Source: Sedimentisphaera cyanobacteriorum (GTDB taxonomy: Bacteria > Planctomycetota > Phycisphaerae > Sedimentisphaerales > Sedimentisphaeraceae). From it: a DNA stretch of 32,000 nucleotides. Location: assembly GCF_001997385.1 (NCBI RefSeq), contig NZ_CP019633.1, forward strand, positions 2,040,001 to 2,072,000, given 5' to 3'. The notes under the pieces were generated by a model. That model ran no database searches. It saw only the letters and a program-made list of their open reading frames with translations, and had not been told where the DNA came from. This document shows, piece by piece, positions 1 through 32,000 of this stretch. The position numbers and the translations under genes were made by a program. Positions within the stretch are counted from its first letter, which is position 1. Every line of letters starts with the position of its first letter.

Positions 1-174
1 AAGTCCGGTTAACGCAGAATCTGCATTTTCTGAAAGGTTTTTGCCGGATTTTGGCGAATTTACGGAGATTCCCGCTAGTCGGCAGGCCGCTTCAGAGAAC
101 ATCTCGACCAGGATGGCTCGGCGATGAGCGGCAGAGAGTTTTTCGGCATAGCTTGGCGATTTAAGTTTTGACAT
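1..174 (-). CDS. Hypothetical protein, N-terminal 58 codons only (gene runs off the left edge)
   Basis: ATG at 174 with GGAG 6 nt upstream. Translation is MSKLKSPSYAEKLSAAHRRAILVEMFSEAACRLAG... The first 31 codons are duplicated at 11158-11250. Confidence 0.45.
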   Translation of the reverse strand, partial: MSKLKSPSYAEKLSAAHRRAILVEMFSEAACRLAGISVNSPKSGKNLSENADSALTGL

Positions 175-264
175 GTTCAGCTCCAATCGGGGGTTCGGTT
201 TCGGTTTACCTGACACCCGTTGTTAACTCACTGAATTGTCATGCTGTCACGATAGAGCGGGGTT
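82..264. repeat. Repeat A, copy 1 (5' end and upstream region of the gene at 1-174)
   Basis: About 183 bp, roughly 90% identical by eye to 11158-11339, same orientation. Confidence 0.9.
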
Positions 265-312
265 CATGATAGCTGGTTGTTAAGCGAAATCCGGCGGGAT
301 GAGAGCTCGCGA

Positions 313-692
313 CCAAAGTGTGGTACGTTTTGAAAAGATAGAATCGTCTGCCACGCGATTTACCCGAAGATGGTTCGATTATGGTAAGAGAGCAAAACAA
401 TAGAACTTTTGGCAGAGAGGTTTAGAGAGTTCCGGGCCAGTTCGGCGGAGAATTTACCGTTTTATTGGCAGCCCAAAGAAAACAGAGAGCGGTAGGATAG
501 AACCGCCTTAAGCCATAAATCACCCGAAACCCCCCAATTTTACGCCAAATATGCGGATATTGAAAAAGCCCAGCCATTTCCATGACCGGGCTTCTTCGTT
601 AATCGTTAGCAGTGGATTTTACGCCACTGGTTGTTTTTGGCTCCGTATAAAAACGGCACAGGGGTAAATTAGATAGAAATTTACTGCCATTC
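313..692. repeat. Repeat B, copy 1 (non-coding, about 380 bp)
   Basis: Collinear with 15911-16287, roughly 85-90% identical by eye. No conserved ORF. Four conserved GATAGAA-type heptamers and conserved hairpins. Confidence 0.85.
563..593 (-). terminator. Rho-independent terminator-like hairpin inside repeat B
   Basis: Minus strand reads AAGCCCGG-tcatggaaatgg-CTGGGCTT followed by TTT. It is conserved in copy 2 near 16168-16198. Confidence 0.45.
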
Positions 693-823
693 TATATTTG
701 GGGCGGTTTACAGATATTATTTTTTGATGCAAAATTAACATAAGGCAATTAATGCCCCCCGATAGCCTCAGCAAAAGGTCATTGTTAAAAGAAATGTGGC
801 GATTCAAAAATATGAAATAAAGA

Positions 824-1708
824 TTATTTTCGAGATCTTCTAATGGTAGCAGCTCCTAAAGCACCTAATCCGAAAAGAAGAGCAGTTGTTGGTTCTGGAA
901 TTGCAGTACCTTGGTATTGACCTGTTTGAACTCTACCAAAAAATGCAGAATCATATCCTAGTCCAATTTCTCCATTATTGTAAGTCAAATCTTCTAGTGA
1001 TCCAAAAGCGCCATTAAGCAGTCCACCATTACCAGTAAATGTTCCATCTCTATTGAAGTCAAGGAAATAATTTTCTCTTGAACTTGGAGCATCTTTAGTT
1101 GTAAGTAAGAAACCAATGTTTCCATTGTCTAATTTATAGGCTTCTGCACCAGTAGGTGTTCCATATTGTGATCCTAAAACTCCAAAGTTGATTGTGTCAG
1201 TAACTAAAAGAGAATTCAAATCCCATTCTTTTCCAATAATTTCATTATTGCCATTCACTGCGAATGAATATGCTTTATTTTCACTAGCTAGAGCTCCAAG
1301 ACCGAATGAATTCAGTCCAGCACTTCCTAGTGTGCCTTGCGAACCAAAAGGAGCAAAATTACCAGTATTATTATCCATTCTATAAATCACATTATCAATT
1401 CCTAAATGTAGTGTATAATCATTTCCTAAGGACGCAGCATCCTGCATGGTATGTTCATTAGAATATTCCGCAGTCTCTTGGAAGTTTCCAGAGAAATTCT
1501 TATCTAGTTTAAAAGTGTCGGAGTTTCCGGTTAAGTAGAAATCATCAGTTGCTTGTGACATACCGTATATCGGTCTATCCGTCAATGTGGACTGATCAGG
1601 ATTAAATGACACTATCGCACCATCAGCTTTCTGTGCACTTCCAACAAGTGCTGCAAGACCTACTAAACCACCAGCAAGGATGTTTCTTAGTGTTTTTTTA
1701 AATGACAT
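824..1708 (-). CDS. PEP-CTERM sorting-domain protein (secreted, Gly/Asn-rich)
   Basis: The ORF track starts at 1747. I prefer the ATG at 1708 (AAGGAG 10 nt upstream), which gives the signal peptide MSFKKTLRNILAGGLVGLAALVGSA. The C-terminus is IPEPTTALLFGLGALGAATIRRSRK. Confidence 0.85.
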   Translation of the reverse strand: MSFKKTLRNILAGGLVGLAALVGSAQKADGAIVSFNPDQSTLTDRPIYGMSQATDDFYLTGNSDTFKLDKNFSGNFQETAEYSNEHTMQDAASLGNDYTLHLGIDNVIYRMDNNTGNFAPFGSQGTLGSAGLNSFGLGALASENKAYSFAVNGNNEIIGKEWDLNSLLVTDTINFGVLGSQYGTPTGAEAYKLDNGNIGFLLTTKDAPSSRENYFLDFNRDGTFTGNGGLLNGAFGSLEDLTYNNGEIGLGYDSAFFGRVQTGQYQGTAIPEPTTALLFGLGALGAATIRRSRK

Positions 1709-1767
1709 TTGAATATTACTCCTTAATAATAAGCTGACATTTCCCATTTAAACTGTTAAAAACATAA

Positions 1768-1796
1768 ATTCTAATAACGATATCCTAATTTTACAA
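1768..1796 (-). promoter_or_regulatory. Candidate sigma70-type promoter for the PEP-CTERM gene
   Basis: Minus strand reads TTGTAA, 17 nt, TAGAAT, about 60 nt upstream of the ATG at 1708. Confidence 0.35.
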
Positions 1797-2126
1797 AATT
1801 CAGACCCGCAGGGTCAATAAAATTTTATTCCATGCCTAGTTTTACTCAAAACTGTGTACATGTACGTCTTCAGCAAAAAACTAATGGGGACAGTCACCTA
1901 TTTTCTTAGTTAATAATCCTATTATACTTCTCCCTTTAAATACCACAACACAAACTTTGACAAAATTTATCAGCAAATGCACTATGAAAGGCAGATGTTA
2001 GAAATTAGATGGTAGAAATTAGATTTTTTAATGGGTAAGGAACTTTCTGACCCGCGGATCCTTCGCCTGCTAAAGCAGGACACGAAGAGCTGCGAAGCAA
2101 AATCCTAAATCAAAAGCTATAAATCC

Positions 2127-2153
2127 GAAAAATAAGGAATCGGCTTAGCCGAT
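2127..2153 (-). terminator. Candidate terminator after the 874-aa gene
   Basis: Minus strand reads ATCGGC-taa-GCCGAT followed by tccttattttt. Confidence 0.35.
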
Positions 2154-2230
2154 GCTTTAAAAAGGGTTGTCATGCCGACCGAAGCGGTGTCCGAGTGAAT
2201 GTGCTTGTTCTGCCCCTGCACATTGCCCCT

Positions 2231-4855
2231 CTATCTCTGCCTTCTTGTCTTCCTATAAATCCCGACCTCCTTGATGAAGATCGCAGCCTTCTCGTCTTCG
2301 CAGGCAAAGCGAAAGCGAACCTTTGCATCAGTCGAGAATGTTGCAGAATTGTGTTCGACCCGGATATATCCGTAGTCGGTCGAGCGATTGTTGAAATCGC
2401 CCCTGCCAGGTCCGTATCCTCGCTCGAATTCCCGCAGATTCACCCAATCACCATCCGACCAAAGATCGACAAAGAGTGTTCCACCTGACGCCACTCCCTC
2501 TGGCAGGTAGCGAAATGCAATCTTCAGTTCCTCGCTTGAGGAAAGGTCTATCGTTTCCCGATGTACCATTTGAGAACCTGGCGTCATTCGGACCGCCTCT
2601 TTCTCCGGATCGAGGGAGCAGTGATTGCCCTCACAAGCGAACCCTTCGAGGTTTTCTGTGAATGTCGCGCGGCGTATTTCATCGAACTGGTTTGGAATGT
2701 AGATATCGTTGAGAAATCGGATGACGGCGCCAGCCACTCCTTCGGGATCATCTTCAGGTGAATAGTGACCCGTCCTGAATTGCGGTTGCTCCAGACCAAA
2801 TGCGCCTGGGGTGCTTGAAATGTATTCGTCTCGCCGATTCTGCACATCGGGCATGTCCATGCTCTCCCAGATGACCAGATAGGGCCTGTCATAGGAGGAA
2901 GTCAGAAAATCCCAGGCTTTCTGATTGGCCTTCGCTTCCGGCCAGGTGGCATCTTCAGGGACCATTTCAGGAAATGCGCGAATCGAAGCCTGATAGTCAC
3001 CCGTTGGATAAGGAGCGTCGTAGCCTCTTTTCTCGGCGTCCGTGCCGGGAGGCAAGCCCATGTTCTGCCGGACGTCATTACGGAAGACCACCGCGCCGAT
3101 AGGAACCTTAGGAACCGAACGGACAAAACTTCGCCAGCGATCATGGCGCTTTGCGATTCCCCATCGCCCTCGGTTCAGTCCCGCATTCCCATTGATGAAT
3201 CCATCAAAACGATCCGGGTAATGCTCCGCCATCAGGCGCGCGCCCAGCGGATGCCCGTAGTCGTGACCGAACAAAACGACTTCTTTGAGAGCGAGTTCAG
3301 GGTCTTCGTCCAGTTGCTTGAACGCCTGCCGGATCCACTCAAGGTGGCGATCATACGTGTAGTCGGACTCTTTTGCCGGTTTGTCGGATTTCCCGTGGCC
3401 GACATAATCAATCCTAATCGTCCGATAACCCGCTTCGTTGATCAGCGGAACGACCTTGCGAAAGAGATACGACCATGACGGGTTTCCGTGGAGCATCAGC
3501 AAGGTGGGCCGATTGGCCGGTCCGGAGACCGCGTAATGCATGCGGATTCGGCGGTTGCCGTCTGGCAGATTCGGATCATCCACATAGAGATAACGCGGCT
3601 CGAATGGATAACCGCGCAGATTGGCGAAGTGCTCATCCGGAGTGCGCAGCAGTTCCATTGCGCCGTTCTCGGGGGCCTTCTGCTTGCTCTGTGGACTGTC
3701 GGCCTTGCGCGCATTCTTCTGGAAAAACTCCCACATGAGGTCATTAGCGGAGATGTCCTTGGTGGACTTCCCCAAGAAGGCTACGGGCGGATTCTGACCC
3801 GGCCATGTGTGTCCGCCACCCTCAATCTTGATCAGCACCACTTCCGATCCGTCCCGGCCGTTGCCCCAAGTCTTTCGCACGACCTGCATCCCATCGTCGG
3901 CGACATCCGGCAACTTCTGAACTCTCGGAACCGGGCCGCAGCCGTTCGCCTTCACCCAGGCCTGGATCGAGTGATCCACCGAGAAGAACTCGGGTCGGAG
4001 GAATGCCGGGACGTTCGGAGACCCTTTCCCCTTTCCACCCTTGAACGGGGCCAGCTCGTCCGCCGTCCCGTGGAAGTGGATGACCGACACCGGCCGAGAG
4101 GGGGTGCACGTCTCGGTCCCCATCGGCCCGCCGACCGGAGCGATCGCCGCGAACCGGTCGGCCAGTTCGGACGCTACCCGGTACGCCATCATCCCACCGT
4201 TGGAGATGCCAGTTGCGAAGACCCGTTCCTTGTCCACATTCACGACTGCTTCCAGGTCGCCGAGCAAAGCCTTTGTGAACCCCACGTCGTCGATCTTCTT
4301 CCGCTTGGCATACCCACCGACGTTGCCGGCGTTGAACGTCAGATTCTTATCTTTGTCGGTCCCACTGCCGAACGGGTAGACGACAACGAATCCGGCGTCA
4401 TCCGCCTTCTCGTTAAGACCGCTCAGCCGGATCATACTCTGCGGGTTGCCGCCGCCGCCGTGAAATGCGACTACAACTGGCGTTTTTCGATCCGCTGTGT
4501 AATTCGGAGGAACGTGGATTCGGTAACGGCGTTCTTGTCCTTCTACGTCAATGGTCCGGGTGCGATCGCCCGCTCCGAAGGCGCCCCCGGCTTCCTCGGG
4601 CTGCGCAGGACGACGCATGGATCGCGCGATCGCACCGGCGAATTCCCGGAAGCTGAGCAAACCGTCGTTGTCTAGGTCAGCCCCCTCCAGACGCGATTCT
4701 AACCGTGGGACGGTTTTGAGTTCAGTCGCCGATAGCTGACCGTCTTTGTTGGCGTCCAGCCGCTCAAACCCTTGCCGCAGGCGGGGGCCGTCCTGAGCGG
4801 CCGCACAACAGACCAAGAAATACAGCAAGCATAAAAGGACGGATGTCTGTCTCAT
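2231..4855 (-). CDS. Secreted multidomain hydrolase: signal peptide, EF-hand loops, PHB-depolymerase/LpqC-type esterase, haloalkane-dehalogenase-like alpha/beta hydrolase, C-terminal beta-rich domain
   Basis: 874 aa. EF-hand loops DANKDGQLSATE and DLDNDGLLSFRE. Esterase motifs VAFHGGGGNP and GISNGGMMA. The second fold shows LMLHGNPSWSYLFRK...GHGKSDKP...LFGHDYGH. GGAGG RBS present. Confidence 0.9.
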   Translation of the reverse strand: MRQTSVLLCLLYFLVCCAAAQDGPRLRQGFERLDANKDGQLSATELKTVPRLESRLEGADLDNDGLLSFREFAGAIARSMRRPAQPEEAGGAFGAGDRTRTIDVEGQERRYRIHVPPNYTADRKTPVVVAFHGGGGNPQSMIRLSGLNEKADDAGFVVVYPFGSGTDKDKNLTFNAGNVGGYAKRKKIDDVGFTKALLGDLEAVVNVDKERVFATGISNGGMMAYRVASELADRFAAIAPVGGPMGTETCTPSRPVSVIHFHGTADELAPFKGGKGKGSPNVPAFLRPEFFSVDHSIQAWVKANGCGPVPRVQKLPDVADDGMQVVRKTWGNGRDGSEVVLIKIEGGGHTWPGQNPPVAFLGKSTKDISANDLMWEFFQKNARKADSPQSKQKAPENGAMELLRTPDEHFANLRGYPFEPRYLYVDDPNLPDGNRRIRMHYAVSGPANRPTLLMLHGNPSWSYLFRKVVPLINEAGYRTIRIDYVGHGKSDKPAKESDYTYDRHLEWIRQAFKQLDEDPELALKEVVLFGHDYGHPLGARLMAEHYPDRFDGFINGNAGLNRGRWGIAKRHDRWRSFVRSVPKVPIGAVVFRNDVRQNMGLPPGTDAEKRGYDAPYPTGDYQASIRAFPEMVPEDATWPEAKANQKAWDFLTSSYDRPYLVIWESMDMPDVQNRRDEYISSTPGAFGLEQPQFRTGHYSPEDDPEGVAGAVIRFLNDIYIPNQFDEIRRATFTENLEGFACEGNHCSLDPEKEAVRMTPGSQMVHRETIDLSSSEELKIAFRYLPEGVASGGTLFVDLWSDGDWVNLREFERGYGPGRGDFNNRSTDYGYIRVEHNSATFSTDAKVRFRFACEDEKAAIFIKEVGIYRKTRRQR

Positions 4856-4890
4856 GTAAGATTCCTCCTGTCTATCGCCAGAACGACAAC
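4045..4890. repeat. Near-identical duplicated tract, copy 1 (5' third of the 874-aa gene plus RBS)
   Basis: Matches 10115-10960 at a fixed offset of 6070. Shadow ORFs 4465-4656 and 10535-10726 translate identically. Confidence 0.85.
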
Positions 4891-4945
4891 AATCACCTCT
4901 TGGGGTGCCTACACGACAACAAGGTGAATGATTTTGTTCAGTTTC

Positions 4946-7600
4946 CTATTTCATGATGCCTTTGAATATCCAGGCGGTGTTGTGGTTCTTGCGATCGTTG
5001 GCCGCGCCGTCGTAGCCGCCGGTGTAGAATTCGCGGGTATTCCAGGGCGCGAACTCGAGGGTGCGGGTGGAGACAAGCAGCGGATGCGGATCAAGGTTCG
5101 GATCGAACACGCGGACCGTGTCGTAGGTGGCGTCGGCGTGCCGAATCAGCAGCCAGGCGGCGCGGGTGTCGTTGGGCTTGATTCCCGCCACGGTGACCCA
5201 GTGGATCGGTTGGCCGGTAACCGGATGCCGGCCGGGAACGAGGCGGTTGTAGGCGACCAGCCTGCCGCCGCGGAAGTTGCCGAGCTGCTCTTTGAGGAAT
5301 TGCTGGGAGTTGAGTTCATCGGTGACCTTGTGCCCATCTTCAGGGTCGATGCGGAGGATGCGGACTTCCTGTTCTCTGGAGCCGAGTATGACCTCGTGGG
5401 TGCCGTCGGGCGCGGCTACGGCTGTTATTCCGCGCAAGCCAGCGCCGGGCCGCTGTTCCGGTTTCCAGCGAAAGACCGCCGTCCACCTCGGCTCGGGGCC
5501 GTCGCGACGTACCAACAATCGCGGCGACACGGAGGCGTAGAGCCGGCCGTTGGCCACGGCAAAACCCTGGCAGCGCTTAAACGGGCTGTCATCAAAATCG
5601 GGGTTCGCATACTCCGGCGTCGATTCCCACCGGATGCGCCCGGGCACGGTAGCGTCGTAGCTGCCGCGGTAGACCTCGCCGGCGCCGGTGCCCGCAAACA
5701 GGTATTCGACGCCGGTCTTCGCGTCCCGGTGAAAGCCGAAGGCGCGGATGTAGGCCCGGTTCGCATTCGTCACGATCCGGCTTTCGTCCCACCCGCCCGA
5801 TCCGTCGTTTCTGACGAAACACACGAGCGCGCCCGACCCCCGGGAACGAATCAGCCCGGCGTCGGCAACGAGCAGGGTAACGGGCGATCCCAGTTTCTCG
5901 CCACGGTGATCGACCGAGAAGGTCACCGAGTCCATCGCGTTGATTCGAAGAGCCCCCGAGAAATTGTGTTCCAGGCGCCACAATTGGTCGGGCCCATCCT
6001 TGCGGAGGATCTGCGCGCCGGGCCGTGGGTCGCTGCCGGGTTGATCGGTCCAGTAGCCGAGACCGGCGAACAATTTTCCTTCGTGCGCAACCAGATGCAT
6101 GGTCTCGGTGCCGCCCAGGAAATGCCCCTCGGGATCGCGCGTTCCCGCAAGATAACTATGTTCGAAGGTCACGCTATTTTGGCTCCCCGCGCCCTCACGA
6201 TCGGGCGGTTCCGCAGCGTAGGCGGTGATCCGGGCGGGAAATCGCGAAGCATCGTCGCCAGCGTGCAGCCGCATGATCAGCGCTGTCATCGGATCGTCCA
6301 CCGTGCCAATGAAGGCATTGATCTGACCGTGATCAAGCGGAGCGACATCGATGGCTTGCGCCGGCGTGCAAGCCTCCCGGAGCGCGCGTGCGAAGTCCGG
6401 CGCGAAGCGGTTCAGGAGCATCCGCGTGCCGCCGTAGAAGATCAGGGTGGGCGGAATCTGCTTGTCAGGCTTTACGTGCAATCGGGGCGAGGCGTCGCGC
6501 CAGTTGGCCGGTTTGTCCGTGAAAGCGTTGTGATAGAGTGCCGTCATGCCTTTGCCGTCTTGCGCCTCGAGGTAGCCCGCGATGTCCAGTGCGGCGGTGT
6601 CCAGCAACACGTTGCTCTTGAGGATCGCCAGAGATTTGCCTTCGGCCTTGAGGAAGCGATCGTTCGTGCCGATCAGGCCGGCCAGGTGCGCTCCGGCAGA
6701 GTGCCCCATCAAATGTATGCCAGCCGGATCACCCCCATAGTCATCGATGTGATCGTGAATCCAGGCTATCGCCTTGGCGCAGTCCTGCGCGTGAACCGGA
6801 TGCTGCACGCCCGCGTCGTTCGGCCCTTGCGGCGACAAGCGATAATTGATCGAGGCGTAGATATAGCCGTTACTGACGAAATGGTGCATCTTGCCGCCGA
6901 CGATGGCTCGATTGGCCTTGTCGCCTCCCCGCCAGCCGCCACCATGAATCATGACAAGAACTGGGCGCCCCGTTTGCGTCGTTTTGCCTTCCGGCACGTA
7001 GAGGTCCAAGCTCAGCAGGTTCGGGTCGACGCCCTCGATCTCGTCGTAGCGGAGATCGAGATGGGCGGTGTGCGGGGGTTCCTGCGGCATCGCAGGCGCA
7101 TTTCGTTCCGTTTCCGTCCTGCGATTCCGCGGCCCCGCGTTGTTGCCCGGCAGTTCGTTCTGCTCGATAACCCCGTCGCCATTGCGATCGAGCCTGTCGA
7201 ACCAATCTGGGCCACCGGCTTCGGCCTGGGTGAACTTGCCGTCGTTGTCAGCATCGAGTCGTTGGAACAGGCGTTCTTGACGGGTCACCTCAGACTCCGT
7301 CTCTGGCAATGCACCGTTCATGGCCGCGGGCGCCGGCCGGTTCTGGCGACGTTCCTCCCGTCGCCAGCTGCGGGCTTCATCCGGGGTGATTGTGCCGTCG
7401 CCGTTTGCGTCGGCATCGGCTCCCGCCAAGCGTTCGGCAACCGGGGCAAAGCGGGGCGCCTCCTCGTGCGACAAACTGCCGTTGCGGTCGGAGTCGAGAC
7501 GTTTGAAGGCGCGGTCGAGACGATCACCGGCGGCTTGGGCATAGACCGGGCCAGGCTGCAGCATCGCCGCGAAACAGACGAGTGCTAGGACAGACTTCAT
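4946..7600 (-). CDS. Secreted EF-hand + alpha/beta-hydrolase (esterase/lipase-type) protein with a large C-terminal domain of unknown function
   Basis: 884 aa. Signal peptide MKSVLALVCFAAMLQPGPVYAQA. EF-hand loops DSDRNGSLSHEE, DADANGDGTITPDE, DADNDGKFTQAE and DRNGDGVIEQNE. Hydrolase motifs VMIHGGGW and GHSAGAHL. Confidence 0.9.
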   Translation of the reverse strand: MKSVLALVCFAAMLQPGPVYAQAAGDRLDRAFKRLDSDRNGSLSHEEAPRFAPVAERLAGADADANGDGTITPDEARSWRREERRQNRPAPAAMNGALPETESEVTRQERLFQRLDADNDGKFTQAEAGGPDWFDRLDRNGDGVIEQNELPGNNAGPRNRRTETERNAPAMPQEPPHTAHLDLRYDEIEGVDPNLLSLDLYVPEGKTTQTGRPVLVMIHGGGWRGGDKANRAIVGGKMHHFVSNGYIYASINYRLSPQGPNDAGVQHPVHAQDCAKAIAWIHDHIDDYGGDPAGIHLMGHSAGAHLAGLIGTNDRFLKAEGKSLAILKSNVLLDTAALDIAGYLEAQDGKGMTALYHNAFTDKPANWRDASPRLHVKPDKQIPPTLIFYGGTRMLLNRFAPDFARALREACTPAQAIDVAPLDHGQINAFIGTVDDPMTALIMRLHAGDDASRFPARITAYAAEPPDREGAGSQNSVTFEHSYLAGTRDPEGHFLGGTETMHLVAHEGKLFAGLGYWTDQPGSDPRPGAQILRKDGPDQLWRLEHNFSGALRINAMDSVTFSVDHRGEKLGSPVTLLVADAGLIRSRGSGALVCFVRNDGSGGWDESRIVTNANRAYIRAFGFHRDAKTGVEYLFAGTGAGEVYRGSYDATVPGRIRWESTPEYANPDFDDSPFKRCQGFAVANGRLYASVSPRLLVRRDGPEPRWTAVFRWKPEQRPGAGLRGITAVAAPDGTHEVILGSREQEVRILRIDPEDGHKVTDELNSQQFLKEQLGNFRGGRLVAYNRLVPGRHPVTGQPIHWVTVAGIKPNDTRAAWLLIRHADATYDTVRVFDPNLDPHPLLVSTRTLEFAPWNTREFYTGGYDGAANDRKNHNTAWIFKGIMK

Positions 7601-7761
7601 AGCGTCTCCAGGGAAGGCATTGGGGGAACGGAAGCAAGTATGATGGTCAAGCCGATGGTGATGATTACTTTCATGGTGACGAGCCCCTTCATACAGGGCG
7701 ACCCTGCCGCCACGGCGGAGATTTCATTGCCAATGATTTGAGCCGCCCGGAGCGCCTTCAT
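7597..7761 (-). CDS. Possible 54-aa small membrane ORF bridging two hydrolase genes (alternative 24-aa version from the ATG at 7674)
   Basis: Not in the ORF track (under 60 aa). MKALRAAQIIGNEISAVAAGSPCMKGLVTMKVIITIGLTIILASVPPMPSLETL. Its ATG overlaps the stop of the 1055-aa gene (ATGA) and its stop overlaps the ATG of the 884-aa gene (ATGA). Confidence 0.3.
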   Translation of the reverse strand: MKALRAAQIIGNEISAVAAGSPCMKGLVTMKVIITIGLTIILASVPPMPSLETL

Positions 7762-10700
7762 GGCTTGTACTCCTCGCCTTTTTGCAGCGTGCCCTTGTAG
7801 ATCCAGGCCGTGTCGCGCACGTAAGCGAAATCGGCGGCGAAACCACCGAAATACCAGACCTTACCCTTTTCGTCCGGAAAGGGCGACGGTTCAATGGTGC
7901 GCACCCCCTGAAGCCGGACGCCATCGGGCTGGTTCGCGGGATCTTTGATCGCGCCCCAATCATAGGAACCGGGACCGTTGCGCACCAGGAAGTAGGCGCC
8001 GTTAGAGCCCGCCTGCGGACTGCGCGGGTGGATGACGAAAGTGGTGACCAGATAAACCGCCCGGCCGTCATCCGGGCGGGTGAACGGCGTGAACCGGTTC
8101 AACGCGGCGCCAGTCATGAAGACACCGACGTTCGGCCAGGCATCGAACACGTTCGCGAAGTAGTTCTCGTAGTTGATTTCGTCCGTGGCGGCGAACTCGT
8201 TCGTGGGTTCGATGCGCCGGATGACCGGTAGCGGCGGGCGCTCCAGGGCACCAAGCAGCGCCGGTTTGCCATCGCTTCCGGTCACCGTGGTCAGGCCGCG
8301 CATCAGGAATTCGAACGGACCCTCATTTTCAAACCAGGAATAGACCCGTTCCCATCGCGGTTTCGCTCCGGAGATGCGCCGAAACAGCCCGCCTTGCTTG
8401 CCCCGCTGCCGTTGATTCGAGTAACCGAAAGCCGCGTAGAGAACGCCATCGCAAATTTCCATGCGCTGCGGACGGCCATACGGGCCACCTGCCATCTCGT
8501 TTTCCGGGGTCCAGCGCAGCCGCCCTGGTGCTTGCGGATCGTAGACGCCCCGATAGATGCCGCCGAAGTCCGCGGCGGCGAAAACCTCGCCGTCGTGCAC
8601 AATCAGGTCCCGGATGCCTGCATAACCGGGCTGATCCTCTGGAAGGGGCGCGATCCGTGAAAGGGTCCACGTGCCGGTTTCGTCATTGCGAACCGCGACG
8701 GTGAGCCACTTCTCTCCCCTGCGGATGTCGTAAAGTCCGGCCGCCAGGAGCGAGACCGGCTTCGGCAACGGTTTGCCGTCAGGATCTTCGGTGAACCGCA
8801 GCACTTCCAGGCAGTTAATGCGCAGGTGGTCCCGGCCGAAGGACTCCTCGGCGATCCACGGCCCGTCGCCGCGGTCCTTGCGCAAAATCTGCGGTCCGGG
8901 ATAGCCGGGGTAGGGTTTCACGGTAACATCGCTCTTCAACATGCTGGTGCCGGCGAAGAGCTTGCCCTCGTGGGCGGTGAGCCACATCAGTTCAGTGCCG
9001 CCGAGAAGCTGGCCGTTCGGGTCGCGGGTGCCGGGGAAGTAGTCTTTCTCGAAGGTGAACCAATCGACCTGCTTGCCGATGGGAACGAGCGCCGATTCCG
9101 GCGTGATCGGCCCGCGCTCCGCGCTCTTCCCCAGCTTGGCGACGAATTCCGTCCGGGTGATCTCCCCACTGCGATCCTGGTCGAAGACCTTGAAGATGGT
9201 TTGGTTGGGGAATTCCCGTTGGGTTACCACGCCGTCTCCGTCGAAGTCCATGGCGTGATACCTCAGGTTCAGCGCCTTGTTGGCGGCTTTGTCCGCGTCG
9301 TCTTTGGGTTTGTCTGAACCGGCGGGGGCAGGCTTGGCTTCGGACGTTCCGCCAGGTGAAGCCTCCCTGCCGGGCCAGCGTGCCGATACCGTGCGAAGCT
9401 CCTCGATCGACAAAGCTCCATCCTGGTCGCGGTCCGCGAATCTGAGTATCCTGGCGAGGCTGGGAAACTGCGTGAGTTCGTTGCCGGAGAGCTTCCCGTC
9501 GCCATTGCGATCGAGCCTGTCGAACCAATCTGGGCCACCGGCTTCGGCCTGGGTGACCTTGCCGTCGTTGTCAGCATCGAGTCGCTGGAACAGGCGCTCT
9601 GGACGGGTCAGCTCAGACCCCGTCTGCTGGTTTTGCCGCCACTCCACAAATTCAAAGATGGCACCTCCCGGACCGTGATACATCAGCACATTGCCGCGTG
9701 GGTTGACCGAGCCGGACAATCCCTCCTCGGTGAGCCCCGTGTGGACAGCGTCGGCGCTCTTGACCTTGTGCGCACGCTTCGCATGCTTCTGGAAAAAATC
9801 CCACATGAGGTCATTGGCGGAGATATCTGTGGTGGATGCGCCAAGCATGGCAACGGGCGGTTCCATACCGGGCCAGGTGTGGCCGCCGCCGTCAATTTCA
9901 TACAACACCACCTCTGAACCGTTCTTCCCTTCGCCCCAAACCTTGCGGATCACCCGCATGCCGTCATCTGCCGTGTCGGGCATTGGGGTAACGGTTGGTT
10001 CTTTTGCGCAGCCGTTGGCTTCAACCCAGCAGTTGATCGAATGCTCCACCGAAAAAAACTCCGGTCGCATGGATGCCGGAACATTTGAAGTGCCTTTTCC
10101 CCGCCCGCCGTTAAACGGAGCCAGTTCGTCCGCCGTCCCGTGGAAGTGGATGACCGATACCGGCGAGGCCGGGTTGCACTCCGCGGTGCCCATCGGCCCG
10201 CCGACCGGAGCGATCGCGGCGAACCGGTCGGCCAGTTCGGACGCTACCCGGTACGCCATCATCCCACCGTTGGAGATGCCGGTTGCGAAGACCCGTTCCT
10301 TGTCCACATTCACGACTGCTTCCAGGTCGCCGAGCAAAGCCTTTGTGAACCCCACGTCGTCGATCTTCTTCCGCTTGGCATACCCACCGACGTTGCCGGC
10401 GTTGAACGTCAGATTCTTGTCTTTGTCGGTCCCACTGCCGAACGGGTAGACGACAACGAATCCGGCGTCATCCGCCTTCTCATTAAGACCGCTCAGCCGG
10501 ATCATACTCTGCGGATTGCCGCCGCCGCCGTGAAATGCGACTACAACTGGCGTTTTTCGATCCGCTGTGTAATTCGGAGGAACGTGGATTCGGTAACGGC
10601 GTTCTTGTCCTTCTACGTCAATGGTCCGGGTGCGATCGCCCGCTCCGAAGGCGCCCCCGGCTTCCTCGGGCGGCGCAGGACGACGCATGGATCGCGCGAT

Positions 10701-10925
10701 CGCACCGGCGAATTCCCGGAAGCTGAGCAAACCGTCGTTGTCTTGGTCAGCCCCCTCCAGACGCGATTCTAACCGTGGAACGGTTTTGAGCTCAGTCGCC
10801 GATAGCTGACCGTCTTTGTTGGCGTCCAGCCGCTCAAACCCTTGCCGCAGGCGGGAGCCGTCCTGAGCAGCCGCGCAATTGACGAAGATATACAGCGAGC
10901 ACAAAAGGATGAATGTCAGTCTCAT
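7758..10925 (-). CDS. Secreted mosaic hydrolase: EF-hands + PHB-depolymerase/LpqC-type esterase, central EF-hand array, C-terminal domain shared with the 884-aa protein
   Basis: 1055 aa. About the first 385 aa parallel the 874-aa protein, nearly identical over roughly 245 aa. The central part has at least 5 D-x-D/N-x-D-G loops. The C-terminal roughly 450 aa align with the 884-aa protein (FEKDYFPGTRDPNGQLLGGTELMWLTAHEGKLFAG vs FEHSYLAGTRDPEGHFLGGTETMHLVAHEGKLFAG). Confidence 0.9.
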   Translation of the reverse strand: MRLTFILLCSLYIFVNCAAAQDGSRLRQGFERLDANKDGQLSATELKTVPRLESRLEGADQDNDGLLSFREFAGAIARSMRRPAPPEEAGGAFGAGDRTRTIDVEGQERRYRIHVPPNYTADRKTPVVVAFHGGGGNPQSMIRLSGLNEKADDAGFVVVYPFGSGTDKDKNLTFNAGNVGGYAKRKKIDDVGFTKALLGDLEAVVNVDKERVFATGISNGGMMAYRVASELADRFAAIAPVGGPMGTAECNPASPVSVIHFHGTADELAPFNGGRGKGTSNVPASMRPEFFSVEHSINCWVEANGCAKEPTVTPMPDTADDGMRVIRKVWGEGKNGSEVVLYEIDGGGHTWPGMEPPVAMLGASTTDISANDLMWDFFQKHAKRAHKVKSADAVHTGLTEEGLSGSVNPRGNVLMYHGPGGAIFEFVEWRQNQQTGSELTRPERLFQRLDADNDGKVTQAEAGGPDWFDRLDRNGDGKLSGNELTQFPSLARILRFADRDQDGALSIEELRTVSARWPGREASPGGTSEAKPAPAGSDKPKDDADKAANKALNLRYHAMDFDGDGVVTQREFPNQTIFKVFDQDRSGEITRTEFVAKLGKSAERGPITPESALVPIGKQVDWFTFEKDYFPGTRDPNGQLLGGTELMWLTAHEGKLFAGTSMLKSDVTVKPYPGYPGPQILRKDRGDGPWIAEESFGRDHLRINCLEVLRFTEDPDGKPLPKPVSLLAAGLYDIRRGEKWLTVAVRNDETGTWTLSRIAPLPEDQPGYAGIRDLIVHDGEVFAAADFGGIYRGVYDPQAPGRLRWTPENEMAGGPYGRPQRMEICDGVLYAAFGYSNQRQRGKQGGLFRRISGAKPRWERVYSWFENEGPFEFLMRGLTTVTGSDGKPALLGALERPPLPVIRRIEPTNEFAATDEINYENYFANVFDAWPNVGVFMTGAALNRFTPFTRPDDGRAVYLVTTFVIHPRSPQAGSNGAYFLVRNGPGSYDWGAIKDPANQPDGVRLQGVRTIEPSPFPDEKGKVWYFGGFAADFAYVRDTAWIYKGTLQKGEEYKP

Positions 10926-10960
10926 AGAAGCTCCTCCGGCCTATCGCCGAACTTCTTATT
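10115..10960. repeat. Near-identical duplicated tract, copy 2
   Basis: See 4045-4890. Offset is 6070. Confidence 0.85.
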
Positions 10961-11003
10961 CTACACAAATCTCTTTTTCCCATCAGAAAATTCTTAAAAC
11001 GAA

Positions 11004-11032
11004 ATTGTATCGATTCGCCATCTGGCTGTCAA
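11004..11032 (-). promoter_or_regulatory. Near-consensus sigma70-type promoter for the hydrolase gene string
   Basis: Minus strand reads TTGACA, 17 nt, TACAAT, about 80 nt upstream of the ATG at 10925. Confidence 0.5.
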
Positions 11033-11085
11033 GCGGTTATTGCAGGGATTCTCTTGACTCCATGGGAGGATCGCCTAAAATAACA

Positions 11086-11250
11086 TCAGAAATTGAGTGA
11101 TATGGAGATTTGTGTATAATCAGGGTATGACATTATGCAGGATTCAGGTAGCAGAATGCAGGCCGCTTCAGAGAATATCTCGACCAGGACAGCTCGGCGA
11201 TGGGCGGCAGAGAGTTTTTCGGCATAGCTTGGCGATTTAAGATTTGACAT
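11086..11250 (-). pseudogene. Truncated duplicate of the gene at 1-174
   Basis: MSNLKSPSYAEKLSAAHRRAVLVEIFSEAAC matches copy 1 for 31 codons. Homology stops at 11158 and the frame then runs into unrelated sequence and a stop. Confidence 0.6.
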
Positions 11251-11339
11251 ATTCAGCTCCAATGAGTGTTCGGTTTCGATTTACCTGACAGGCGTTGTTA
11301 ACTCGCTGAATTGTCATGCTGTCACAAAAGAGCGGGGTT
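11158..11339. repeat. Repeat A, copy 2
   Basis: Matches 82-264. Confidence 0.9.
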
Positions 11340-11425
11340 GAAAAGAACGGACTGTTAAGGTGGTTGAATAAATGTTGAAATATTCAACAAAATGGCAATA
11401 TAAGCCATATATTTGCAGTTTTTAC

Positions 11426-11454
11426 TTGTAAAAGTGGATAGGGGGGGGTATAAT
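11426..11454 (+). promoter_or_regulatory. Candidate promoter with a G8 homopolymer in the spacer, facing the DGR
   Basis: TTGTAA (11426-11431), a 17-nt spacer ending in GGGGGGGG (11441-11448), then TATAAT (11449-11454). Confidence 0.4.
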
Positions 11455-11518
11455 AGATACTTTAAATAGTGTTTTGATCGTCAAGACACGCTAGAATCTG
11501 AAAATTAATGGTTTTTTT

Positions 11519-13171
11519 GAGCCTGTTGCATAAATAATTGTCAGTGATTGCTCTTTTACAAGTGAATAAATCCAGCTTTTCGGTTATAATAGGCCAAAAG
11601 GATTGCTAAACATGTAAAGGATTACGAAATGGCTTACAATTTCCTGCCTTGCGACCGAAATCAGGCGTATCTTCTGCCTCCCTCATTGACGGATTGGCTG
11701 CCGGAAGATCATCTGGCGTGGTTTGTTCTTGATGCGGTTGAACAAATCGACCTATCGCAGTTTTACAAAAAATACCGTACTGATGGAGTCGGCAATTCAG
11801 CTTTTCATCCTTCGATGATGGTTGCTCTGCTGATATATTCCTACTGTAGCGGCGAGCGTTCCAGCAGAAAGATAGAAAAGCACTGCCAGACGGATGTAGC
11901 CTATAAAGTTGTTACTGCCAATCAATATCCCGACCACAGTACGATCAGCCGATTTCGCAAGGATAACCAGTCGCATTTAAAGAAGTTGTTTCTGGAAATC
12001 CTCAGGCTTTGTGTTGAAGCAGACATTGTTAAACTCGGCAATGTTTCATTGGATGGGACAAAGATCAAAGCCAATGCTTCGTTATCAGCCAATCGAACAC
12101 TAAAGCACCTGGAGCAGGAAATCGATAAGATGCTATCCGAGGCGGACGCTAAAGACGCCGAGGAAGACAAAGCTTATGGCGCTGATAAGCGAGGCGATGA
12201 ACTGCCCGAAGATATGCGGGACCGCAATAGCCGAATAAACCGTCTAAAGGCCTGTAAAGAGCGTTTAGAGCAGGAAAAAGCAGAAGCCGAAAAACAACAG
12301 CAGGACAAGATAGATGAGCGGAAATCCAAAGAAGAAAATACCGGCAAAAAGCCTCGTGGTCGTAAGCCCAAACCTGCCGAAGAAGCTGGAAACAAAGATG
12401 CCAAAGCCAATGTTACCGACCCCGACAGCAGAATCATGAAAACTCGAAAAGGTTTCGTTCAGGGTCTTAATGCTCAGGCGGTGACAACAGAGCAACAGAT
12501 TATCGTTGCTGAGGATGTGACCCAAGAGGAAAATGATAAACAGCAATTACATCCGATGCTTGAGCAGGCCGAAGAAAATCGACAGGCCGTTGAAATCGAA
12601 GAGGAAATGGGTGTGGCTTTGGCAGATGCTGGCTATTGCAGTGAAGATAATTTTACAAAGGAGCCTGCTGGTGACATTGAGTTGCTGGTGGCGACACAGA
12701 AAGATTATAAGCAGCGAAAGGCAATGGCCGAGCAACCGCCGCCGGAAGAACCGATACCGGACGGCTTGTCGCCGACAGAATTGATGGAACGTAAACTGCT
12801 GACCGAACGAGGGCGAGAATTATATAAGATTCGAGGTCAGACAGTCGAACCAGTGTTTGGGCAGATTAAAGATGTTCGCGGTTTTGATCGATTTATGCAA
12901 CGAGGCATTGAGGCTTGCCGCGGTGAGTGGTCGCTGATTTGCGCTACGCACAACCTTTTGAAGTTGTGGCGAAGCAAAAAGGCCTGCTGGAATTGATAAA
13001 AAGGCCGTTTTTATTCGTTTTGACGTGTAATTTTGCTTGTTTTTTTGGCGAAAACACGATACCATATAAAAAGCTAAGAAAAGGTGTTTGGGAAACAGAG
13101 AATTGAGCCGTCTGCCCCAGACAGCCGTCGAATCCAATGGTTGGATTCGAAAATCATTGTGCAACAGGCTC
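11519..13171 (+). mobile_element. IS1182-family insertion sequence (about 1.65 kb)
   Basis: Terminal inverted repeats GAGCCTGTTGCA at 11519-11530 and, as reverse complement, 13160-13171, with an imperfect extension to about 21 bp. T-runs on both flanks could be a TTTT target duplication. It contains a single transposase ORF. Confidence 0.8.
11629..12996 (+). CDS. IS1182-family (IS5-related, DUF772 + DDE) transposase
   Basis: 455 aa. N-terminus NFLPCDRNQAYLLPPSLTDWLPEDHLAWFVLDAVEQIDLSQFY...PDHSTISRFR, a central Lys/Glu-rich coiled segment, and C-terminal GQTVEPVFGQIKDVRGFDRFMQRG. Confidence 0.92.
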   Translation: MAYNFLPCDRNQAYLLPPSLTDWLPEDHLAWFVLDAVEQIDLSQFYKKYRTDGVGNSAFHPSMMVALLIYSYCSGERSSRKIEKHCQTDVAYKVVTANQYPDHSTISRFRKDNQSHLKKLFLEILRLCVEADIVKLGNVSLDGTKIKANASLSANRTLKHLEQEIDKMLSEADAKDAEEDKAYGADKRGDELPEDMRDRNSRINRLKACKERLEQEKAEAEKQQQDKIDERKSKEENTGKKPRGRKPKPAEEAGNKDAKANVTDPDSRIMKTRKGFVQGLNAQAVTTEQQIIVAEDVTQEENDKQQLHPMLEQAEENRQAVEIEEEMGVALADAGYCSEDNFTKEPAGDIELLVATQKDYKQRKAMAEQPPPEEPIPDGLSPTELMERKLLTERGRELYKIRGQTVEPVFGQIKDVRGFDRFMQRGIEACRGEWSLICATHNLLKLWRSKKACWN

Positions 13172-13189
13172 TTTTAGAGGAGAAAAGAG

Positions 13190-14047
13190 ATGAGAAGTTT
13201 ATTGGCAGTTTGTTTATGTGTATGTTTCATTTCGGGTATTTCATTTGCAGGCACAGTGACGGTTGGGGGTATTGACCTTGATTTTGTGACGATTGGTAAT
13301 GCGGGCAACGCCGCTGACAGTACCGGTTATGGTGCAGTCGATTATGCGTATCAGATCGGCAAATATGAGATCACCAATGGCCAGTGGAATGCCTTTGTAT
13401 CCGCTGCGGGTGCACCGACAGGCAATCCAAGTCACGCTTATGACGGAAGTGCTTACTGGACGGGCACGAACGTGCCGACGAACAGTGTCAGTTGGTATGA
13501 GGCGGCTCAGTTCTGCAATTACCTGACCAGCGGTGACAGGTATTCCGGGGCCTACAATTTCAGCCAAAGCGGAGATTTTCTTGGTGTTGACCGCGCTTCT
13601 GCCATTTCGGCGTATGGCACCACATACGTTATTCCTACTGAGGATGAATGGTACAAGGCGGCGTATTACACCGGTAGCGGTTATTCGCTGTATGCCAATG
13701 GAACGAATACAGCTCCGATTGCAGGTACTGATACGAACTATGATTATGTAATAGGACAGCCCTGGGAAGTTGGTGTTGGAAATGGCACCCAAGAACAGAA
13801 CGGGACCTATGATATGATGGGCAATGTTTGGGAGTGGAACGAAGCCCTGATCTCTGGTCCCAGTCGCGGCATCCGCGGTGGCTCCTACTACGTCAGCGAC
13901 TTCGACCTCAGTTCGTCCATCCGGGGCAGCGGCTACCCGAACAACGAGAGCATCAGCGTAGGGTTCCGCGTCGCCTCCGTCCCTGAACCGTGCAGTTTAG
14001 TGTTGCTTGGGTTAGGTGGATTGGCTTTACGATACAGGAAACGTTAG
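13190..14047 (+). CDS. DGR variable (target) protein: signal peptide, FGE-sulfatase/C-type-lectin-fold domain, PEP-CTERM anchor
   Basis: 285 aa. Motifs SVSWYEAAQFCNYL, PTEDEWYKAAY, GNVWEWNE, RGGSY and GFRVAS, then VPEPCSLVLLGLGGLALRYRKR. VR lies at the 3' end. Confidence 0.9.
   Translation: MRSLLAVCLCVCFISGISFAGTVTVGGIDLDFVTIGNAGNAADSTGYGAVDYAYQIGKYEITNGQWNAFVSAAGAPTGNPSHAYDGSAYWTGTNVPTNSVSWYEAAQFCNYLTSGDRYSGAYNFSQSGDFLGVDRASAISAYGTTYVIPTEDEWYKAAYYTGSGYSLYANGTNTAPIAGTDTNYDYVIGQPWEVGVGNGTQEQNGTYDMMGNVWEWNEALISGPSRGIRGGSYYVSDFDLSSSIRGSGYPNNESISVGFRVASVPEPCSLVLLGLGGLALRYRKR
13860..13980 (+). repeat. DGR variable repeat (VR)
   Basis: Gap-free alignment with TR at offset 1730. By hand count all 22 mismatches fall at TR adenines. 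Confidence 0.9.
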
Positions 14048-14087
14048 GGGCTTTCCCTTTATCCTTTTTTTCTTTTACCCTTTTGGG

Positions 14088-14110
14088 GAGCAGGGGCGAA
14101 GCCCCTGCTC
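14088..14110 (+). promoter_or_regulatory. GC-rich hairpin between target gene and avd
   Basis: GAGCAGGGGC-gaa-GCCCCTGCTC, a perfect 10-bp stem. There is no adjacent T-run on either strand. Confidence 0.5.
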
Positions 14111-14135
14111 GCTCGAAAATTGAATTTTAAAATGA

Positions 14136-14519
14136 ATGAATTCTGAGAAACCCAACGGTTTAAAAGGCGATGTGCCCATCTTGCTGTCCAAATGGTACGA
14201 TGTCTGCAAATGGATACTGGCGAAAGTTGACAGCTTTCCAAAGAACCAGAGGTTCATATTTGGCACACGCCTGGCAGACCGGTCACTGGGGATTTTGGAA
14301 ACACTGGTTGAGGCCGCTTACAGCAGCGGTGATAAAAAATTAGAGTTGCTCAGGACCGCCAATCGTGATCTGGCGGTCTTGAGATGGCTGATCCGCATGG
14401 CCAAAGATCGGCAGATCATCACGCTGAAGCAGTATCAATATGCCTGCGGTCTACTGGTTGAGTGCGGGCGTATGCTGGGGGGCTGGATAAAGGATTCCGA
14501 AAAAAGGAACCGGCCATGA
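14136..14519 (+). CDS. avd: DGR accessory variability determinant (Avd-like four-helix-bundle protein)
   Basis: 127 aa, helical and basic (WYDVCKWILAKVDSFPKNQRFIFGTRLADRSL...). It sits between the target and the RT, and its stop overlaps the RT start (ATGA at 14516-14519). Confidence 0.8.
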   Translation: MNSEKPNGLKGDVPILLSKWYDVCKWILAKVDSFPKNQRFIFGTRLADRSLGILETLVEAAYSSGDKKLELLRTANRDLAVLRWLIRMAKDRQIITLKQYQYACGLLVECGRMLGGWIKDSEKRNRP

Positions 14520-15562
14520 AACGACATAAACAACTCTATGAGTCGGTCTGTTCCTTTGAAAACCTCTATGCCGCTGCGGTAAAGGCCATGAAGGGCAAAC
14601 GCGGCAAACGGCCGGGAGCGGGCTTTTATGCCGAGATGGAGGATGAGATCATCACGCTGCAAAAGCAGCTTCTGGATGGAACCTATTGTCACGGCGGGTA
14701 TCATTACTTCGAGATTCACGAACCGAAACAGCGGACCGTAGCGGCGGCGGAATTTCGGGACCGGGTGGTACATCATGCCGTTATCCGGGTTATCGAGCCG
14801 CTGTTTGAGAGACGGTTTATCGAAGATAGCTATGCATGCCGGGTGAATAAGGGTACGCATGCTGGAATGAAACGGGCGGCACATTATGCGCGGCGTTTTG
14901 ATTATGCCCTGAAGTGTGACATTCGCAAGTATTTTGCCCATATTGACCATGAAATTCTTCTGTATTTATTCGCAAAGGTCATCGGAGATAAACAGCTGCT
15001 GGACCTGCTGCAACATGTCATCGGCAGTCATCGTGACGGCTGGCGGATGGTAGTGCCGAAAGGCGGGCTGCCGCTGTTTGACGGTCAGCTGGCGAGCCGG
15101 GGACTGCCTATCGGAAACCTGACCAGCCAGTTTTCGGCGAACGTTTACCTCAATCCGCTGGATCATTTTGTCAAACACGATTTACGCTGCAAGGGGTATG
15201 TGCGGTATATGGATGACTTCCTGCTGTTTAGTAATGACAAGCATCAGTTGCGGGATTGGGGTGATGCAGTCCGTGAAATCGTCAACGGTTTGAGACTGAA
15301 GATTCATCCCGATAAATATCGATTGCTGCGGTGTGACTGCGGGGTGGACTTTTGCGGATTTGTGGTGTTTGGTAACGGTCGTATTCGTGTACGTCGATCA
15401 ACGGCGCGGCGTTTCCACAGACGGTATCAAAAGAACCTGGAAGCTGTTAATAATTGTTTGGGCGATGCTGCGTCTCTGTCGCAGTCAGTGGCTGCCTGGG
15501 TCGGCCATGTCAAACACGCCCAAAGCTGGAATTTGAGAAAGGCGGTTTTATGCGGTTCATAA
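14516..15562 (+). CDS. DGR reverse transcriptase
   Basis: The ORF track starts at 14462. I prefer the ATG at 14516 ([11 protein letters not shown]...), which overlaps the avd stop. It has the IGNLTSQ motif typical of DGR RTs and the YMDD catalytic box. Confidence 0.93.
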
Positions 15563-15589
15563 AGGGCAGCGGGATTAATGGCGATGGAT

Positions 15590-15710
15590 CCAATCGCGGC
15601 ATCCGCGGTGGCTCCTACAACAACAACGACAACAACCTCAGATCGTCCAACCGGAACAACAACAACCCGAACAACGAGAACAACAACATAGGGTTCCGCG
15701 TCGCCTCCAA
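15590..15710 (+). ncRNA. DGR template repeat (TR)
   Basis: Starts 28 nt after the RT stop. It is a run of AAC-rich triplets (42 A in 120 nt by hand count) and matches VR at every non-A position. Confidence 0.9.
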
Positions 15711-15826
15711 GCCCCTTACGATAAATCTGCCGGTCAGAATCGCAACGGTGTCATAGCTGCTGCGACCGTACCGTTCAGGGACTACCCGCCTGTCCTGCGG
15801 CTCACTGGTGAGCGGCAAATAACAAG

Positions 15827-15877
15827 GCTCTGTTTGCGGCAAGTAGATTCTCGAAAGGCGTGGACAGAGCTGTTTTT
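15827..15877 (+). terminator. Possible terminator of the DGR transcript
   Basis: GCTCTGT, about 30 nt, ACAGAGC, then TGTTTTT. The stem is weak and the loop long. Confidence 0.3.
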
Positions 15878-15910
15878 AATATACGGTTCCGGTGGAAAAT
15901 ATGTCAGCAG

Positions 15911-16287
15911 CCAAAGTGTGGTACGTTTTTAAAAGATAGAATCGTCGGTCACATGATTTGCCCGAAGATGGCGCGATTATGGTAAGAGAGCAAAACGATA
16001 GAACTTTTGGCAGAGAGGTTAAGAGAGTTCCGGGCCAGTTCGGCGGAGGATATGCCTTTTTTTTGGCGGCCCAAAGAAAACAGAGATGTGTAGGATAGAA
16101 TCGCCTCAAGCGAGGCAATCCCCAAATACCGGGATTTAGAGCCAAATATCCAGATAAGAAGAAAGCCCAGCCATTTTCATGACCGGGCTTCTTCGTTAAT
16201 CGTTAGCAGTGGTTTTTACGCCACTGGTTGTTTTTGGCTCCGTATAAAAACGCCACAGGGCTGTTTAGGATAGAAGCTTACTAGACC
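15911..16287. repeat. Repeat B, copy 2
   Basis: Matches 313-692. Confidence 0.85.
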
Positions 16288-16379
16288 GGAACGTTTGCTG
16301 CCCTTAGAAAGAATCAAATTTTCGGACTGAGATACGAATTAACGCAACCACAGAGAACGCAGCCCAAAGAAAACAGCTT

Positions 16380-16429
16380 GAGCAGAGGCCCAATTTATTT
16401 GGGTTGGAAGAGGATTTGGGCCTCTGCTC
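16380..16429. repeat. Perfect 14-bp inverted repeat (stem-loop) at the 5' break of the integrase remnant
   Basis: GAGCAGAGGCCCAA, 22 nt, TTGGGCCTCTGCTC. On the minus strand it is followed by CTGTTTTCTTT. Confidence 0.6.
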
Positions 16430-16869
16430 AAAATGCGTATACTTTTAACATTAGCTATAGGATTAAGAAACGGTGATATTAATTCATTAAAAATCTCTGA
16501 TATCGATTTCGAACAAAATTGCATTTGCACTAAAAGGAAAAAATACATGCCTTCACGACCGTTTTCAGCAGTAATTATGTCTGAGCTTTCAAAGTATGTC
16601 TGCGGTTTTGAAATCGGCCAAGAGAAATTGTTCTCGAAAAAATTCCCGTATCGCAAATGGCGTAAGATTGGTGACAAAGCTGGATTATCGGGATTGAAGT
16701 TTCACGATTTGCATAAAACATTTTGTTCGCTACTGGCACAGAATGGTGTTTCCACGGCGGTCACCCAACGACTCCTGAAACATTCCTCGCCTAATCTAAA
16801 GTGTATACAAACGTAGACCCAGTCTTACGCCAAGCAATAGAACATCTGCCAATTAGTAATTGGCTATAA
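16382..16869 (+). pseudogene. Tyrosine recombinase/integrase remnant (catalytic domain only, frameshifted)
   Basis: LAIGLRNGDI (box I Arg), HDLHKTFCS and LLKHSS are present. The frame stops at 16816, but the -1 frame continues KVYTNVDPVLRQAIEHLP, which carries the expected catalytic Tyr. No N-terminal core-binding domain lies upstream (stop at 16379). Confidence 0.7.
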
Positions 16870-16951
16870 TGCATGTTAACAACTTAAGATGTTTTTATGC
16901 TTCTATGACCAAGTCATAGAAACTATTGGGATTTAAAATTTCAAAACAGCC

Positions 16952-17218
16952 TTAAATGACCTTTTCTTTTTTGATTGAGTTATCTTTTTTGCCAAATATT
17001 CGCTTGGGCAATAAACACATAAAAACCGCAGTTAAGCTCGCTAATAATGCTGAAGCACCTTGACCTCCAATACAACCTGTTTGCGCGCAAAAAGGGCACG
17101 GTCCATCGCCACCACCTGAGATAAAAAAAATACCCGTAAACCATAAAAAGAAACGCCAGAGTTTATCTGATAATATTCTAAATAATCTGATATATCTCAT
17201 ACAGAAGTTTTTTATCAT
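16952..17218 (-). CDS. Small Cys-rich membrane protein
   Basis: 88 aa. Two hydrophobic segments flank GGGDGPCPFCAQTGCIGG. It overlaps the upstream gene by 4 nt. Confidence 0.45.
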   Translation of the reverse strand: MIKNFCMRYIRLFRILSDKLWRFFLWFTGIFFISGGGDGPCPFCAQTGCIGGQGASALLASLTAVFMCLLPKRIFGKKDNSIKKEKVI

Positions 17219-17985
17219 AAGCTATCCAGCCAGTTTGAAGCGAGCATTGCAAAATCCAGAAAGTTTACCTTACCATCCCTGTTTGAGTCGGCTCGTTCGT
17301 AATAATCGTTGTATATTGAGCCTTCATCTTTAAGCCAATAATAACTAAGCTCAGCAAGGTCATAAATATCTACTGTGCCGTCCACTACCAAATCACCGGC
17401 CAATGGTTTAACATTGAAAACTAAAGTGAAAGGCTCTGAAGGTTCGTATTGACCTAAAGCATCATACATTTGCCACGTAATCCAAAATAAACTGATCCCG
17501 TCGACTGCCTGAAAAGACATATGCATGTGAGGATCGCCGCGCAGAGCATGAATTTCACTGTGATTGAAAGATTGCCCAATCTGATTAATTGTAAATTGCG
17601 GGTAATCTTTATGAACCGCTCTGAAATCTGCCGGCATTGAAATACATTCAATCATTATTTGGTAATCTTCATTGGGGTTTCCAGCAAGACATCGGTTAGG
17701 ATCATAAGTATACATGGCATTGGAATTGGTTCCCTGGAAACCATCAAATCCGGGTTCACCGATTCGCCATTTATAATCGGAAAATATACTCGCCGATAGA
17801 GAATAATACCAATTTCCACTACTGCGGTATTTTTGACGGCAATCTACAAAAAGCTTATTATCATCATCAGTACCAGAGATGCTATCTTCATTTATACCGA
17901 TGATAAAGTGATCCAGCGGACATTCAGCATATACATGAACAGTCACAAAGGATAAAAAGAAAATTAGAAATATATGTTTTTTCAT
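17215..17985 (-). CDS. Secreted protein with dockerin-like C-terminus (triad 1, paralog of 18767-19600)
   Basis: Signal peptide, then YAECPLDHFIIGIN. C-terminal paired loops are DGTVDIYDLAELSYYW and DSNRDGKVNFLDFAMLASNWL. Confidence 0.8.
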   Translation of the reverse strand: MKKHIFLIFFLSFVTVHVYAECPLDHFIIGINEDSISGTDDDNKLFVDCRQKYRSSGNWYYSLSASIFSDYKWRIGEPGFDGFQGTNSNAMYTYDPNRCLAGNPNEDYQIMIECISMPADFRAVHKDYPQFTINQIGQSFNHSEIHALRGDPHMHMSFQAVDGISLFWITWQMYDALGQYEPSEPFTLVFNVKPLAGDLVVDGTVDIYDLAELSYYWLKDEGSIYNDYYERADSNRDGKVNFLDFAMLASNWLDSL

Positions 17986-18011
17986 TTTTACTATTCCTTA
18001 GGAGTTTTAGG

Positions 18012-18779
18012 TTATGGATTCTCCGGCCACGTCGGAGCTGATTCAGGATACCAATAACATTTACCGGGCCATTGGTAAGTATCTTCAAATTCCAGTGTTT
18101 CAACATGTCCATCTGCAAAAAGGTAGTTTGATTTTCCCATGTGGCGGTCCCATGCGATAAACTTTTTTGCATACTCGACAGAGCCTTCCCATGATTCCGG
18201 ATGTATGTGGTCGGCCAATAGAAAATTTTCAGTATCCGGTGCTTCGCTGATCCAAATACAGTACATGGGTTTTCGGATCGAATCGACACGATTATAACGG
18301 TTCGTAGAGCCGCCATATCTGAAACAGACAGGGTCTAAGAGAGCATTAACCGCAAAACTGGAATAACGTTTATCCTGCTGCTCGTTTAGAGGCCTGTCCC
18401 AATCTACAAAGTTTTTGGATTTATCACTGGGACAGTGGAACAACAATTGTTCACCTGTATATCTCGAAAGAACCCTAAGCCAATACTGATCCGGGTTACT
18501 AATATGGCACGAACTGGGGGGCAGACGGTTTTCGCTGTCGATAATATAAGCCTGTACCGCAATCCCAACTTGCCGCATATTGCTGGTGCATATAAGCCTT
18601 TTAGCCTGCTGTCTTGCTTTATTTAAAGCAGGCATTAAAATGCTAAGCAGCATAGCAATAATTGCAATCACCACCAAAAGCTCAATCAAAGTAAACCCTC
18701 TGGATTGGCCAGCGATTGAATTATAGCCGAGGCAGTTCTCGCTGCCCCGGCTAAAACTGAACTTATTTACGCGTTGCAT
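18012..18779 (-). CDS. Prepilin-type N-terminal cleavage/methylation + H-X9-DG (DUF1559) protein (triad 1)
   Basis: [43 protein letters not shown], and HMGKSNYLFADGHVE (H, 9 residues, DG). Confidence 0.9.
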   Translation of the reverse strand: MQRVNKFSFSRGSENCLGYNSIAGQSRGFTLIELLVVIAIIAMLLSILMPALNKARQQAKRLICTSNMRQVGIAVQAYIIDSENRLPPSSCHISNPDQYWLRVLSRYTGEQLLFHCPSDKSKNFVDWDRPLNEQQDKRYSSFAVNALLDPVCFRYGGSTNRYNRVDSIRKPMYCIWISEAPDTENFLLADHIHPESWEGSVEYAKKFIAWDRHMGKSNYLFADGHVETLEFEDTYQWPGKCYWYPESAPTWPENP

Positions 18780-19600
18780 TTTTTCTCTCTATTTCTCAAA
18801 AGAGGGATTGCGCCCAAGCCTATGAGCAATAAAGAAGCAGGTTCTGGAACTGTTACAAAGGCCATTTCAAAATTATCTGATGCTGTGTACATACCACTTG
18901 CATCATAAGCTGAAAATGTTGCTGTAACTTCCTGGCCAATATCAGGCGTAAGCCAGAAATTAAAACTCATATGCTCATGAATTCCCCATGCATTTTTATC
19001 TGACAACCATGCCTTGTCCAACTGATAAGTATCTGCGTCAGCGATTAAAACAGGTGTGTCATTCGGTAAAAGCATAAAGAAATCATCCGAAACTACAGAT
19101 GTCCCTTCGCGTTTGAGGTAAATATCCCACTGGGGGGTTGTGCTCTGATCAACACTTTCAAGATTCCATTTTCCCTGCGGGCCATGAGCGGAATGCCAGC
19201 CGTCAAGATGTTGCGTGCCTGACGGATCACCATAGCCGTTAGACTTGCTATACATGAATTGACATGTCCAAAGCTGTTTCCCTGAGGCATCACCTTTCAT
19301 GATCGGACTGCCGCTTTCTAAAACAGGTACTAACTGCAAAAATACATCGCCATTTGCCTGTTCCCAGTTCGGCCAGCCGGGTGTAGCTGCATCGTGAACC
19401 GGCGGCAGTGAGAAGAACCAGAGTTTATCGTTATCGGTTAAGTCCGAATCTGTAGCCTTGCTTGGATTTCCCGGATCAGACCAGTCAGGTCTCCAGGTCG
19501 GATTGACTCCGATGTGAGTATGAGCTAATGTACATTCAGCGTAACTTATATTGACAAAAACACATAACATAATTAGCGTAATAATGATCTTAAGATTCAT
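18767..19600 (-). CDS. PEP-CTERM protein (triad 1)
   Basis: Signal peptide, then YAECTLAHTHIGVN. The C-terminus is VPEPASLLLIGLGAIPLLRNREKK. Confidence 0.85.
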   Translation of the reverse strand: MNLKIIITLIMLCVFVNISYAECTLAHTHIGVNPTWRPDWSDPGNPSKATDSDLTDNDKLWFFSLPPVHDAATPGWPNWEQANGDVFLQLVPVLESGSPIMKGDASGKQLWTCQFMYSKSNGYGDPSGTQHLDGWHSAHGPQGKWNLESVDQSTTPQWDIYLKREGTSVVSDDFFMLLPNDTPVLIADADTYQLDKAWLSDKNAWGIHEHMSFNFWLTPDIGQEVTATFSAYDASGMYTASDNFEMAFVTVPEPASLLLIGLGAIPLLRNREKKCNA

Positions 19601-19696
19601 CGCTTATTCTCCTATTATCGAAGATTAGTTCGTAGAATATGTGCACAGACATACTCTATGAAAACAGAAATTTTTGATTCAAATTAATACGAAGAA

Positions 19697-19993
19697 TTAA
19701 ACGGGCGGTGCTCGAGGTATGAGATTAGGTGTGCATAGAAATGTTAGAGGAATATCATTATGATATTCAATTTTCTGTTCAATTGTATTGATCGAAAAAG
19801 TCGTTGCCGGAGGTGCGTTTATAATCTTGGAAGAATTGATAAATGTATTCTGACAGATTGGACAATTGTCGCAATCATGATGCTCGCAACCTCCTTCTAT
19901 GGCAATGTGCCACAAAAACAGTGCACCTGAAATATTAGCAATGAATATTGCCAATATTATAAATGAAAAAGATTGTTTCAGTTTTACCCGCAT
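19697..19993 (-). CDS. Small membrane protein with Cys/His cluster, co-transcribed with the Fur-family gene
   Basis: 98 aa. An N-terminal TM segment, then GGCEHHDCDNCPICQ. It overlaps the Fur-family ORF by 10 nt. Confidence 0.5.
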   Translation of the reverse strand: MRVKLKQSFSFIILAIFIANISGALFLWHIAIEGGCEHHDCDNCPICQNTFINSSKIINAPPATTFSINTIEQKIEYHNDIPLTFLCTPNLIPRAPPV

Positions 19994-20415
19994 GTCTTAA
20001 AAAAACCTTTCGAACATTCAGGTCCGATACCTTCGATCATTGTCATTTGACGCTGAAAAATGAATTCTTCTCCCAGGCCCTGCACTAATGGTGCATGAAC
20101 ATCAAATAAGCAAGTGACTTTGCCGCAATTAGTGCATTTGAAATGCGGATGACACTGGCGGTCGGTACATTTATCGGCCAGTTCATATTCCCATGCTTTC
20201 TTATCGACATAGGCTTTATGAACTATCCCCTTTTCGCAAAACCTTTCAAGGATTCTATAAACGGTAGTTTTATCGGGACTCCTGTCCTCTAAAGAATCCA
20301 AAATATCGCCTCTGGAAACAGGGTGATCCGCTTGAATAAGAACTTTTAGAGTCGCAATTTGCATTTGGGTGCAATTGAATCCATGATCTTTCAGTATTTT
20401 TTCAGGGTAATTCAT
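19984..20415 (-). CDS. Fur-family metalloregulator (Fur/Zur/PerR type not resolvable)
   Basis: 143 aa. A winged-helix N-terminus, then HPHFKCTNCGKVTC and a C-terminal GPEC pair. Confidence 0.88.
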   Translation of the reverse strand: MNYPEKILKDHGFNCTQMQIATLKVLIQADHPVSRGDILDSLEDRSPDKTTVYRILERFCEKGIVHKAYVDKKAWEYELADKCTDRQCHPHFKCTNCGKVTCLFDVHAPLVQGLGEEFIFQRQMTMIEGIGPECSKGFFKTCG

Positions 20416-20607
20416 TTATATTCTTTCCTGTAACTATAAGCCAAAACTGCAACATTGTTGCAATTATAACAGGACATAAAATTATTGTCAAAAACTGATT
20501 ATCAAAAAAATATTTTTTCTTTGCAACGCACTGATATTTACTTAATTCCTTTTATAGAAAGAACTTATGTTATTTCAACGGCAAAAATAAAAGTAAATAA
20601 ATTTTTC

Positions 20608-20636
20608 TTGACAAATAAGGCTGGCCTTATTATATT
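20608..20636 (+). promoter_or_regulatory. Near-consensus promoter of the DtxR-family gene with an embedded palindromic operator
   Basis: TTGACA (20608-20613), a 17-nt spacer, TATATT (20631-20636). The spacer is the inverted repeat AATAAGGC-tg-GCCTTATT. Confidence 0.55.
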
Positions 20637-20665
20637 AAATGCTCCTTATTTTCAGAAAGGCAAAA

Positions 20666-21271
20666 ATGACTCAGACTGAACAATTAAGTGCGAGTTTGGA
20701 AGACTATCTGGAAGCGATATTCAATATCATTTCAGACAAGGGGGCCGTTCGCGCTAAGGATATTGCCAAATATCTGGGCGTTAAAGCAGGTTCCGTCACG
20801 GTTGCCCTGAAAGCCCTTTCCAAGACAGATCATATTAATTATCAGCCCTATGAGGTTATTACCCTGACCTCTAAGGGGCTTGAGCAGGCCAAAGAAATCA
20901 TCCGAAAGCATGAAATACTGAAGGACTTTTTTGTGGGAATTCTTGGTGCCGACCCGAAGGTTGCTGAAGAAGGGGCTTGTAAAATCGAACATGTTATTCC
21001 GGAAAGGCTTATTAAACGCCTGACCTCATTCACGGAATTTATCCAGGCCTGTCCCCGATGCGGCAGCGATATGATCGAAAAGTTCCACGGTTATTTCAAT
21101 AAAATTCAGCCCTGTGAAATTGAGCAGTGTCAAGTTTGCTTAGGAAAAAGCATTGATCACTTAGAAAAGGAAAGAGAAAAAATGTCCAATTCAACGACAC
21201 AAACAACCCTGTTGGATATTCCAAACGGAAGCAAATTGGATTACACTGGAAATGGTTTTGCATGCAATTAA
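20666..21271 (+). CDS. DtxR/MntR-family metal-dependent repressor with a Cys-rich C-terminal extension
   Basis: I prefer the ATG at 20666 (MTQTEQLSASLEDYLEAIF), because the track start at 20639 lies at or upstream of the predicted TSS. wHTH and dimerisation motifs are present, followed by CPRCG...C....CQVC. Confidence 0.88.
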   Translation: MTQTEQLSASLEDYLEAIFNIISDKGAVRAKDIAKYLGVKAGSVTVALKALSKTDHINYQPYEVITLTSKGLEQAKEIIRKHEILKDFFVGILGADPKVAEEGACKIEHVIPERLIKRLTSFTEFIQACPRCGSDMIEKFHGYFNKIQPCEIEQCQVCLGKSIDHLEKEREKMSNSTTQTTLLDIPNGSKLDYTGNGFACN

Positions 21272-21434
21272 ACAGATTGTTCAAACTCCCGGACAATTCG
21301 TATATCGCGGCAATTGCGGTTGCAGGATTAACGGCAATAACCGCCGGAAGTTTGTTTTTGTTAAATACAATGGTTATACGAAATTAGTGGCAATCAAAAT
21401 CGGAGATGGCCATGCAGGTTATGAAAAAAATTAA
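21252..21434 (+). CDS. Small ORF of uncertain status (possibly a displaced FeoA/SH3-like C-terminal module of the regulator)
   Basis: 60 aa. It overlaps the regulator by 20 nt in another frame. Only a weak ...IVQTPGQFV... resemblance to FeoA. Confidence 0.2.
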   Translation: MVLHAIKQIVQTPGQFVYRGNCGCRINGNNRRKFVFVKYNGYTKLVAIKIGDGHAGYEKN

Positions 21435-21450
21435 TGAAAGGATTTAAATA

Positions 21451-21963
21451 ATGACCAAGATAGGATTATTTTTTGGCAGTACAACAGGCAATACTGAAAA
21501 TGCGGCTAAGATGATTAAAGATGAATTCGGGTCATCGGCAACCGTAGAATTATTCGGAATTGAAAATACAAAAACTGAAGACATTGCAAAGTATGAAATA
21601 CTTATATTTGGCACTTCGACCTGGGGATATGGCGAACCTCAAGACGACTGGGCGGGGTTTGAAAGTAATCTGGGACGCATTGATTTTAAGGGTAAAAAAG
21701 TGGCGTTTTTTGGATTGGGAGATCAGTACGGCTACGCTGACACTTTTGTCGATGCGATGGGGATGCTGTATGAAATCGTCAAAGGCAGAGGGGCACAAAT
21801 CGTTGGAATGACTTCAACAGAAGGATATTCATACGACGACTCGAAGGCTTTGGTTGACGGGCAATTTGTTGGACTTGCTCTTGATAATGATAATCAGTCT
21901 GATATGACAGCAGACCGCATTAAGCAATGGGTTATACAATTGAAAGAGGAGCTGAGGATATGA
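21451..21963 (+). CDS. fldA: Long-chain flavodoxin
   Basis: 170 aa. IGLFFGSTTGNTENAAKMI, ILIFGTSTWGYGEPQDDW and FVGLALDNDNQSD are collinear with E. coli FldA. Confidence 0.93.
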   Translation: MTKIGLFFGSTTGNTENAAKMIKDEFGSSATVELFGIENTKTEDIAKYEILIFGTSTWGYGEPQDDWAGFESNLGRIDFKGKKVAFFGLGDQYGYADTFVDAMGMLYEIVKGRGAQIVGMTSTEGYSYDDSKALVDGQFVGLALDNDNQSDMTADRIKQWVIQLKEELRI

Positions 21964-22454
21964 TAGCTTTAAATGAAACATCTAAGTTTGCATCGGTATC
22001 GCCTGACCTTGAAAAACGACGTATATCGGGCGGCATGGAAGTATTCCTTCACCATTTTTATGAATACAAGAAAGGCCTGCGCAATCTCGTTCTGCACACC
22101 TGCTACAGGGATATAGGATATGGCATTATTTGCAAACTGGAACATCATAATATCGAATACCTTATTTATCCGCTTGGAAAAAAACGCATCAATGTGTTTT
22201 TCGGCAATACCGACTGTCTGGAAATCGTAAGAAGAATCGGCAAATTATGTCTCTCCAGGTATACAGCGGAAGAAGATTTTATTTTGGGCATTATGCTTGG
22301 ATATGACCGCTGCCAACAGTGTGAAAGATATCTCAGGCTAAAACAAACCCGAAATGAAAAAAGGGTGATAAATCATAACAATGAATCCAAAAAAATTCCT
22401 GCATCTACGCAAGCTGTAAGCCAGCCGGTTGCACAAGGTTTGAAAGGAGGTTGA
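21960..22454 (+). CDS. Conserved hypothetical protein (recalled as the DUF2023-like flavodoxin-neighbour family)
   Basis: I prefer the ATG at 21960, which overlaps the fldA stop (ATGA). MEVFLHHFYEYKKGLRNLVLHT... The family name is from memory only. Confidence 0.55.
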   Translation: MIALNETSKFASVSPDLEKRRISGGMEVFLHHFYEYKKGLRNLVLHTCYRDIGYGIICKLEHHNIEYLIYPLGKKRINVFFGNTDCLEIVRRIGKLCLSRYTAEEDFILGIMLGYDRCQQCERYLRLKQTRNEKRVINHNNESKKIPASTQAVSQPVAQGLKGG

Positions 22455-22590
22455 TCGTATGGCATAAGCTTATAAAAGTAAAAGGAGTGCAGAAGTTAAA
22501 AAGGAGTGTTTAGGTAAAAGCTTCGAAATGGTTTCGGACCAGGATGAAGAAAAGAATTAAGTAAACAAAAAAGAATTGGAGAAAACTCAA
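22442..22590 (+). promoter_or_regulatory. Conserved leader element, copy 1 (upstream of the triad 2 PEP-CTERM gene)
   Basis: About 150 nt, collinear with 26294-26444. It has GAAAGGAGGTTG, 8 nt, then ATG GCA stop, the hairpin TCGAAA-tgg-TTTCGA, and AATTGGAGAAA before the ATG. Confidence 0.6.
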
Positions 22591-23232
22591 ATGAAAAATG
22601 TAAAAAGAACTTTAATGTTATTGGCAATCGCAGCGGTTGCTTTTAGTGGTGCTTCCAGTCAGGCAGCTTTCATCAATGGACAGAACTGGGCGGATAGTGT
22701 TGTAAGCTACACCAGCCAAATTCAAAATTATGGCGGCACGCTTATGGACAGTACAACCGAATTCTGGGTTCTGGGTCAATCAGATGTAGATCTGAATGGA
22801 AATATGTACGCATGGGATACTGGAGAGCCGGATTACGTTGCTGGCTGGCGAAGTGTCGCAGCTAATCAGGAAATCATTGTGGGTTTTAATACGGCCCTTG
22901 AGGATATTGCCGGTGACGATCTTGTTATCAGGTTGTATGGCGGCCCAAATGCCCAGGCATCCGTTTCGGTAAGTGAGGATAATTCAAGCTGGACCTCTAT
23001 TGGCACTATAACAGGCGAATCAGGACAAATACCGGGTACTCCAGGTTATTTGTATGATGCTGCATTTGATTTTTCGGGTTTGTTTTCAGGTGACGCCTAC
23101 TATGTCAAGGTGCACAGAGATGTTGCAGGCCCGCAGACAGGCATGTTCTTTGATTCGTTTGCATCCGTTCCGGAACCGGCAACTATGTTGATTTTGGGAT
23201 TAGGCGCTGCTTTTGTAAGAAGGCGGAAGTAG
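22591..23232 (+). CDS. PEP-CTERM protein (triad 2)
   Basis: I prefer the ATG at 22591 (GGAG 9 nt upstream) over the TTG at 22576. Signal peptide MKNVKRTLMLLAIAAVAFSGASSQA. C-terminus VPEPATMLILGLGAAFVRRRK. Confidence 0.85.
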   Translation: MKNVKRTLMLLAIAAVAFSGASSQAAFINGQNWADSVVSYTSQIQNYGGTLMDSTTEFWVLGQSDVDLNGNMYAWDTGEPDYVAGWRSVAANQEIIVGFNTALEDIAGDDLVIRLYGGPNAQASVSVSEDNSSWTSIGTITGESGQIPGTPGYLYDAAFDFSGLFSGDAYYVKVHRDVAGPQTGMFFDSFASVPEPATMLILGLGAAFVRRRK

Positions 23233-23251
23233 GTTGATTTAATATATCAGG

Positions 23252-23277
23252 ATACAGGCCGTTTAAACGGCCTGTAT
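23252..23277 (+). terminator. Perfect palindromic hairpin after the triad 2 PEP-CTERM gene (attenuator or terminator)
   Basis: ATACAGGCCGTTT/AAACGGCCTGTAT, followed by TCT. Confidence 0.45.
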
Positions 23278-23300
23278 TCTGATTGCTAAGGCTTGATAAG

Positions 23301-24038
23301 ATGACAAAAAAGGTTAACAACGCGTTTACTTTAGTTGAACTGTTAGTCGTTATAAGTATTATAGGGCTGCTTACGGGGATACTTATGCCTGTATTATCTG
23401 TTGCCAGAGAACAGGGAAGATGTGTTGTCTGTAAATCCAACTTAAAAAATATTGGATTTGCCCTCAGAGTGTATCTTGATGATTATGAAGGCAAAATGCC
23501 CTCTGCCGACCCTTACCCGGGAAGTTACGGCCAAAAGAGTCAGCACTGGTTTATGAACTCTGTATTGCTCAAGAATATGGGTCTTGAGGTTCTCAAAGAT
23601 GAGGACGGTGAACTAATCGGTCCAGGTAAAGAGCGTTCTGTTCTGACCTGTCCGACCCACAGGCACCCCGATATGACGCGAGACAGCCCGCCGGATTACC
23701 CGGCCCAAGAGCGAGAGTATTCATTGAGTTATATGGCCAACGGAACACTTGGTGTTTCGGGGAAAGCTCTTGTTGCCATGGAATATCGTCATGAATCCGA
23801 ATACAGAAGACCAAGTGAGGCAATGATGTTTTGCGACGGCAATGGAACAATGCAGACTCCGGGAACTGTCTTATATGACGGTTGTCCCAAATCGAATTTT
23901 GAATTTAGACATAGAGGTAAAGTTAACGCAATATTTCTCGACCAGCATATCGAATCCCTCAAAGAAGAGGATATTCCTTTCTGCACCAGGTTTGATGAAA
24001 GGAGATTCGGTACATTTTGGTATGCAAAGAAAAAATAA
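23301..24038 (+). CDS. Prepilin-type N-terminal + H-X9-D(Q) DUF1559-like protein (triad 2)
   Basis: ATG at 23301 ([24 protein letters not shown]...). HRGKVNAIFLDQHIE is a variant with DQ instead of DG. Confidence 0.85.
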   Translation: MTKKVNNAFTLVELLVVISIIGLLTGILMPVLSVAREQGRCVVCKSNLKNIGFALRVYLDDYEGKMPSADPYPGSYGQKSQHWFMNSVLLKNMGLEVLKDEDGELIGPGKERSVLTCPTHRHPDMTRDSPPDYPAQEREYSLSYMANGTLGVSGKALVAMEYRHESEYRRPSEAMMFCDGNGTMQTPGTVLYDGCPKSNFEFRHRGKVNAIFLDQHIESLKEEDIPFCTRFDERRFGTFWYAKKK

Positions 24039-24053
24039 GGGTAACAAGGAATT

Positions 24054-25007
24054 ATGAAAAATAAATATTACATATTATTAGCTATTTTGGCCTTTAGCCA
24101 GGCAGTACAGGCTCGGTATATTGAAGGAATAAATTGGGCGGACGAGGTTGTAAGCCATACGGATAAGATTCAAAGCTGGGCGGATGGTTATTGCGGCGGC
24201 CCCGGAGCACATTTCATGGATCCCAATACCCCTGCCACAACATGGTGGGTACTTGGTCCCAGCGATGCCGATGGAAACGGCGATATGTACGCCCATGACT
24301 TTGCCCTGGGCGACCGCGATTATGTCGCAGGCTGGCGGACAGGATCGCTTTTACACGCGAATCAGGAAATTATCGTTCAGTTTCATGCAGGAATTAAGGA
24401 TATTGAAGGTGCGGACCTTGTTATAAGGCTGTTTTGCGGCCCTATAGCGAAAGCTTCTGTCTGGGCCAGTACTGATGGCAATGATTTTACCCAAATTGGT
24501 ACCATCGAGGGGCACTTAAACCAAATTCCCGGTATAGGCGGTGAGCTTTATGATGCGTATTTTGACTTTGACGGCTTATTCACGGCAGATGTTCATTTTA
24601 TCCGAGTTTTCAGAGAAGTGACCGAGCCGCAATCCGGAATGTTTTTTGATTCATTCAGCACCGCTTATATCGATCTGCCCGGCGATTGCAATGAGGTTGG
24701 TTTGTTTGGATGGTCGTTAGCGGGCGATATCAATAAGGATTGTTATGTTAACCTCAAGGATTTCGCAATGCTTGCGAATCAATGGCAAAAGTGCAATGAT
24801 CCTAATGATCCCGACTTTGACGCATCGCTTTTTGATGATCCAAATTCGATACCTTCAACTTGCCACGGAGTTTGGCAGGCTGGTATGGGCTTGGCCGCGG
24901 ATATTAATCAGGATTGCAAAGTAGATATTTTGGATTTGGCGACCATGATCGAAAACTATTTATGCTGCAATAATCCTGAAGATTTGAACTGTATTGTAAA
25001 TTGGTAA
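24054..25007 (+). CDS. Secreted protein with dockerin-like C-terminus (triad 2, paralog of 22591-23232)
   Basis: The N-terminal roughly 200 aa align with the PEP-CTERM neighbour (NWAD.VVS.T..IQ, DYVAGWR, NQEIIV, DLVIRL, GMFFDSF). C-terminal loops are GDINKDCYVNLKDFAMLANQW and ADINQDCKVDILDLATMIENYL. Confidence 0.8.
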   Translation: MKNKYYILLAILAFSQAVQARYIEGINWADEVVSHTDKIQSWADGYCGGPGAHFMDPNTPATTWWVLGPSDADGNGDMYAHDFALGDRDYVAGWRTGSLLHANQEIIVQFHAGIKDIEGADLVIRLFCGPIAKASVWASTDGNDFTQIGTIEGHLNQIPGIGGELYDAYFDFDGLFTADVHFIRVFREVTEPQSGMFFDSFSTAYIDLPGDCNEVGLFGWSLAGDINKDCYVNLKDFAMLANQWQKCNDPNDPDFDASLFDDPNSIPSTCHGVWQAGMGLAADINQDCKVDILDLATMIENYLCCNNPEDLNCIVNW

Positions 25008-25045
25008 ACTAAAGGTTATTTATAATTTTTTTTGGAATATAGGTA

Positions 25046-25711
25046 ATGCGAAAATATATATTAATTTTAGCCATAGTGGTAGGTAGTTTTTCTTTTTTAC
25101 AGGGATGTGAAAAAGCTGAGAATAAATCTACAGAAATAAATAGTCTTCTCGGCCAAATAAAGCCCTTGCAGGTTCAACATGACGACAATGAGGTTTTATC
25201 CATCTCTGTCAATCAGGCAATGGCCTTTCACGAAAACCATGAACATTCTCATTCTCAAGCCGAAGATTCGCACCCATCAAATGATCACCATCTCTGTATG
25301 GGAGTTTTAACCGGATACCAGGCTATTCGTTATGCTGTTGATGAGCTTTTCGGCCAAAGCGTCCCGCAGGCATCTGACTTTGAGATTAGTGTAACAGGAC
25401 CAATGGATGGCGTATGGGACATGATGAGTTTATATACGGGCAAGGAGATGAGATTCGAAGGTGAACCCCAGCCGATGGATTTGAAAAGTTTCACGTTTAC
25501 GGCCAGGAAAATATCCGAGGACAAATCACTTGTGTTCGGTCTTCGTCCGGGAATAATACCTGAGGAATTTTTTGAACTCAAGAACCAGGGGGCGACCTGC
25601 GGCAACCCGGAGTTGAGCAAATTAAAACAACAGGCATTGCTGAATATTTTATCTGTTGAGCCTGACAAGTGTTTTGAGGTTATCAATAATGACAGCGATG
25701 CCGGCCAATAG
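25046..25711 (+). CDS. His-rich lipoprotein
   Basis: Lipobox FLQGC, then HENHEHSHSQAEDSHPSNDHHLCMGVLTGYQA. The HLCxG segment faintly recalls FmdE-type domains. Confidence 0.6.
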   Translation: MRKYILILAIVVGSFSFLQGCEKAENKSTEINSLLGQIKPLQVQHDDNEVLSISVNQAMAFHENHEHSHSQAEDSHPSNDHHLCMGVLTGYQAIRYAVDELFGQSVPQASDFEISVTGPMDGVWDMMSLYTGKEMRFEGEPQPMDLKSFTFTARKISEDKSLVFGLRPGIIPEEFFELKNQGATCGNPELSKLKQQALLNILSVEPDKCFEVINNDSDAGQ

Positions 25712-25749
25712 TAGATCGATTCGAGTTTAGTATTAAAGAAAGGCAAATA

Positions 25750-25992
25750 ATGGCACAAGCATCTTTTTTTGTGAACGACATCAAGGTCAAGAGAAAAGGT
25801 GATTTCATTTTTCTTTTGGCGCAAAGAAAATGTATCCACGGCACGGTTTTCTATGAGATATGTCTGACTATGCCGGCAGAGCTTATGCATCTTTTTAGCG
25901 ATGTCGAAGGGGCCGAAGGGAACAAGTTAAACGGCAATATCAATGCTGATGATCTGGCAAAGCGGTTTAAGCGATTTTCAGGTGATAATTAA
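25750..25992 (+). CDS. Hypothetical protein
   Basis: An 80-aa ORF in an operon-like position. No recognisable motif. Confidence 0.35.
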   Translation: MAQASFFVNDIKVKRKGDFIFLLAQRKCIHGTVFYEICLTMPAELMHLFSDVEGAEGNKLNGNINADDLAKRFKRFSGDN

Positions 25993-25993
25993 A

Positions 25994-26179
25994 ATGAAGG
26001 ATTCTGAAAAAAAACAAGTACTTGATTTAGTGTCTAAGGCAGATGGGAATGATTGCAAACCAAAGGTTTATGAATCGTCGCAGCTTTTCGGAAGCCACAA
26101 TGAAATACAAATACACCATGAAGGTGAGCTATACCGAATTAGAATAACCCGGAACGGAAAATTGATAATGAATAAATAA
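25994..26179 (+). CDS. hemP: Hemin uptake protein HemP/HmuP family
   Basis: I prefer the ATG at 25994 (61 aa). The C-terminal ...SSQLFGSHNEIQIHHEGELYRIRITRNGKLIMNK matches the HemP signature. Confidence 0.8.
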   Translation: MKDSEKKQVLDLVSKADGNDCKPKVYESSQLFGSHNEIQIHHEGELYRIRITRNGKLIMNK

Positions 26180-26293
26180 TTAACAATATTAGACATAACT
26201 TGCAACCCAGCAAGCAATCCAAAAGCCAGCCAGGGAGCAATAGAAGCATTTACCTCATGCATCTATTGCTCTTTTTTTATGCAAGTCTTCGAG

Positions 26294-26444
26294 GAAAGGA
26301 GGTTGGTGATATGGCATAGGCTTAAAAAGTAAACGGATTGAAGAAGTTGAAAGGAGTTTTTGTATAAAGCCTCGAAATGGTTTCGGAGCAGAAATGAAAA
26401 TTTATTAAATGAAAAACGAAGAAGAAAGAATTGGAGAAATTCAC
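26294..26444 (+). promoter_or_regulatory. Conserved leader element, copy 2 (upstream of the triad 3 PEP-CTERM gene)
   Basis: See 22442-22590. Confidence 0.6.
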
Positions 26445-27131
26445 ATGAAAAATGTAAAAAGAAATTTAACGTTGTTGGTTGCGGCAGTTGCAGCTTTGAG
26501 TCTTGTTTCAGGTGCGAATGCCAGTCTTGGCGATTTGGAGCGAACAGGTTACACCGCCATGGGCGGAAGTGTCCAAGGCAGCCCACTGGGGCATATTAGC
26601 CAAGAGCCAGGTGATAGAGATTATGTCCTTTTGCAGCCGCTCGATGGCGGAATGTATGGTCCTGAGATGTGGGGTTATGCATGGATGAAATTTGATGTAA
26701 CCGCAACAGCACCTGTCGATTCGGCATTTCTGGTATTGAACCAACTACCCGGAGACGGAATGGGATATGTTGAACCAACGCCAGAAAATCCGGTTGATTT
26801 TTCCATTCATTCAGTAAACGCAGATGTGGCCGGCATTACAATCGACACTGCGGTTATGGAGAATTTCAAAAATAACAATGTTGTTGCGATTCCTGAAATA
26901 ACAGCCTCAATTTTAAGTCCCGGTGTCTTTAGCGTGGACATTACAGATATCTACAATGGCTGGATTACAGGAGACAACTACGGTATGGTTCTTTCGGGAG
27001 CAGGAAAATTTTCAAGCATAGGACATCCTGATGGTGATGCTCCATACCTAAGCACAACAGTAGTTCCTGAGCCGGCAACAGTAGCTTTGTTTGGCCTTGG
27101 CGGGCTATTGTTCCGTAGAAAACGGAAATAA
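26445..27131 (+). CDS. PEP-CTERM protein (triad 3)
   Basis: I prefer the ATG at 26445 (GGAG 9 nt upstream). MKNVKRNLTLLVAAVAALSLVSGANA. C-terminus VPEPATVALFGLGGLLFRRKRK. Confidence 0.85.
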   Translation: MKNVKRNLTLLVAAVAALSLVSGANASLGDLERTGYTAMGGSVQGSPLGHISQEPGDRDYVLLQPLDGGMYGPEMWGYAWMKFDVTATAPVDSAFLVLNQLPGDGMGYVEPTPENPVDFSIHSVNADVAGITIDTAVMENFKNNNVVAIPEITASILSPGVFSVDITDIYNGWITGDNYGMVLSGAGKFSSIGHPDGDAPYLSTTVVPEPATVALFGLGGLLFRRKRK

Positions 27132-27151
27132 AATAGATAATTGTTGATTTT

Positions 27152-27184
27152 GATATCCGGCCCTGTTGGGCAGGGCCTGATATC
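27152..27184 (+). terminator. Hairpin after the triad 3 PEP-CTERM gene (attenuator or terminator)
   Basis: ATATCCGGCCCTG-ttgg-CAGGGCCTGATAT, a 13-bp stem with one mismatch. Confidence 0.4.
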
Positions 27185-27208
27185 TTTAAAGAAAGGAAAA
27201 CCAAAAAA

Positions 27209-28696
27209 ATGAACAAAAGATATATCATAATTACAGTTTTGCTATGCGGCTGCTTAACCGGTGTATCGAACGGTTTCCAACTAAACCCTGAGCTGGATTT
27301 CTATACACCTATGTCAACAATGGTTGTTCCAGACAGGACTTATTTGCTTACCTCGAATGCATACGAGTGGATGGACATGGGATCCGGGCCGGAAAGTTTT
27401 GAAACATTGCTTTTTTTGAAATTCGACACAGATTCAGTCCCCCAGGAAGAGGTCTCTCAGGCATGGCTTAGGCTGGGTTCAGGGGCTGGAGGCACAATGG
27501 GCGAGACCTCTCGTCCAGTTTTGGTTTCCGTTCATCCTGTGGACAGGGATATTTCAGAAATGCTTGACGGGACAACATCTCCCCGAGATTTTTATGTATT
27601 TAACGATCATATTCTTGACTCGGTTGATAGTGTTATGGTCTTTCAAGATGGAGTTTGTTACTGGGACATTACTGACATTGTAAACAACTGGATTCTTTAT
27701 CAAAATACTGCCGGCTCTGAGGGATATGAGAATCTGGGACTGGCTATTACCGGAAGAGATGATGCAGGAGCGTTGGATCCCAATGATAATGAGCATGCAG
27801 GTTTCTGGTCATCTCGAGCCCAAAGTATGCCAAATGCTGCGCGGCCGGCTCTGTTCATTATAGAATCCGAAGACCCATTAGATTTGCCGTGGCTTCCTGA
27901 ATGGAGCGTCAATTCAGGTTTCTCTACCCAATTCTGGACCCTTTCAGGCGAGGCTGGTCGGCTGGAGCAAGGAGCAACTGCGGACGGCTATATGGAAAAC
28001 AGTTTTGGTCAGCCCTATATTGAGTGGGAGCAGGAAGAAGAATTTGCCGGTTCAGAAATCATTAATCCTTTTTTAACATGGCACCCATTTGCTGACAGCC
28101 CCGATGGCAGCGCACATCCGGACTGGGTCGGGGGAGTCTATGGCGGGGTTTATCGGGGCGCAGGCGGATCGTACGATCAACATACGCTTTCGGCTTTCGT
28201 ACCAACCGGAGAAGAGCAAGGTTCATTAACCGTATTGGTGCAGTATGACTGGTTTGACAGAGGTGTTGTTGATGTTAATGTTATATCCGGCCAAGAGATA
28301 TTCCTCGAAAACGGCTTTGATGTATTAGTCGGTACTGCAGGGGATCACAGTTGGTACCGCAGCACAAGGGCATATGAACTTATTGACAACCCCGGAGAAA
28401 TAGAAGTGGAGTTTATTATTTCGGGTCAGGAGCCCTACCTCGCCTCTTTTTCGGTTACGACTGCTTTGAATACAGCAGTACCGCAAGGTCCAGTTCGACA
28501 TATTAATGACTACAATTTTGATGGGATCATTAATTTTTGTGATTTTGCTGTTTTTGCATTGGAATGGACGCAAACAGAACCACCTTTGTTTTACGATCTT
28601 ACTGATAGCGGTTTTGTGGGAATTGAGGACTTGGCCCTATTTTCGGAATCATGGCTGCATACAAGTTTGTTTAGATACTTACAACAGGATAACTAA
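27209..28696 (+). CDS. Secreted protein with dockerin-like C-terminus (triad 3, N-terminal domain paralogous to 26445-27131)
   Basis: 495 aa. WDITDIVNNWIL...NLGLAITG parallels VDITDIYNGWITGDNYGMVLSG in the neighbour. C-terminal loops are NDYNFDGIINFCDFAVFALEW and DLTDSGFVGIEDLALFSESWL. Confidence 0.8.
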   Translation: MNKRYIIITVLLCGCLTGVSNGFQLNPELDFYTPMSTMVVPDRTYLLTSNAYEWMDMGSGPESFETLLFLKFDTDSVPQEEVSQAWLRLGSGAGGTMGETSRPVLVSVHPVDRDISEMLDGTTSPRDFYVFNDHILDSVDSVMVFQDGVCYWDITDIVNNWILYQNTAGSEGYENLGLAITGRDDAGALDPNDNEHAGFWSSRAQSMPNAARPALFIIESEDPLDLPWLPEWSVNSGFSTQFWTLSGEAGRLEQGATADGYMENSFGQPYIEWEQEEEFAGSEIINPFLTWHPFADSPDGSAHPDWVGGVYGGVYRGAGGSYDQHTLSAFVPTGEEQGSLTVLVQYDWFDRGVVDVNVISGQEIFLENGFDVLVGTAGDHSWYRSTRAYELIDNPGEIEVEFIISGQEPYLASFSVTTALNTAVPQGPVRHINDYNFDGIINFCDFAVFALEWTQTEPPLFYDLTDSGFVGIEDLALFSESWLHTSLFRYLQQDN

Positions 28697-28710
28697 CGCA
28701 GGACTAACAT

Positions 28711-29511
28711 ATGCAATATTCTACTGAAAAACAAAATGGCTTTACCCTTATAGAACTTCTGGTAGTTATTTCTATTATCAGTTTGTTGATAGCATTTCTT
28801 TTGCCTGCTTTGCGCAGGGCCAGAGAAGCAGCAAAGCAAATATCCTGTGCTTCTAATATGCGACAGATATCTCTTGCGTTCAACATGTATGGAATGTCAA
28901 ACGAAGACAAAATTCCGGTCGCATCGAAAATAATGGGAGCCAATAACCCATGGATATGGGCACTTTTGCCTTATATCCAGGGTGACCAGAACAAATCACA
29001 GACATTTGAAAGACCGGCAGAGCTTTGGTTTTGTCCTTCCGACCATGATCCATACCCTTTACATTACGCCCCGCATGGTCAGGAGTACACAAGTTACGCA
29101 TTGAATGGATATTATGAAGAAGCCCAGGCCGGTTCCGGATGGTCTGGCGGGTCACCGGAAATCAGGATCGGGCCTGCCGGCGGATATAAATACACCCAGC
29201 TCAGAAACCCATCAAGTGTGATGCTGATGATGGAAACCAGCTATTATGGTCAGGTTTACGACATGAAAAACCCCCATGTCCGACCATATACTTTACCATC
29301 GGAGGGACATCATCGAAATACAAGTGGTTTTTATCATAGTGGCAAAATGAATCTGATGTTCATCGATGGCCATGTCGAATCCATAAGTGGCAAAAAAGCC
29401 GATCCATGGCCCGCGCCGTTCTCGGTTTCGTCTCAGGGAGGGATATTCTGGCCCGAACTTTCGTTGCCGGATTCAATTGAAAAGAGAACGCTGTGGGGGC
29501 CAGGTTACTAA
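28711..29511 (+). CDS. Prepilin-type N-terminal + H-X9-DG (DUF1559) protein (triad 3)
   Basis: [43 protein letters not shown], and [15 protein letters not shown]. Confidence 0.9.
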
Positions 29512-30464
29512 TGAATTTCCTTATAAAATGTTGTTTAAGCTTACTTATATTTTTGACTGGATGCCATACAATGAATACTAATGTTGGCCGTTATGGTTTT
29601 TGGGTAGATGCCTACATAGGCGAACCTATTGCTTATGATGAATTGGTAACAGATTTATCGCAGGTCGATATTGTTTATCTTGGTGAGAGACATACACTAA
29701 AACGCCACCATGATATTCAGCAAAAAATTATTACAGAGCTGATTTTAAAAGATAAGCATATTATCCTTGGCCTTGAACAATTCGAAGCTTTTCAGCAGCC
29801 AATAATTGAAAAATATAATCGTAGCGAAATCACACTTGATCAGTTAACCGAACAAACTGATTGGCCATCACGATGGAGTAACTACCTTGATTATTGTGAT
29901 ATTGTAAAGGCAGTACATGATGCAGGCGGTGAAGTAGTCGGACTCAATGCCCGTCAGGAAATAGTCAGGAAGGTGGCTCGAAAAGGAATGGATTCTTTGA
30001 CTAACGAGGAAAGGAATGAGTTGCCTGTTGAAATTGACACCAGTAATGAATCTTATCGTCAACATATGAATAACACAATGATGGTAATGGCACATGTAAA
30101 AAACAATCCTGACATGCTGGATAGAATGTTTACCGCCCAGGTTTGCAGAGATGAAATGATGGCAGAAAGTCTTTATAAGGCAATCAAATCTTCAGAAAAG
30201 CAAAATAGCATAGCTGTTGTCTTGTGCGGCAGTGGCCATTTGATTCATGGTTCGGGAATTCCATCTCGATTGAAGCGAAGGTTGCCGAATTTAAAAGATA
30301 GAATTGTTGTTTTAAGCGGGAGCGGAGATGTGGAATTATCTAAAAGCATGCAAGCAATGAGTAGAGATGTTAAAACTTCTCATCAACAATTGAAATGTTT
30401 TGAAACACCTGTAGCGGATTATCTACATGTTGTAAACCTTGATGGACAATTGGATAAGTACTAA
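29511..30464 (+). CDS. chaN: ChaN-family (heme-binding, Tiki/ChaN superfamily) lipoprotein
   Basis: The ATG at 29511 overlaps the preceding stop (TAATG). Lipobox LTGC. DIVYLGERHT...HHDIQ...LGLEQFE...VVGLNA are typical of ChaN. Confidence 0.8.
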   Translation: MNFLIKCCLSLLIFLTGCHTMNTNVGRYGFWVDAYIGEPIAYDELVTDLSQVDIVYLGERHTLKRHHDIQQKIITELILKDKHIILGLEQFEAFQQPIIEKYNRSEITLDQLTEQTDWPSRWSNYLDYCDIVKAVHDAGGEVVGLNARQEIVRKVARKGMDSLTNEERNELPVEIDTSNESYRQHMNNTMMVMAHVKNNPDMLDRMFTAQVCRDEMMAESLYKAIKSSEKQNSIAVVLCGSGHLIHGSGIPSRLKRRLPNLKDRIVVLSGSGDVELSKSMQAMSRDVKTSHQQLKCFETPVADYLHVVNLDGQLDKY

Positions 30465-30594
30465 GAATCAAATTAAAATAAAAAGCCTATTTCTATATTA
30501 AATGGGGGGACTCGAAAGTGTTATGTTTACACCAGCGAGTTTAGGCTTGCTGGTGCAGACGATTTAGTGAATTTTTATTTAAAATGGAAATAAA

Positions 30595-30726
30595 ATGAAA
30601 CCAAAATGTGAAAATTCTAATTGTAACTGTGATGGAAAATGCAAAGTCTGTCAATGCCGTGAAACCGTAGCAATTGCCGTGCAGTCTCAAGTCAAAGAGA
30701 AAAAGGCCGAAAGGACTGCAAAATGA
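30595..30726 (+). CDS. Unannotated 43-aa Cys-rich ORF, translationally coupled to the radical SAM gene
   Basis: MKPKCENSNCNCDGKCKVCQCRETVAIAVQSQVKEKKAERTAK has 6 Cys in residues 5-21. Its stop overlaps the next ATG (ATGA at 30723-30726). It is below the ORF-track length cut-off. Confidence 0.45.
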   Translation: MKPKCENSNCNCDGKCKVCQCRETVAIAVQSQVKEKKAERTAK

Positions 30727-32000
30727 ATGCAAAAACTGAAACAATCAATTTTTCCAATAGTAATGGACAAAAGCAGTATCAAACGGAGAAACCCTGTGAA
30801 TTTCCTTTTGACTCACGTTTTCGCAGCCACATGGATACTTACGGCTGGAGCCGGGTATCACCAACCGGCAATGAAAAAGAATACCGGCTGAATATCATTA
30901 AAAACGGCAGCAGTGAAATGAACAGGCGAACAGCTTACATTCATATTCCGTTTTGCGGTACACTTTGTACGTTCTGTAATTTCATGAGAAAGCCCGGCAC
31001 TGCTGCGATGGCCGCTGATTATGCCCAACTGGTTATACAGGAATTACAATGGTATAAGGGTTCTGGTTACATTTCTCAAGGCGGATTTGAGGCACTGTAT
31101 CTGGGGGGCGGGACACCGTCACTATTACCTGCTGAAGCTATGTCGGAACTGCTGAATACTGCTCGCAAAACACTTGGACTTGACGAAACGGCAGAGATCA
31201 CCATTGAGTCAACGGTACATGACCTTACTCAGGAAAAACTTGATGCAATGGTCCAGTCTGGCGTAACACGCATCAGCCTTGGCGTGCAGACATTTAATTC
31301 TGATATGCGGCGGCAGCTGGGAAGGCTCTCTGATAAGGAAACGATTTACAGCACCATCGAAATGGCGAGAAAGGCCGGAATCAAAACCATTTCTTCTGAC
31401 ATTCTTTATCGCCTGCCGGGTCAAAATCTTCAGGAATTCCAGGCTGATCTTGAATGCGCGGTCGAGTTAAACCTGGATGGTGTATCTTTGTATCCTTTGA
31501 TTGCCATGGGCGGAACACCTTTAGAAAAACGGCTAAAAGAGGGCAAAATTCCTCCATTACCAGATATTTCTATCGAGCTGGAACAATGTAAAGCAACAAA
31601 GAAGTTCCTGATCGATGCTGGCTACCAGCAGGACACGTGCACTCATTTTGTCAAGCCAACAGATCGAAATCTCTATGCGAATATCCGTCTGGATGATGGA
31701 GACTGTCTGCCCATCGGCAGCAGTGCCGGCGGCTATCTTGGCCCGCTTGTTCTTATGAACGCCATGGATAAGCAGATGTATCAGATGCAAATCTCTGGAG
31801 GCAAGTCCGGATATATGGCTTCTGTTCTGCTGCCGTCGAAATCCAGAATGCTAAGGTCGGTTACCGGGCAGCTTCAGCGTGGTTTTCTAAATGTTGAAAC
31901 TGTTTGGCAGGATGGTACGTTGGAACCCAAGACTCTTTTGCAAGATAAGATTGATCAGTACCTTGAAAATGGATTGCTTGAAAAAGATGGACAGCAGTAC
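30723..32000 (+). CDS. HemN-like radical SAM enzyme, ChuW/HutW-type (anaerobic heme degradation) candidate; partial, runs off the right edge
   Basis: Absent from the ORF track because no stop lies in the window. The frame is open from ATG 30723 to 32000. YIHIPFCGTLCTFCNF (CxxxCxxC), LYLGGGTPS and RISLGVQTF are present. DRNLYANIRLDDGDCLPIGSSAGGY resembles E. coli ChuW ERNLYNLLIKQGADCLAFGSGAGGS. Confidence 0.85.
   Translation, partial: MNAKTETINFSNSNGQKQYQTEKPCEFPFDSRFRSHMDTYGWSRVSPTGNEKEYRLNIIKNGSSEMNRRTAYIHIPFCGTLCTFCNFMRKPGTAAMAADYAQLVIQELQWYKGSGYISQGGFEALYLGGGTPSLLPAEAMSELLNTARKTLGLDETAEITIESTVHDLTQEKLDAMVQSGVTRISLGVQTFNSDMRRQLGRLSDKETIYSTIEMARKAGIKTISSDILYRLPGQNLQEFQADLECAVELNLDGVSLYPLIAMGGTPLEKRLKEGKIPPLPDISIELEQCKATKKFLIDAGYQQDTCTHFVKPTDRNLYANIRLDDGDCLPIGSSAGGYLGPLVLMNAMDKQMYQMQISGGKSGYMASVLLPSKSRMLRSVTGQLQRGFLNVETVWQDGTLEPKTLLQDKIDQYLENGLLEKDGQQY

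What the first reader, a model, noticed from the sequence alone, without database searches (positions are those of the whole stretch)
82..16287. The DGR cassette occupies a site that is empty in a second copy of the same locus
Repeat A (82-264) and repeat B (313-692) are separated by only 48 bp in copy 1. In copy 2, A (11158-11339) and B (15911-16287) are separated by 4571 bp: the DGR plus the 1653-bp IS. The 48-bp spacer of copy 1 still shows residual similarity to both edges of the cassette (…GTTAAG… on the left, …TCCGG(C/T)GG… on the right). The difference therefore looks like a clean insertion or deletion of a DGR module of about 2.9 kb. That is direct within-genome evidence that the whole target-avd-RT-TR unit behaves as a discrete cassette. 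An 8-bp inverted repeat (GTTGAATA…TATTCAAC, 11363-11390) sits at its left edge.
Basis: seen in the sequence. Interest (0 to 1): 0.7.

Follow-up and report, generated by a model that had tools for sequence, protein, structure and literature searches.

The report
DGR module inserted in island relic
A complete diversity-generating retroelement, from its own promoter to its own terminator, sits as inserted cargo in the spacer of a decayed copy of a mobile-island end that is uninterrupted in a second copy 11 kb away; this fixes the module's edges precisely but is an ordinary way for such elements to be carried.

Summary
Repeat A (82-284 / 11158-11359, 92%) and repeat B (313-685 / 15911-16282, 86%) are collinear. 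They are contiguous in copy 1 and split by 4524 bp (11360-15883) in copy 2.

The split holds a bona fide DGR plus a 1653-bp IS1182-family element.

A-B is not a generic locus. It is the end of an island family built on a small gene X, DUF2924 and a large serine recombinase, often next to tRNA-Asn.

Five alignable relatives or copies have the contiguous junction, so copy 2 gained an insertion.

The two window copies are each closer to a copy in another genome than to each other. The event therefore need not have happened in this genome.

The same roughly 20-nt spacer holds unrelated cargo in two relatives: a glycosyltransferase cluster, and PadR with a radical-SAM gene.

The insert has no target duplication and no terminal repeats. 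The 8-bp inverted repeat is unremarkable.

Its edges do match a whole transcription unit. Related DGRs (RT 73-82% identical) lie in unrelated contexts and end at the same terminator.

Verdict: a DGR carried as self-contained island cargo. This is a known kind with nicely delimited edges. Interest is modest.

The parts
1..174 (-). Gene X, first 58 codons. X is 79 aa in full and runs off the left end of the window. It is a small helical protein of unknown function and the first gene of the X-DUF2924-serine recombinase operon in relatives.
   Evidence: 100% identical to P0001 of Sedimentisphaera cyanobacteriorum. In L002, L011, L013 and L018 it is followed directly by DUF2924 and a large serine recombinase. 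The structure model shows one helix at residues 9-33 and the rest disordered. No Pfam or NCBIfam match.
82..284 (.). Repeat A, copy 1: the 5' 93 nt of X plus its upstream region, ending in the conserved GGGGTTC-N12-TGTTAAG.
285..312 (.). Uninterrupted junction ('empty site'). The position equivalent to the DGR insertion point lies between 284 and 285 (GTTAAG|CGAAAT).
   Evidence: Alignment of five contiguous junctions.
313..685 (.). Repeat B, copy 1. B-proximal (about 313-548) consists of conserved non-coding blocks. B-distal (549-644) has two hairpins, one an intrinsic terminator, and ends in a 7-nt remnant of the tRNA-Asn 3' end (TGGCTCC, 638-644). Positions 645-685 are shared only with copy 2.
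   Evidence: Relatives lose homology at about 644. In L010, L001, L013 and L015 a tRNA-Asn(GTT) gene abuts this end.
11158..11359 (.). Repeat A, copy 2. It holds only codons 1-31 of X (11158-11250, minus strand), followed by unrelated sequence, so this copy is a relic.
11360..11518 (+). Left part of the insert: the small hairpin at 11363-11390, the sigma-70-like promoter TTGTAA-17-TATAAT (11426-11454) with a G8 tract (11441-11448) in its spacer, and the 5' leader of the target gene.
   Evidence: L007, a DGR with 77% RT identity, has the same CTTGT...poly-G...TATAAT layout with G14.
11519..13171 (+). IS1182-family insertion sequence (transposase 11629-12996). It sits between the DGR promoter and the target gene's ribosome-binding site, 18 nt upstream of the ATG. 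This is a secondary event inside the insert.
   Evidence: Terminal inverted repeats. Transposase domains DUF772, DDE_Tnp_1_6 and DDE_Tnp_1. NF033551 above its cutoff. The flanks are T-runs (TTTTTTT|...|TTTT), so any target duplication cannot be read.
13190..14047 (+). DGR target gene: signal peptide, FGE-sulfatase/C-type-lectin-fold domain, VR (13855-13978) and a PEP-CTERM tail.
14136..14519 (+). avd, the DGR accessory variability determinant.
   Evidence: PF22296. NF033474 at 101 bits against a cutoff of 80.
14516..15562 (+). DGR reverse transcriptase, 348 aa. Its start overlaps the avd stop (ATGA).
   Evidence: RVT_1. 100% identical to P0005 of S. cyanobacteriorum. YMDD and LPIGNLTSQ motifs read from the sequence.
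15585..15708 (+). Template repeat (TR).
   Evidence: 23 of 43 TR adenines are substituted in VR, with no other mismatches inside the repeat.
15709..15883 (+). Conserved region 3' of the TR, ending in a terminator hairpin (stem 15826-15833 / 15864-15871, T-run 15872-15877). The insert ends at 15883.
   Evidence: Conserved in L003, L007 and L008, with compensatory changes in the stem. Homology to relatives stops at 15828-15875.
15884..16282 (.). Repeat B, copy 2. Homology is weak over 15884-15910 and strong from 15911. The tRNA-Asn 3' remnant TGGCTCC is at 16235-16241.
16433..16816 (+). Fragment of a tyrosine recombinase (catalytic domain only, truncated at both ends), lying just outside copy 2. 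It is probably a relic of another element and no link to the insertion was shown.
   Evidence: PF00589 positions 28-160 of 172. NCBIfam scores are far below the cutoffs.

Best explanation
A-B is the end region of a family of integrative islands. The core operon is X, DUF2924 and a large serine recombinase.
- B-distal is an island-borne copy of the tRNA-Asn 3' end and its terminator.
- B-proximal is a conserved non-coding block.
- A is the promoter and start of X.

The window holds two diverged members of this end region. Copy 1 is uninterrupted. Copy 2 is a relic whose recombinase module is gone.

In copy 2's lineage a complete, self-contained DGR transcription unit was inserted into the poorly conserved spacer between CTGTTAAG and YGRAAT. 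The unit runs from its own promoter through the target gene with VR, avd, RT and TR to its own terminator. The insertion occurred by an unknown route, probably illegitimate recombination.

Later an IS1182-family element landed between the DGR promoter and the target gene.

Shown: the anatomy, the direction of change (insertion), and the match between the insert's edges and the DGR's functional edges. Inferred: the mechanism and the place of the insertion. The DGR moves as passive cargo of the island, like a phage 'moron', and not by its own machinery.
For: 1. Contiguous junctions with the conserved GGGGTTC-N11/12-CTGTTAAG-YGRAAT occur in copy 1, L002, L011/12, L013 and L018/19.
2. X is followed by DUF2924 and a large serine recombinase in L002, L011, L013, L014, L015, L018 and L020.
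3. tRNA-Asn(GTT) abuts B in L001, L010, L013 and L015. Remnants of 7-12 nt of the tRNA 3' end sit at B's outer end where no tRNA is present: the window, L002, L011 and L018.
4. The insert runs from 66 nt upstream of a promoter to 6 nt past a terminator that shows covariation in relatives.
5. DGR relatives (RT 73-82% identical) lie in unrelated contexts, and their flanks show no similarity to A or B.
6. The DGR has mutated its VR: all 23 mismatches are at TR adenines.
7. The insert's G+C is about 0.42-0.54, against 0.34-0.49 in most of the window outside the insert and the esterase block.
8. The literature reports abundant horizontal transfer and fast-changing locations of DGRs (PMC5758913).
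Against: - No mechanism is demonstrated. There is no target duplication, no terminal repeats, and no microhomology at 11359|11360 or 15883|15884.
- Three different cargos within about 14 nt of one another are more than random insertion would readily give. That hints at a site-directed process (see rivals).
- It is not proven that B belongs to the island rather than to host DNA downstream of tRNA-Asn. L014 and L020 have extra DNA between the tRNA and B-distal.
- The left of the window is unseen, so the state of copy 1's recombinase module rests only on the absence of an S. cyanobacteriorum DUF2924 protein among the best 120 hits.
Confidence: 0.6

Rival explanations
1. The A|B spacer is a dedicated cargo-capture site of this island family. 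DNA units are inserted there by a site-directed process, for example the island's serine recombinase acting at a secondary site, or breaks made at a protein-bound site. The DGR is one of several captured units.
For: Three unrelated cargos lie within about 14 nt of each other: the DGR after CTGTTAAG, and the L010 glycosyltransferase cluster and L001 PadR/radical-SAM pair both right after GGGGTTCAAA(G/A). The spacer lies between two strongly conserved motifs, directly upstream of the recombinase operon. In all three cases the cargo next to A is transcribed away from X.
Against: There are two different insertion points, whereas a serine recombinase cuts at one fixed dinucleotide. The cargo ends share no motif, and no convincing dyad symmetry is seen (read). 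All three filled copies lack the recombinase, and every intact island is empty. L001, L010 and copy 2 belong to one sub-lineage, so the events may not be independent. A tolerated, unconstrained spacer is a simpler reason for the recurrence.
Confidence: 0.15
2. One reading: a segment was duplicated within this genome, and the DGR then inserted into (or was deleted from) one copy in situ.
For: Both copies share about 41 nt beyond the point where all relatives lose homology (645-685 / 16242-16282), which suggests a common origin of the two window copies.
Against: Each copy is closer to L010, from another organism, than to the other copy. The copies differ by 8-14%. Copy 2 is truncated in X while copy 1 is not. 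The shared 41 nt can also be the other arm of the island's attachment site in a head-to-tail array.
Confidence: 0.15
3. The DGR is itself mobile, either as a transposon-like unit or as a reverse-transcribed copy of its own RNA.
For: The insert equals one functional DGR. Related DGRs sit in unrelated contexts.
Against: No terminal inverted repeats or target duplication. The only transposase belongs to an IS with both of its own ends inside the insert. The insert includes the promoter and 66 nt upstream of it, which an RNA copy would lack. Non-DGR cargo uses the same spacer.
Confidence: 0.05
4. The filled state is ancestral, and the DGR was deleted from copy 1 and from the other contiguous copies.
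For: None beyond formal possibility.
Against: Five contiguous junctions, down to about 66-79% nucleotide identity, keep the same motif order with no scar. No intact island carries a DGR.
Confidence: 0.03
5. The two copies are an assembly artefact.
For: None.
Against: The copies show 8-14% divergence, indels between them, and different flanks on both sides.
Confidence: 0.01

Closest known systems
DGRs carried on horizontally acquired genomic islands, plasmids and prophages (survey of Wu et al. 2018, PMC5758913, including the Legionella pneumophila Corby island DGR)
   Same: A complete target-avd-RT-TR unit inside a mobile-element context. Its G+C differs from much of the surrounding window, it is absent from sister copies, and its close relatives lie in unrelated locations.
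   Different: Here both edges of the unit are fixed to the nucleotide by an uninterrupted sister sequence and four outgroup loci. The carrier is a decayed serine-recombinase island in a planctomycete of the Phycisphaerae (Sedimentisphaera). The target protein ends in a PEP-CTERM sorting signal.
Phage 'morons': self-contained promoter-gene-terminator units found between conserved genes of related prophages (my own knowledge, Hendrix and co-workers; not checked in the paper library)
   Same: The insert runs from its own promoter to its own terminator. It sits in an intergenic spacer between conserved blocks, is transcribed independently of its neighbours, shows no transposition hallmarks, and is present in some relatives and absent in others.
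   Different: The unit is a four-part retroelement of 2.9 kb rather than a single gene. The carrier shows no phage structural genes within reach.
DUF2924 plus large-serine-recombinase integration modules of temperate phages (Wolbachia phage WO, Acidithiobacillus phage AcaML1)
   Same: DUF2924 next to a large serine recombinase (PMC11376236; tblastn matches at 25-29% identity).
   Different: In this family the module is preceded by the small gene X and a roughly 480-bp conserved leader (A-B) ending in a tRNA-Asn 3' remnant. The window itself holds no DUF2924 and no serine recombinase.
Integron gene cassettes
   Same: Different cargos at nearly one position next to a recombinase operon.
   Different: No IntI-type integrase, no attI or attC sites, two distinct insertion points, and cargo units that carry their own promoters. 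The nearby tyrosine recombinase is a fragment far below the family cutoffs.

Membership tests
Diversity-generating retroelement (DGR) | TR/VR pair whose differences are confined to TR adenines | tested here: met
   23 of 23 mismatches within 13855-13978 versus 15585-15708 are at TR adenines, mostly at codon positions 1 and 2.
Diversity-generating retroelement (DGR) | DGR-type reverse transcriptase (RVT_1 with YMDD and the IGxxxSQ motif) | tested here: met
   PF00078. YMDD and LPIGNLTSQ read from the sequence. Thousands of homologues, with neighbours avd and an FGE-sulfatase target in L003, L007 and L008.
Diversity-generating retroelement (DGR) | Accessory protein Avd | tested here: met
   NF033474 equivalog, 101 bits against a cutoff of 80. 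PF22296.
Diversity-generating retroelement (DGR) | Ongoing mutagenic retrohoming | not testable with these tools
   Needs VR amplicon sequencing. The IS between promoter and target may have silenced expression.
IS1182-family insertion sequence | IS1182-type DDE transposase | tested here: met
   NF033551, 324.8 bits against a cutoff of 270.
IS1182-family insertion sequence | Terminal inverted repeats | tested here: met
   11519-11533 / 13157-13171, 14 of 15 complementary.
IS1182-family insertion sequence | Target-site duplication | tested here: inconclusive
   Both flanks are T-runs, so a duplication of up to 4 bp cannot be told from chance.
Large-serine-recombinase integrative island (X-DUF2924-LSR family) | Recombinase module present | tested here: not met
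   No DUF2924 or serine recombinase in the window. Copy 2 keeps only 31 codons of X. Copy 1 runs off the window, and no S. cyanobacteriorum DUF2924 appears among the best 120 hits. The window copies are filed as end regions or relics of this family, not as an active island.
Large-serine-recombinase integrative island (X-DUF2924-LSR family) | Homologous end region (B-A-X) shared with islands that have the recombinase | tested here: met
   66-96% nucleotide identity to L002, L010, L011, L013 and L018.
Large-serine-recombinase integrative island (X-DUF2924-LSR family) | Defined attachment sites and both island ends | tested here: inconclusive
   The tRNA-Asn 3' remnant at B's outer end fits an attachment site. 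The far end was never seen, and L014 and L020 have extra DNA between the tRNA and B.
Transposon-like or self-mobile DGR cassette | Terminal repeats and target-site duplication at the cassette edges | tested here: not met
   None at 11359|11360 or 15883|15884. The 8-bp inverted repeat at 11363 is at background frequency.
Integron cassette | IntI integrase with attI, and attC on the cassette | tested here: not met
   Only a tyrosine-recombinase fragment, at 47.5 bits against a cutoff of 220 for the XerA/integron-integrase model. No shared motif at the cargo ends.

The most novel reading that the evidence does not exclude
The spacer between CTGTTAAG and the X promoter would be a genuine cargo-acquisition hotspot of a widespread tRNA-Asn serine-recombinase island family in Phycisphaerae. 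Whole transcription units, including an entire DGR, would be inserted there by a site-directed mechanism not yet described. That would give a concrete route by which DGRs are passed between mobile elements.
Probability: 0.12. Interest if true: 0.6.

Novelty: new member of a known kind. Interest (0 to 1): 0.33.

Why it matters
DGRs are known to move between genomes, but how they move and what exactly moves are rarely visible.

Here an uninterrupted sister sequence and four outgroup loci fix both edges of a DGR to the nucleotide. The transferred unit is the full transcription unit: promoter, target gene, avd, RT, TR, the conserved region 3' of the TR, and the terminator.

The analysis also shows that the carrier is a decaying tRNA-Asn island whose spacer collects unrelated cargo.

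This is useful for delimiting DGR modules and for annotating Sedimentisphaerales islands. It does not change how DGRs are understood.

Tried and rejected
- **Retrieving the source genome.** Exact-protein look-ups for the window's own genes failed. A 28-mer from B found nothing in genome contigs. The left flank of copy 1 and a genome-wide copy count could not be obtained.
- **RNA and coding searches on B.** Rfam and tRNA search found nothing in the window. B is not a known RNA. RNAalifold supports only the two B-distal hairpins, and B-proximal has no supported structure. No ORF is conserved between the copies.
- **A|B spacer as the island's attP.** Rejected, because the junction is contiguous in islands that are clearly integrated in chromosomes (L013, L015).
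- **B as host DNA downstream of tRNA-Asn rather than island DNA.** Considered at length. It is disfavoured because B occurs without a tRNA in L002, L011 and L018, with a host gene only about 150 nt away in L018, and occurs twice in this window. It is not excluded.
- **IS-mediated delivery of the DGR.** Rejected. There is one IS copy, and both of its ends lie inside the insert, 159 nt from the left edge.
- **RNA-mediated copy.** Rejected because the promoter is included in the insert.
- **GGTGG at both insert edges as a target duplication.** Rejected. The right-hand copy is part of the ancestral junction.
- **Similarity between A/B and the flanks of related DGRs.** None above shuffled controls.
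- **Phage origin.** The nearest viral-contig RT is only 61% identical, and the A pattern is absent from viral contigs. The 'viral' contig L020 with the island module shows transposases and lectin-type proteins but no clear virion genes.
- **Structure of X.** One helix and low confidence (pLDDT 66), not worth a fold search.

Full report
**Observation**

- A: 82-264 matches 11158-11339 at 92% over 183 nt, continuing at lower identity to 284 / 11359.
- B: 313-685 matches 15911-16282 at 86% over 378 columns.
- The repeats are on the same strand and in the same order.
- The gaps are 48 bp and 4571 bp.

The interval in copy 2 holds the following:
- an IS1182-family element of exactly 1653 bp (11519-13171), with terminal repeats GAGCCTGTTGCA and its transposase at 11629-12996;
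- a target gene with an FGE-sulfatase/lectin-fold domain and a PEP-CTERM tail (13190-14047);
- avd (14136-14519);
- a reverse transcriptase (14516-15562);
- a TR (15585-15708) matching a VR (13855-13978).

All 23 TR/VR differences lie at TR adenines, so this is a genuine DGR that has diversified its target.

**What the A-B unit is**

A contains the first 31 codons and the upstream region of a minus-strand gene, X.
- In copy 1, X continues off the window. It is 100% identical to a 79-aa hypothetical protein of Sedimentisphaera cyanobacteriorum, which identifies the source organism. The RT is likewise 100% identical to a protein of that genome.
- In copy 2, X stops being homologous after codon 31.

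Relatives of X are rare: four clusters in 5.8 billion proteins. Contexts recovered through them, through a DNA pattern from A, and through DUF2924 homologues show a consistent architecture: B, A, X, a DUF2924 protein, a 512-535-aa large serine recombinase, and a small protein. This is seen in L002, L011/12, L013, L014, L015, L018/19 and L020/21.

The link to tRNA-Asn is as follows.
- A tRNA-Asn(GTT) gene abuts the outer end of B in L001, L010, L013 and L015.
- Where no tRNA is present, B still ends in 7-12 nt of the tRNA 3' end. This holds for L002, L011, L018 and both window copies (TGGCTCC at 638-644 and 16235-16241).

B has two parts.
- B-distal is two hairpins. The second is an intrinsic terminator with compensatory changes in L011 and L013.
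- B-proximal is a set of strongly conserved non-coding blocks. It has no supported RNA fold, no conserved ORF and no Rfam match.

I read A-B as the tRNA-proximal end of a serine-recombinase island family that carries its own copy of the tRNA-Asn 3' end and terminator. DUF2924 next to a large serine recombinase is already known from phage WO and phage AcaML1 (PMC11376236).

The alternative is that B is host DNA downstream of tRNA-Asn. This is less likely, because B travels without the tRNA in three independent contexts and occurs twice here. It is not excluded.

**Direction of the change**

Five alignable junctions are contiguous and share GGGGTTC-N11/12-CTGTTAAG-YGRAAT: copy 1, L002, L011/12, L013 and L018/19.

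In copy 2 the left flank ends ...CTGTTAAG (11359) and the right flank resumes CGGTTCCGGTGG (15884). The interruption is therefore an insertion of 11360-15883.

**Edges of the insert**

Right edge:
- The region 3' of the TR (15709-15883) is conserved in DGRs whose RTs are 73-82% identical: L003-L009.
- It ends in a hairpin (15826-15833 / 15864-15871) plus a T-run (15872-15877). The stem changes in a compensatory way in L003, L007 and L008.
- Homology to those relatives stops at 15828-15875, and the insert ends at 15883.

Left edge:
- The insert begins 66 nt upstream of a promoter-like site, TTGTAA-17-TATAAT (11426-11454).
- The layout of that site, including a poly-G tract in the spacer, recurs upstream of the L007 target gene.

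The IS lies between this promoter and the ribosome-binding site, 18 nt before the ATG, and is clearly secondary. Without it the insert is 2871 bp: one complete transcription unit.

1. The two window copies are not a recent pair. Copy 1 versus copy 2 is 92% (A) and 86% (B). Each is 94-96% and 87-89% identical to L010, from a different organism. The DGR may have entered copy 2's lineage before that island reached this genome.
2. The same spacer is filled with other things in relatives.
   - L010 has 4.27 kb with four genes: a PMT/LAB_N glycosyltransferase, a GT2, a DUF2062 protein and a hypothetical protein. It begins right after GGGGTTCAAAG and ends before ACGGCCTGTTAAC.
   - L001 has PadR and a radical-SAM gene beginning after GGGGTTCAAAA, and B-proximal is lost.
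   - These breakpoints are about 14 nt from the DGR's.
3. All three filled copies are relics. X is cut at codon 31 in copy 2 and at codon 67 in L010. In L001 only a 16-aa DUF2924 stub remains. Every island with an intact recombinase is compact and empty. The three relics belong to one sub-lineage, so they may not be independent.
4. I found no target duplication, terminal repeats, microhomology or shared cargo-end motif. The 8-bp inverted repeat at 11363-11390 is one of 32 such repeats in the window. The tyrosine recombinase at 16433-16816 is a fragment outside the repeat.

**Mechanism**

The best-supported account is passive carriage. A self-contained DGR module was inserted by an unknown route, probably illegitimate recombination, into an unconstrained spacer of an island end. 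It then persisted in a relic that can no longer excise, and was later hit by an IS.

Other mechanisms considered:
- An RNA-mediated copy is excluded because the promoter is included.
- IS-mediated delivery is excluded because both IS ends are internal to the insert.
- The spacer is not the island's attP, because it is intact in integrated islands.
- A site-directed capture process remains possible (about 0.12-0.15), given three cargos within 14 nt. It is weakened by the two distinct breakpoints and by the absence of recombinase in the filled copies.

**Wider setting**

The two copies bracket a 10.5-kb stretch. It holds a PEP-CTERM gene and three large esterase/EF-hand genes of 57-66% G+C, in a window that is mostly 34-49% G+C outside that block and the insert. 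The two copies also share about 41 nt beyond the tRNA remnant. This fits a head-to-tail array of island relics as well as it fits a segmental duplication. I could not decide between these without the rest of the genome.

**Novelty**

Horizontal transfer of DGRs, their presence on islands, plasmids and phages, and their rapidly changing locations are established (PMC5758913). This case adds nucleotide-level edges for one module and describes its carrier. It is a new member of a known kind, of modest interest.

Noticed in passing
window 11441-11448; L007 564-577: The only G or C homopolymer of 8 nt or more in the 32-kb window is a G8 tract inside the 17-nt spacer of the DGR promoter. The homologous promoter of a related DGR has G14, which makes its spacer about 20 nt. 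Length changes in such a tract would switch the promoter on and off, so expression of this DGR lineage may be phase-variable.
   Followed up: partly
window 11519-13171: The IS1182-family element sits between the DGR promoter and the target gene's ribosome-binding site, 18 nt before the ATG, in the same orientation as the DGR genes. It may silence the DGR or drive it by read-through.
   Followed up: partly
window 14000-14047; L003 1280-2218, L007 689-1642, L008 6006-6941: The DGR target protein ends in a PEP-CTERM sorting signal (VPEPCSLVLLGLGGLALRYRKR) directly after the variable region. The same holds for targets of three related DGRs. This lineage appears to diversify exosortase-sorted surface proteins.
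   Followed up: partly
window 2231-10925: Three large minus-strand genes for esterase/alpha-beta-hydrolase proteins with EF-hand or dockerin-like calcium sites have 57-66% G+C, in a window that is mostly 34-49% outside this block and the DGR insert. They share internal paralogous segments (3710-4236 versus 9780-10306; 7172-7302 versus 9495-9625). This foreign-looking block lies exactly between the two A-B copies.
   Followed up: partly
window 469-485, 16067-16083, 16360-16376: The 17-mer CAGCCCAAAGAAAACAG, one of the most conserved blocks of B-proximal, occurs a third time 78 nt beyond the end of copy 2, just upstream of the integrase fragment. None is expected by chance. It could be a protein-binding site or the last trace of a third island end.
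   Followed up: no
window 16433-16816: A tyrosine-recombinase catalytic-domain fragment of 127 aa, truncated at both ends, lies immediately outside copy 2. It is probably a relic of another integrated element.
   Followed up: partly
window 22442-22655 and 26294-26509: Two 75-86% identical stretches, 3.85 kb apart, cover the upstream region and signal-peptide start (MKNVKR...) of two plus-strand genes. They point to paralogous secreted or lipoprotein genes in a metal-uptake neighbourhood (Fur, DtxR-type repressor, flavodoxin, ChaN).
   Followed up: no
L014 8391-9391; L020 6267-7406: In two intact islands, extra DNA lies between the tRNA-Asn (or its 3' part) and B-distal: a DJ-1/PfpI gene in L014 and two small ORFs in L020. 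Each side has its own hairpin-terminator trailer. This is a second place in the family where cargo or another element accumulates.
   Followed up: partly
window 4928-7588 (+) versus 4946-7600 (-): An 886-aa ORF lies antisense to the 884-aa esterase gene. This is most likely the usual stop-poor antisense frame of a high-G+C gene and not a second gene.
   Followed up: no

What the first reader, a model, noticed from the sequence alone, without database searches (positions are those of the whole stretch)
13190..15877. Complete diversity-generating retroelement (target-avd-RT-TR) with strictly adenine-specific VR/TR divergence
TR (15591-15710) and VR (13861-13980) align without gaps at offset 1730. 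By hand count there are 22 mismatches. Every one is at a TR adenine (22 of 42 TR adenines) and none of the 78 non-A positions differs. TR reads as a string of AAC-type triplets ([39 protein letters not shown]). VR encodes [39 protein letters not shown]. Between them lie a 127-aa Avd-like ORF and an RT with IGNLTSQ and YMDD motifs, joined by an ATGA overlap. This is the mutagenic-retrohoming signature. The ORF track hides it, because TR shows up only as a spurious 100-aa Asn-rich ORF.
Basis: partly seen in the sequence, partly recalled or inferred. Interest (0 to 1): 0.85.

Follow-up and report, generated by a model that had tools for sequence, protein, structure and literature searches.

The report
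Intact DGR with PEP-CTERM-anchored variable lectin
This is a genuine, structurally complete diversity-generating retroelement in the cultured planctomycete Sedimentisphaera cyanobacteriorum. It rewrites the tip of a secreted, PEP-CTERM-tagged lectin-like protein that public annotation mislabels as a sulfatase-maturing enzyme, so it is a well-supported new member of a known kind of system rather than a new kind.

Summary
VR (13861-13980) and TR (15591-15710) align without gaps at offset 1730, with 22 mismatches, all at TR adenines, and 0 of 78 non-A positions differ (chance about 8e-13). The last two (TR AA vs VR GT) are flank, because relatives carry the same GT, so 20 are true A-substitutions.

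All canonical parts are present:
- a target gene with signal peptide, FGE-sulfatase/C-type-lectin-like domain, VR and PEP-CTERM tail;
- Avd, above NCBIfam's DGR-Avd cutoff;
- an RT with IGNLTSQ and YMDD, whose best solved relative is Bordetella bRT.

I add a covariation-supported structured RNA around TR: a long-range duplex bracketing TR plus three helices, ending at 15877. Its order parallels the elements described for the Bordetella DGR RNA.

The architecture target-avd-RT-TR-RNA recurs in about 20 relatives, mostly PVC-superphylum metagenome genomes. Nearly all targets end ...GFRVA-S-V-PEP. Four related lineages carry different VRs from nearly the same TR, and metagenome assemblies break at the VR.

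Caveats: an IS1182 copy sits 18 nt upstream of the target start, cutting off the native promoter seen in relatives. The linked integrase is truncated, and the sister species holds only a relic. Current activity is untested.

Novelty: new member of a known kind. The PEP-CTERM class and the RNA module are modest additions.

The parts
11340..11518 (+). Possible remnant of the DGR operon's upstream/promoter region, now separated from the target gene by the IS. It contains TTGTAA-17-TATAAT at 11426-11454.
   Evidence: Promoter-like site. Weak similarity (GGGGGGGGTATAAT...) to the conserved TTGACA-17-TATAAT promoter region upstream of the target in L003 and L050. Homology is weak, so this assignment is tentative.
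11519..13171 (+). IS1182-family insertion sequence (transposase 11629-12996; terminal inverted repeats 11519-11534 / 13156-13171). It sits in the 5' leader of the target gene, 18 nt before the ATG. It is not part of the DGR.
   Evidence: NF033551 transpos_IS1182 at 324.8 bits, cutoff 270. Inverted repeats. Homology of L003 and L050 to the window starts only at 13173. The identical transposase carries at least 4 NCBI accessions in this genome.
13190..14047 (+). DGR target (variable protein) gene, 285 aa. It has an N-terminal signal peptide (about residues 1-20, inferred from sequence), an FGE-sulfatase / C-type-lectin-like domain, the VR and a PEP-CTERM tail. The RBS GGAGAAAAGAG lies at 13177-13187.
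   Evidence: Pfam PF03781 at 2.5e-21 over residues 52-262. 100% identical to NCBI AQQ09838.1 of Sedimentisphaera cyanobacteriorum. The structure model is of modest quality (pLDDT 66) and its best PDB matches are FGE folds (E 4e-3, TM 0.36).
13861..13978 (+). VR (variable repeat), encoding residues about 225-263. The invariant GC-rich 3' end GGGTTCCGCGTCGCCTCC (13961-13978) is the IMH-like segment.
   Evidence: Across 70 homologues, residues whose TR codon has A at position 1 or 2 have mean entropy 3.04 bits, against 0.48 for other VR codons and 0.77 for the scaffold.
13976..14044 (+). PEP-CTERM sorting signal (S-VPEP-CSLVLLGLGGLAL-RYRKR), directly abutting VR.
   Evidence: TIGR02595 at 18.2 bits, cutoff 16. 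Pfam PF07589 at 20.4 bits, cutoff 20.7. 115 of 118 complete homologues have xPEP within 12 residues of GFRVA, and in 108 the PEP starts exactly 2 residues after it. The same tail occurs in about 20 DGR loci.
14046..14110 (+). Intergenic elements between target and avd: a small terminator-like hairpin plus T-run (14046-14075), a conserved pyrimidine motif (CCCTTTATCC...CTTTTACCCTTTT), and a 10-bp GC hairpin GAGCAGGGGC-GAA-GCCCCTGCTC (14088-14110).
   Evidence: hairpin z = -3.0. The motif and a GC hairpin with differing stem sequences are conserved across relatives. Role unresolved: terminator, avd-operon control element, or a distal counterpart of the VR-proximal cruciform.
14136..14519 (+). 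avd (accessory variability determinant), 127 aa.
   Evidence: NF033474 at 101 bits, cutoff 80. Pfam bAvd at 4.1e-20. Weak hit to Bordetella Avd 4dwl. NCBI names it 'diversity-generating retroelement protein Avd', WP_077540514.1.
14516..15562 (+). DGR reverse transcriptase, 348 aa. Its ATG overlaps the avd stop (ATGA). Motifs LPIGNLTSQ and YMDD are present.
   Evidence: RVT_1 at 2.6e-19. Best PDB relative is Bordetella bRT 8ub7_A, E 8.4e-42, residues 2-340 vs 3-315. The group II intron model scores 123 bits, far below its 300-bit cutoff.
15564..15573 (+). 5' strand (GGGCAGCGGG) of a long-range RNA duplex that brackets TR. It starts one base after the RT stop codon.
   Evidence: It pairs with 15785-15795. 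Across 21 distinct sequences, 95.1% of cells are paired against 26-54% with slid partners. 4 of 5 variable pairs show compensatory changes. Covariation score 0.29 vs 0.11, with 0/500 shuffles reaching it. The alignment was built by hand.
15591..15708 (+). TR (template repeat), possibly from 15586. It contains 40 A, mostly in AAC codons, and is not translated as such.
   Evidence: The ORF 15454-15756 that covers it hits FGE-sulfatase only because TR copies VR.
15709..15877 (+). Conserved structured RNA 3' of TR, analogous to the Bordetella 'Sp' region. In order: AAGCCCC linker; helix 15732-15734/15770-15772 enclosing stem-loop 15740-15749/15756-15765; single-stranded CAGGGACUA; 3' strand of the TR-bracketing duplex 15785-15795; stem-loop 15797-15806/15807-15816; A-rich GGCAAAUAACAAGG; long terminal helix about 15826-15840/15857-15871 with conserved GAGUAG / CGAAAGGCG internal motifs; U-run 15872-15877.
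   Evidence: Found in 35 loci by nhmmer. In the 28-sequence alignment A4, 36 pairs were predicted, 24 with compensatory changes. 94.9% of cells are paired against about 40% with slid partners, with 0/500 shuffles reaching it. Homology of relatives to the window ends exactly at 15877. There is only a sub-threshold match to Rfam RF03022 Phage_DGR (17.2 bits, threshold 50).
16421..16869 (+). Truncated tyrosine integrase (C-terminal half only, with a frameshift). It is homologous to the intact integrase next to the closest related DGR (L003).
   Evidence: tblastn of the L003 integrase matches residues 181-335 only. Pfam Phage_integrase at 3.6e-13 on the 127-aa fragment.

Best explanation
The region 13190-15877 is a chromosomal diversity-generating retroelement of Sedimentisphaera cyanobacteriorum (Planctomycetota, Phycisphaerae).

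Proposed mechanism. Steps 1-4 are inferred from the Bordetella paradigm. Only the sequence footprint and the parts are shown here.
1. avd, RT, TR and the 3' RNA module are transcribed as one RNA that ends at the U-run at 15872-15877.
2. The RNA folds so that a duplex between 15564-15573 and 15785-15795 brackets TR. The flanking stem-loops would dock the Avd-RT complex. The order (stem-loop, single strand, duplex, stem-loop, A-rich stretch, long interrupted helix) parallels the Avd-binding, priming, cPRT-stop and RT-binding elements described for Bordetella.
3. The RT copies TR into cDNA and misincorporates opposite adenines.
4. The cDNA replaces VR (13861-13978) in the target gene, guided by the invariant GC-rich 3' end.

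Because 40 of the 42 adenines in 15591-15710 sit at codon positions 1 and 2, mostly as AAC, about 22 residues on the ligand-binding face of a C-type-lectin-like domain are randomised while the scaffold is kept.

The product is exported by a signal peptide. It carries a PEP-CTERM signal immediately after VR, so it is presumably processed or anchored by an exosortase at the cell envelope. It would act as a variable surface binding protein, not as a formylglycine-generating enzyme.

The element once belonged to a small integrase-associated module. In this strain the integrase is truncated and an IS1182 copy has separated the target gene from its ancestral promoter.
For: - A-only TR/VR divergence: 22/22 mismatches at TR adenines and 0/78 at non-A positions, p about 8e-13.
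- Avd scores above the equivalog cutoff.
- The RT is closest to Bordetella bRT over its full length and keeps the YMDD and IGxxxSQ motifs.
- The target is an FGE-sulfatase/CLec domain with VR at its C-terminal end.
- The same architecture with A-specific mismatches occurs in about 20 relatives.
- Family-wide hypervariability falls exactly at the residues encoded by A-containing TR codons: 3.04 vs 0.48 bits, Mann-Whitney p 9e-8.
- Four related lineages carry different VRs that differ from this TR almost only at A sites. These are the window itself; L050, whose scaffold is 97.8% identical (7 A + 1 C); L003 (19 A + 2 C); and S. salicampi (21 A + 2 non-A).
- 7 of 8 independent metagenome contigs carrying an Avd that clusters at >=90% identity with the window's start at the position equivalent to the VR 3' end (window 13959-14052), as expected if VR is heterogeneous in those populations.
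- The structured RNA is supported by covariation. Its layout matches the elements described for Bordetella DGR RNA in Handa et al., bioRxiv 10.1101/2023.10.23.563531.
- The PEP-CTERM tail is conserved in 115/118 homologues. Four other proteins in the window score above the PEP-CTERM threshold.
- Zero non-A differences over 78 positions argues for a recent homing event.
Against: - There is no direct evidence of activity in this strain. The sequence is a single consensus with no read data.
- IS1182 (11519-13171) lies 18 nt upstream of the target ATG. It removes the strong TTGACA-17-TATAAT promoter region seen about 125 nt upstream of the ATG in L003 and L050. No consensus promoter was found at 13000-13190.
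- No GC hairpin lies within 4-34 bp downstream of VR as in the phage DGRs of Guo et al. 2011 (PMC3240598). The nearest conserved GC hairpin is 109 nt away, beyond the PEP-CTERM codons.
- The associated integrase is a fragment.
- The sister species retains only a relic, so the lineage does decay.
- The window's subclade lacks the first hairpin(s) after TR that other relatives have.
- The assignment of RNA helices to Avd-binding or RT-binding roles is by analogy only.
- No exosortase gene is visible in the window.
Confidence: 0.93

Rival explanations
1. It is a real DGR by descent but is now silent or decaying in this strain. The IS1182 insertion uncoupled the target gene, and possibly the whole operon, from its promoter. 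The integrase is dead, and the VR seen today is a frozen product of past homing.
For: IS1182 lies 18 nt before the ATG, and homology to the promoter-bearing leaders of L003 and L050 starts only at 13173. No consensus promoter lies between the IS and the ATG. The integrase is truncated. S. salicampi keeps only the VR tail plus avd, next to another transposase, with no RT.
Against: All three ORFs are intact and full length relative to homologues. TR and VR are identical at all 78 non-A positions, so there has been no drift since the last homing. The IS is present as at least 4 identical copies, so the insertion is probably very recent. avd-RT-TR may have its own promoter in the conserved target-avd spacer. 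Transcription reading out of the IS could still drive the target. The scan tool does not cover planctomycete promoters.
Confidence: 0.2
2. The two repeats are an ordinary partial gene duplication: a pseudogene fragment of the target's 3' end that diverged by normal mutation. The neighbouring RT would be a group II intron or retron-type RT, as the GenBank annotation 'LtrA' implies.
For: GenBank calls the RT 'Group II intron-encoded protein LtrA'. The top NCBIfam hit is the group II RT/maturase model. The TR-covering ORF hits FGE-sulfatase.
Against: All 22 differences fall on adenines of one copy, p about 8e-13. The group II model scores 123 bits against a 300-bit cutoff. No group II intron or retron RNA was found by Rfam. 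The RT aligns end to end with Bordetella bRT at 8e-42. Avd passes its equivalog cutoff. The pattern recurs in about 20 loci.
Confidence: 0.01
3. The target is a working formylglycine-generating enzyme (sulfatase maturase), as annotated, and its variability is incidental.
For: Pfam PF03781 match. NCBI names it 'aerobic sulfatase maturase' / 'FGE family protein'. The best fold matches are FGE structures.
Against: The mature protein has a single cysteine (C109) outside the signal peptide and the PEP-CTERM tail. There is none in the C-terminal segment where FGE carries its catalytic Cys pair (established knowledge of FGE), and TR encodes none there. That segment is the hypervariable VR. No NCBIfam enzyme model comes near its cutoff. 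As I recall, the organism was described as an anaerobe, whereas FGE needs O2. The same paradox is noted for anaerobic PVC strains in PMC6388578. As I recall, the PF03781 fold is the known scaffold of DGR variable proteins such as Treponema TvpA.
Confidence: 0.02

Closest known systems
Bordetella phage BPP-1 DGR (mtd-avd-TR-brt), the prototype
   Same: Adenine-specific TR-to-VR information transfer. Avd plus an RT with IGxxxSQ and YMDD motifs (RT E 8e-42 to bRT). VR at the 3' end of a C-type-lectin-fold target. A GC-rich invariant VR 3' end. [quoted passage not shown]
   Different: It is cellular rather than phage-borne. TR and its RNA module lie downstream of the RT instead of between avd and RT. 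The target is a small secreted FGE-sulfatase-type protein with a PEP-CTERM tail, not a tail-fibre protein. No GRNA-loop hairpin lies within 4-34 bp of VR. Avd sequence similarity is weak (E 0.007).
Treponema denticola TvpA-type chromosomal DGR targets (FGE-sulfatase/DUF323-type C-type-lectin fold variable proteins)
   Same: A small secreted protein of the PF03781 fold with VR at the C-terminal end, and a cellular DGR. Roux et al. 2021 list targets of this type, including one described as 'PF03781 [48-261]; TMhelix [259-281]; signal peptide'.
   Different: As I recall, TvpA is a lipoprotein without a PEP-CTERM signal. Here, VR is followed within 2 residues by VPEP, a hydrophobic helix and a basic tail. 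No sequence-level PDB hit to TvpA was obtained, and the fold comparison was of low quality.
Rfam RF03022 Phage_DGR RNA
   Same: Its position next to TR and several shared motifs (UCCUGC...GCAAAUA, GAGUAG...CGAAA, terminal helix) in a full-length alignment of the model.
   Different: The score is 17.2 bits against a gathering threshold of 50. No relative reached E <= 5. Membership is therefore not met. The RNA here is best treated as an uncatalogued lineage-specific version of the DGR RNA.
PEP-CTERM / exosortase-sorted surface proteins
   Same: A C-terminal VPEP motif, a hydrophobic helix and an Arg/Lys cluster. Several such proteins are encoded nearby.
   Different: No previously described PEP-CTERM protein family that I could find is a DGR target. 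Full-text searches pairing DGR or retroelement terms with PEP-CTERM or exosortase returned no relevant paper.

Membership tests
Diversity-generating retroelement (DGR) | A TR/VR repeat pair whose differences fall at adenines of TR | tested here: met
   22/22 mismatches at TR A and 0/78 at non-A, p about 8e-13. 20 remain if the two flank bases are excluded.
Diversity-generating retroelement (DGR) | A reverse transcriptase of the DGR clade (IGxxxSQ motif, YxDD, closest to bRT) | tested here: met
   IGNLTSQ and YMDD are present. The best PDB relative is 8ub7_A bRT at E 8.4e-42 over the full length, against 4.6e-16 for group II RTs. No formal phylogeny was built.
Diversity-generating retroelement (DGR) | An accessory protein (Avd or equivalent) adjacent to the RT | tested here: met
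   NF033474 DivGenRetAVD at 101 bits, cutoff 80. Pfam bAvd at 4.1e-20.
Diversity-generating retroelement (DGR) | VR in the 3' part of a target ORF, encoding a variable ligand-binding fold (C-type lectin or Ig-like) | tested here: met
   VR covers residues about 225-263 of 285, within PF03781 (2.5e-21). Hypervariability is confined to residues encoded by A-containing codons. The structure model is only moderate and the FGE-fold match is weak.
Diversity-generating retroelement (DGR) | An IMH-like GC-rich 3' end of VR, and a GC hairpin/cruciform a few bp downstream (4-34 bp in phage DGRs) | tested here: inconclusive
   The invariant GC-rich GGGTTCCGCGTCGCCTCC ends both repeats. No significant hairpin lies in the 70 nt after VR. 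A conserved GC hairpin lies 109 nt downstream, outside the range in PMC3240598.
Diversity-generating retroelement (DGR) | [quoted passage not shown] | tested here: met
   36 local pairs, 24 of them covarying, with 94.9% of cells paired. The long-range duplex 15564-15573 x 15785-15795 is 95% paired and covaries. Assignment of functions to the helices is by analogy.
Diversity-generating retroelement (DGR) | Ongoing A-site diversification of VR in the population | not testable with these tools
   No reads are available for this isolate. Indirect evidence only: different VRs in 4 related lineages and assembly breaks at VR in 7 of 8 related contigs.
Rfam RF03022 Phage_DGR RNA | Covariance-model score at or above the gathering threshold (50 bits) | tested here: not met
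   17.2 bits, E 0.5-1.5. No relatives matched.
PEP-CTERM (exosortase-dependent) sorting | A C-terminal PEP motif, a transmembrane helix and a basic cluster | tested here: met
   TIGR02595 at 18.2 bits, cutoff 16. PF07589 at 20.4 bits, cutoff 20.7, just below. The tail is conserved in 115/118 homologues.
PEP-CTERM (exosortase-dependent) sorting | An exosortase (EpsH/Xrt) encoded in the genome | not testable with these tools
   Only 32 kb of the genome is available. Four other proteins in the window score above the PEP-CTERM threshold, which implies such a system exists.
Formylglycine-generating enzyme (as annotated) | A catalytic cysteine pair in the C-terminal active-site segment | tested here: not met
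   There is no Cys in residues 110-263. That segment is the Asn-codon-templated VR.
Group II intron RT/maturase (as annotated 'LtrA') | Passing the TIGR04416 cutoff and having flanking intron RNA domains | tested here: not met
   123 bits against a 300-bit cutoff. Rfam found no intron RNA.

The most novel reading that the evidence does not exclude
Small signal-peptide + FGE-sulfatase-fold + VR + PEP-CTERM proteins may form a very large class of DGR-diversified, exosortase-sorted surface lectins in PVC bacteria, a class not yet named as such. More than 6,600 homologues have E < 1e-10. In this class the hypervariable binding face is separated from the sorting or cleavage motif by only two residues. 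They are served by a distinct target-avd-RT-TR cassette with its own covarying TR-bracketing RNA that Rfam does not capture. If so, many of the 'paradoxical' FGE genes of strictly anaerobic PVC bacteria would be variable binding proteins, not enzymes. S. cyanobacteriorum would then be a cultured host in which to study exosortase-coupled display of a DGR repertoire.
Probability: 0.45. Interest if true: 0.5.

Novelty: new member of a known kind. Interest (0 to 1): 0.35.

Why it matters
- Annotation. Three misleading or uninformative public annotations in a complete genome of a cultured planctomycete are corrected. The RT is labelled 'LtrA', the target 'aerobic sulfatase maturase', and TR and VR are not annotated at all.
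- The FGE puzzle. It gives a concrete explanation for at least some of the PF03781 'FGE' genes reported as puzzling in strictly anaerobic, sulfatase-rich PVC bacteria (PMC6388578).
- Targets. In this DGR lineage the variable protein is almost always PEP-CTERM-tagged. I found no paper that links DGRs with exosortase sorting.
- RNA. It defines a covariation-supported RNA module for the 'TR downstream of RT' architecture, laid out in the same order as the Bordetella RNA. This supports the view that the cis-priming ribonucleoprotein mechanism is general.
- Experiments. The host is a cultured isolate, so activity, surface display and the effect of the IS insertion can be tested directly.

Tried and rejected
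- Exact-sequence contig look-ups for the window's RT, Avd and target found nothing. The listing of cluster members later showed the proteins are in the collection under NCBI accessions.
- A scan of viral contigs with the A-to-N degenerate TR pattern found nothing. The RT scan of viral contigs gave one locus. The element is therefore cellular, not phage-borne.
- Rfam at gathering thresholds found nothing in the window. The weak RF03022 hit was not reproduced in relatives, so I do not claim membership.
- Single-sequence folding of TR plus flanks was not better than shuffles (z = -0.07). Only comparative analysis revealed the structure.
- The 3-bp helix GGG/CCC (15778-80 / 15785-87) predicted by RNAalifold never covaries and competes with the covarying long-range duplex. 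I treat it as spurious.
- The inverted repeat 13979-13996 / 15765-15782 (83% complementary) was judged to be chance.
- Folding of the 100 nt after VR as DNA showed no significant hairpin in the window or in 4 relatives.
- A search for integrase, IS1182 or GIY-YIG genes next to other related DGRs found them only in L003 and the window. They are not family features.
- The 31-nt perfect inverted repeat at the start of contig L050, which duplicates the promoter region, could mark an invertible promoter or be an assembly artefact. L003 lacks the left copy, so I left it unresolved.

Full report
**Observation.** I re-derived the repeat pair by machine. At a fixed offset of 1730, window 13861-13980 (VR) and 15591-15710 (TR) align without gaps and differ at 22 positions. 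In every case the TR base is A (22 of its 42 A) and the VR base is G (13) or T (9). None of the 78 non-A positions differs. If 22 differences fell at random among 120 positions, the chance that all hit A is about 8e-13. The repeat finder reported the same pair independently.

In the VR reading frame the TR adenines sit at codon positions 1, 2 and 3 in the ratio 20:20:2, the classic AAC design.

One refinement is needed. The last two 'mismatches' (TR AA at 15709-10 vs VR GT) are also GT in the VRs of two relatives and begin the VPEP codons. They are flank, not mutagenesis, so the true repeat is 13861-13978 / 15591-15708 with 20 A-substitutions. No other copy of TR or VR exists in the window on either strand.

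**The parts.**
- *Target.* The ORF 13190-14047 (285 aa) has an N-terminal signal-like sequence and a Pfam FGE-sulfatase domain (2.5e-21). Its C-terminal PEP-CTERM motif scores 18.2 bits on TIGR02595 (cutoff 16) and 20.4 bits on Pfam (cutoff 20.7).
- *Avd.* The ORF 14136-14519 scores 101 bits on NCBIfam's 'diversity-generating retroelement protein Avd' model (cutoff 80).
- *RT.* The ORF from ATG 14516 overlaps the avd stop as ATGA. It is an RVT_1 protein with LPIGNLTSQ and YMDD. Its best solved relative is the Bordetella DGR RT in the bRT-Avd-RNA complex (8ub7_A, E 8.4e-42, residues 2-340 aligned to 3-315). Group II intron RTs score 4.6e-16 or worse. The group II intron/maturase model reaches 123 of the 300 bits it needs, and Rfam finds no intron or retron RNA.
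- *Spurious ORF.* The 100-aa ORF 15454-15756 over TR hits FGE-sulfatase only because TR copies VR.

**Source and existing annotation.** The target protein is 100% identical to AQQ09838.1 of Sedimentisphaera cyanobacteriorum, on a 2.95-Mb contig (Planctomycetota, Phycisphaerae). NCBI already names the Avd 'diversity-generating retroelement protein Avd'. It calls the RT 'Group II intron-encoded protein LtrA' / 'reverse transcriptase/maturase family protein', and the target 'aerobic sulfatase maturase' / 'FGE family protein'.

The rest of the window is ordinary chromosome of a PVC bacterium. It holds EF-hand esterases, DUF1559 prepilin-like proteins, dockerin proteins, Fur and DtxR regulators, flavodoxin, and four further proteins above the PEP-CTERM threshold. 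There are no phage genes. Only one related locus turned up among viral contigs.

**Relatives.** RT-based scans returned 22 genome loci and 26 metagenome loci. Nearly all named genome hits are MAGs of Planctomycetota, Verrucomicrobiota, Kiritimatiellia or Victivallales. A simple repeat-pair finder showed the same order (VR, then avd, RT, TR) with A-dominated mismatches in about 20 of them.

In every locus where the target's 3' end was present, with one distant exception (L018), VR is followed within a few residues by VPEP, a hydrophobic helix and a basic tail. Among the 120 best of more than 6,650 homologues (E < 1e-10), 115 of the 118 complete ones have this tail, and in 108 'PEP' starts exactly two residues after GFRVA.

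Across 70 aligned homologues I compared column entropy. Residues whose codon in this window's TR has A at position 1 or 2 average 3.04 bits. Other VR residues average 0.48 bits and the scaffold 0.77 bits. This is a family-wide footprint of adenine mutagenesis.

**Evidence bearing on activity.** It is indirect but consistent.
- L050 is a metagenome contig whose target scaffold is 97.8% identical to the window. Its VR differs from the window's TR at 7 A sites and 1 C site, and the contig breaks inside VR.
- L003 (RT 91% identical) has a VR differing at 19 A and 2 C sites, with different outcomes from the window's VR.
- The S. salicampi relic differs at 21 A and 2 non-A sites.
- Of eight independent contigs carrying an Avd that clusters at >=90% identity with the window's, seven begin at the position equivalent to window 13959-14052, the 3' edge of VR. 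All lose homology to the window at exactly 15877. Assemblies breaking at VR is what population heterogeneity would produce.
- In the window itself, the absence of any non-A difference over 78 positions argues that the last homing event was recent.

**RNA.** Downstream of TR is a conserved non-coding stretch, 15709-15877, detectable in 35 loci. On a 28-sequence alignment, RNAalifold predicts 36 pairs, of which 24 show compensatory changes. 94.9% of cells are paired, against 36-45% when partners are slid by 1-3 columns, and 0 of 500 column shuffles reach the observed values.

In addition, a G-rich decamer immediately after the RT stop codon (15564-15573) pairs with 15785-15795, so that TR is bracketed by a long-range duplex. 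The upstream motif was located by a structure-blind regular expression. Across 21 distinct sequences 95% of cells pair, against 26-54% when slid, and 4 of the 5 variable pairs covary. Examples of the central triplets are AAU/AUU, GAC/GUC, GGU/ACC and AAC/GUU. The caveat is that this alignment is hand-built, with a gap position that I chose.

The order of elements is: stem-loop, conserved single strand (CAGGGACUA), 3' strand of the duplex, adjacent stem-loop, A-rich stretch, long interrupted terminal helix, then a U-run. This parallels the published description of the Bordetella DGR RNA, which has an Avd-binding stem-loop, a priming region, a cPRT-stop duplex with adjacent stem-loop and adenosines, and an RT-binding stem-loop (Handa et al., bioRxiv 10.1101/2023.10.23.563531). 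The functional assignment is inference.

Rfam's Phage_DGR model (RF03022) matches 15738-15868 over its full length but at only 17.2 bits (threshold 50). It does not match the relatives, so I do not file the RNA under that family. The window's subclade (window, L023, L025, L027) lacks the variable hairpin(s) that other relatives have just after TR. This is a clade trait, not a lesion.

**Context and caveats.** L003 and L050 share a leader with a perfect TTGACA-17-TATAAT promoter about 125 nt upstream of the target ATG. Their homology to the window begins only at 13173. Immediately upstream in the window lies an IS1182-family element (11519-13171). Its transposase scores 324.8 bits (cutoff 270), it has 15-16-nt terminal inverted repeats, and it is present as at least four identical copies in the genome. 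The IS therefore sits in the target's leader, 18 nt before the ATG. No consensus promoter lies between it and the gene.

In L003 an intact tyrosine integrase next to a tRNA-Leu gene precedes the cassette. The window has only the C-terminal half of that integrase, downstream at 16421-16869. In the sister species S. salicampi the locus is a relic, with the VR tail and avd next to an rve transposase and no RT. So the lineage decays, and a recently silenced state cannot be excluded for the window. I give that about 0.2.

I found no GC hairpin within the 4-34 bp after VR that is typical of phage DGRs (PMC3240598). A conserved pyrimidine-rich motif and a GC hairpin whose stem differs between relatives (14088-14110 in the window) lie between the target stop and avd throughout the family. 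Its role is open.

**What the target is not.** The mature protein has one cysteine (C109), and none in the C-terminal segment where FGE has its catalytic pair. That segment is the VR, templated by Asn codons. It is therefore a binding protein on the FGE/C-type-lectin fold, as I recall is known for DGR targets such as TvpA, and not a sulfatase maturase. A paper on anaerobic PVC isolates calls the presence of many PF03781 'FGEs' in strict anaerobes paradoxical (PMC6388578). DGR targets of this type explain at least some of them.

Full-text searches pairing DGR or retroelement terms with PEP-CTERM or exosortase returned nothing relevant. The supplementary data of Roux et al. 2021 list a target of this architecture only as 'PF03781 + TMhelix'.

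**Verdict.** It is a canonical DGR in mechanism and parts, so it is a new member of a known kind. It is partly recognised already by NCBI's Avd annotation.

The additions here are the PEP-CTERM-tagged target class, the covarying TR-bracketing RNA for the 'TR after RT' layout, the IS-disrupted leader, and the corrected annotations. Interest is moderate (0.35). A specialist would not be surprised by a DGR in a PVC genome, but a cultured host and an unreported link to exosortase sorting give it some value.

Noticed in passing
window 82-685 vs 11158-11339 + 15911-16282: A roughly 600-bp sequence near the window start is repeated (86-92% identity). It covers the 5' end of a minus-strand gene plus its upstream region. 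In the second copy it is split by about 4.55 kb (roughly 11340-15910), which contains the possible promoter remnant, IS1182 and the whole DGR cassette. The first copy looks like an 'empty site', which suggests the DGR cassette was inserted, or moved, as a unit. The right junction coincides with the cassette end at 15877.
   Followed up: partly
window 3710-4884 vs 9780-10952; 7172-7306 vs 9495-9630: There are further segmental duplications (88-95% identity) involving the 5' parts of two large EF-hand/esterase genes (2231-4855 and 7758-10925, minus strand). The region around the DGR is rearrangement-prone.
   Followed up: no
window 11519-13171: An IS1182-family element with 15-16-nt terminal inverted repeats. 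The identical transposase protein has at least 4 accessions in the genome, so this IS is probably active in S. cyanobacteriorum.
   Followed up: partly
window 16421-16869 (and the palindrome 16378-16393 / 16416-16431): A truncated, frameshifted tyrosine integrase homologous to residues 181-335 of the intact integrase that precedes the DGR in L003. A perfect 16-nt palindrome lies directly upstream of the fragment.
   Followed up: partly
L050:3-33 and 207-237; L003:3938-3969: In metagenome contig L050 the promoter region upstream of the target (TTGACA-17-TATAAT) is duplicated as a perfect 31-nt inverted repeat at the contig start, flanking 173 bp. This could reflect an invertible promoter, since an integrase is adjacent in L003, or it could be an assembly artefact. 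L003 has only the right copy.
   Followed up: partly
L003:5302-5559: An 85-aa ORF that looks like a GIY-YIG nuclease by sequence (not scanned against domain libraries) is inserted between the target gene and the GC hairpin/avd in the closest relative. It is absent from the window and from all other loci.
   Followed up: partly
window 14050-14135 and equivalent spacers in L001, L002, L004-L006, L010, L012, L023, L026, L027, L029: A conserved pyrimidine-rich motif (CCCTTTATCC...CTTTTACCCTTTT) is followed by a GC-rich hairpin with a 3-4-nt loop (GAA, GAAG, GTAG, GCAG, GTGA) and then CGCGATTTTTGAA. It is conserved between target and avd even at about 57-60% RT identity. The stems differ in sequence but stay complementary. 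Function unknown.
   Followed up: partly
L060 (S. salicampi NHPQ01000032.1) 7694-8558: The sister species keeps only a relic of the DGR: the last 60 codons of the target (VR + PEP-CTERM), the spacer and avd (annotated by NCBI as a 185-aa Avd). It has no RT and no target body. An rve-type transposase lies about 1.2 kb downstream.
   Followed up: yes
L051 (Logan SRR7048222 contig) 3206-4372: An RT 91% identical at the nucleotide level to window 14624-15616 is fused to an unrelated N-terminal segment that hits Pfam Sulfatase, with no avd upstream. The contig ends inside TR. It is probably a chimeric assembly or a rearranged copy.
   Followed up: no
L014:1514-1587, L032:2136-2209, L003:2516-2593, L006:10262-10348: tRNA genes lie within a few hundred bp to about 3 kb of several related DGR cassettes. 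This is consistent with integration of the cassette, or of a carrier island, near tRNA genes.
   Followed up: no
window 824-1747(-), 18767-19600(-), 22576-23232(+), 26409-27131(+): Four more small secreted proteins above the PEP-CTERM threshold lie in the window. They are interleaved with DUF1559 prepilin-like and dockerin-domain proteins in two similar gene clusters (17215-19600 and 22576-25007). 22442-22624 is repeated at 26294-26478.
   Followed up: no

What the first reader, a model, noticed from the sequence alone, without database searches (positions are those of the whole stretch)
16952..30464. A recurrent uncharacterised gene triad is embedded three times in an iron/heme regulon
Each triad has a PEP-CTERM protein, a paralog of it with a dockerin-like tail, and a DUF1559 pseudopilin. 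Triad 1 is on the minus strand: 18767-19600, 18012-18779 and 17215-17985. Triad 2 is 22591-23232, 23301-24038 and 24054-25007. Triad 3 is 26445-27131, 28711-29511 and 27209-28696. In each triad the PEP-CTERM protein and the dockerin-tailed protein share the same N-terminal domain, but the three triads use three unrelated domains. So the conserved feature is the architecture: one anchored copy, one dockerin-tailed copy, one pseudopilin. All three triads lie between or next to Fur- and DtxR-family regulators, flavodoxin, HemP, ChaN, a ChuW/HutW-like enzyme and several Cys/His-rich small proteins. DUF1559 proteins are massively expanded in PVC bacteria and have no assigned function. The hypothesis is that these triads are envelope capture or uptake modules for iron, heme or another metal, expressed under metal limitation.
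Basis: inference. Interest (0 to 1): 0.75.

Follow-up and report, generated by a model that had tools for sequence, protein, structure and literature searches.

The report
Pilin-linked metal and haem capture cassettes
Three conserved gene cassettes in an anaerobic planctomycete each encode two related surface proteins and a dedicated pilin-like protein; they lie under metal-sensing control in the genomic slot where other bacteria encode their outer-membrane haem or iron receptor, which suggests an undescribed route for metal uptake.

Summary
The window is Sedimentisphaera cyanobacteriorum.

The triads are not chance neighbours:
- In 71 related genomes the triad-1 dockerin gene has its own pilin directly upstream in 60 of 62 cases. 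The background chance is about 0.015 per gene slot.
- Its PEP-CTERM paralogue is present in 49 of 56 cases, and a Fur-family gene in 43 of 51.
- A perfect palindrome, TGCAAC-N3-GTTGCA, lies at the operon promoter in 41 of the 71 genomes.

Triads 2 and 3 are syntenic in 4 to 6 other genomes. Their neighbours are DtxR, FeoAB and HemP for triad 2, and ChaN with CbiX or HutW for triad 3.

The conserved leader before triads 2 and 3 matches the published HemP/HmuP-responsive element (HPRE). In Proteobacteria that element precedes haem or siderophore TonB-dependent receptor genes.

A fourth module (dockerin-tailed protein, pilin, ZnuABC) shows that the conserved core is the dockerin-tailed protein plus its pilin.

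Best reading: these are metal-starvation-induced envelope capture or relay modules feeding inner-membrane importers. The context is shown; the function and mechanism are inferred. I found no description of this architecture in the searched literature.

The parts
20463..20491 (-). Consensus sigma-70-type promoter of the Fur/T1 operon (TTGACA-17-TATAAT with an upstream TG)
   Evidence: This was the best promoter-like match in the scanned stretch, window 16800-31000 (12 of 12 positions). Promoter-like matches as a class were no more frequent than in shuffled sequence (35 found, 36.2 expected), so the call rests on the perfect score and on the position.
20448..20462 (.). Perfect palindrome TGCAACATTGTTGCA directly after the -10 hexamer; candidate operator of the T1 Fur-family regulator
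   Evidence: It is the only match in the window. The same TGCAAC-N3-GTTGCA occurs in 41 of 71 T1 loci, once in 40 of them and twice in L076. In the loci compared it lies upstream of the first operon gene.
19984..20415 (-). Fur-family regulator, first gene of the T1 operon
   Evidence: PF01475, E 1.8e-11. The subtype is not resolved: PerR, Fur and Zur models all score below cut-off. A homologue lies within 4 kb upstream, on the same strand, in 43 of 51 loci.
19697..19993 (-). Small membrane protein with a CEHHDCDNCPIC motif
   Evidence: Homologues are present in 31 of 51 T1 loci. An orthologue gives a weak DUF2946 hit (E 0.0027, below cut-off).
18767..19600 (-). T1 PEP-CTERM protein (T1 beta-sandwich domain)
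   Evidence: PF07589 above cut-off. A paralogue is present upstream of the T1 dockerin gene in 49 of 56 loci.
18012..18779 (-). T1 pilin-like protein (N_methyl, DUF1559, H-X9-DG)
   Evidence: A T1-type orthologue lies directly upstream of the dockerin gene in 60 of 62 loci. Conserved motifs are DHxHPexW, AWDRH and H-X9-DG.
17215..17985 (-). T1 dockerin-tailed paralogue
   Evidence: Dockerin_1, E 8.5e-10. More than 260 homologues at 55-93% identity. The model has pLDDT 83, and the beta-sandwich has no PDB fold match at E < 0.01.
16952..17218 (-). Small membrane ORF with a CPFC motif, last in the T1 operon
   Evidence: ORF found. No family hit. Conserved downstream in only 3 loci, so membership of the operon is doubtful.
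20608..20636 (+). Promoter-like site of the DtxR operon (TTGACA-17-TATATT). The palindrome ATAAGGC-TG-GCCTTAT (20615-20630) lies in its spacer.
   Evidence: TWAGGC-N2-GCCTWA also lies beside DtxR, Feo and T2 genes in L010, L013 (three sites) and L015. Background is 9 hits in 875 kb.
20639..21271 (+). DtxR/MntR-family regulator
   Evidence: PF02742 and PF01325. The best NCBIfam hits are MntR models, below cut-off.
21451..22454 (+). Flavodoxin (21451-21963) and a DUF2023 protein (21927-22454)
   Evidence: The same gene pair precedes T3 in L013 and L014.
22409..22590 (+). T2 leader. It holds an HPRE-like sequence GCAAGCTGTAAGCCAGCC (22409-22426), a strong Shine-Dalgarno site with a two-codon ORF, and the hairpin TTCGAAATGGTTTCGG.
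   Evidence: About 80% identical to the T3 leader. HPRE-like match.
22591..23232 (+). T2 PEP-CTERM protein (discoidin/CBM-like beta-sandwich with an invariant acidic cluster)
   Evidence: The model has pLDDT 90.7. Foldseek best hits are CBM29, CBM32 and discoidin domains, E about 1e-4. Conserved N32, W33, D35, D65, D67, D81 and D188.
23301..24038 (+). T2 pilin-like protein
   Evidence: N_methyl passes. DUF1559 is below cut-off and there is no H-X9-DG hit. Orthologues score E about 1e-118 in L001, L004, L010 and L013.
24054..25007 (+). T2 dockerin-tailed paralogue (Cys-rich tail)
   Evidence: Dockerin_1, E 8.7e-7. 52% identical to the T2 PEP protein.
25046..25711 (+). His-rich lipoprotein, the conserved fourth gene of the T2 cassette
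   Evidence: Orthologues follow T2 in L001, L004, L010 and L013. Weak FmdE hit (E 0.012) at the HLCxGV motif.
25750..26179 (+). Conserved small protein (25750-25992) and HemP (25943-26179)
   Evidence: PF10636, E 2.4e-15. The same pair occurs in L013, L015 and L016.
26198..26444 (+). T3 leader. Its parts are an HPRE (CCCAGCAAGC...AAGCCAGCCAGG, about 26207-26238), a hairpin with a U-run (about 26233-26285), a two-codon ORF ATG-GCA-TAG behind GGAAAGGAGG, and a hairpin at 26369-26387.
   Evidence: It matches the published HPRE sequence of C. violaceum chuR (PMC9131926).
26445..27131 (+). T3 PEP-CTERM protein (DNRLRE-like domain)
   Evidence: Orthologues in L013, L014 and L015.
27209..28696 (+). 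T3 long paralogue (DNRLRE-like domain, middle domain, degenerate dockerin-like tail)
   Evidence: NF033679 scores 33.5 bits against a cut-off of 34. Tail similarity to the T1 dockerin region. 13 homologues.
28711..29511 (+). T3 pilin-like protein (N_methyl, DUF1559, H-X9-DG)
   Evidence: Orthologues score E 1e-106 to 1e-115.
29493..30464 (+). ChaN-family haem-binding lipoprotein
   Evidence: PF04187, E 6e-55. It directly follows the T3 pilin in L013, L014 and L015.
30595..32000 (+). Small Cys-rich ORF (30595-30726) and a ChuW/HutW-like radical SAM enzyme (from 30882, running off the window end)
   Evidence: TIGR04107, E 9e-83; the protein is truncated by the window end and scores below cut-off.

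Best explanation
Each cassette is most likely the outer-envelope front end of a metal or haem import pathway.

**Proposed parts.** Two paralogous secreted beta-sandwich proteins would bind the ligand. One is fixed to the cell by the PEP-CTERM/exosortase signal. The other carries a calcium-type dockerin-like tail, so it would be tethered non-covalently or sit further out. A dedicated type-IV-pilin-like protein (DUF1559, H-X9-DG), anchored in the inner membrane, would connect this capture layer to an inner-membrane importer.

**Proposed partners.**
- T2: FeoAB, plus a His-rich lipoprotein and an OprB porin.
- T3: the ChaN, CbiX/HutW and ECF-type haem pathway.
- T1: in most genomes, an uncharacterised His-rich permease.
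- Fourth module: ZnuABC.

**Proposed control.** Expression would be switched on by metal starvation. T1 would be read from a consensus promoter whose start is covered by the palindrome TGCAAC-N3-GTTGCA, presumably bound by the operon's own Fur-family repressor. T2 and T3 would be read from the DtxR promoter, whose spacer holds the palindrome ATAAGGC-N2-GCCTTAT. HemP acting on the HPRE in the leaders would boost them, perhaps by suppressing the hairpin and U-run that overlaps the HPRE.

**Shown:** gene content, synteny, the conserved DNA and RNA elements, and the predicted folds. **Inferred:** ligand binding, induction, the order of any relay, and the role of the pilin.
For: **Synteny beyond chance.** For T1, one search gives pilin 60 of 62, PEP paralogue 49 of 56 and Fur 43 of 51. 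The background pilin density is 0.15 per 10 kb. T2 is conserved with DtxR, FeoA, FeoB, HemP and OprB. T3 is conserved with ChaN and CbiX or a radical SAM enzyme.

**Regulatory elements.**
- A perfect promoter with a palindrome at the transcription start region; the palindrome is conserved in 41 genomes.
- A DtxR-box-like palindrome beside DtxR, Feo and T2 genes in four genomes.

**HPRE.** AAGCCAGCCAGGGAGC with the upstream CCCAGCAAGC lies upstream of the first gene of T2 or T3 in every fetched locus except L013's T2. Elsewhere it precedes porins. It matches CCCGCAAGCCAGCCGACAGCCAGCCAGCG, the HPRE in front of the TonB-dependent haem receptor gene chuR. The triads therefore sit in the receptor slot.

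**Fourth module.** A dockerin-tailed protein and a pilin lie inside ZnuABC operons in three genomes.

**Candidate metal ligands.** Invariant Cys/His/His/His in T1; an acidic cluster in T2; a His-rich lipoprotein; a His-rich permease in 41 T1 operons.

**Co-evolving pilins.** Each pilin lineage tracks its own cassette. Orthologues score E 1e-104 to 1e-172, against 1e-15 to 1e-25 across module types.

**Precedent.** Pilins have been linked to Fe and Mn acquisition in other bacteria (PMC4144903, PMC5634550, PMC13170364).
Against: - There are no experimental data on expression, binding or transport.
- The T2 fold resembles carbohydrate-binding and discoidin modules, and T3 carries a DNRLRE-like domain. 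Both are typical of glycan-binding proteins, so the ligand could be a glycan.
- The T1 fold matches nothing solved.
- No known metal- or haem-binding family was detected in any triad protein.
- The window lacks FeoAB and the His-rich permease.
- The classical Fur and IdeR boxes are absent from the promoters. The proposed operators rest on conservation and position only.
- The DtxR-like box is missing in L001, L004 and L014.
- T2 and T3 synteny rests on only 4 to 6 other genomes, all from one lineage.
Confidence: 0.55

Rival explanations
1. Secretion-adaptor model. The two beta-sandwich proteins are the capture proteins, but the pilin-like protein is only a cargo-specific pseudopilin. It sits at the tip of, or as a minor subunit in, a type II secretion or type IV pilus-like machine and pushes these two proteins across the outer membrane. 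It takes no part in ligand import.
For: The N-terminal helix matches GspG and type IV pilins. One fourth-module pilin hits T2SSG weakly. Each pilin lineage co-evolves with its cargo family. Dozens of DUF1559 paralogues per planctomycete genome (PMC10632474, PMC2754498) would fit many cargo-specific adaptors.
Against: No secretion ATPase, platform or secretin gene lies in any cassette. The pilin is wedged between the binding protein and ZnuA in the fourth module, which suits a transport partner. [quoted passage not shown]
Confidence: 0.22
2. Adhesion or glycan-binding model. The cassettes are surface lectin or adhesin sets that attach the cell to polysaccharide, cyanobacterial sheath or mineral particles when metals are scarce. 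They do not bind the metal or haem themselves.
For: The T2 fold is closest to CBM29, CBM32 and discoidin modules. T3 has a DNRLRE-like domain. Dockerin and PEP-CTERM tails are typical of polysaccharide-degrading and floc-forming bacteria (one search gives floc_PepA partial hits). Papers in the library describe members of this class as degraders of complex polysaccharides (titles and abstracts listed).
Against: The genes lie inside FeoAB, ZnuABC and ChaN/HutW operons and behind the HPRE. This places them in the uptake pathway rather than in glycan-utilisation loci. No CAZyme is conserved in the cassettes. The invariant residues are Cys/His (T1) or Asp clusters (T2), not the aromatic platforms typical of CBMs.
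Confidence: 0.12
3. Chance neighbourhood. PEP-CTERM, dockerin and DUF1559 genes are so numerous in these genomes that three such trios next to metal genes arise by accident.
For: DUF1559 has 68-74 paralogues per genome in other planctomycetes. Other PEP-CTERM genes lie elsewhere in the window (824-1747 and 13190-14047).
Against: 60 of 62 adjacency against about 0.015 expected per slot. Gene order and orthology are conserved across genomes whose proteins are only 44-60% identical. Operators and leaders are conserved.
Confidence: 0.01
4. Metal buffering or defence. The surface proteins sequester toxic or excess metal, or hold it back from competitors, rather than feeding uptake.
For: Acidic and His/Cys-rich surfaces could act as sinks. 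One orthologue ends in an HDDDHDHDHED tail.
Against: Fur- and DtxR-type repressors with operators over the promoter normally switch genes on under starvation, not excess (established knowledge of these families). The partner genes are importers (FeoAB, ZnuABC) and haem-utilisation enzymes, not efflux systems.
Confidence: 0.05

Closest known systems
hemP/hmuP-HPRE-TonB-dependent receptor haem-uptake operons of Proteobacteria (Yersinia hemPRSTUV, C. violaceum chuPRSTUV, E. meliloti hmuP-shmR)
   Same: In both cases a small HemP-family gene is followed by the HPRE sequence (AGCCAGCC repeats) and then by the gene for the outer-envelope uptake component, with haem-handling genes downstream and control by a metal-responsive repressor (PMC9131926).
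   Different: Here the gene after the HPRE is not a TonB-dependent receptor. It is a PEP-CTERM protein heading a triad, or a porin in other contigs. The host is a planctomycete. The HPRE is fused to a hairpin with a U-run, followed by a two-codon ORF.
Isd haem relay of Gram-positive bacteria (NEAT-domain proteins anchored by different sortases, under Fur control). This comparison is from established knowledge, not tested here.
   Same: Both have paralogous binding domains in several proteins that differ in how they are anchored in the envelope, encoded together with an importer and repressed by a metal regulator.
   Different: The triad proteins have no NEAT domain. Anchoring is by PEP-CTERM and a dockerin-like tail instead of sortase signals. 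The envelope is diderm, and there is an additional pilin-like component.
Pilins implicated in metal acquisition (Synechocystis PilA1 for Fe and Mn; Legionella PilA2 for Fe)
   Same: A type-IV-pilin-like protein is tied to iron or manganese acquisition. In Legionella this is independent of pilus assembly (PMC4144903, PMC5634550, PMC13170364).
   Different: Those are major pilins with other roles and are not encoded in metal operons. Here the pilin-like proteins are dedicated, module-specific DUF1559/H-X9-DG proteins encoded inside the operons.
DUF1559 (PF07596) / H-X9-DG (TIGR04294) prepilin-type proteins of the PVC bacteria
   Same: The T1 and T3 pilins pass both models. The family has no known function and is massively expanded.
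   Different: These members have a fixed genomic partner set and a metal-regulon context, which gives a testable role. The T2 member is divergent: it is below cut-off and has H-X9-DQ instead of DG.
Cellulosomal type I dockerin-cohesin attachment
   Same: The T1 and T2 tails pass PF00404, and a profile of the T1 family (A5) matches solved dockerins. They have duplicated calcium-loop repeats.
   Different: No cohesin partner was seen and there is no enzyme cargo. The T2 tail is Cys-rich and the T3 tail is degenerate.
Campylobacter ChaN/ChaR (a haem-binding lipoprotein next to an outer-membrane receptor). This comparison is from established knowledge.
   Same: A ChaN-family lipoprotein is encoded next to the presumed outer-envelope uptake component.
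   Different: The neighbour is the T3 triad rather than a TonB-dependent receptor.

Membership tests
PEP-CTERM sorting signal (PF07589/TIGR02595) | C-terminal PEP motif, hydrophobic helix and basic tail | tested here: met
   22.5, 29.4 and 25.3 bits against a cut-off of 20.7 for the three proteins.
PEP-CTERM sorting signal (PF07589/TIGR02595) | An exosortase (EpsH/XrtA family) encoded in the same genome | not tested
   No exosortase lies in the window, and the whole genome could not be scanned.
Type IV pilin / pseudopilin (N_methyl PF07963, TIGR02532) | Prepilin cleavage and methylation motif G/A-F-T-L-x-E followed by a hydrophobic helix | tested here: met
   All three pass (32.3, 27.5 and 33.8 bits against 21.2). 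A joint profile of the pilins of the three triads and their orthologues (A7) matches solved pilins and GspG only over the N-terminal helix. T2 has Ala instead of Gly at position -1.
Type IV pilin / pseudopilin | Assembly machinery (prepilin peptidase, ATPase, platform, secretin) and incorporation into a fibre | not testable with these tools
   No such genes occur in any cassette. Genome-wide presence was not examined.
DUF1559 (PF07596, SBP_bac_10) | Match to the family profile above the gathering score | tested here: inconclusive
   T1 scores 30.0 and T3 35.6 bits (cut-off 23.3), but only the first 40-70 profile positions align. T2 scores 20.5, below cut-off.
H-X9-DG C-terminal domain (TIGR04294) | His, nine residues, then Asp-Gly near the C-terminus | tested here: inconclusive
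   T1 scores 27.6 and T3 21.5 bits (cut-off 19), so both pass. T2 gives no hit and reads H-X9-DQ.
Dockerin type I (PF00404) | Two calcium-binding loop-helix repeats | tested here: inconclusive
   T1 scores 39.1 and T2 29.5 bits (cut-off 22.9), so both pass. T3 gives no Pfam hit even at E of 1 or less, but hhalign gives probability 92% against the T1 tail.
Dockerin type I (PF00404) | A cognate cohesin partner | not tested
   No cohesin was seen in the window or the fetched loci. The genome was not scanned.
DNRLRE domain (NF033679) | Profile match above cut-off (34 bits) | tested here: inconclusive
   The long T3 protein scores 33.5 bits and the T3 PEP-CTERM protein 20.9 bits.
Discoidin / F5-8 type C / CBM32-like beta-sandwich | Fold match and a sequence-family match | tested here: inconclusive
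   Foldseek gives E about 1e-4 with TM 0.35-0.58. There is no Pfam or PDB sequence-profile hit.
TonB-dependent receptor | Plug and 22-strand barrel domains | tested here: not met
   No TBDR family hit in any triad protein. The models are small beta-sandwiches. They may work in the receptor's place, but they are not members.
NEAT-domain (Isd) haem relay | A NEAT domain | tested here: not met
   No NEAT hit. The analogy concerns operon logic only.
HmuP/HemP-responsive element (HPRE) | Conserved AGCCAGCC-type repeats just downstream of hemP, in the 5' region of the uptake gene | tested here: met
   Window 26207-26238, with matches in L001, L004, L008, L010 and L013-L016. The L008 and L172 copies read AGCCAGCCGAAAGCCAGCCAG, against the published AGCCAGCCGACAGCCAGCCAG.
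HmuP/HemP-responsive element (HPRE) | HemP-dependent expression of the downstream gene | not testable with these tools
   This needs genetics or reporter assays.
Fur family (PF01475) | Profile match | tested here: met
   44.7 bits against 23.1.
Fur family (PF01475) | Identity of the sensed metal (Fur, Zur, Mur, Nur or PerR) | tested here: inconclusive
   All equivalog models score far below cut-off. The classical Fur box is absent from the promoter. In L067 the Znu-type module follows T1, and in L080 it is divergent from it. This hints at zinc but proves nothing.
DtxR/MntR family | N-terminal DNA-binding domain and metal-binding dimerisation domain | tested here: met
   PF01325 scores 47.8 and PF02742 scores 72.6 bits. 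The metal is not resolved.

The most novel reading that the evidence does not exclude
Phycisphaerae would import haem and metals across their envelope with a TonB-independent machine. Its specificity would lie in paired secreted binding proteins plus a substrate-specific pilin-like protein that physically bridges the outer layers and the inner-membrane transporter. By extension, a sizeable part of the enigmatic DUF1559/H-X9-DG expansion of PVC bacteria would be substrate-specific uptake pseudopilins.
Probability: 0.2. Interest if true: 0.9.

Novelty: new variant of a known kind. Interest (0 to 1): 0.78.

Why it matters
DUF1559/H-X9-DG pilin-like proteins are among the largest paralogue families in planctomycetes and have no assigned function. 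These cassettes give a subset of them a fixed partner set, defined regulators and candidate ligands. An open question becomes testable.

If the reading holds, it describes how anaerobic planctomycetes acquire haem, iron and other metals without the receptor type used by Proteobacteria. It would extend the HemP/HPRE control logic to another phylum and to non-receptor targets. It would also give non-cellulosomal dockerin tails and PEP-CTERM anchors a concrete physiological role.

Tried and rejected
**Operator and RNA searches**
- The classical Fur box gave one poor match, inside the flavodoxin gene. The IdeR/DtxR box gave none. Neither lies at a promoter.
- Rfam found no family at gathering score. 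With the permissive threshold the only hit was a spurious terminator-like match to a plastid 3'UTR model.

**Structure and profile searches**
- PDB sequence-profile searches for the T1, T2, T3 and pilin families returned only dockerin tails or pilin N-terminal helices.

**Metagenome scan.** Nearly all were chance hits. Only L123, L152 and L172, and perhaps L193, were true elements.

**Ideas dropped for the leader**
- A sigma-54 promoter on the opposite strand: the spacing varies between genomes.
- A leader peptide across the HPRE: the reading frame is not conserved.
- A long-range helix ACUUGCA/UGCAAGU enclosing the hairpin. It covaries in nine sequences but is absent in L123 and L152, so it is not a general feature.

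**Other dead ends**
- The exact T2/T3 hairpin TCGAAATGGTTTCGG is absent from the first 15 loci; related versions appear only in some.
- Pfam and NCBIfam gave nothing for the His-rich permease or the small Cys-rich proteins.
- The paralogue L21SP3_00861 could not be located on a contig.

Full report
**Source and anatomy.** The window is from Sedimentisphaera cyanobacteriorum: the T2 PEP-CTERM protein is 100% identical to L21SP3_01668. This is an anaerobic member of the Phycisphaerae (Planctomycetota).

- PEP-CTERM passes Pfam's cut-off in three proteins.
- The prepilin N_methyl motif passes in three.
- DUF1559 and H-X9-DG pass in the T1 and T3 pilins but not the T2 pilin.
- Dockerin_1 passes in the T1 and T2 tails.
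- Pfam misses the T3 tail, but it aligns to the T1 dockerin region profile-to-profile (probability 92%, E 5.6e-7).

**Paralogy within triads.**
- T2: strong (52% identity, E 3e-62).
- T3: moderate (30% over 130 residues, E 3e-6, both DNRLRE-like).
- T1: weak pairwise, but clear in family alignments, where C22, H26, H153, H155, D41 and D175 are invariant in both forms.

Between triads only the dockerin tails are related. The claim of three unrelated domains in one architecture holds.

**Is it chance?** No.

A scan of one genome per species gave 71 loci with a T1 dockerin homologue. My ORF and phmmer analysis of these loci found:
- a T1-type pilin directly upstream in 60 of 62 loci with enough sequence;
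- the T1 PEP-CTERM paralogue in 49 of 56;
- a Fur-family gene within 4 kb on the same strand in 43 of 51;
- the small CxxC/HH membrane protein in 31 of 51.

In 688 kb of flanking DNA there were only 10 other pilin-like ORFs, about 0.015 per 1-kb slot.

T2 recurs as PEP-pilin-dockerin plus a fourth gene, a His-rich lipoprotein. It lies next to or between DtxR, FeoA, FeoB and HemP, sometimes with an OprB porin (L001, L004, L010, L013; a variant in L008).

T3 recurs as PEP, long paralogue, pilin, ChaN, then CbiX or a radical SAM enzyme. It is preceded by DtxR, flavodoxin and DUF2023, or by HemP (L013, L014, L015).

Each pilin is its own orthologous lineage. Orthologues score E 1e-104 to 1e-172, against 1e-15 to 1e-25 between module types. 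The three window pilins are 29-30% identical to each other.

**Regulation.** The Fur-DtxR intergenic region holds the two best promoter-like sites found in the scanned stretch 16800-31000. Such sites as a class were not enriched over shuffles there.

- *Minus strand.* TTGACA-17-TATAAT (12 of 12) is followed at once by the perfect palindrome TGCAACATTGTTGCA (20448-20462). TGCAAC-N3-GTTGCA occurs in 41 of the 71 T1 loci, once per locus except twice in L076. In the loci compared it lies upstream of the operon's first gene. It is not a classical Fur box.
- *Plus strand.* TTGACA-17-TATATT carries ATAAGGC-TG-GCCTTAT in its spacer. With at most one mismatch, TWAGGC-N2-GCCTWA also lies beside DtxR, Feo or T2 genes in L010, L013 (three sites, one 140 nt upstream of T2) and L015. 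The background is 9 hits in 875 kb.
- From the DtxR promoter, all genes up to the window end are on the plus strand with short gaps.

**The leader is an HPRE.** T2 and T3 share a roughly 230-nt leader that is about 80% identical. Its 5' part is conserved in other genomes upstream of the first T2 or T3 gene. It consists of CCCAGCAAGC, a spacer, AAGCCAGCCAGG, and then a hairpin with a U-run.

The hairpin covaries: no shuffle out of 500 reached the observed score. This rests on only nine sequences.

The sequence matches the HmuP/HemP-responsive element described in Proteobacteria. The C. violaceum chuR HPRE is CCCGCAAGCCAGCCGACAGCCAGCCAGCG. The L008 and L172 copies read AGCCAGCCGAAAGCCAGCCAGG (PMC9131926, which cites Amarelle et al. 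2019).

In Proteobacteria the element lies behind hemP, in the 5' region of TonB-dependent haem or siderophore receptor genes. It is linked there to HemP-dependent, probably post-transcriptional, activation.

Here hemP plus HPRE precede:
- T3 in the window and in L013-L016;
- T2 in L001, L004, L008 and L010, while the window's T2 keeps an HPRE-like GCAAGCTGTAAGCCAGCC at 22409-22426;
- porins in three metagenome contigs, namely OprB, Porin_O_P and a truncated ORF with no family hit.

The triads therefore occupy the slot of the outer-envelope uptake component. ChaN, which in Campylobacter neighbours a receptor gene (established knowledge), points the same way.

**Proteins.**
- The T2 domain model (pLDDT 90.7) is a beta-sandwich. 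It is closest to CBM29, CBM32 and discoidin domains at modest scores (E about 1e-4, TM 0.35-0.58). It carries an invariant Asp-rich cluster.
- The T1 model (pLDDT 83) is a beta-sandwich with a helical dockerin tail and has no PDB match at E < 0.01.
- The pilins match solved pilins only in the N-terminal helix. T1-type pilins conserve DHxHPexW, AWDRH and H-X9-DG.
- The T2-linked lipoprotein has HENHEHSH and HLCxGV motifs and a weak FmdE hit.

**Extensions found in related loci.**
- In 41 T1 operons the first gene after the palindrome is a polytopic membrane protein of about 250 aa with a His-rich loop. It belongs to no Pfam or NCBIfam family and is a candidate permease. The window lacks it.
- A fourth module lies in L015 (next to NikR), L067 and L080 (next to T1). 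Its genes are a 329-377-aa protein with a dockerin-like tail, its own pilin lineage, ZnuA, an ABC ATPase and an ABC-3 permease.
- In L056 the 'PEP' copy of T1 has a dockerin tail. In L066 it has a His/Asp tail. In a Pirellulales-labelled contig, single proteins carry both tails.
- The conserved core is therefore a dockerin-tailed secreted protein plus a dedicated pilin-like protein, attached to a metal importer.

**Interpretation.** The best-supported reading is a metal-starvation-induced capture or relay layer that feeds inner-membrane importers. Haem is the likely ligand for T3, and Fe(II) or Mn for T2. The T1 metal is unresolved, with zinc a guess from the Znu adjacency and the Cys/His ligands.

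The relay idea (outer dockerin copy, then anchored copy, then pilin, then importer) is an inference by analogy with Isd systems. Reports of pilins aiding Fe and Mn acquisition lend some support.

The main rival for the pilin is a cargo-specific secretion adaptor. The main rival for the binding proteins is glycan or particle adhesion, which the CBM-like folds keep alive. Nothing here is experimental.

**Novelty.** Full-text searches found no description of this architecture. DUF1559 appears in only four papers, each time as a family of unknown function, and no paper combines the three component terms (PEP-CTERM, dockerin, pseudopilin).

The parts belong to known families, and the operon logic (repressor, HemP/HPRE, importer) is known. 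What fills the receptor position is new.

Noticed in passing
window 26198-26444 and 22409-22590; L001, L004, L008, L010, L013-L016, L123, L152, L172: The conserved leader holds a sequence equal to the proteobacterial HemP/HmuP-responsive element (HPRE). Here it is fused to a covarying hairpin with a U-run. HemP-dependent antitermination is a possible mechanism. As far as the searched papers show, the HPRE has been reported only in Proteobacteria.
   Followed up: yes
window 22452-22470 and 26303-26321; same position in L001, L010, L013-L015: A strong Shine-Dalgarno site (GGAAAGGAGG) is followed 7-9 nt later by a conserved two-codon ORF (ATG-GCN-stop, Met-Ala). It lies about 120 nt upstream of the real start codon of the T2 and T3 PEP-CTERM genes. 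Its function is unknown.
   Followed up: partly
window 20448-20462; 41 of the loci L016-L086: The palindrome TGCAAC-N3-GTTGCA is conserved at the start of T1 operons. It is a candidate operator of a Fur-family regulator and is unlike the classical Fur box.
   Followed up: yes
L050:4496-5257, L026:4529-5287, L078:4276-5142 and 38 further T1 loci: An uncharacterised polytopic membrane protein family is the first gene of most T1 operons. It has a His-rich loop and conserved motifs FHPxHVxLSA, HxGFIE and VWLPCCxSD. It has no Pfam or NCBIfam family and is absent from the window.
   Followed up: partly
L015:827-4943, L067:9714-13865, L080:1-3941 (minus strand): A fourth module type consists of a secreted protein with a dockerin-like tail, its own pilin lineage and ZnuA-ZnuC-ZnuB. 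In L015 it lies next to NikR. In L067 it follows the T1 operon, and in L080 it is divergent from it.
   Followed up: partly
window 13190-15760: A diversity-generating retroelement. Its target gene is an FGE-sulfatase-fold protein with a PEP-CTERM tail (13190-14047), with bAvd at 14136-14519 and a reverse transcriptase at 14462-15562. The template repeat lies at about 15610-15710, and every difference from the variable region (about 13900-13998) falls at a template adenine.
   Followed up: partly
window 2231-10925: A block of about 60% G+C lies in a roughly 40% G+C genome. It encodes three large secreted EF-hand plus esterase / alpha-beta-hydrolase proteins; two share a near-identical N-terminal region of about 380 aa. 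An IS transposase (11629-12996) follows. This suggests horizontal acquisition.
   Followed up: no
window 23246-23283 and 27159-27177: Strong hairpins lie directly after the T2 and T3 PEP-CTERM genes and before the next cassette gene. They may be partial terminators or stabilisers that set a higher dose of the anchored protein.
   Followed up: no
window 16433-16816: A phage-integrase-family fragment sits at the boundary between the retroelement region and the T1 operon.
   Followed up: no
window 25750-25992; L013:7557-7805, L015:8023-8271, L016:2178-2423 (minus strand): A conserved protein of about 80 aa with no family hit is always encoded just upstream of HemP.
   Followed up: no
window 30595-30726: A 43-aa ORF rich in Cys (CENSNCNCDGKCKVCQC) lies between ChaN and the HutW-like gene.
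   Followed up: no
window 824-1747: A further PEP-CTERM protein (307 aa) with no other recognisable domain lies outside the finding.
   Followed up: no
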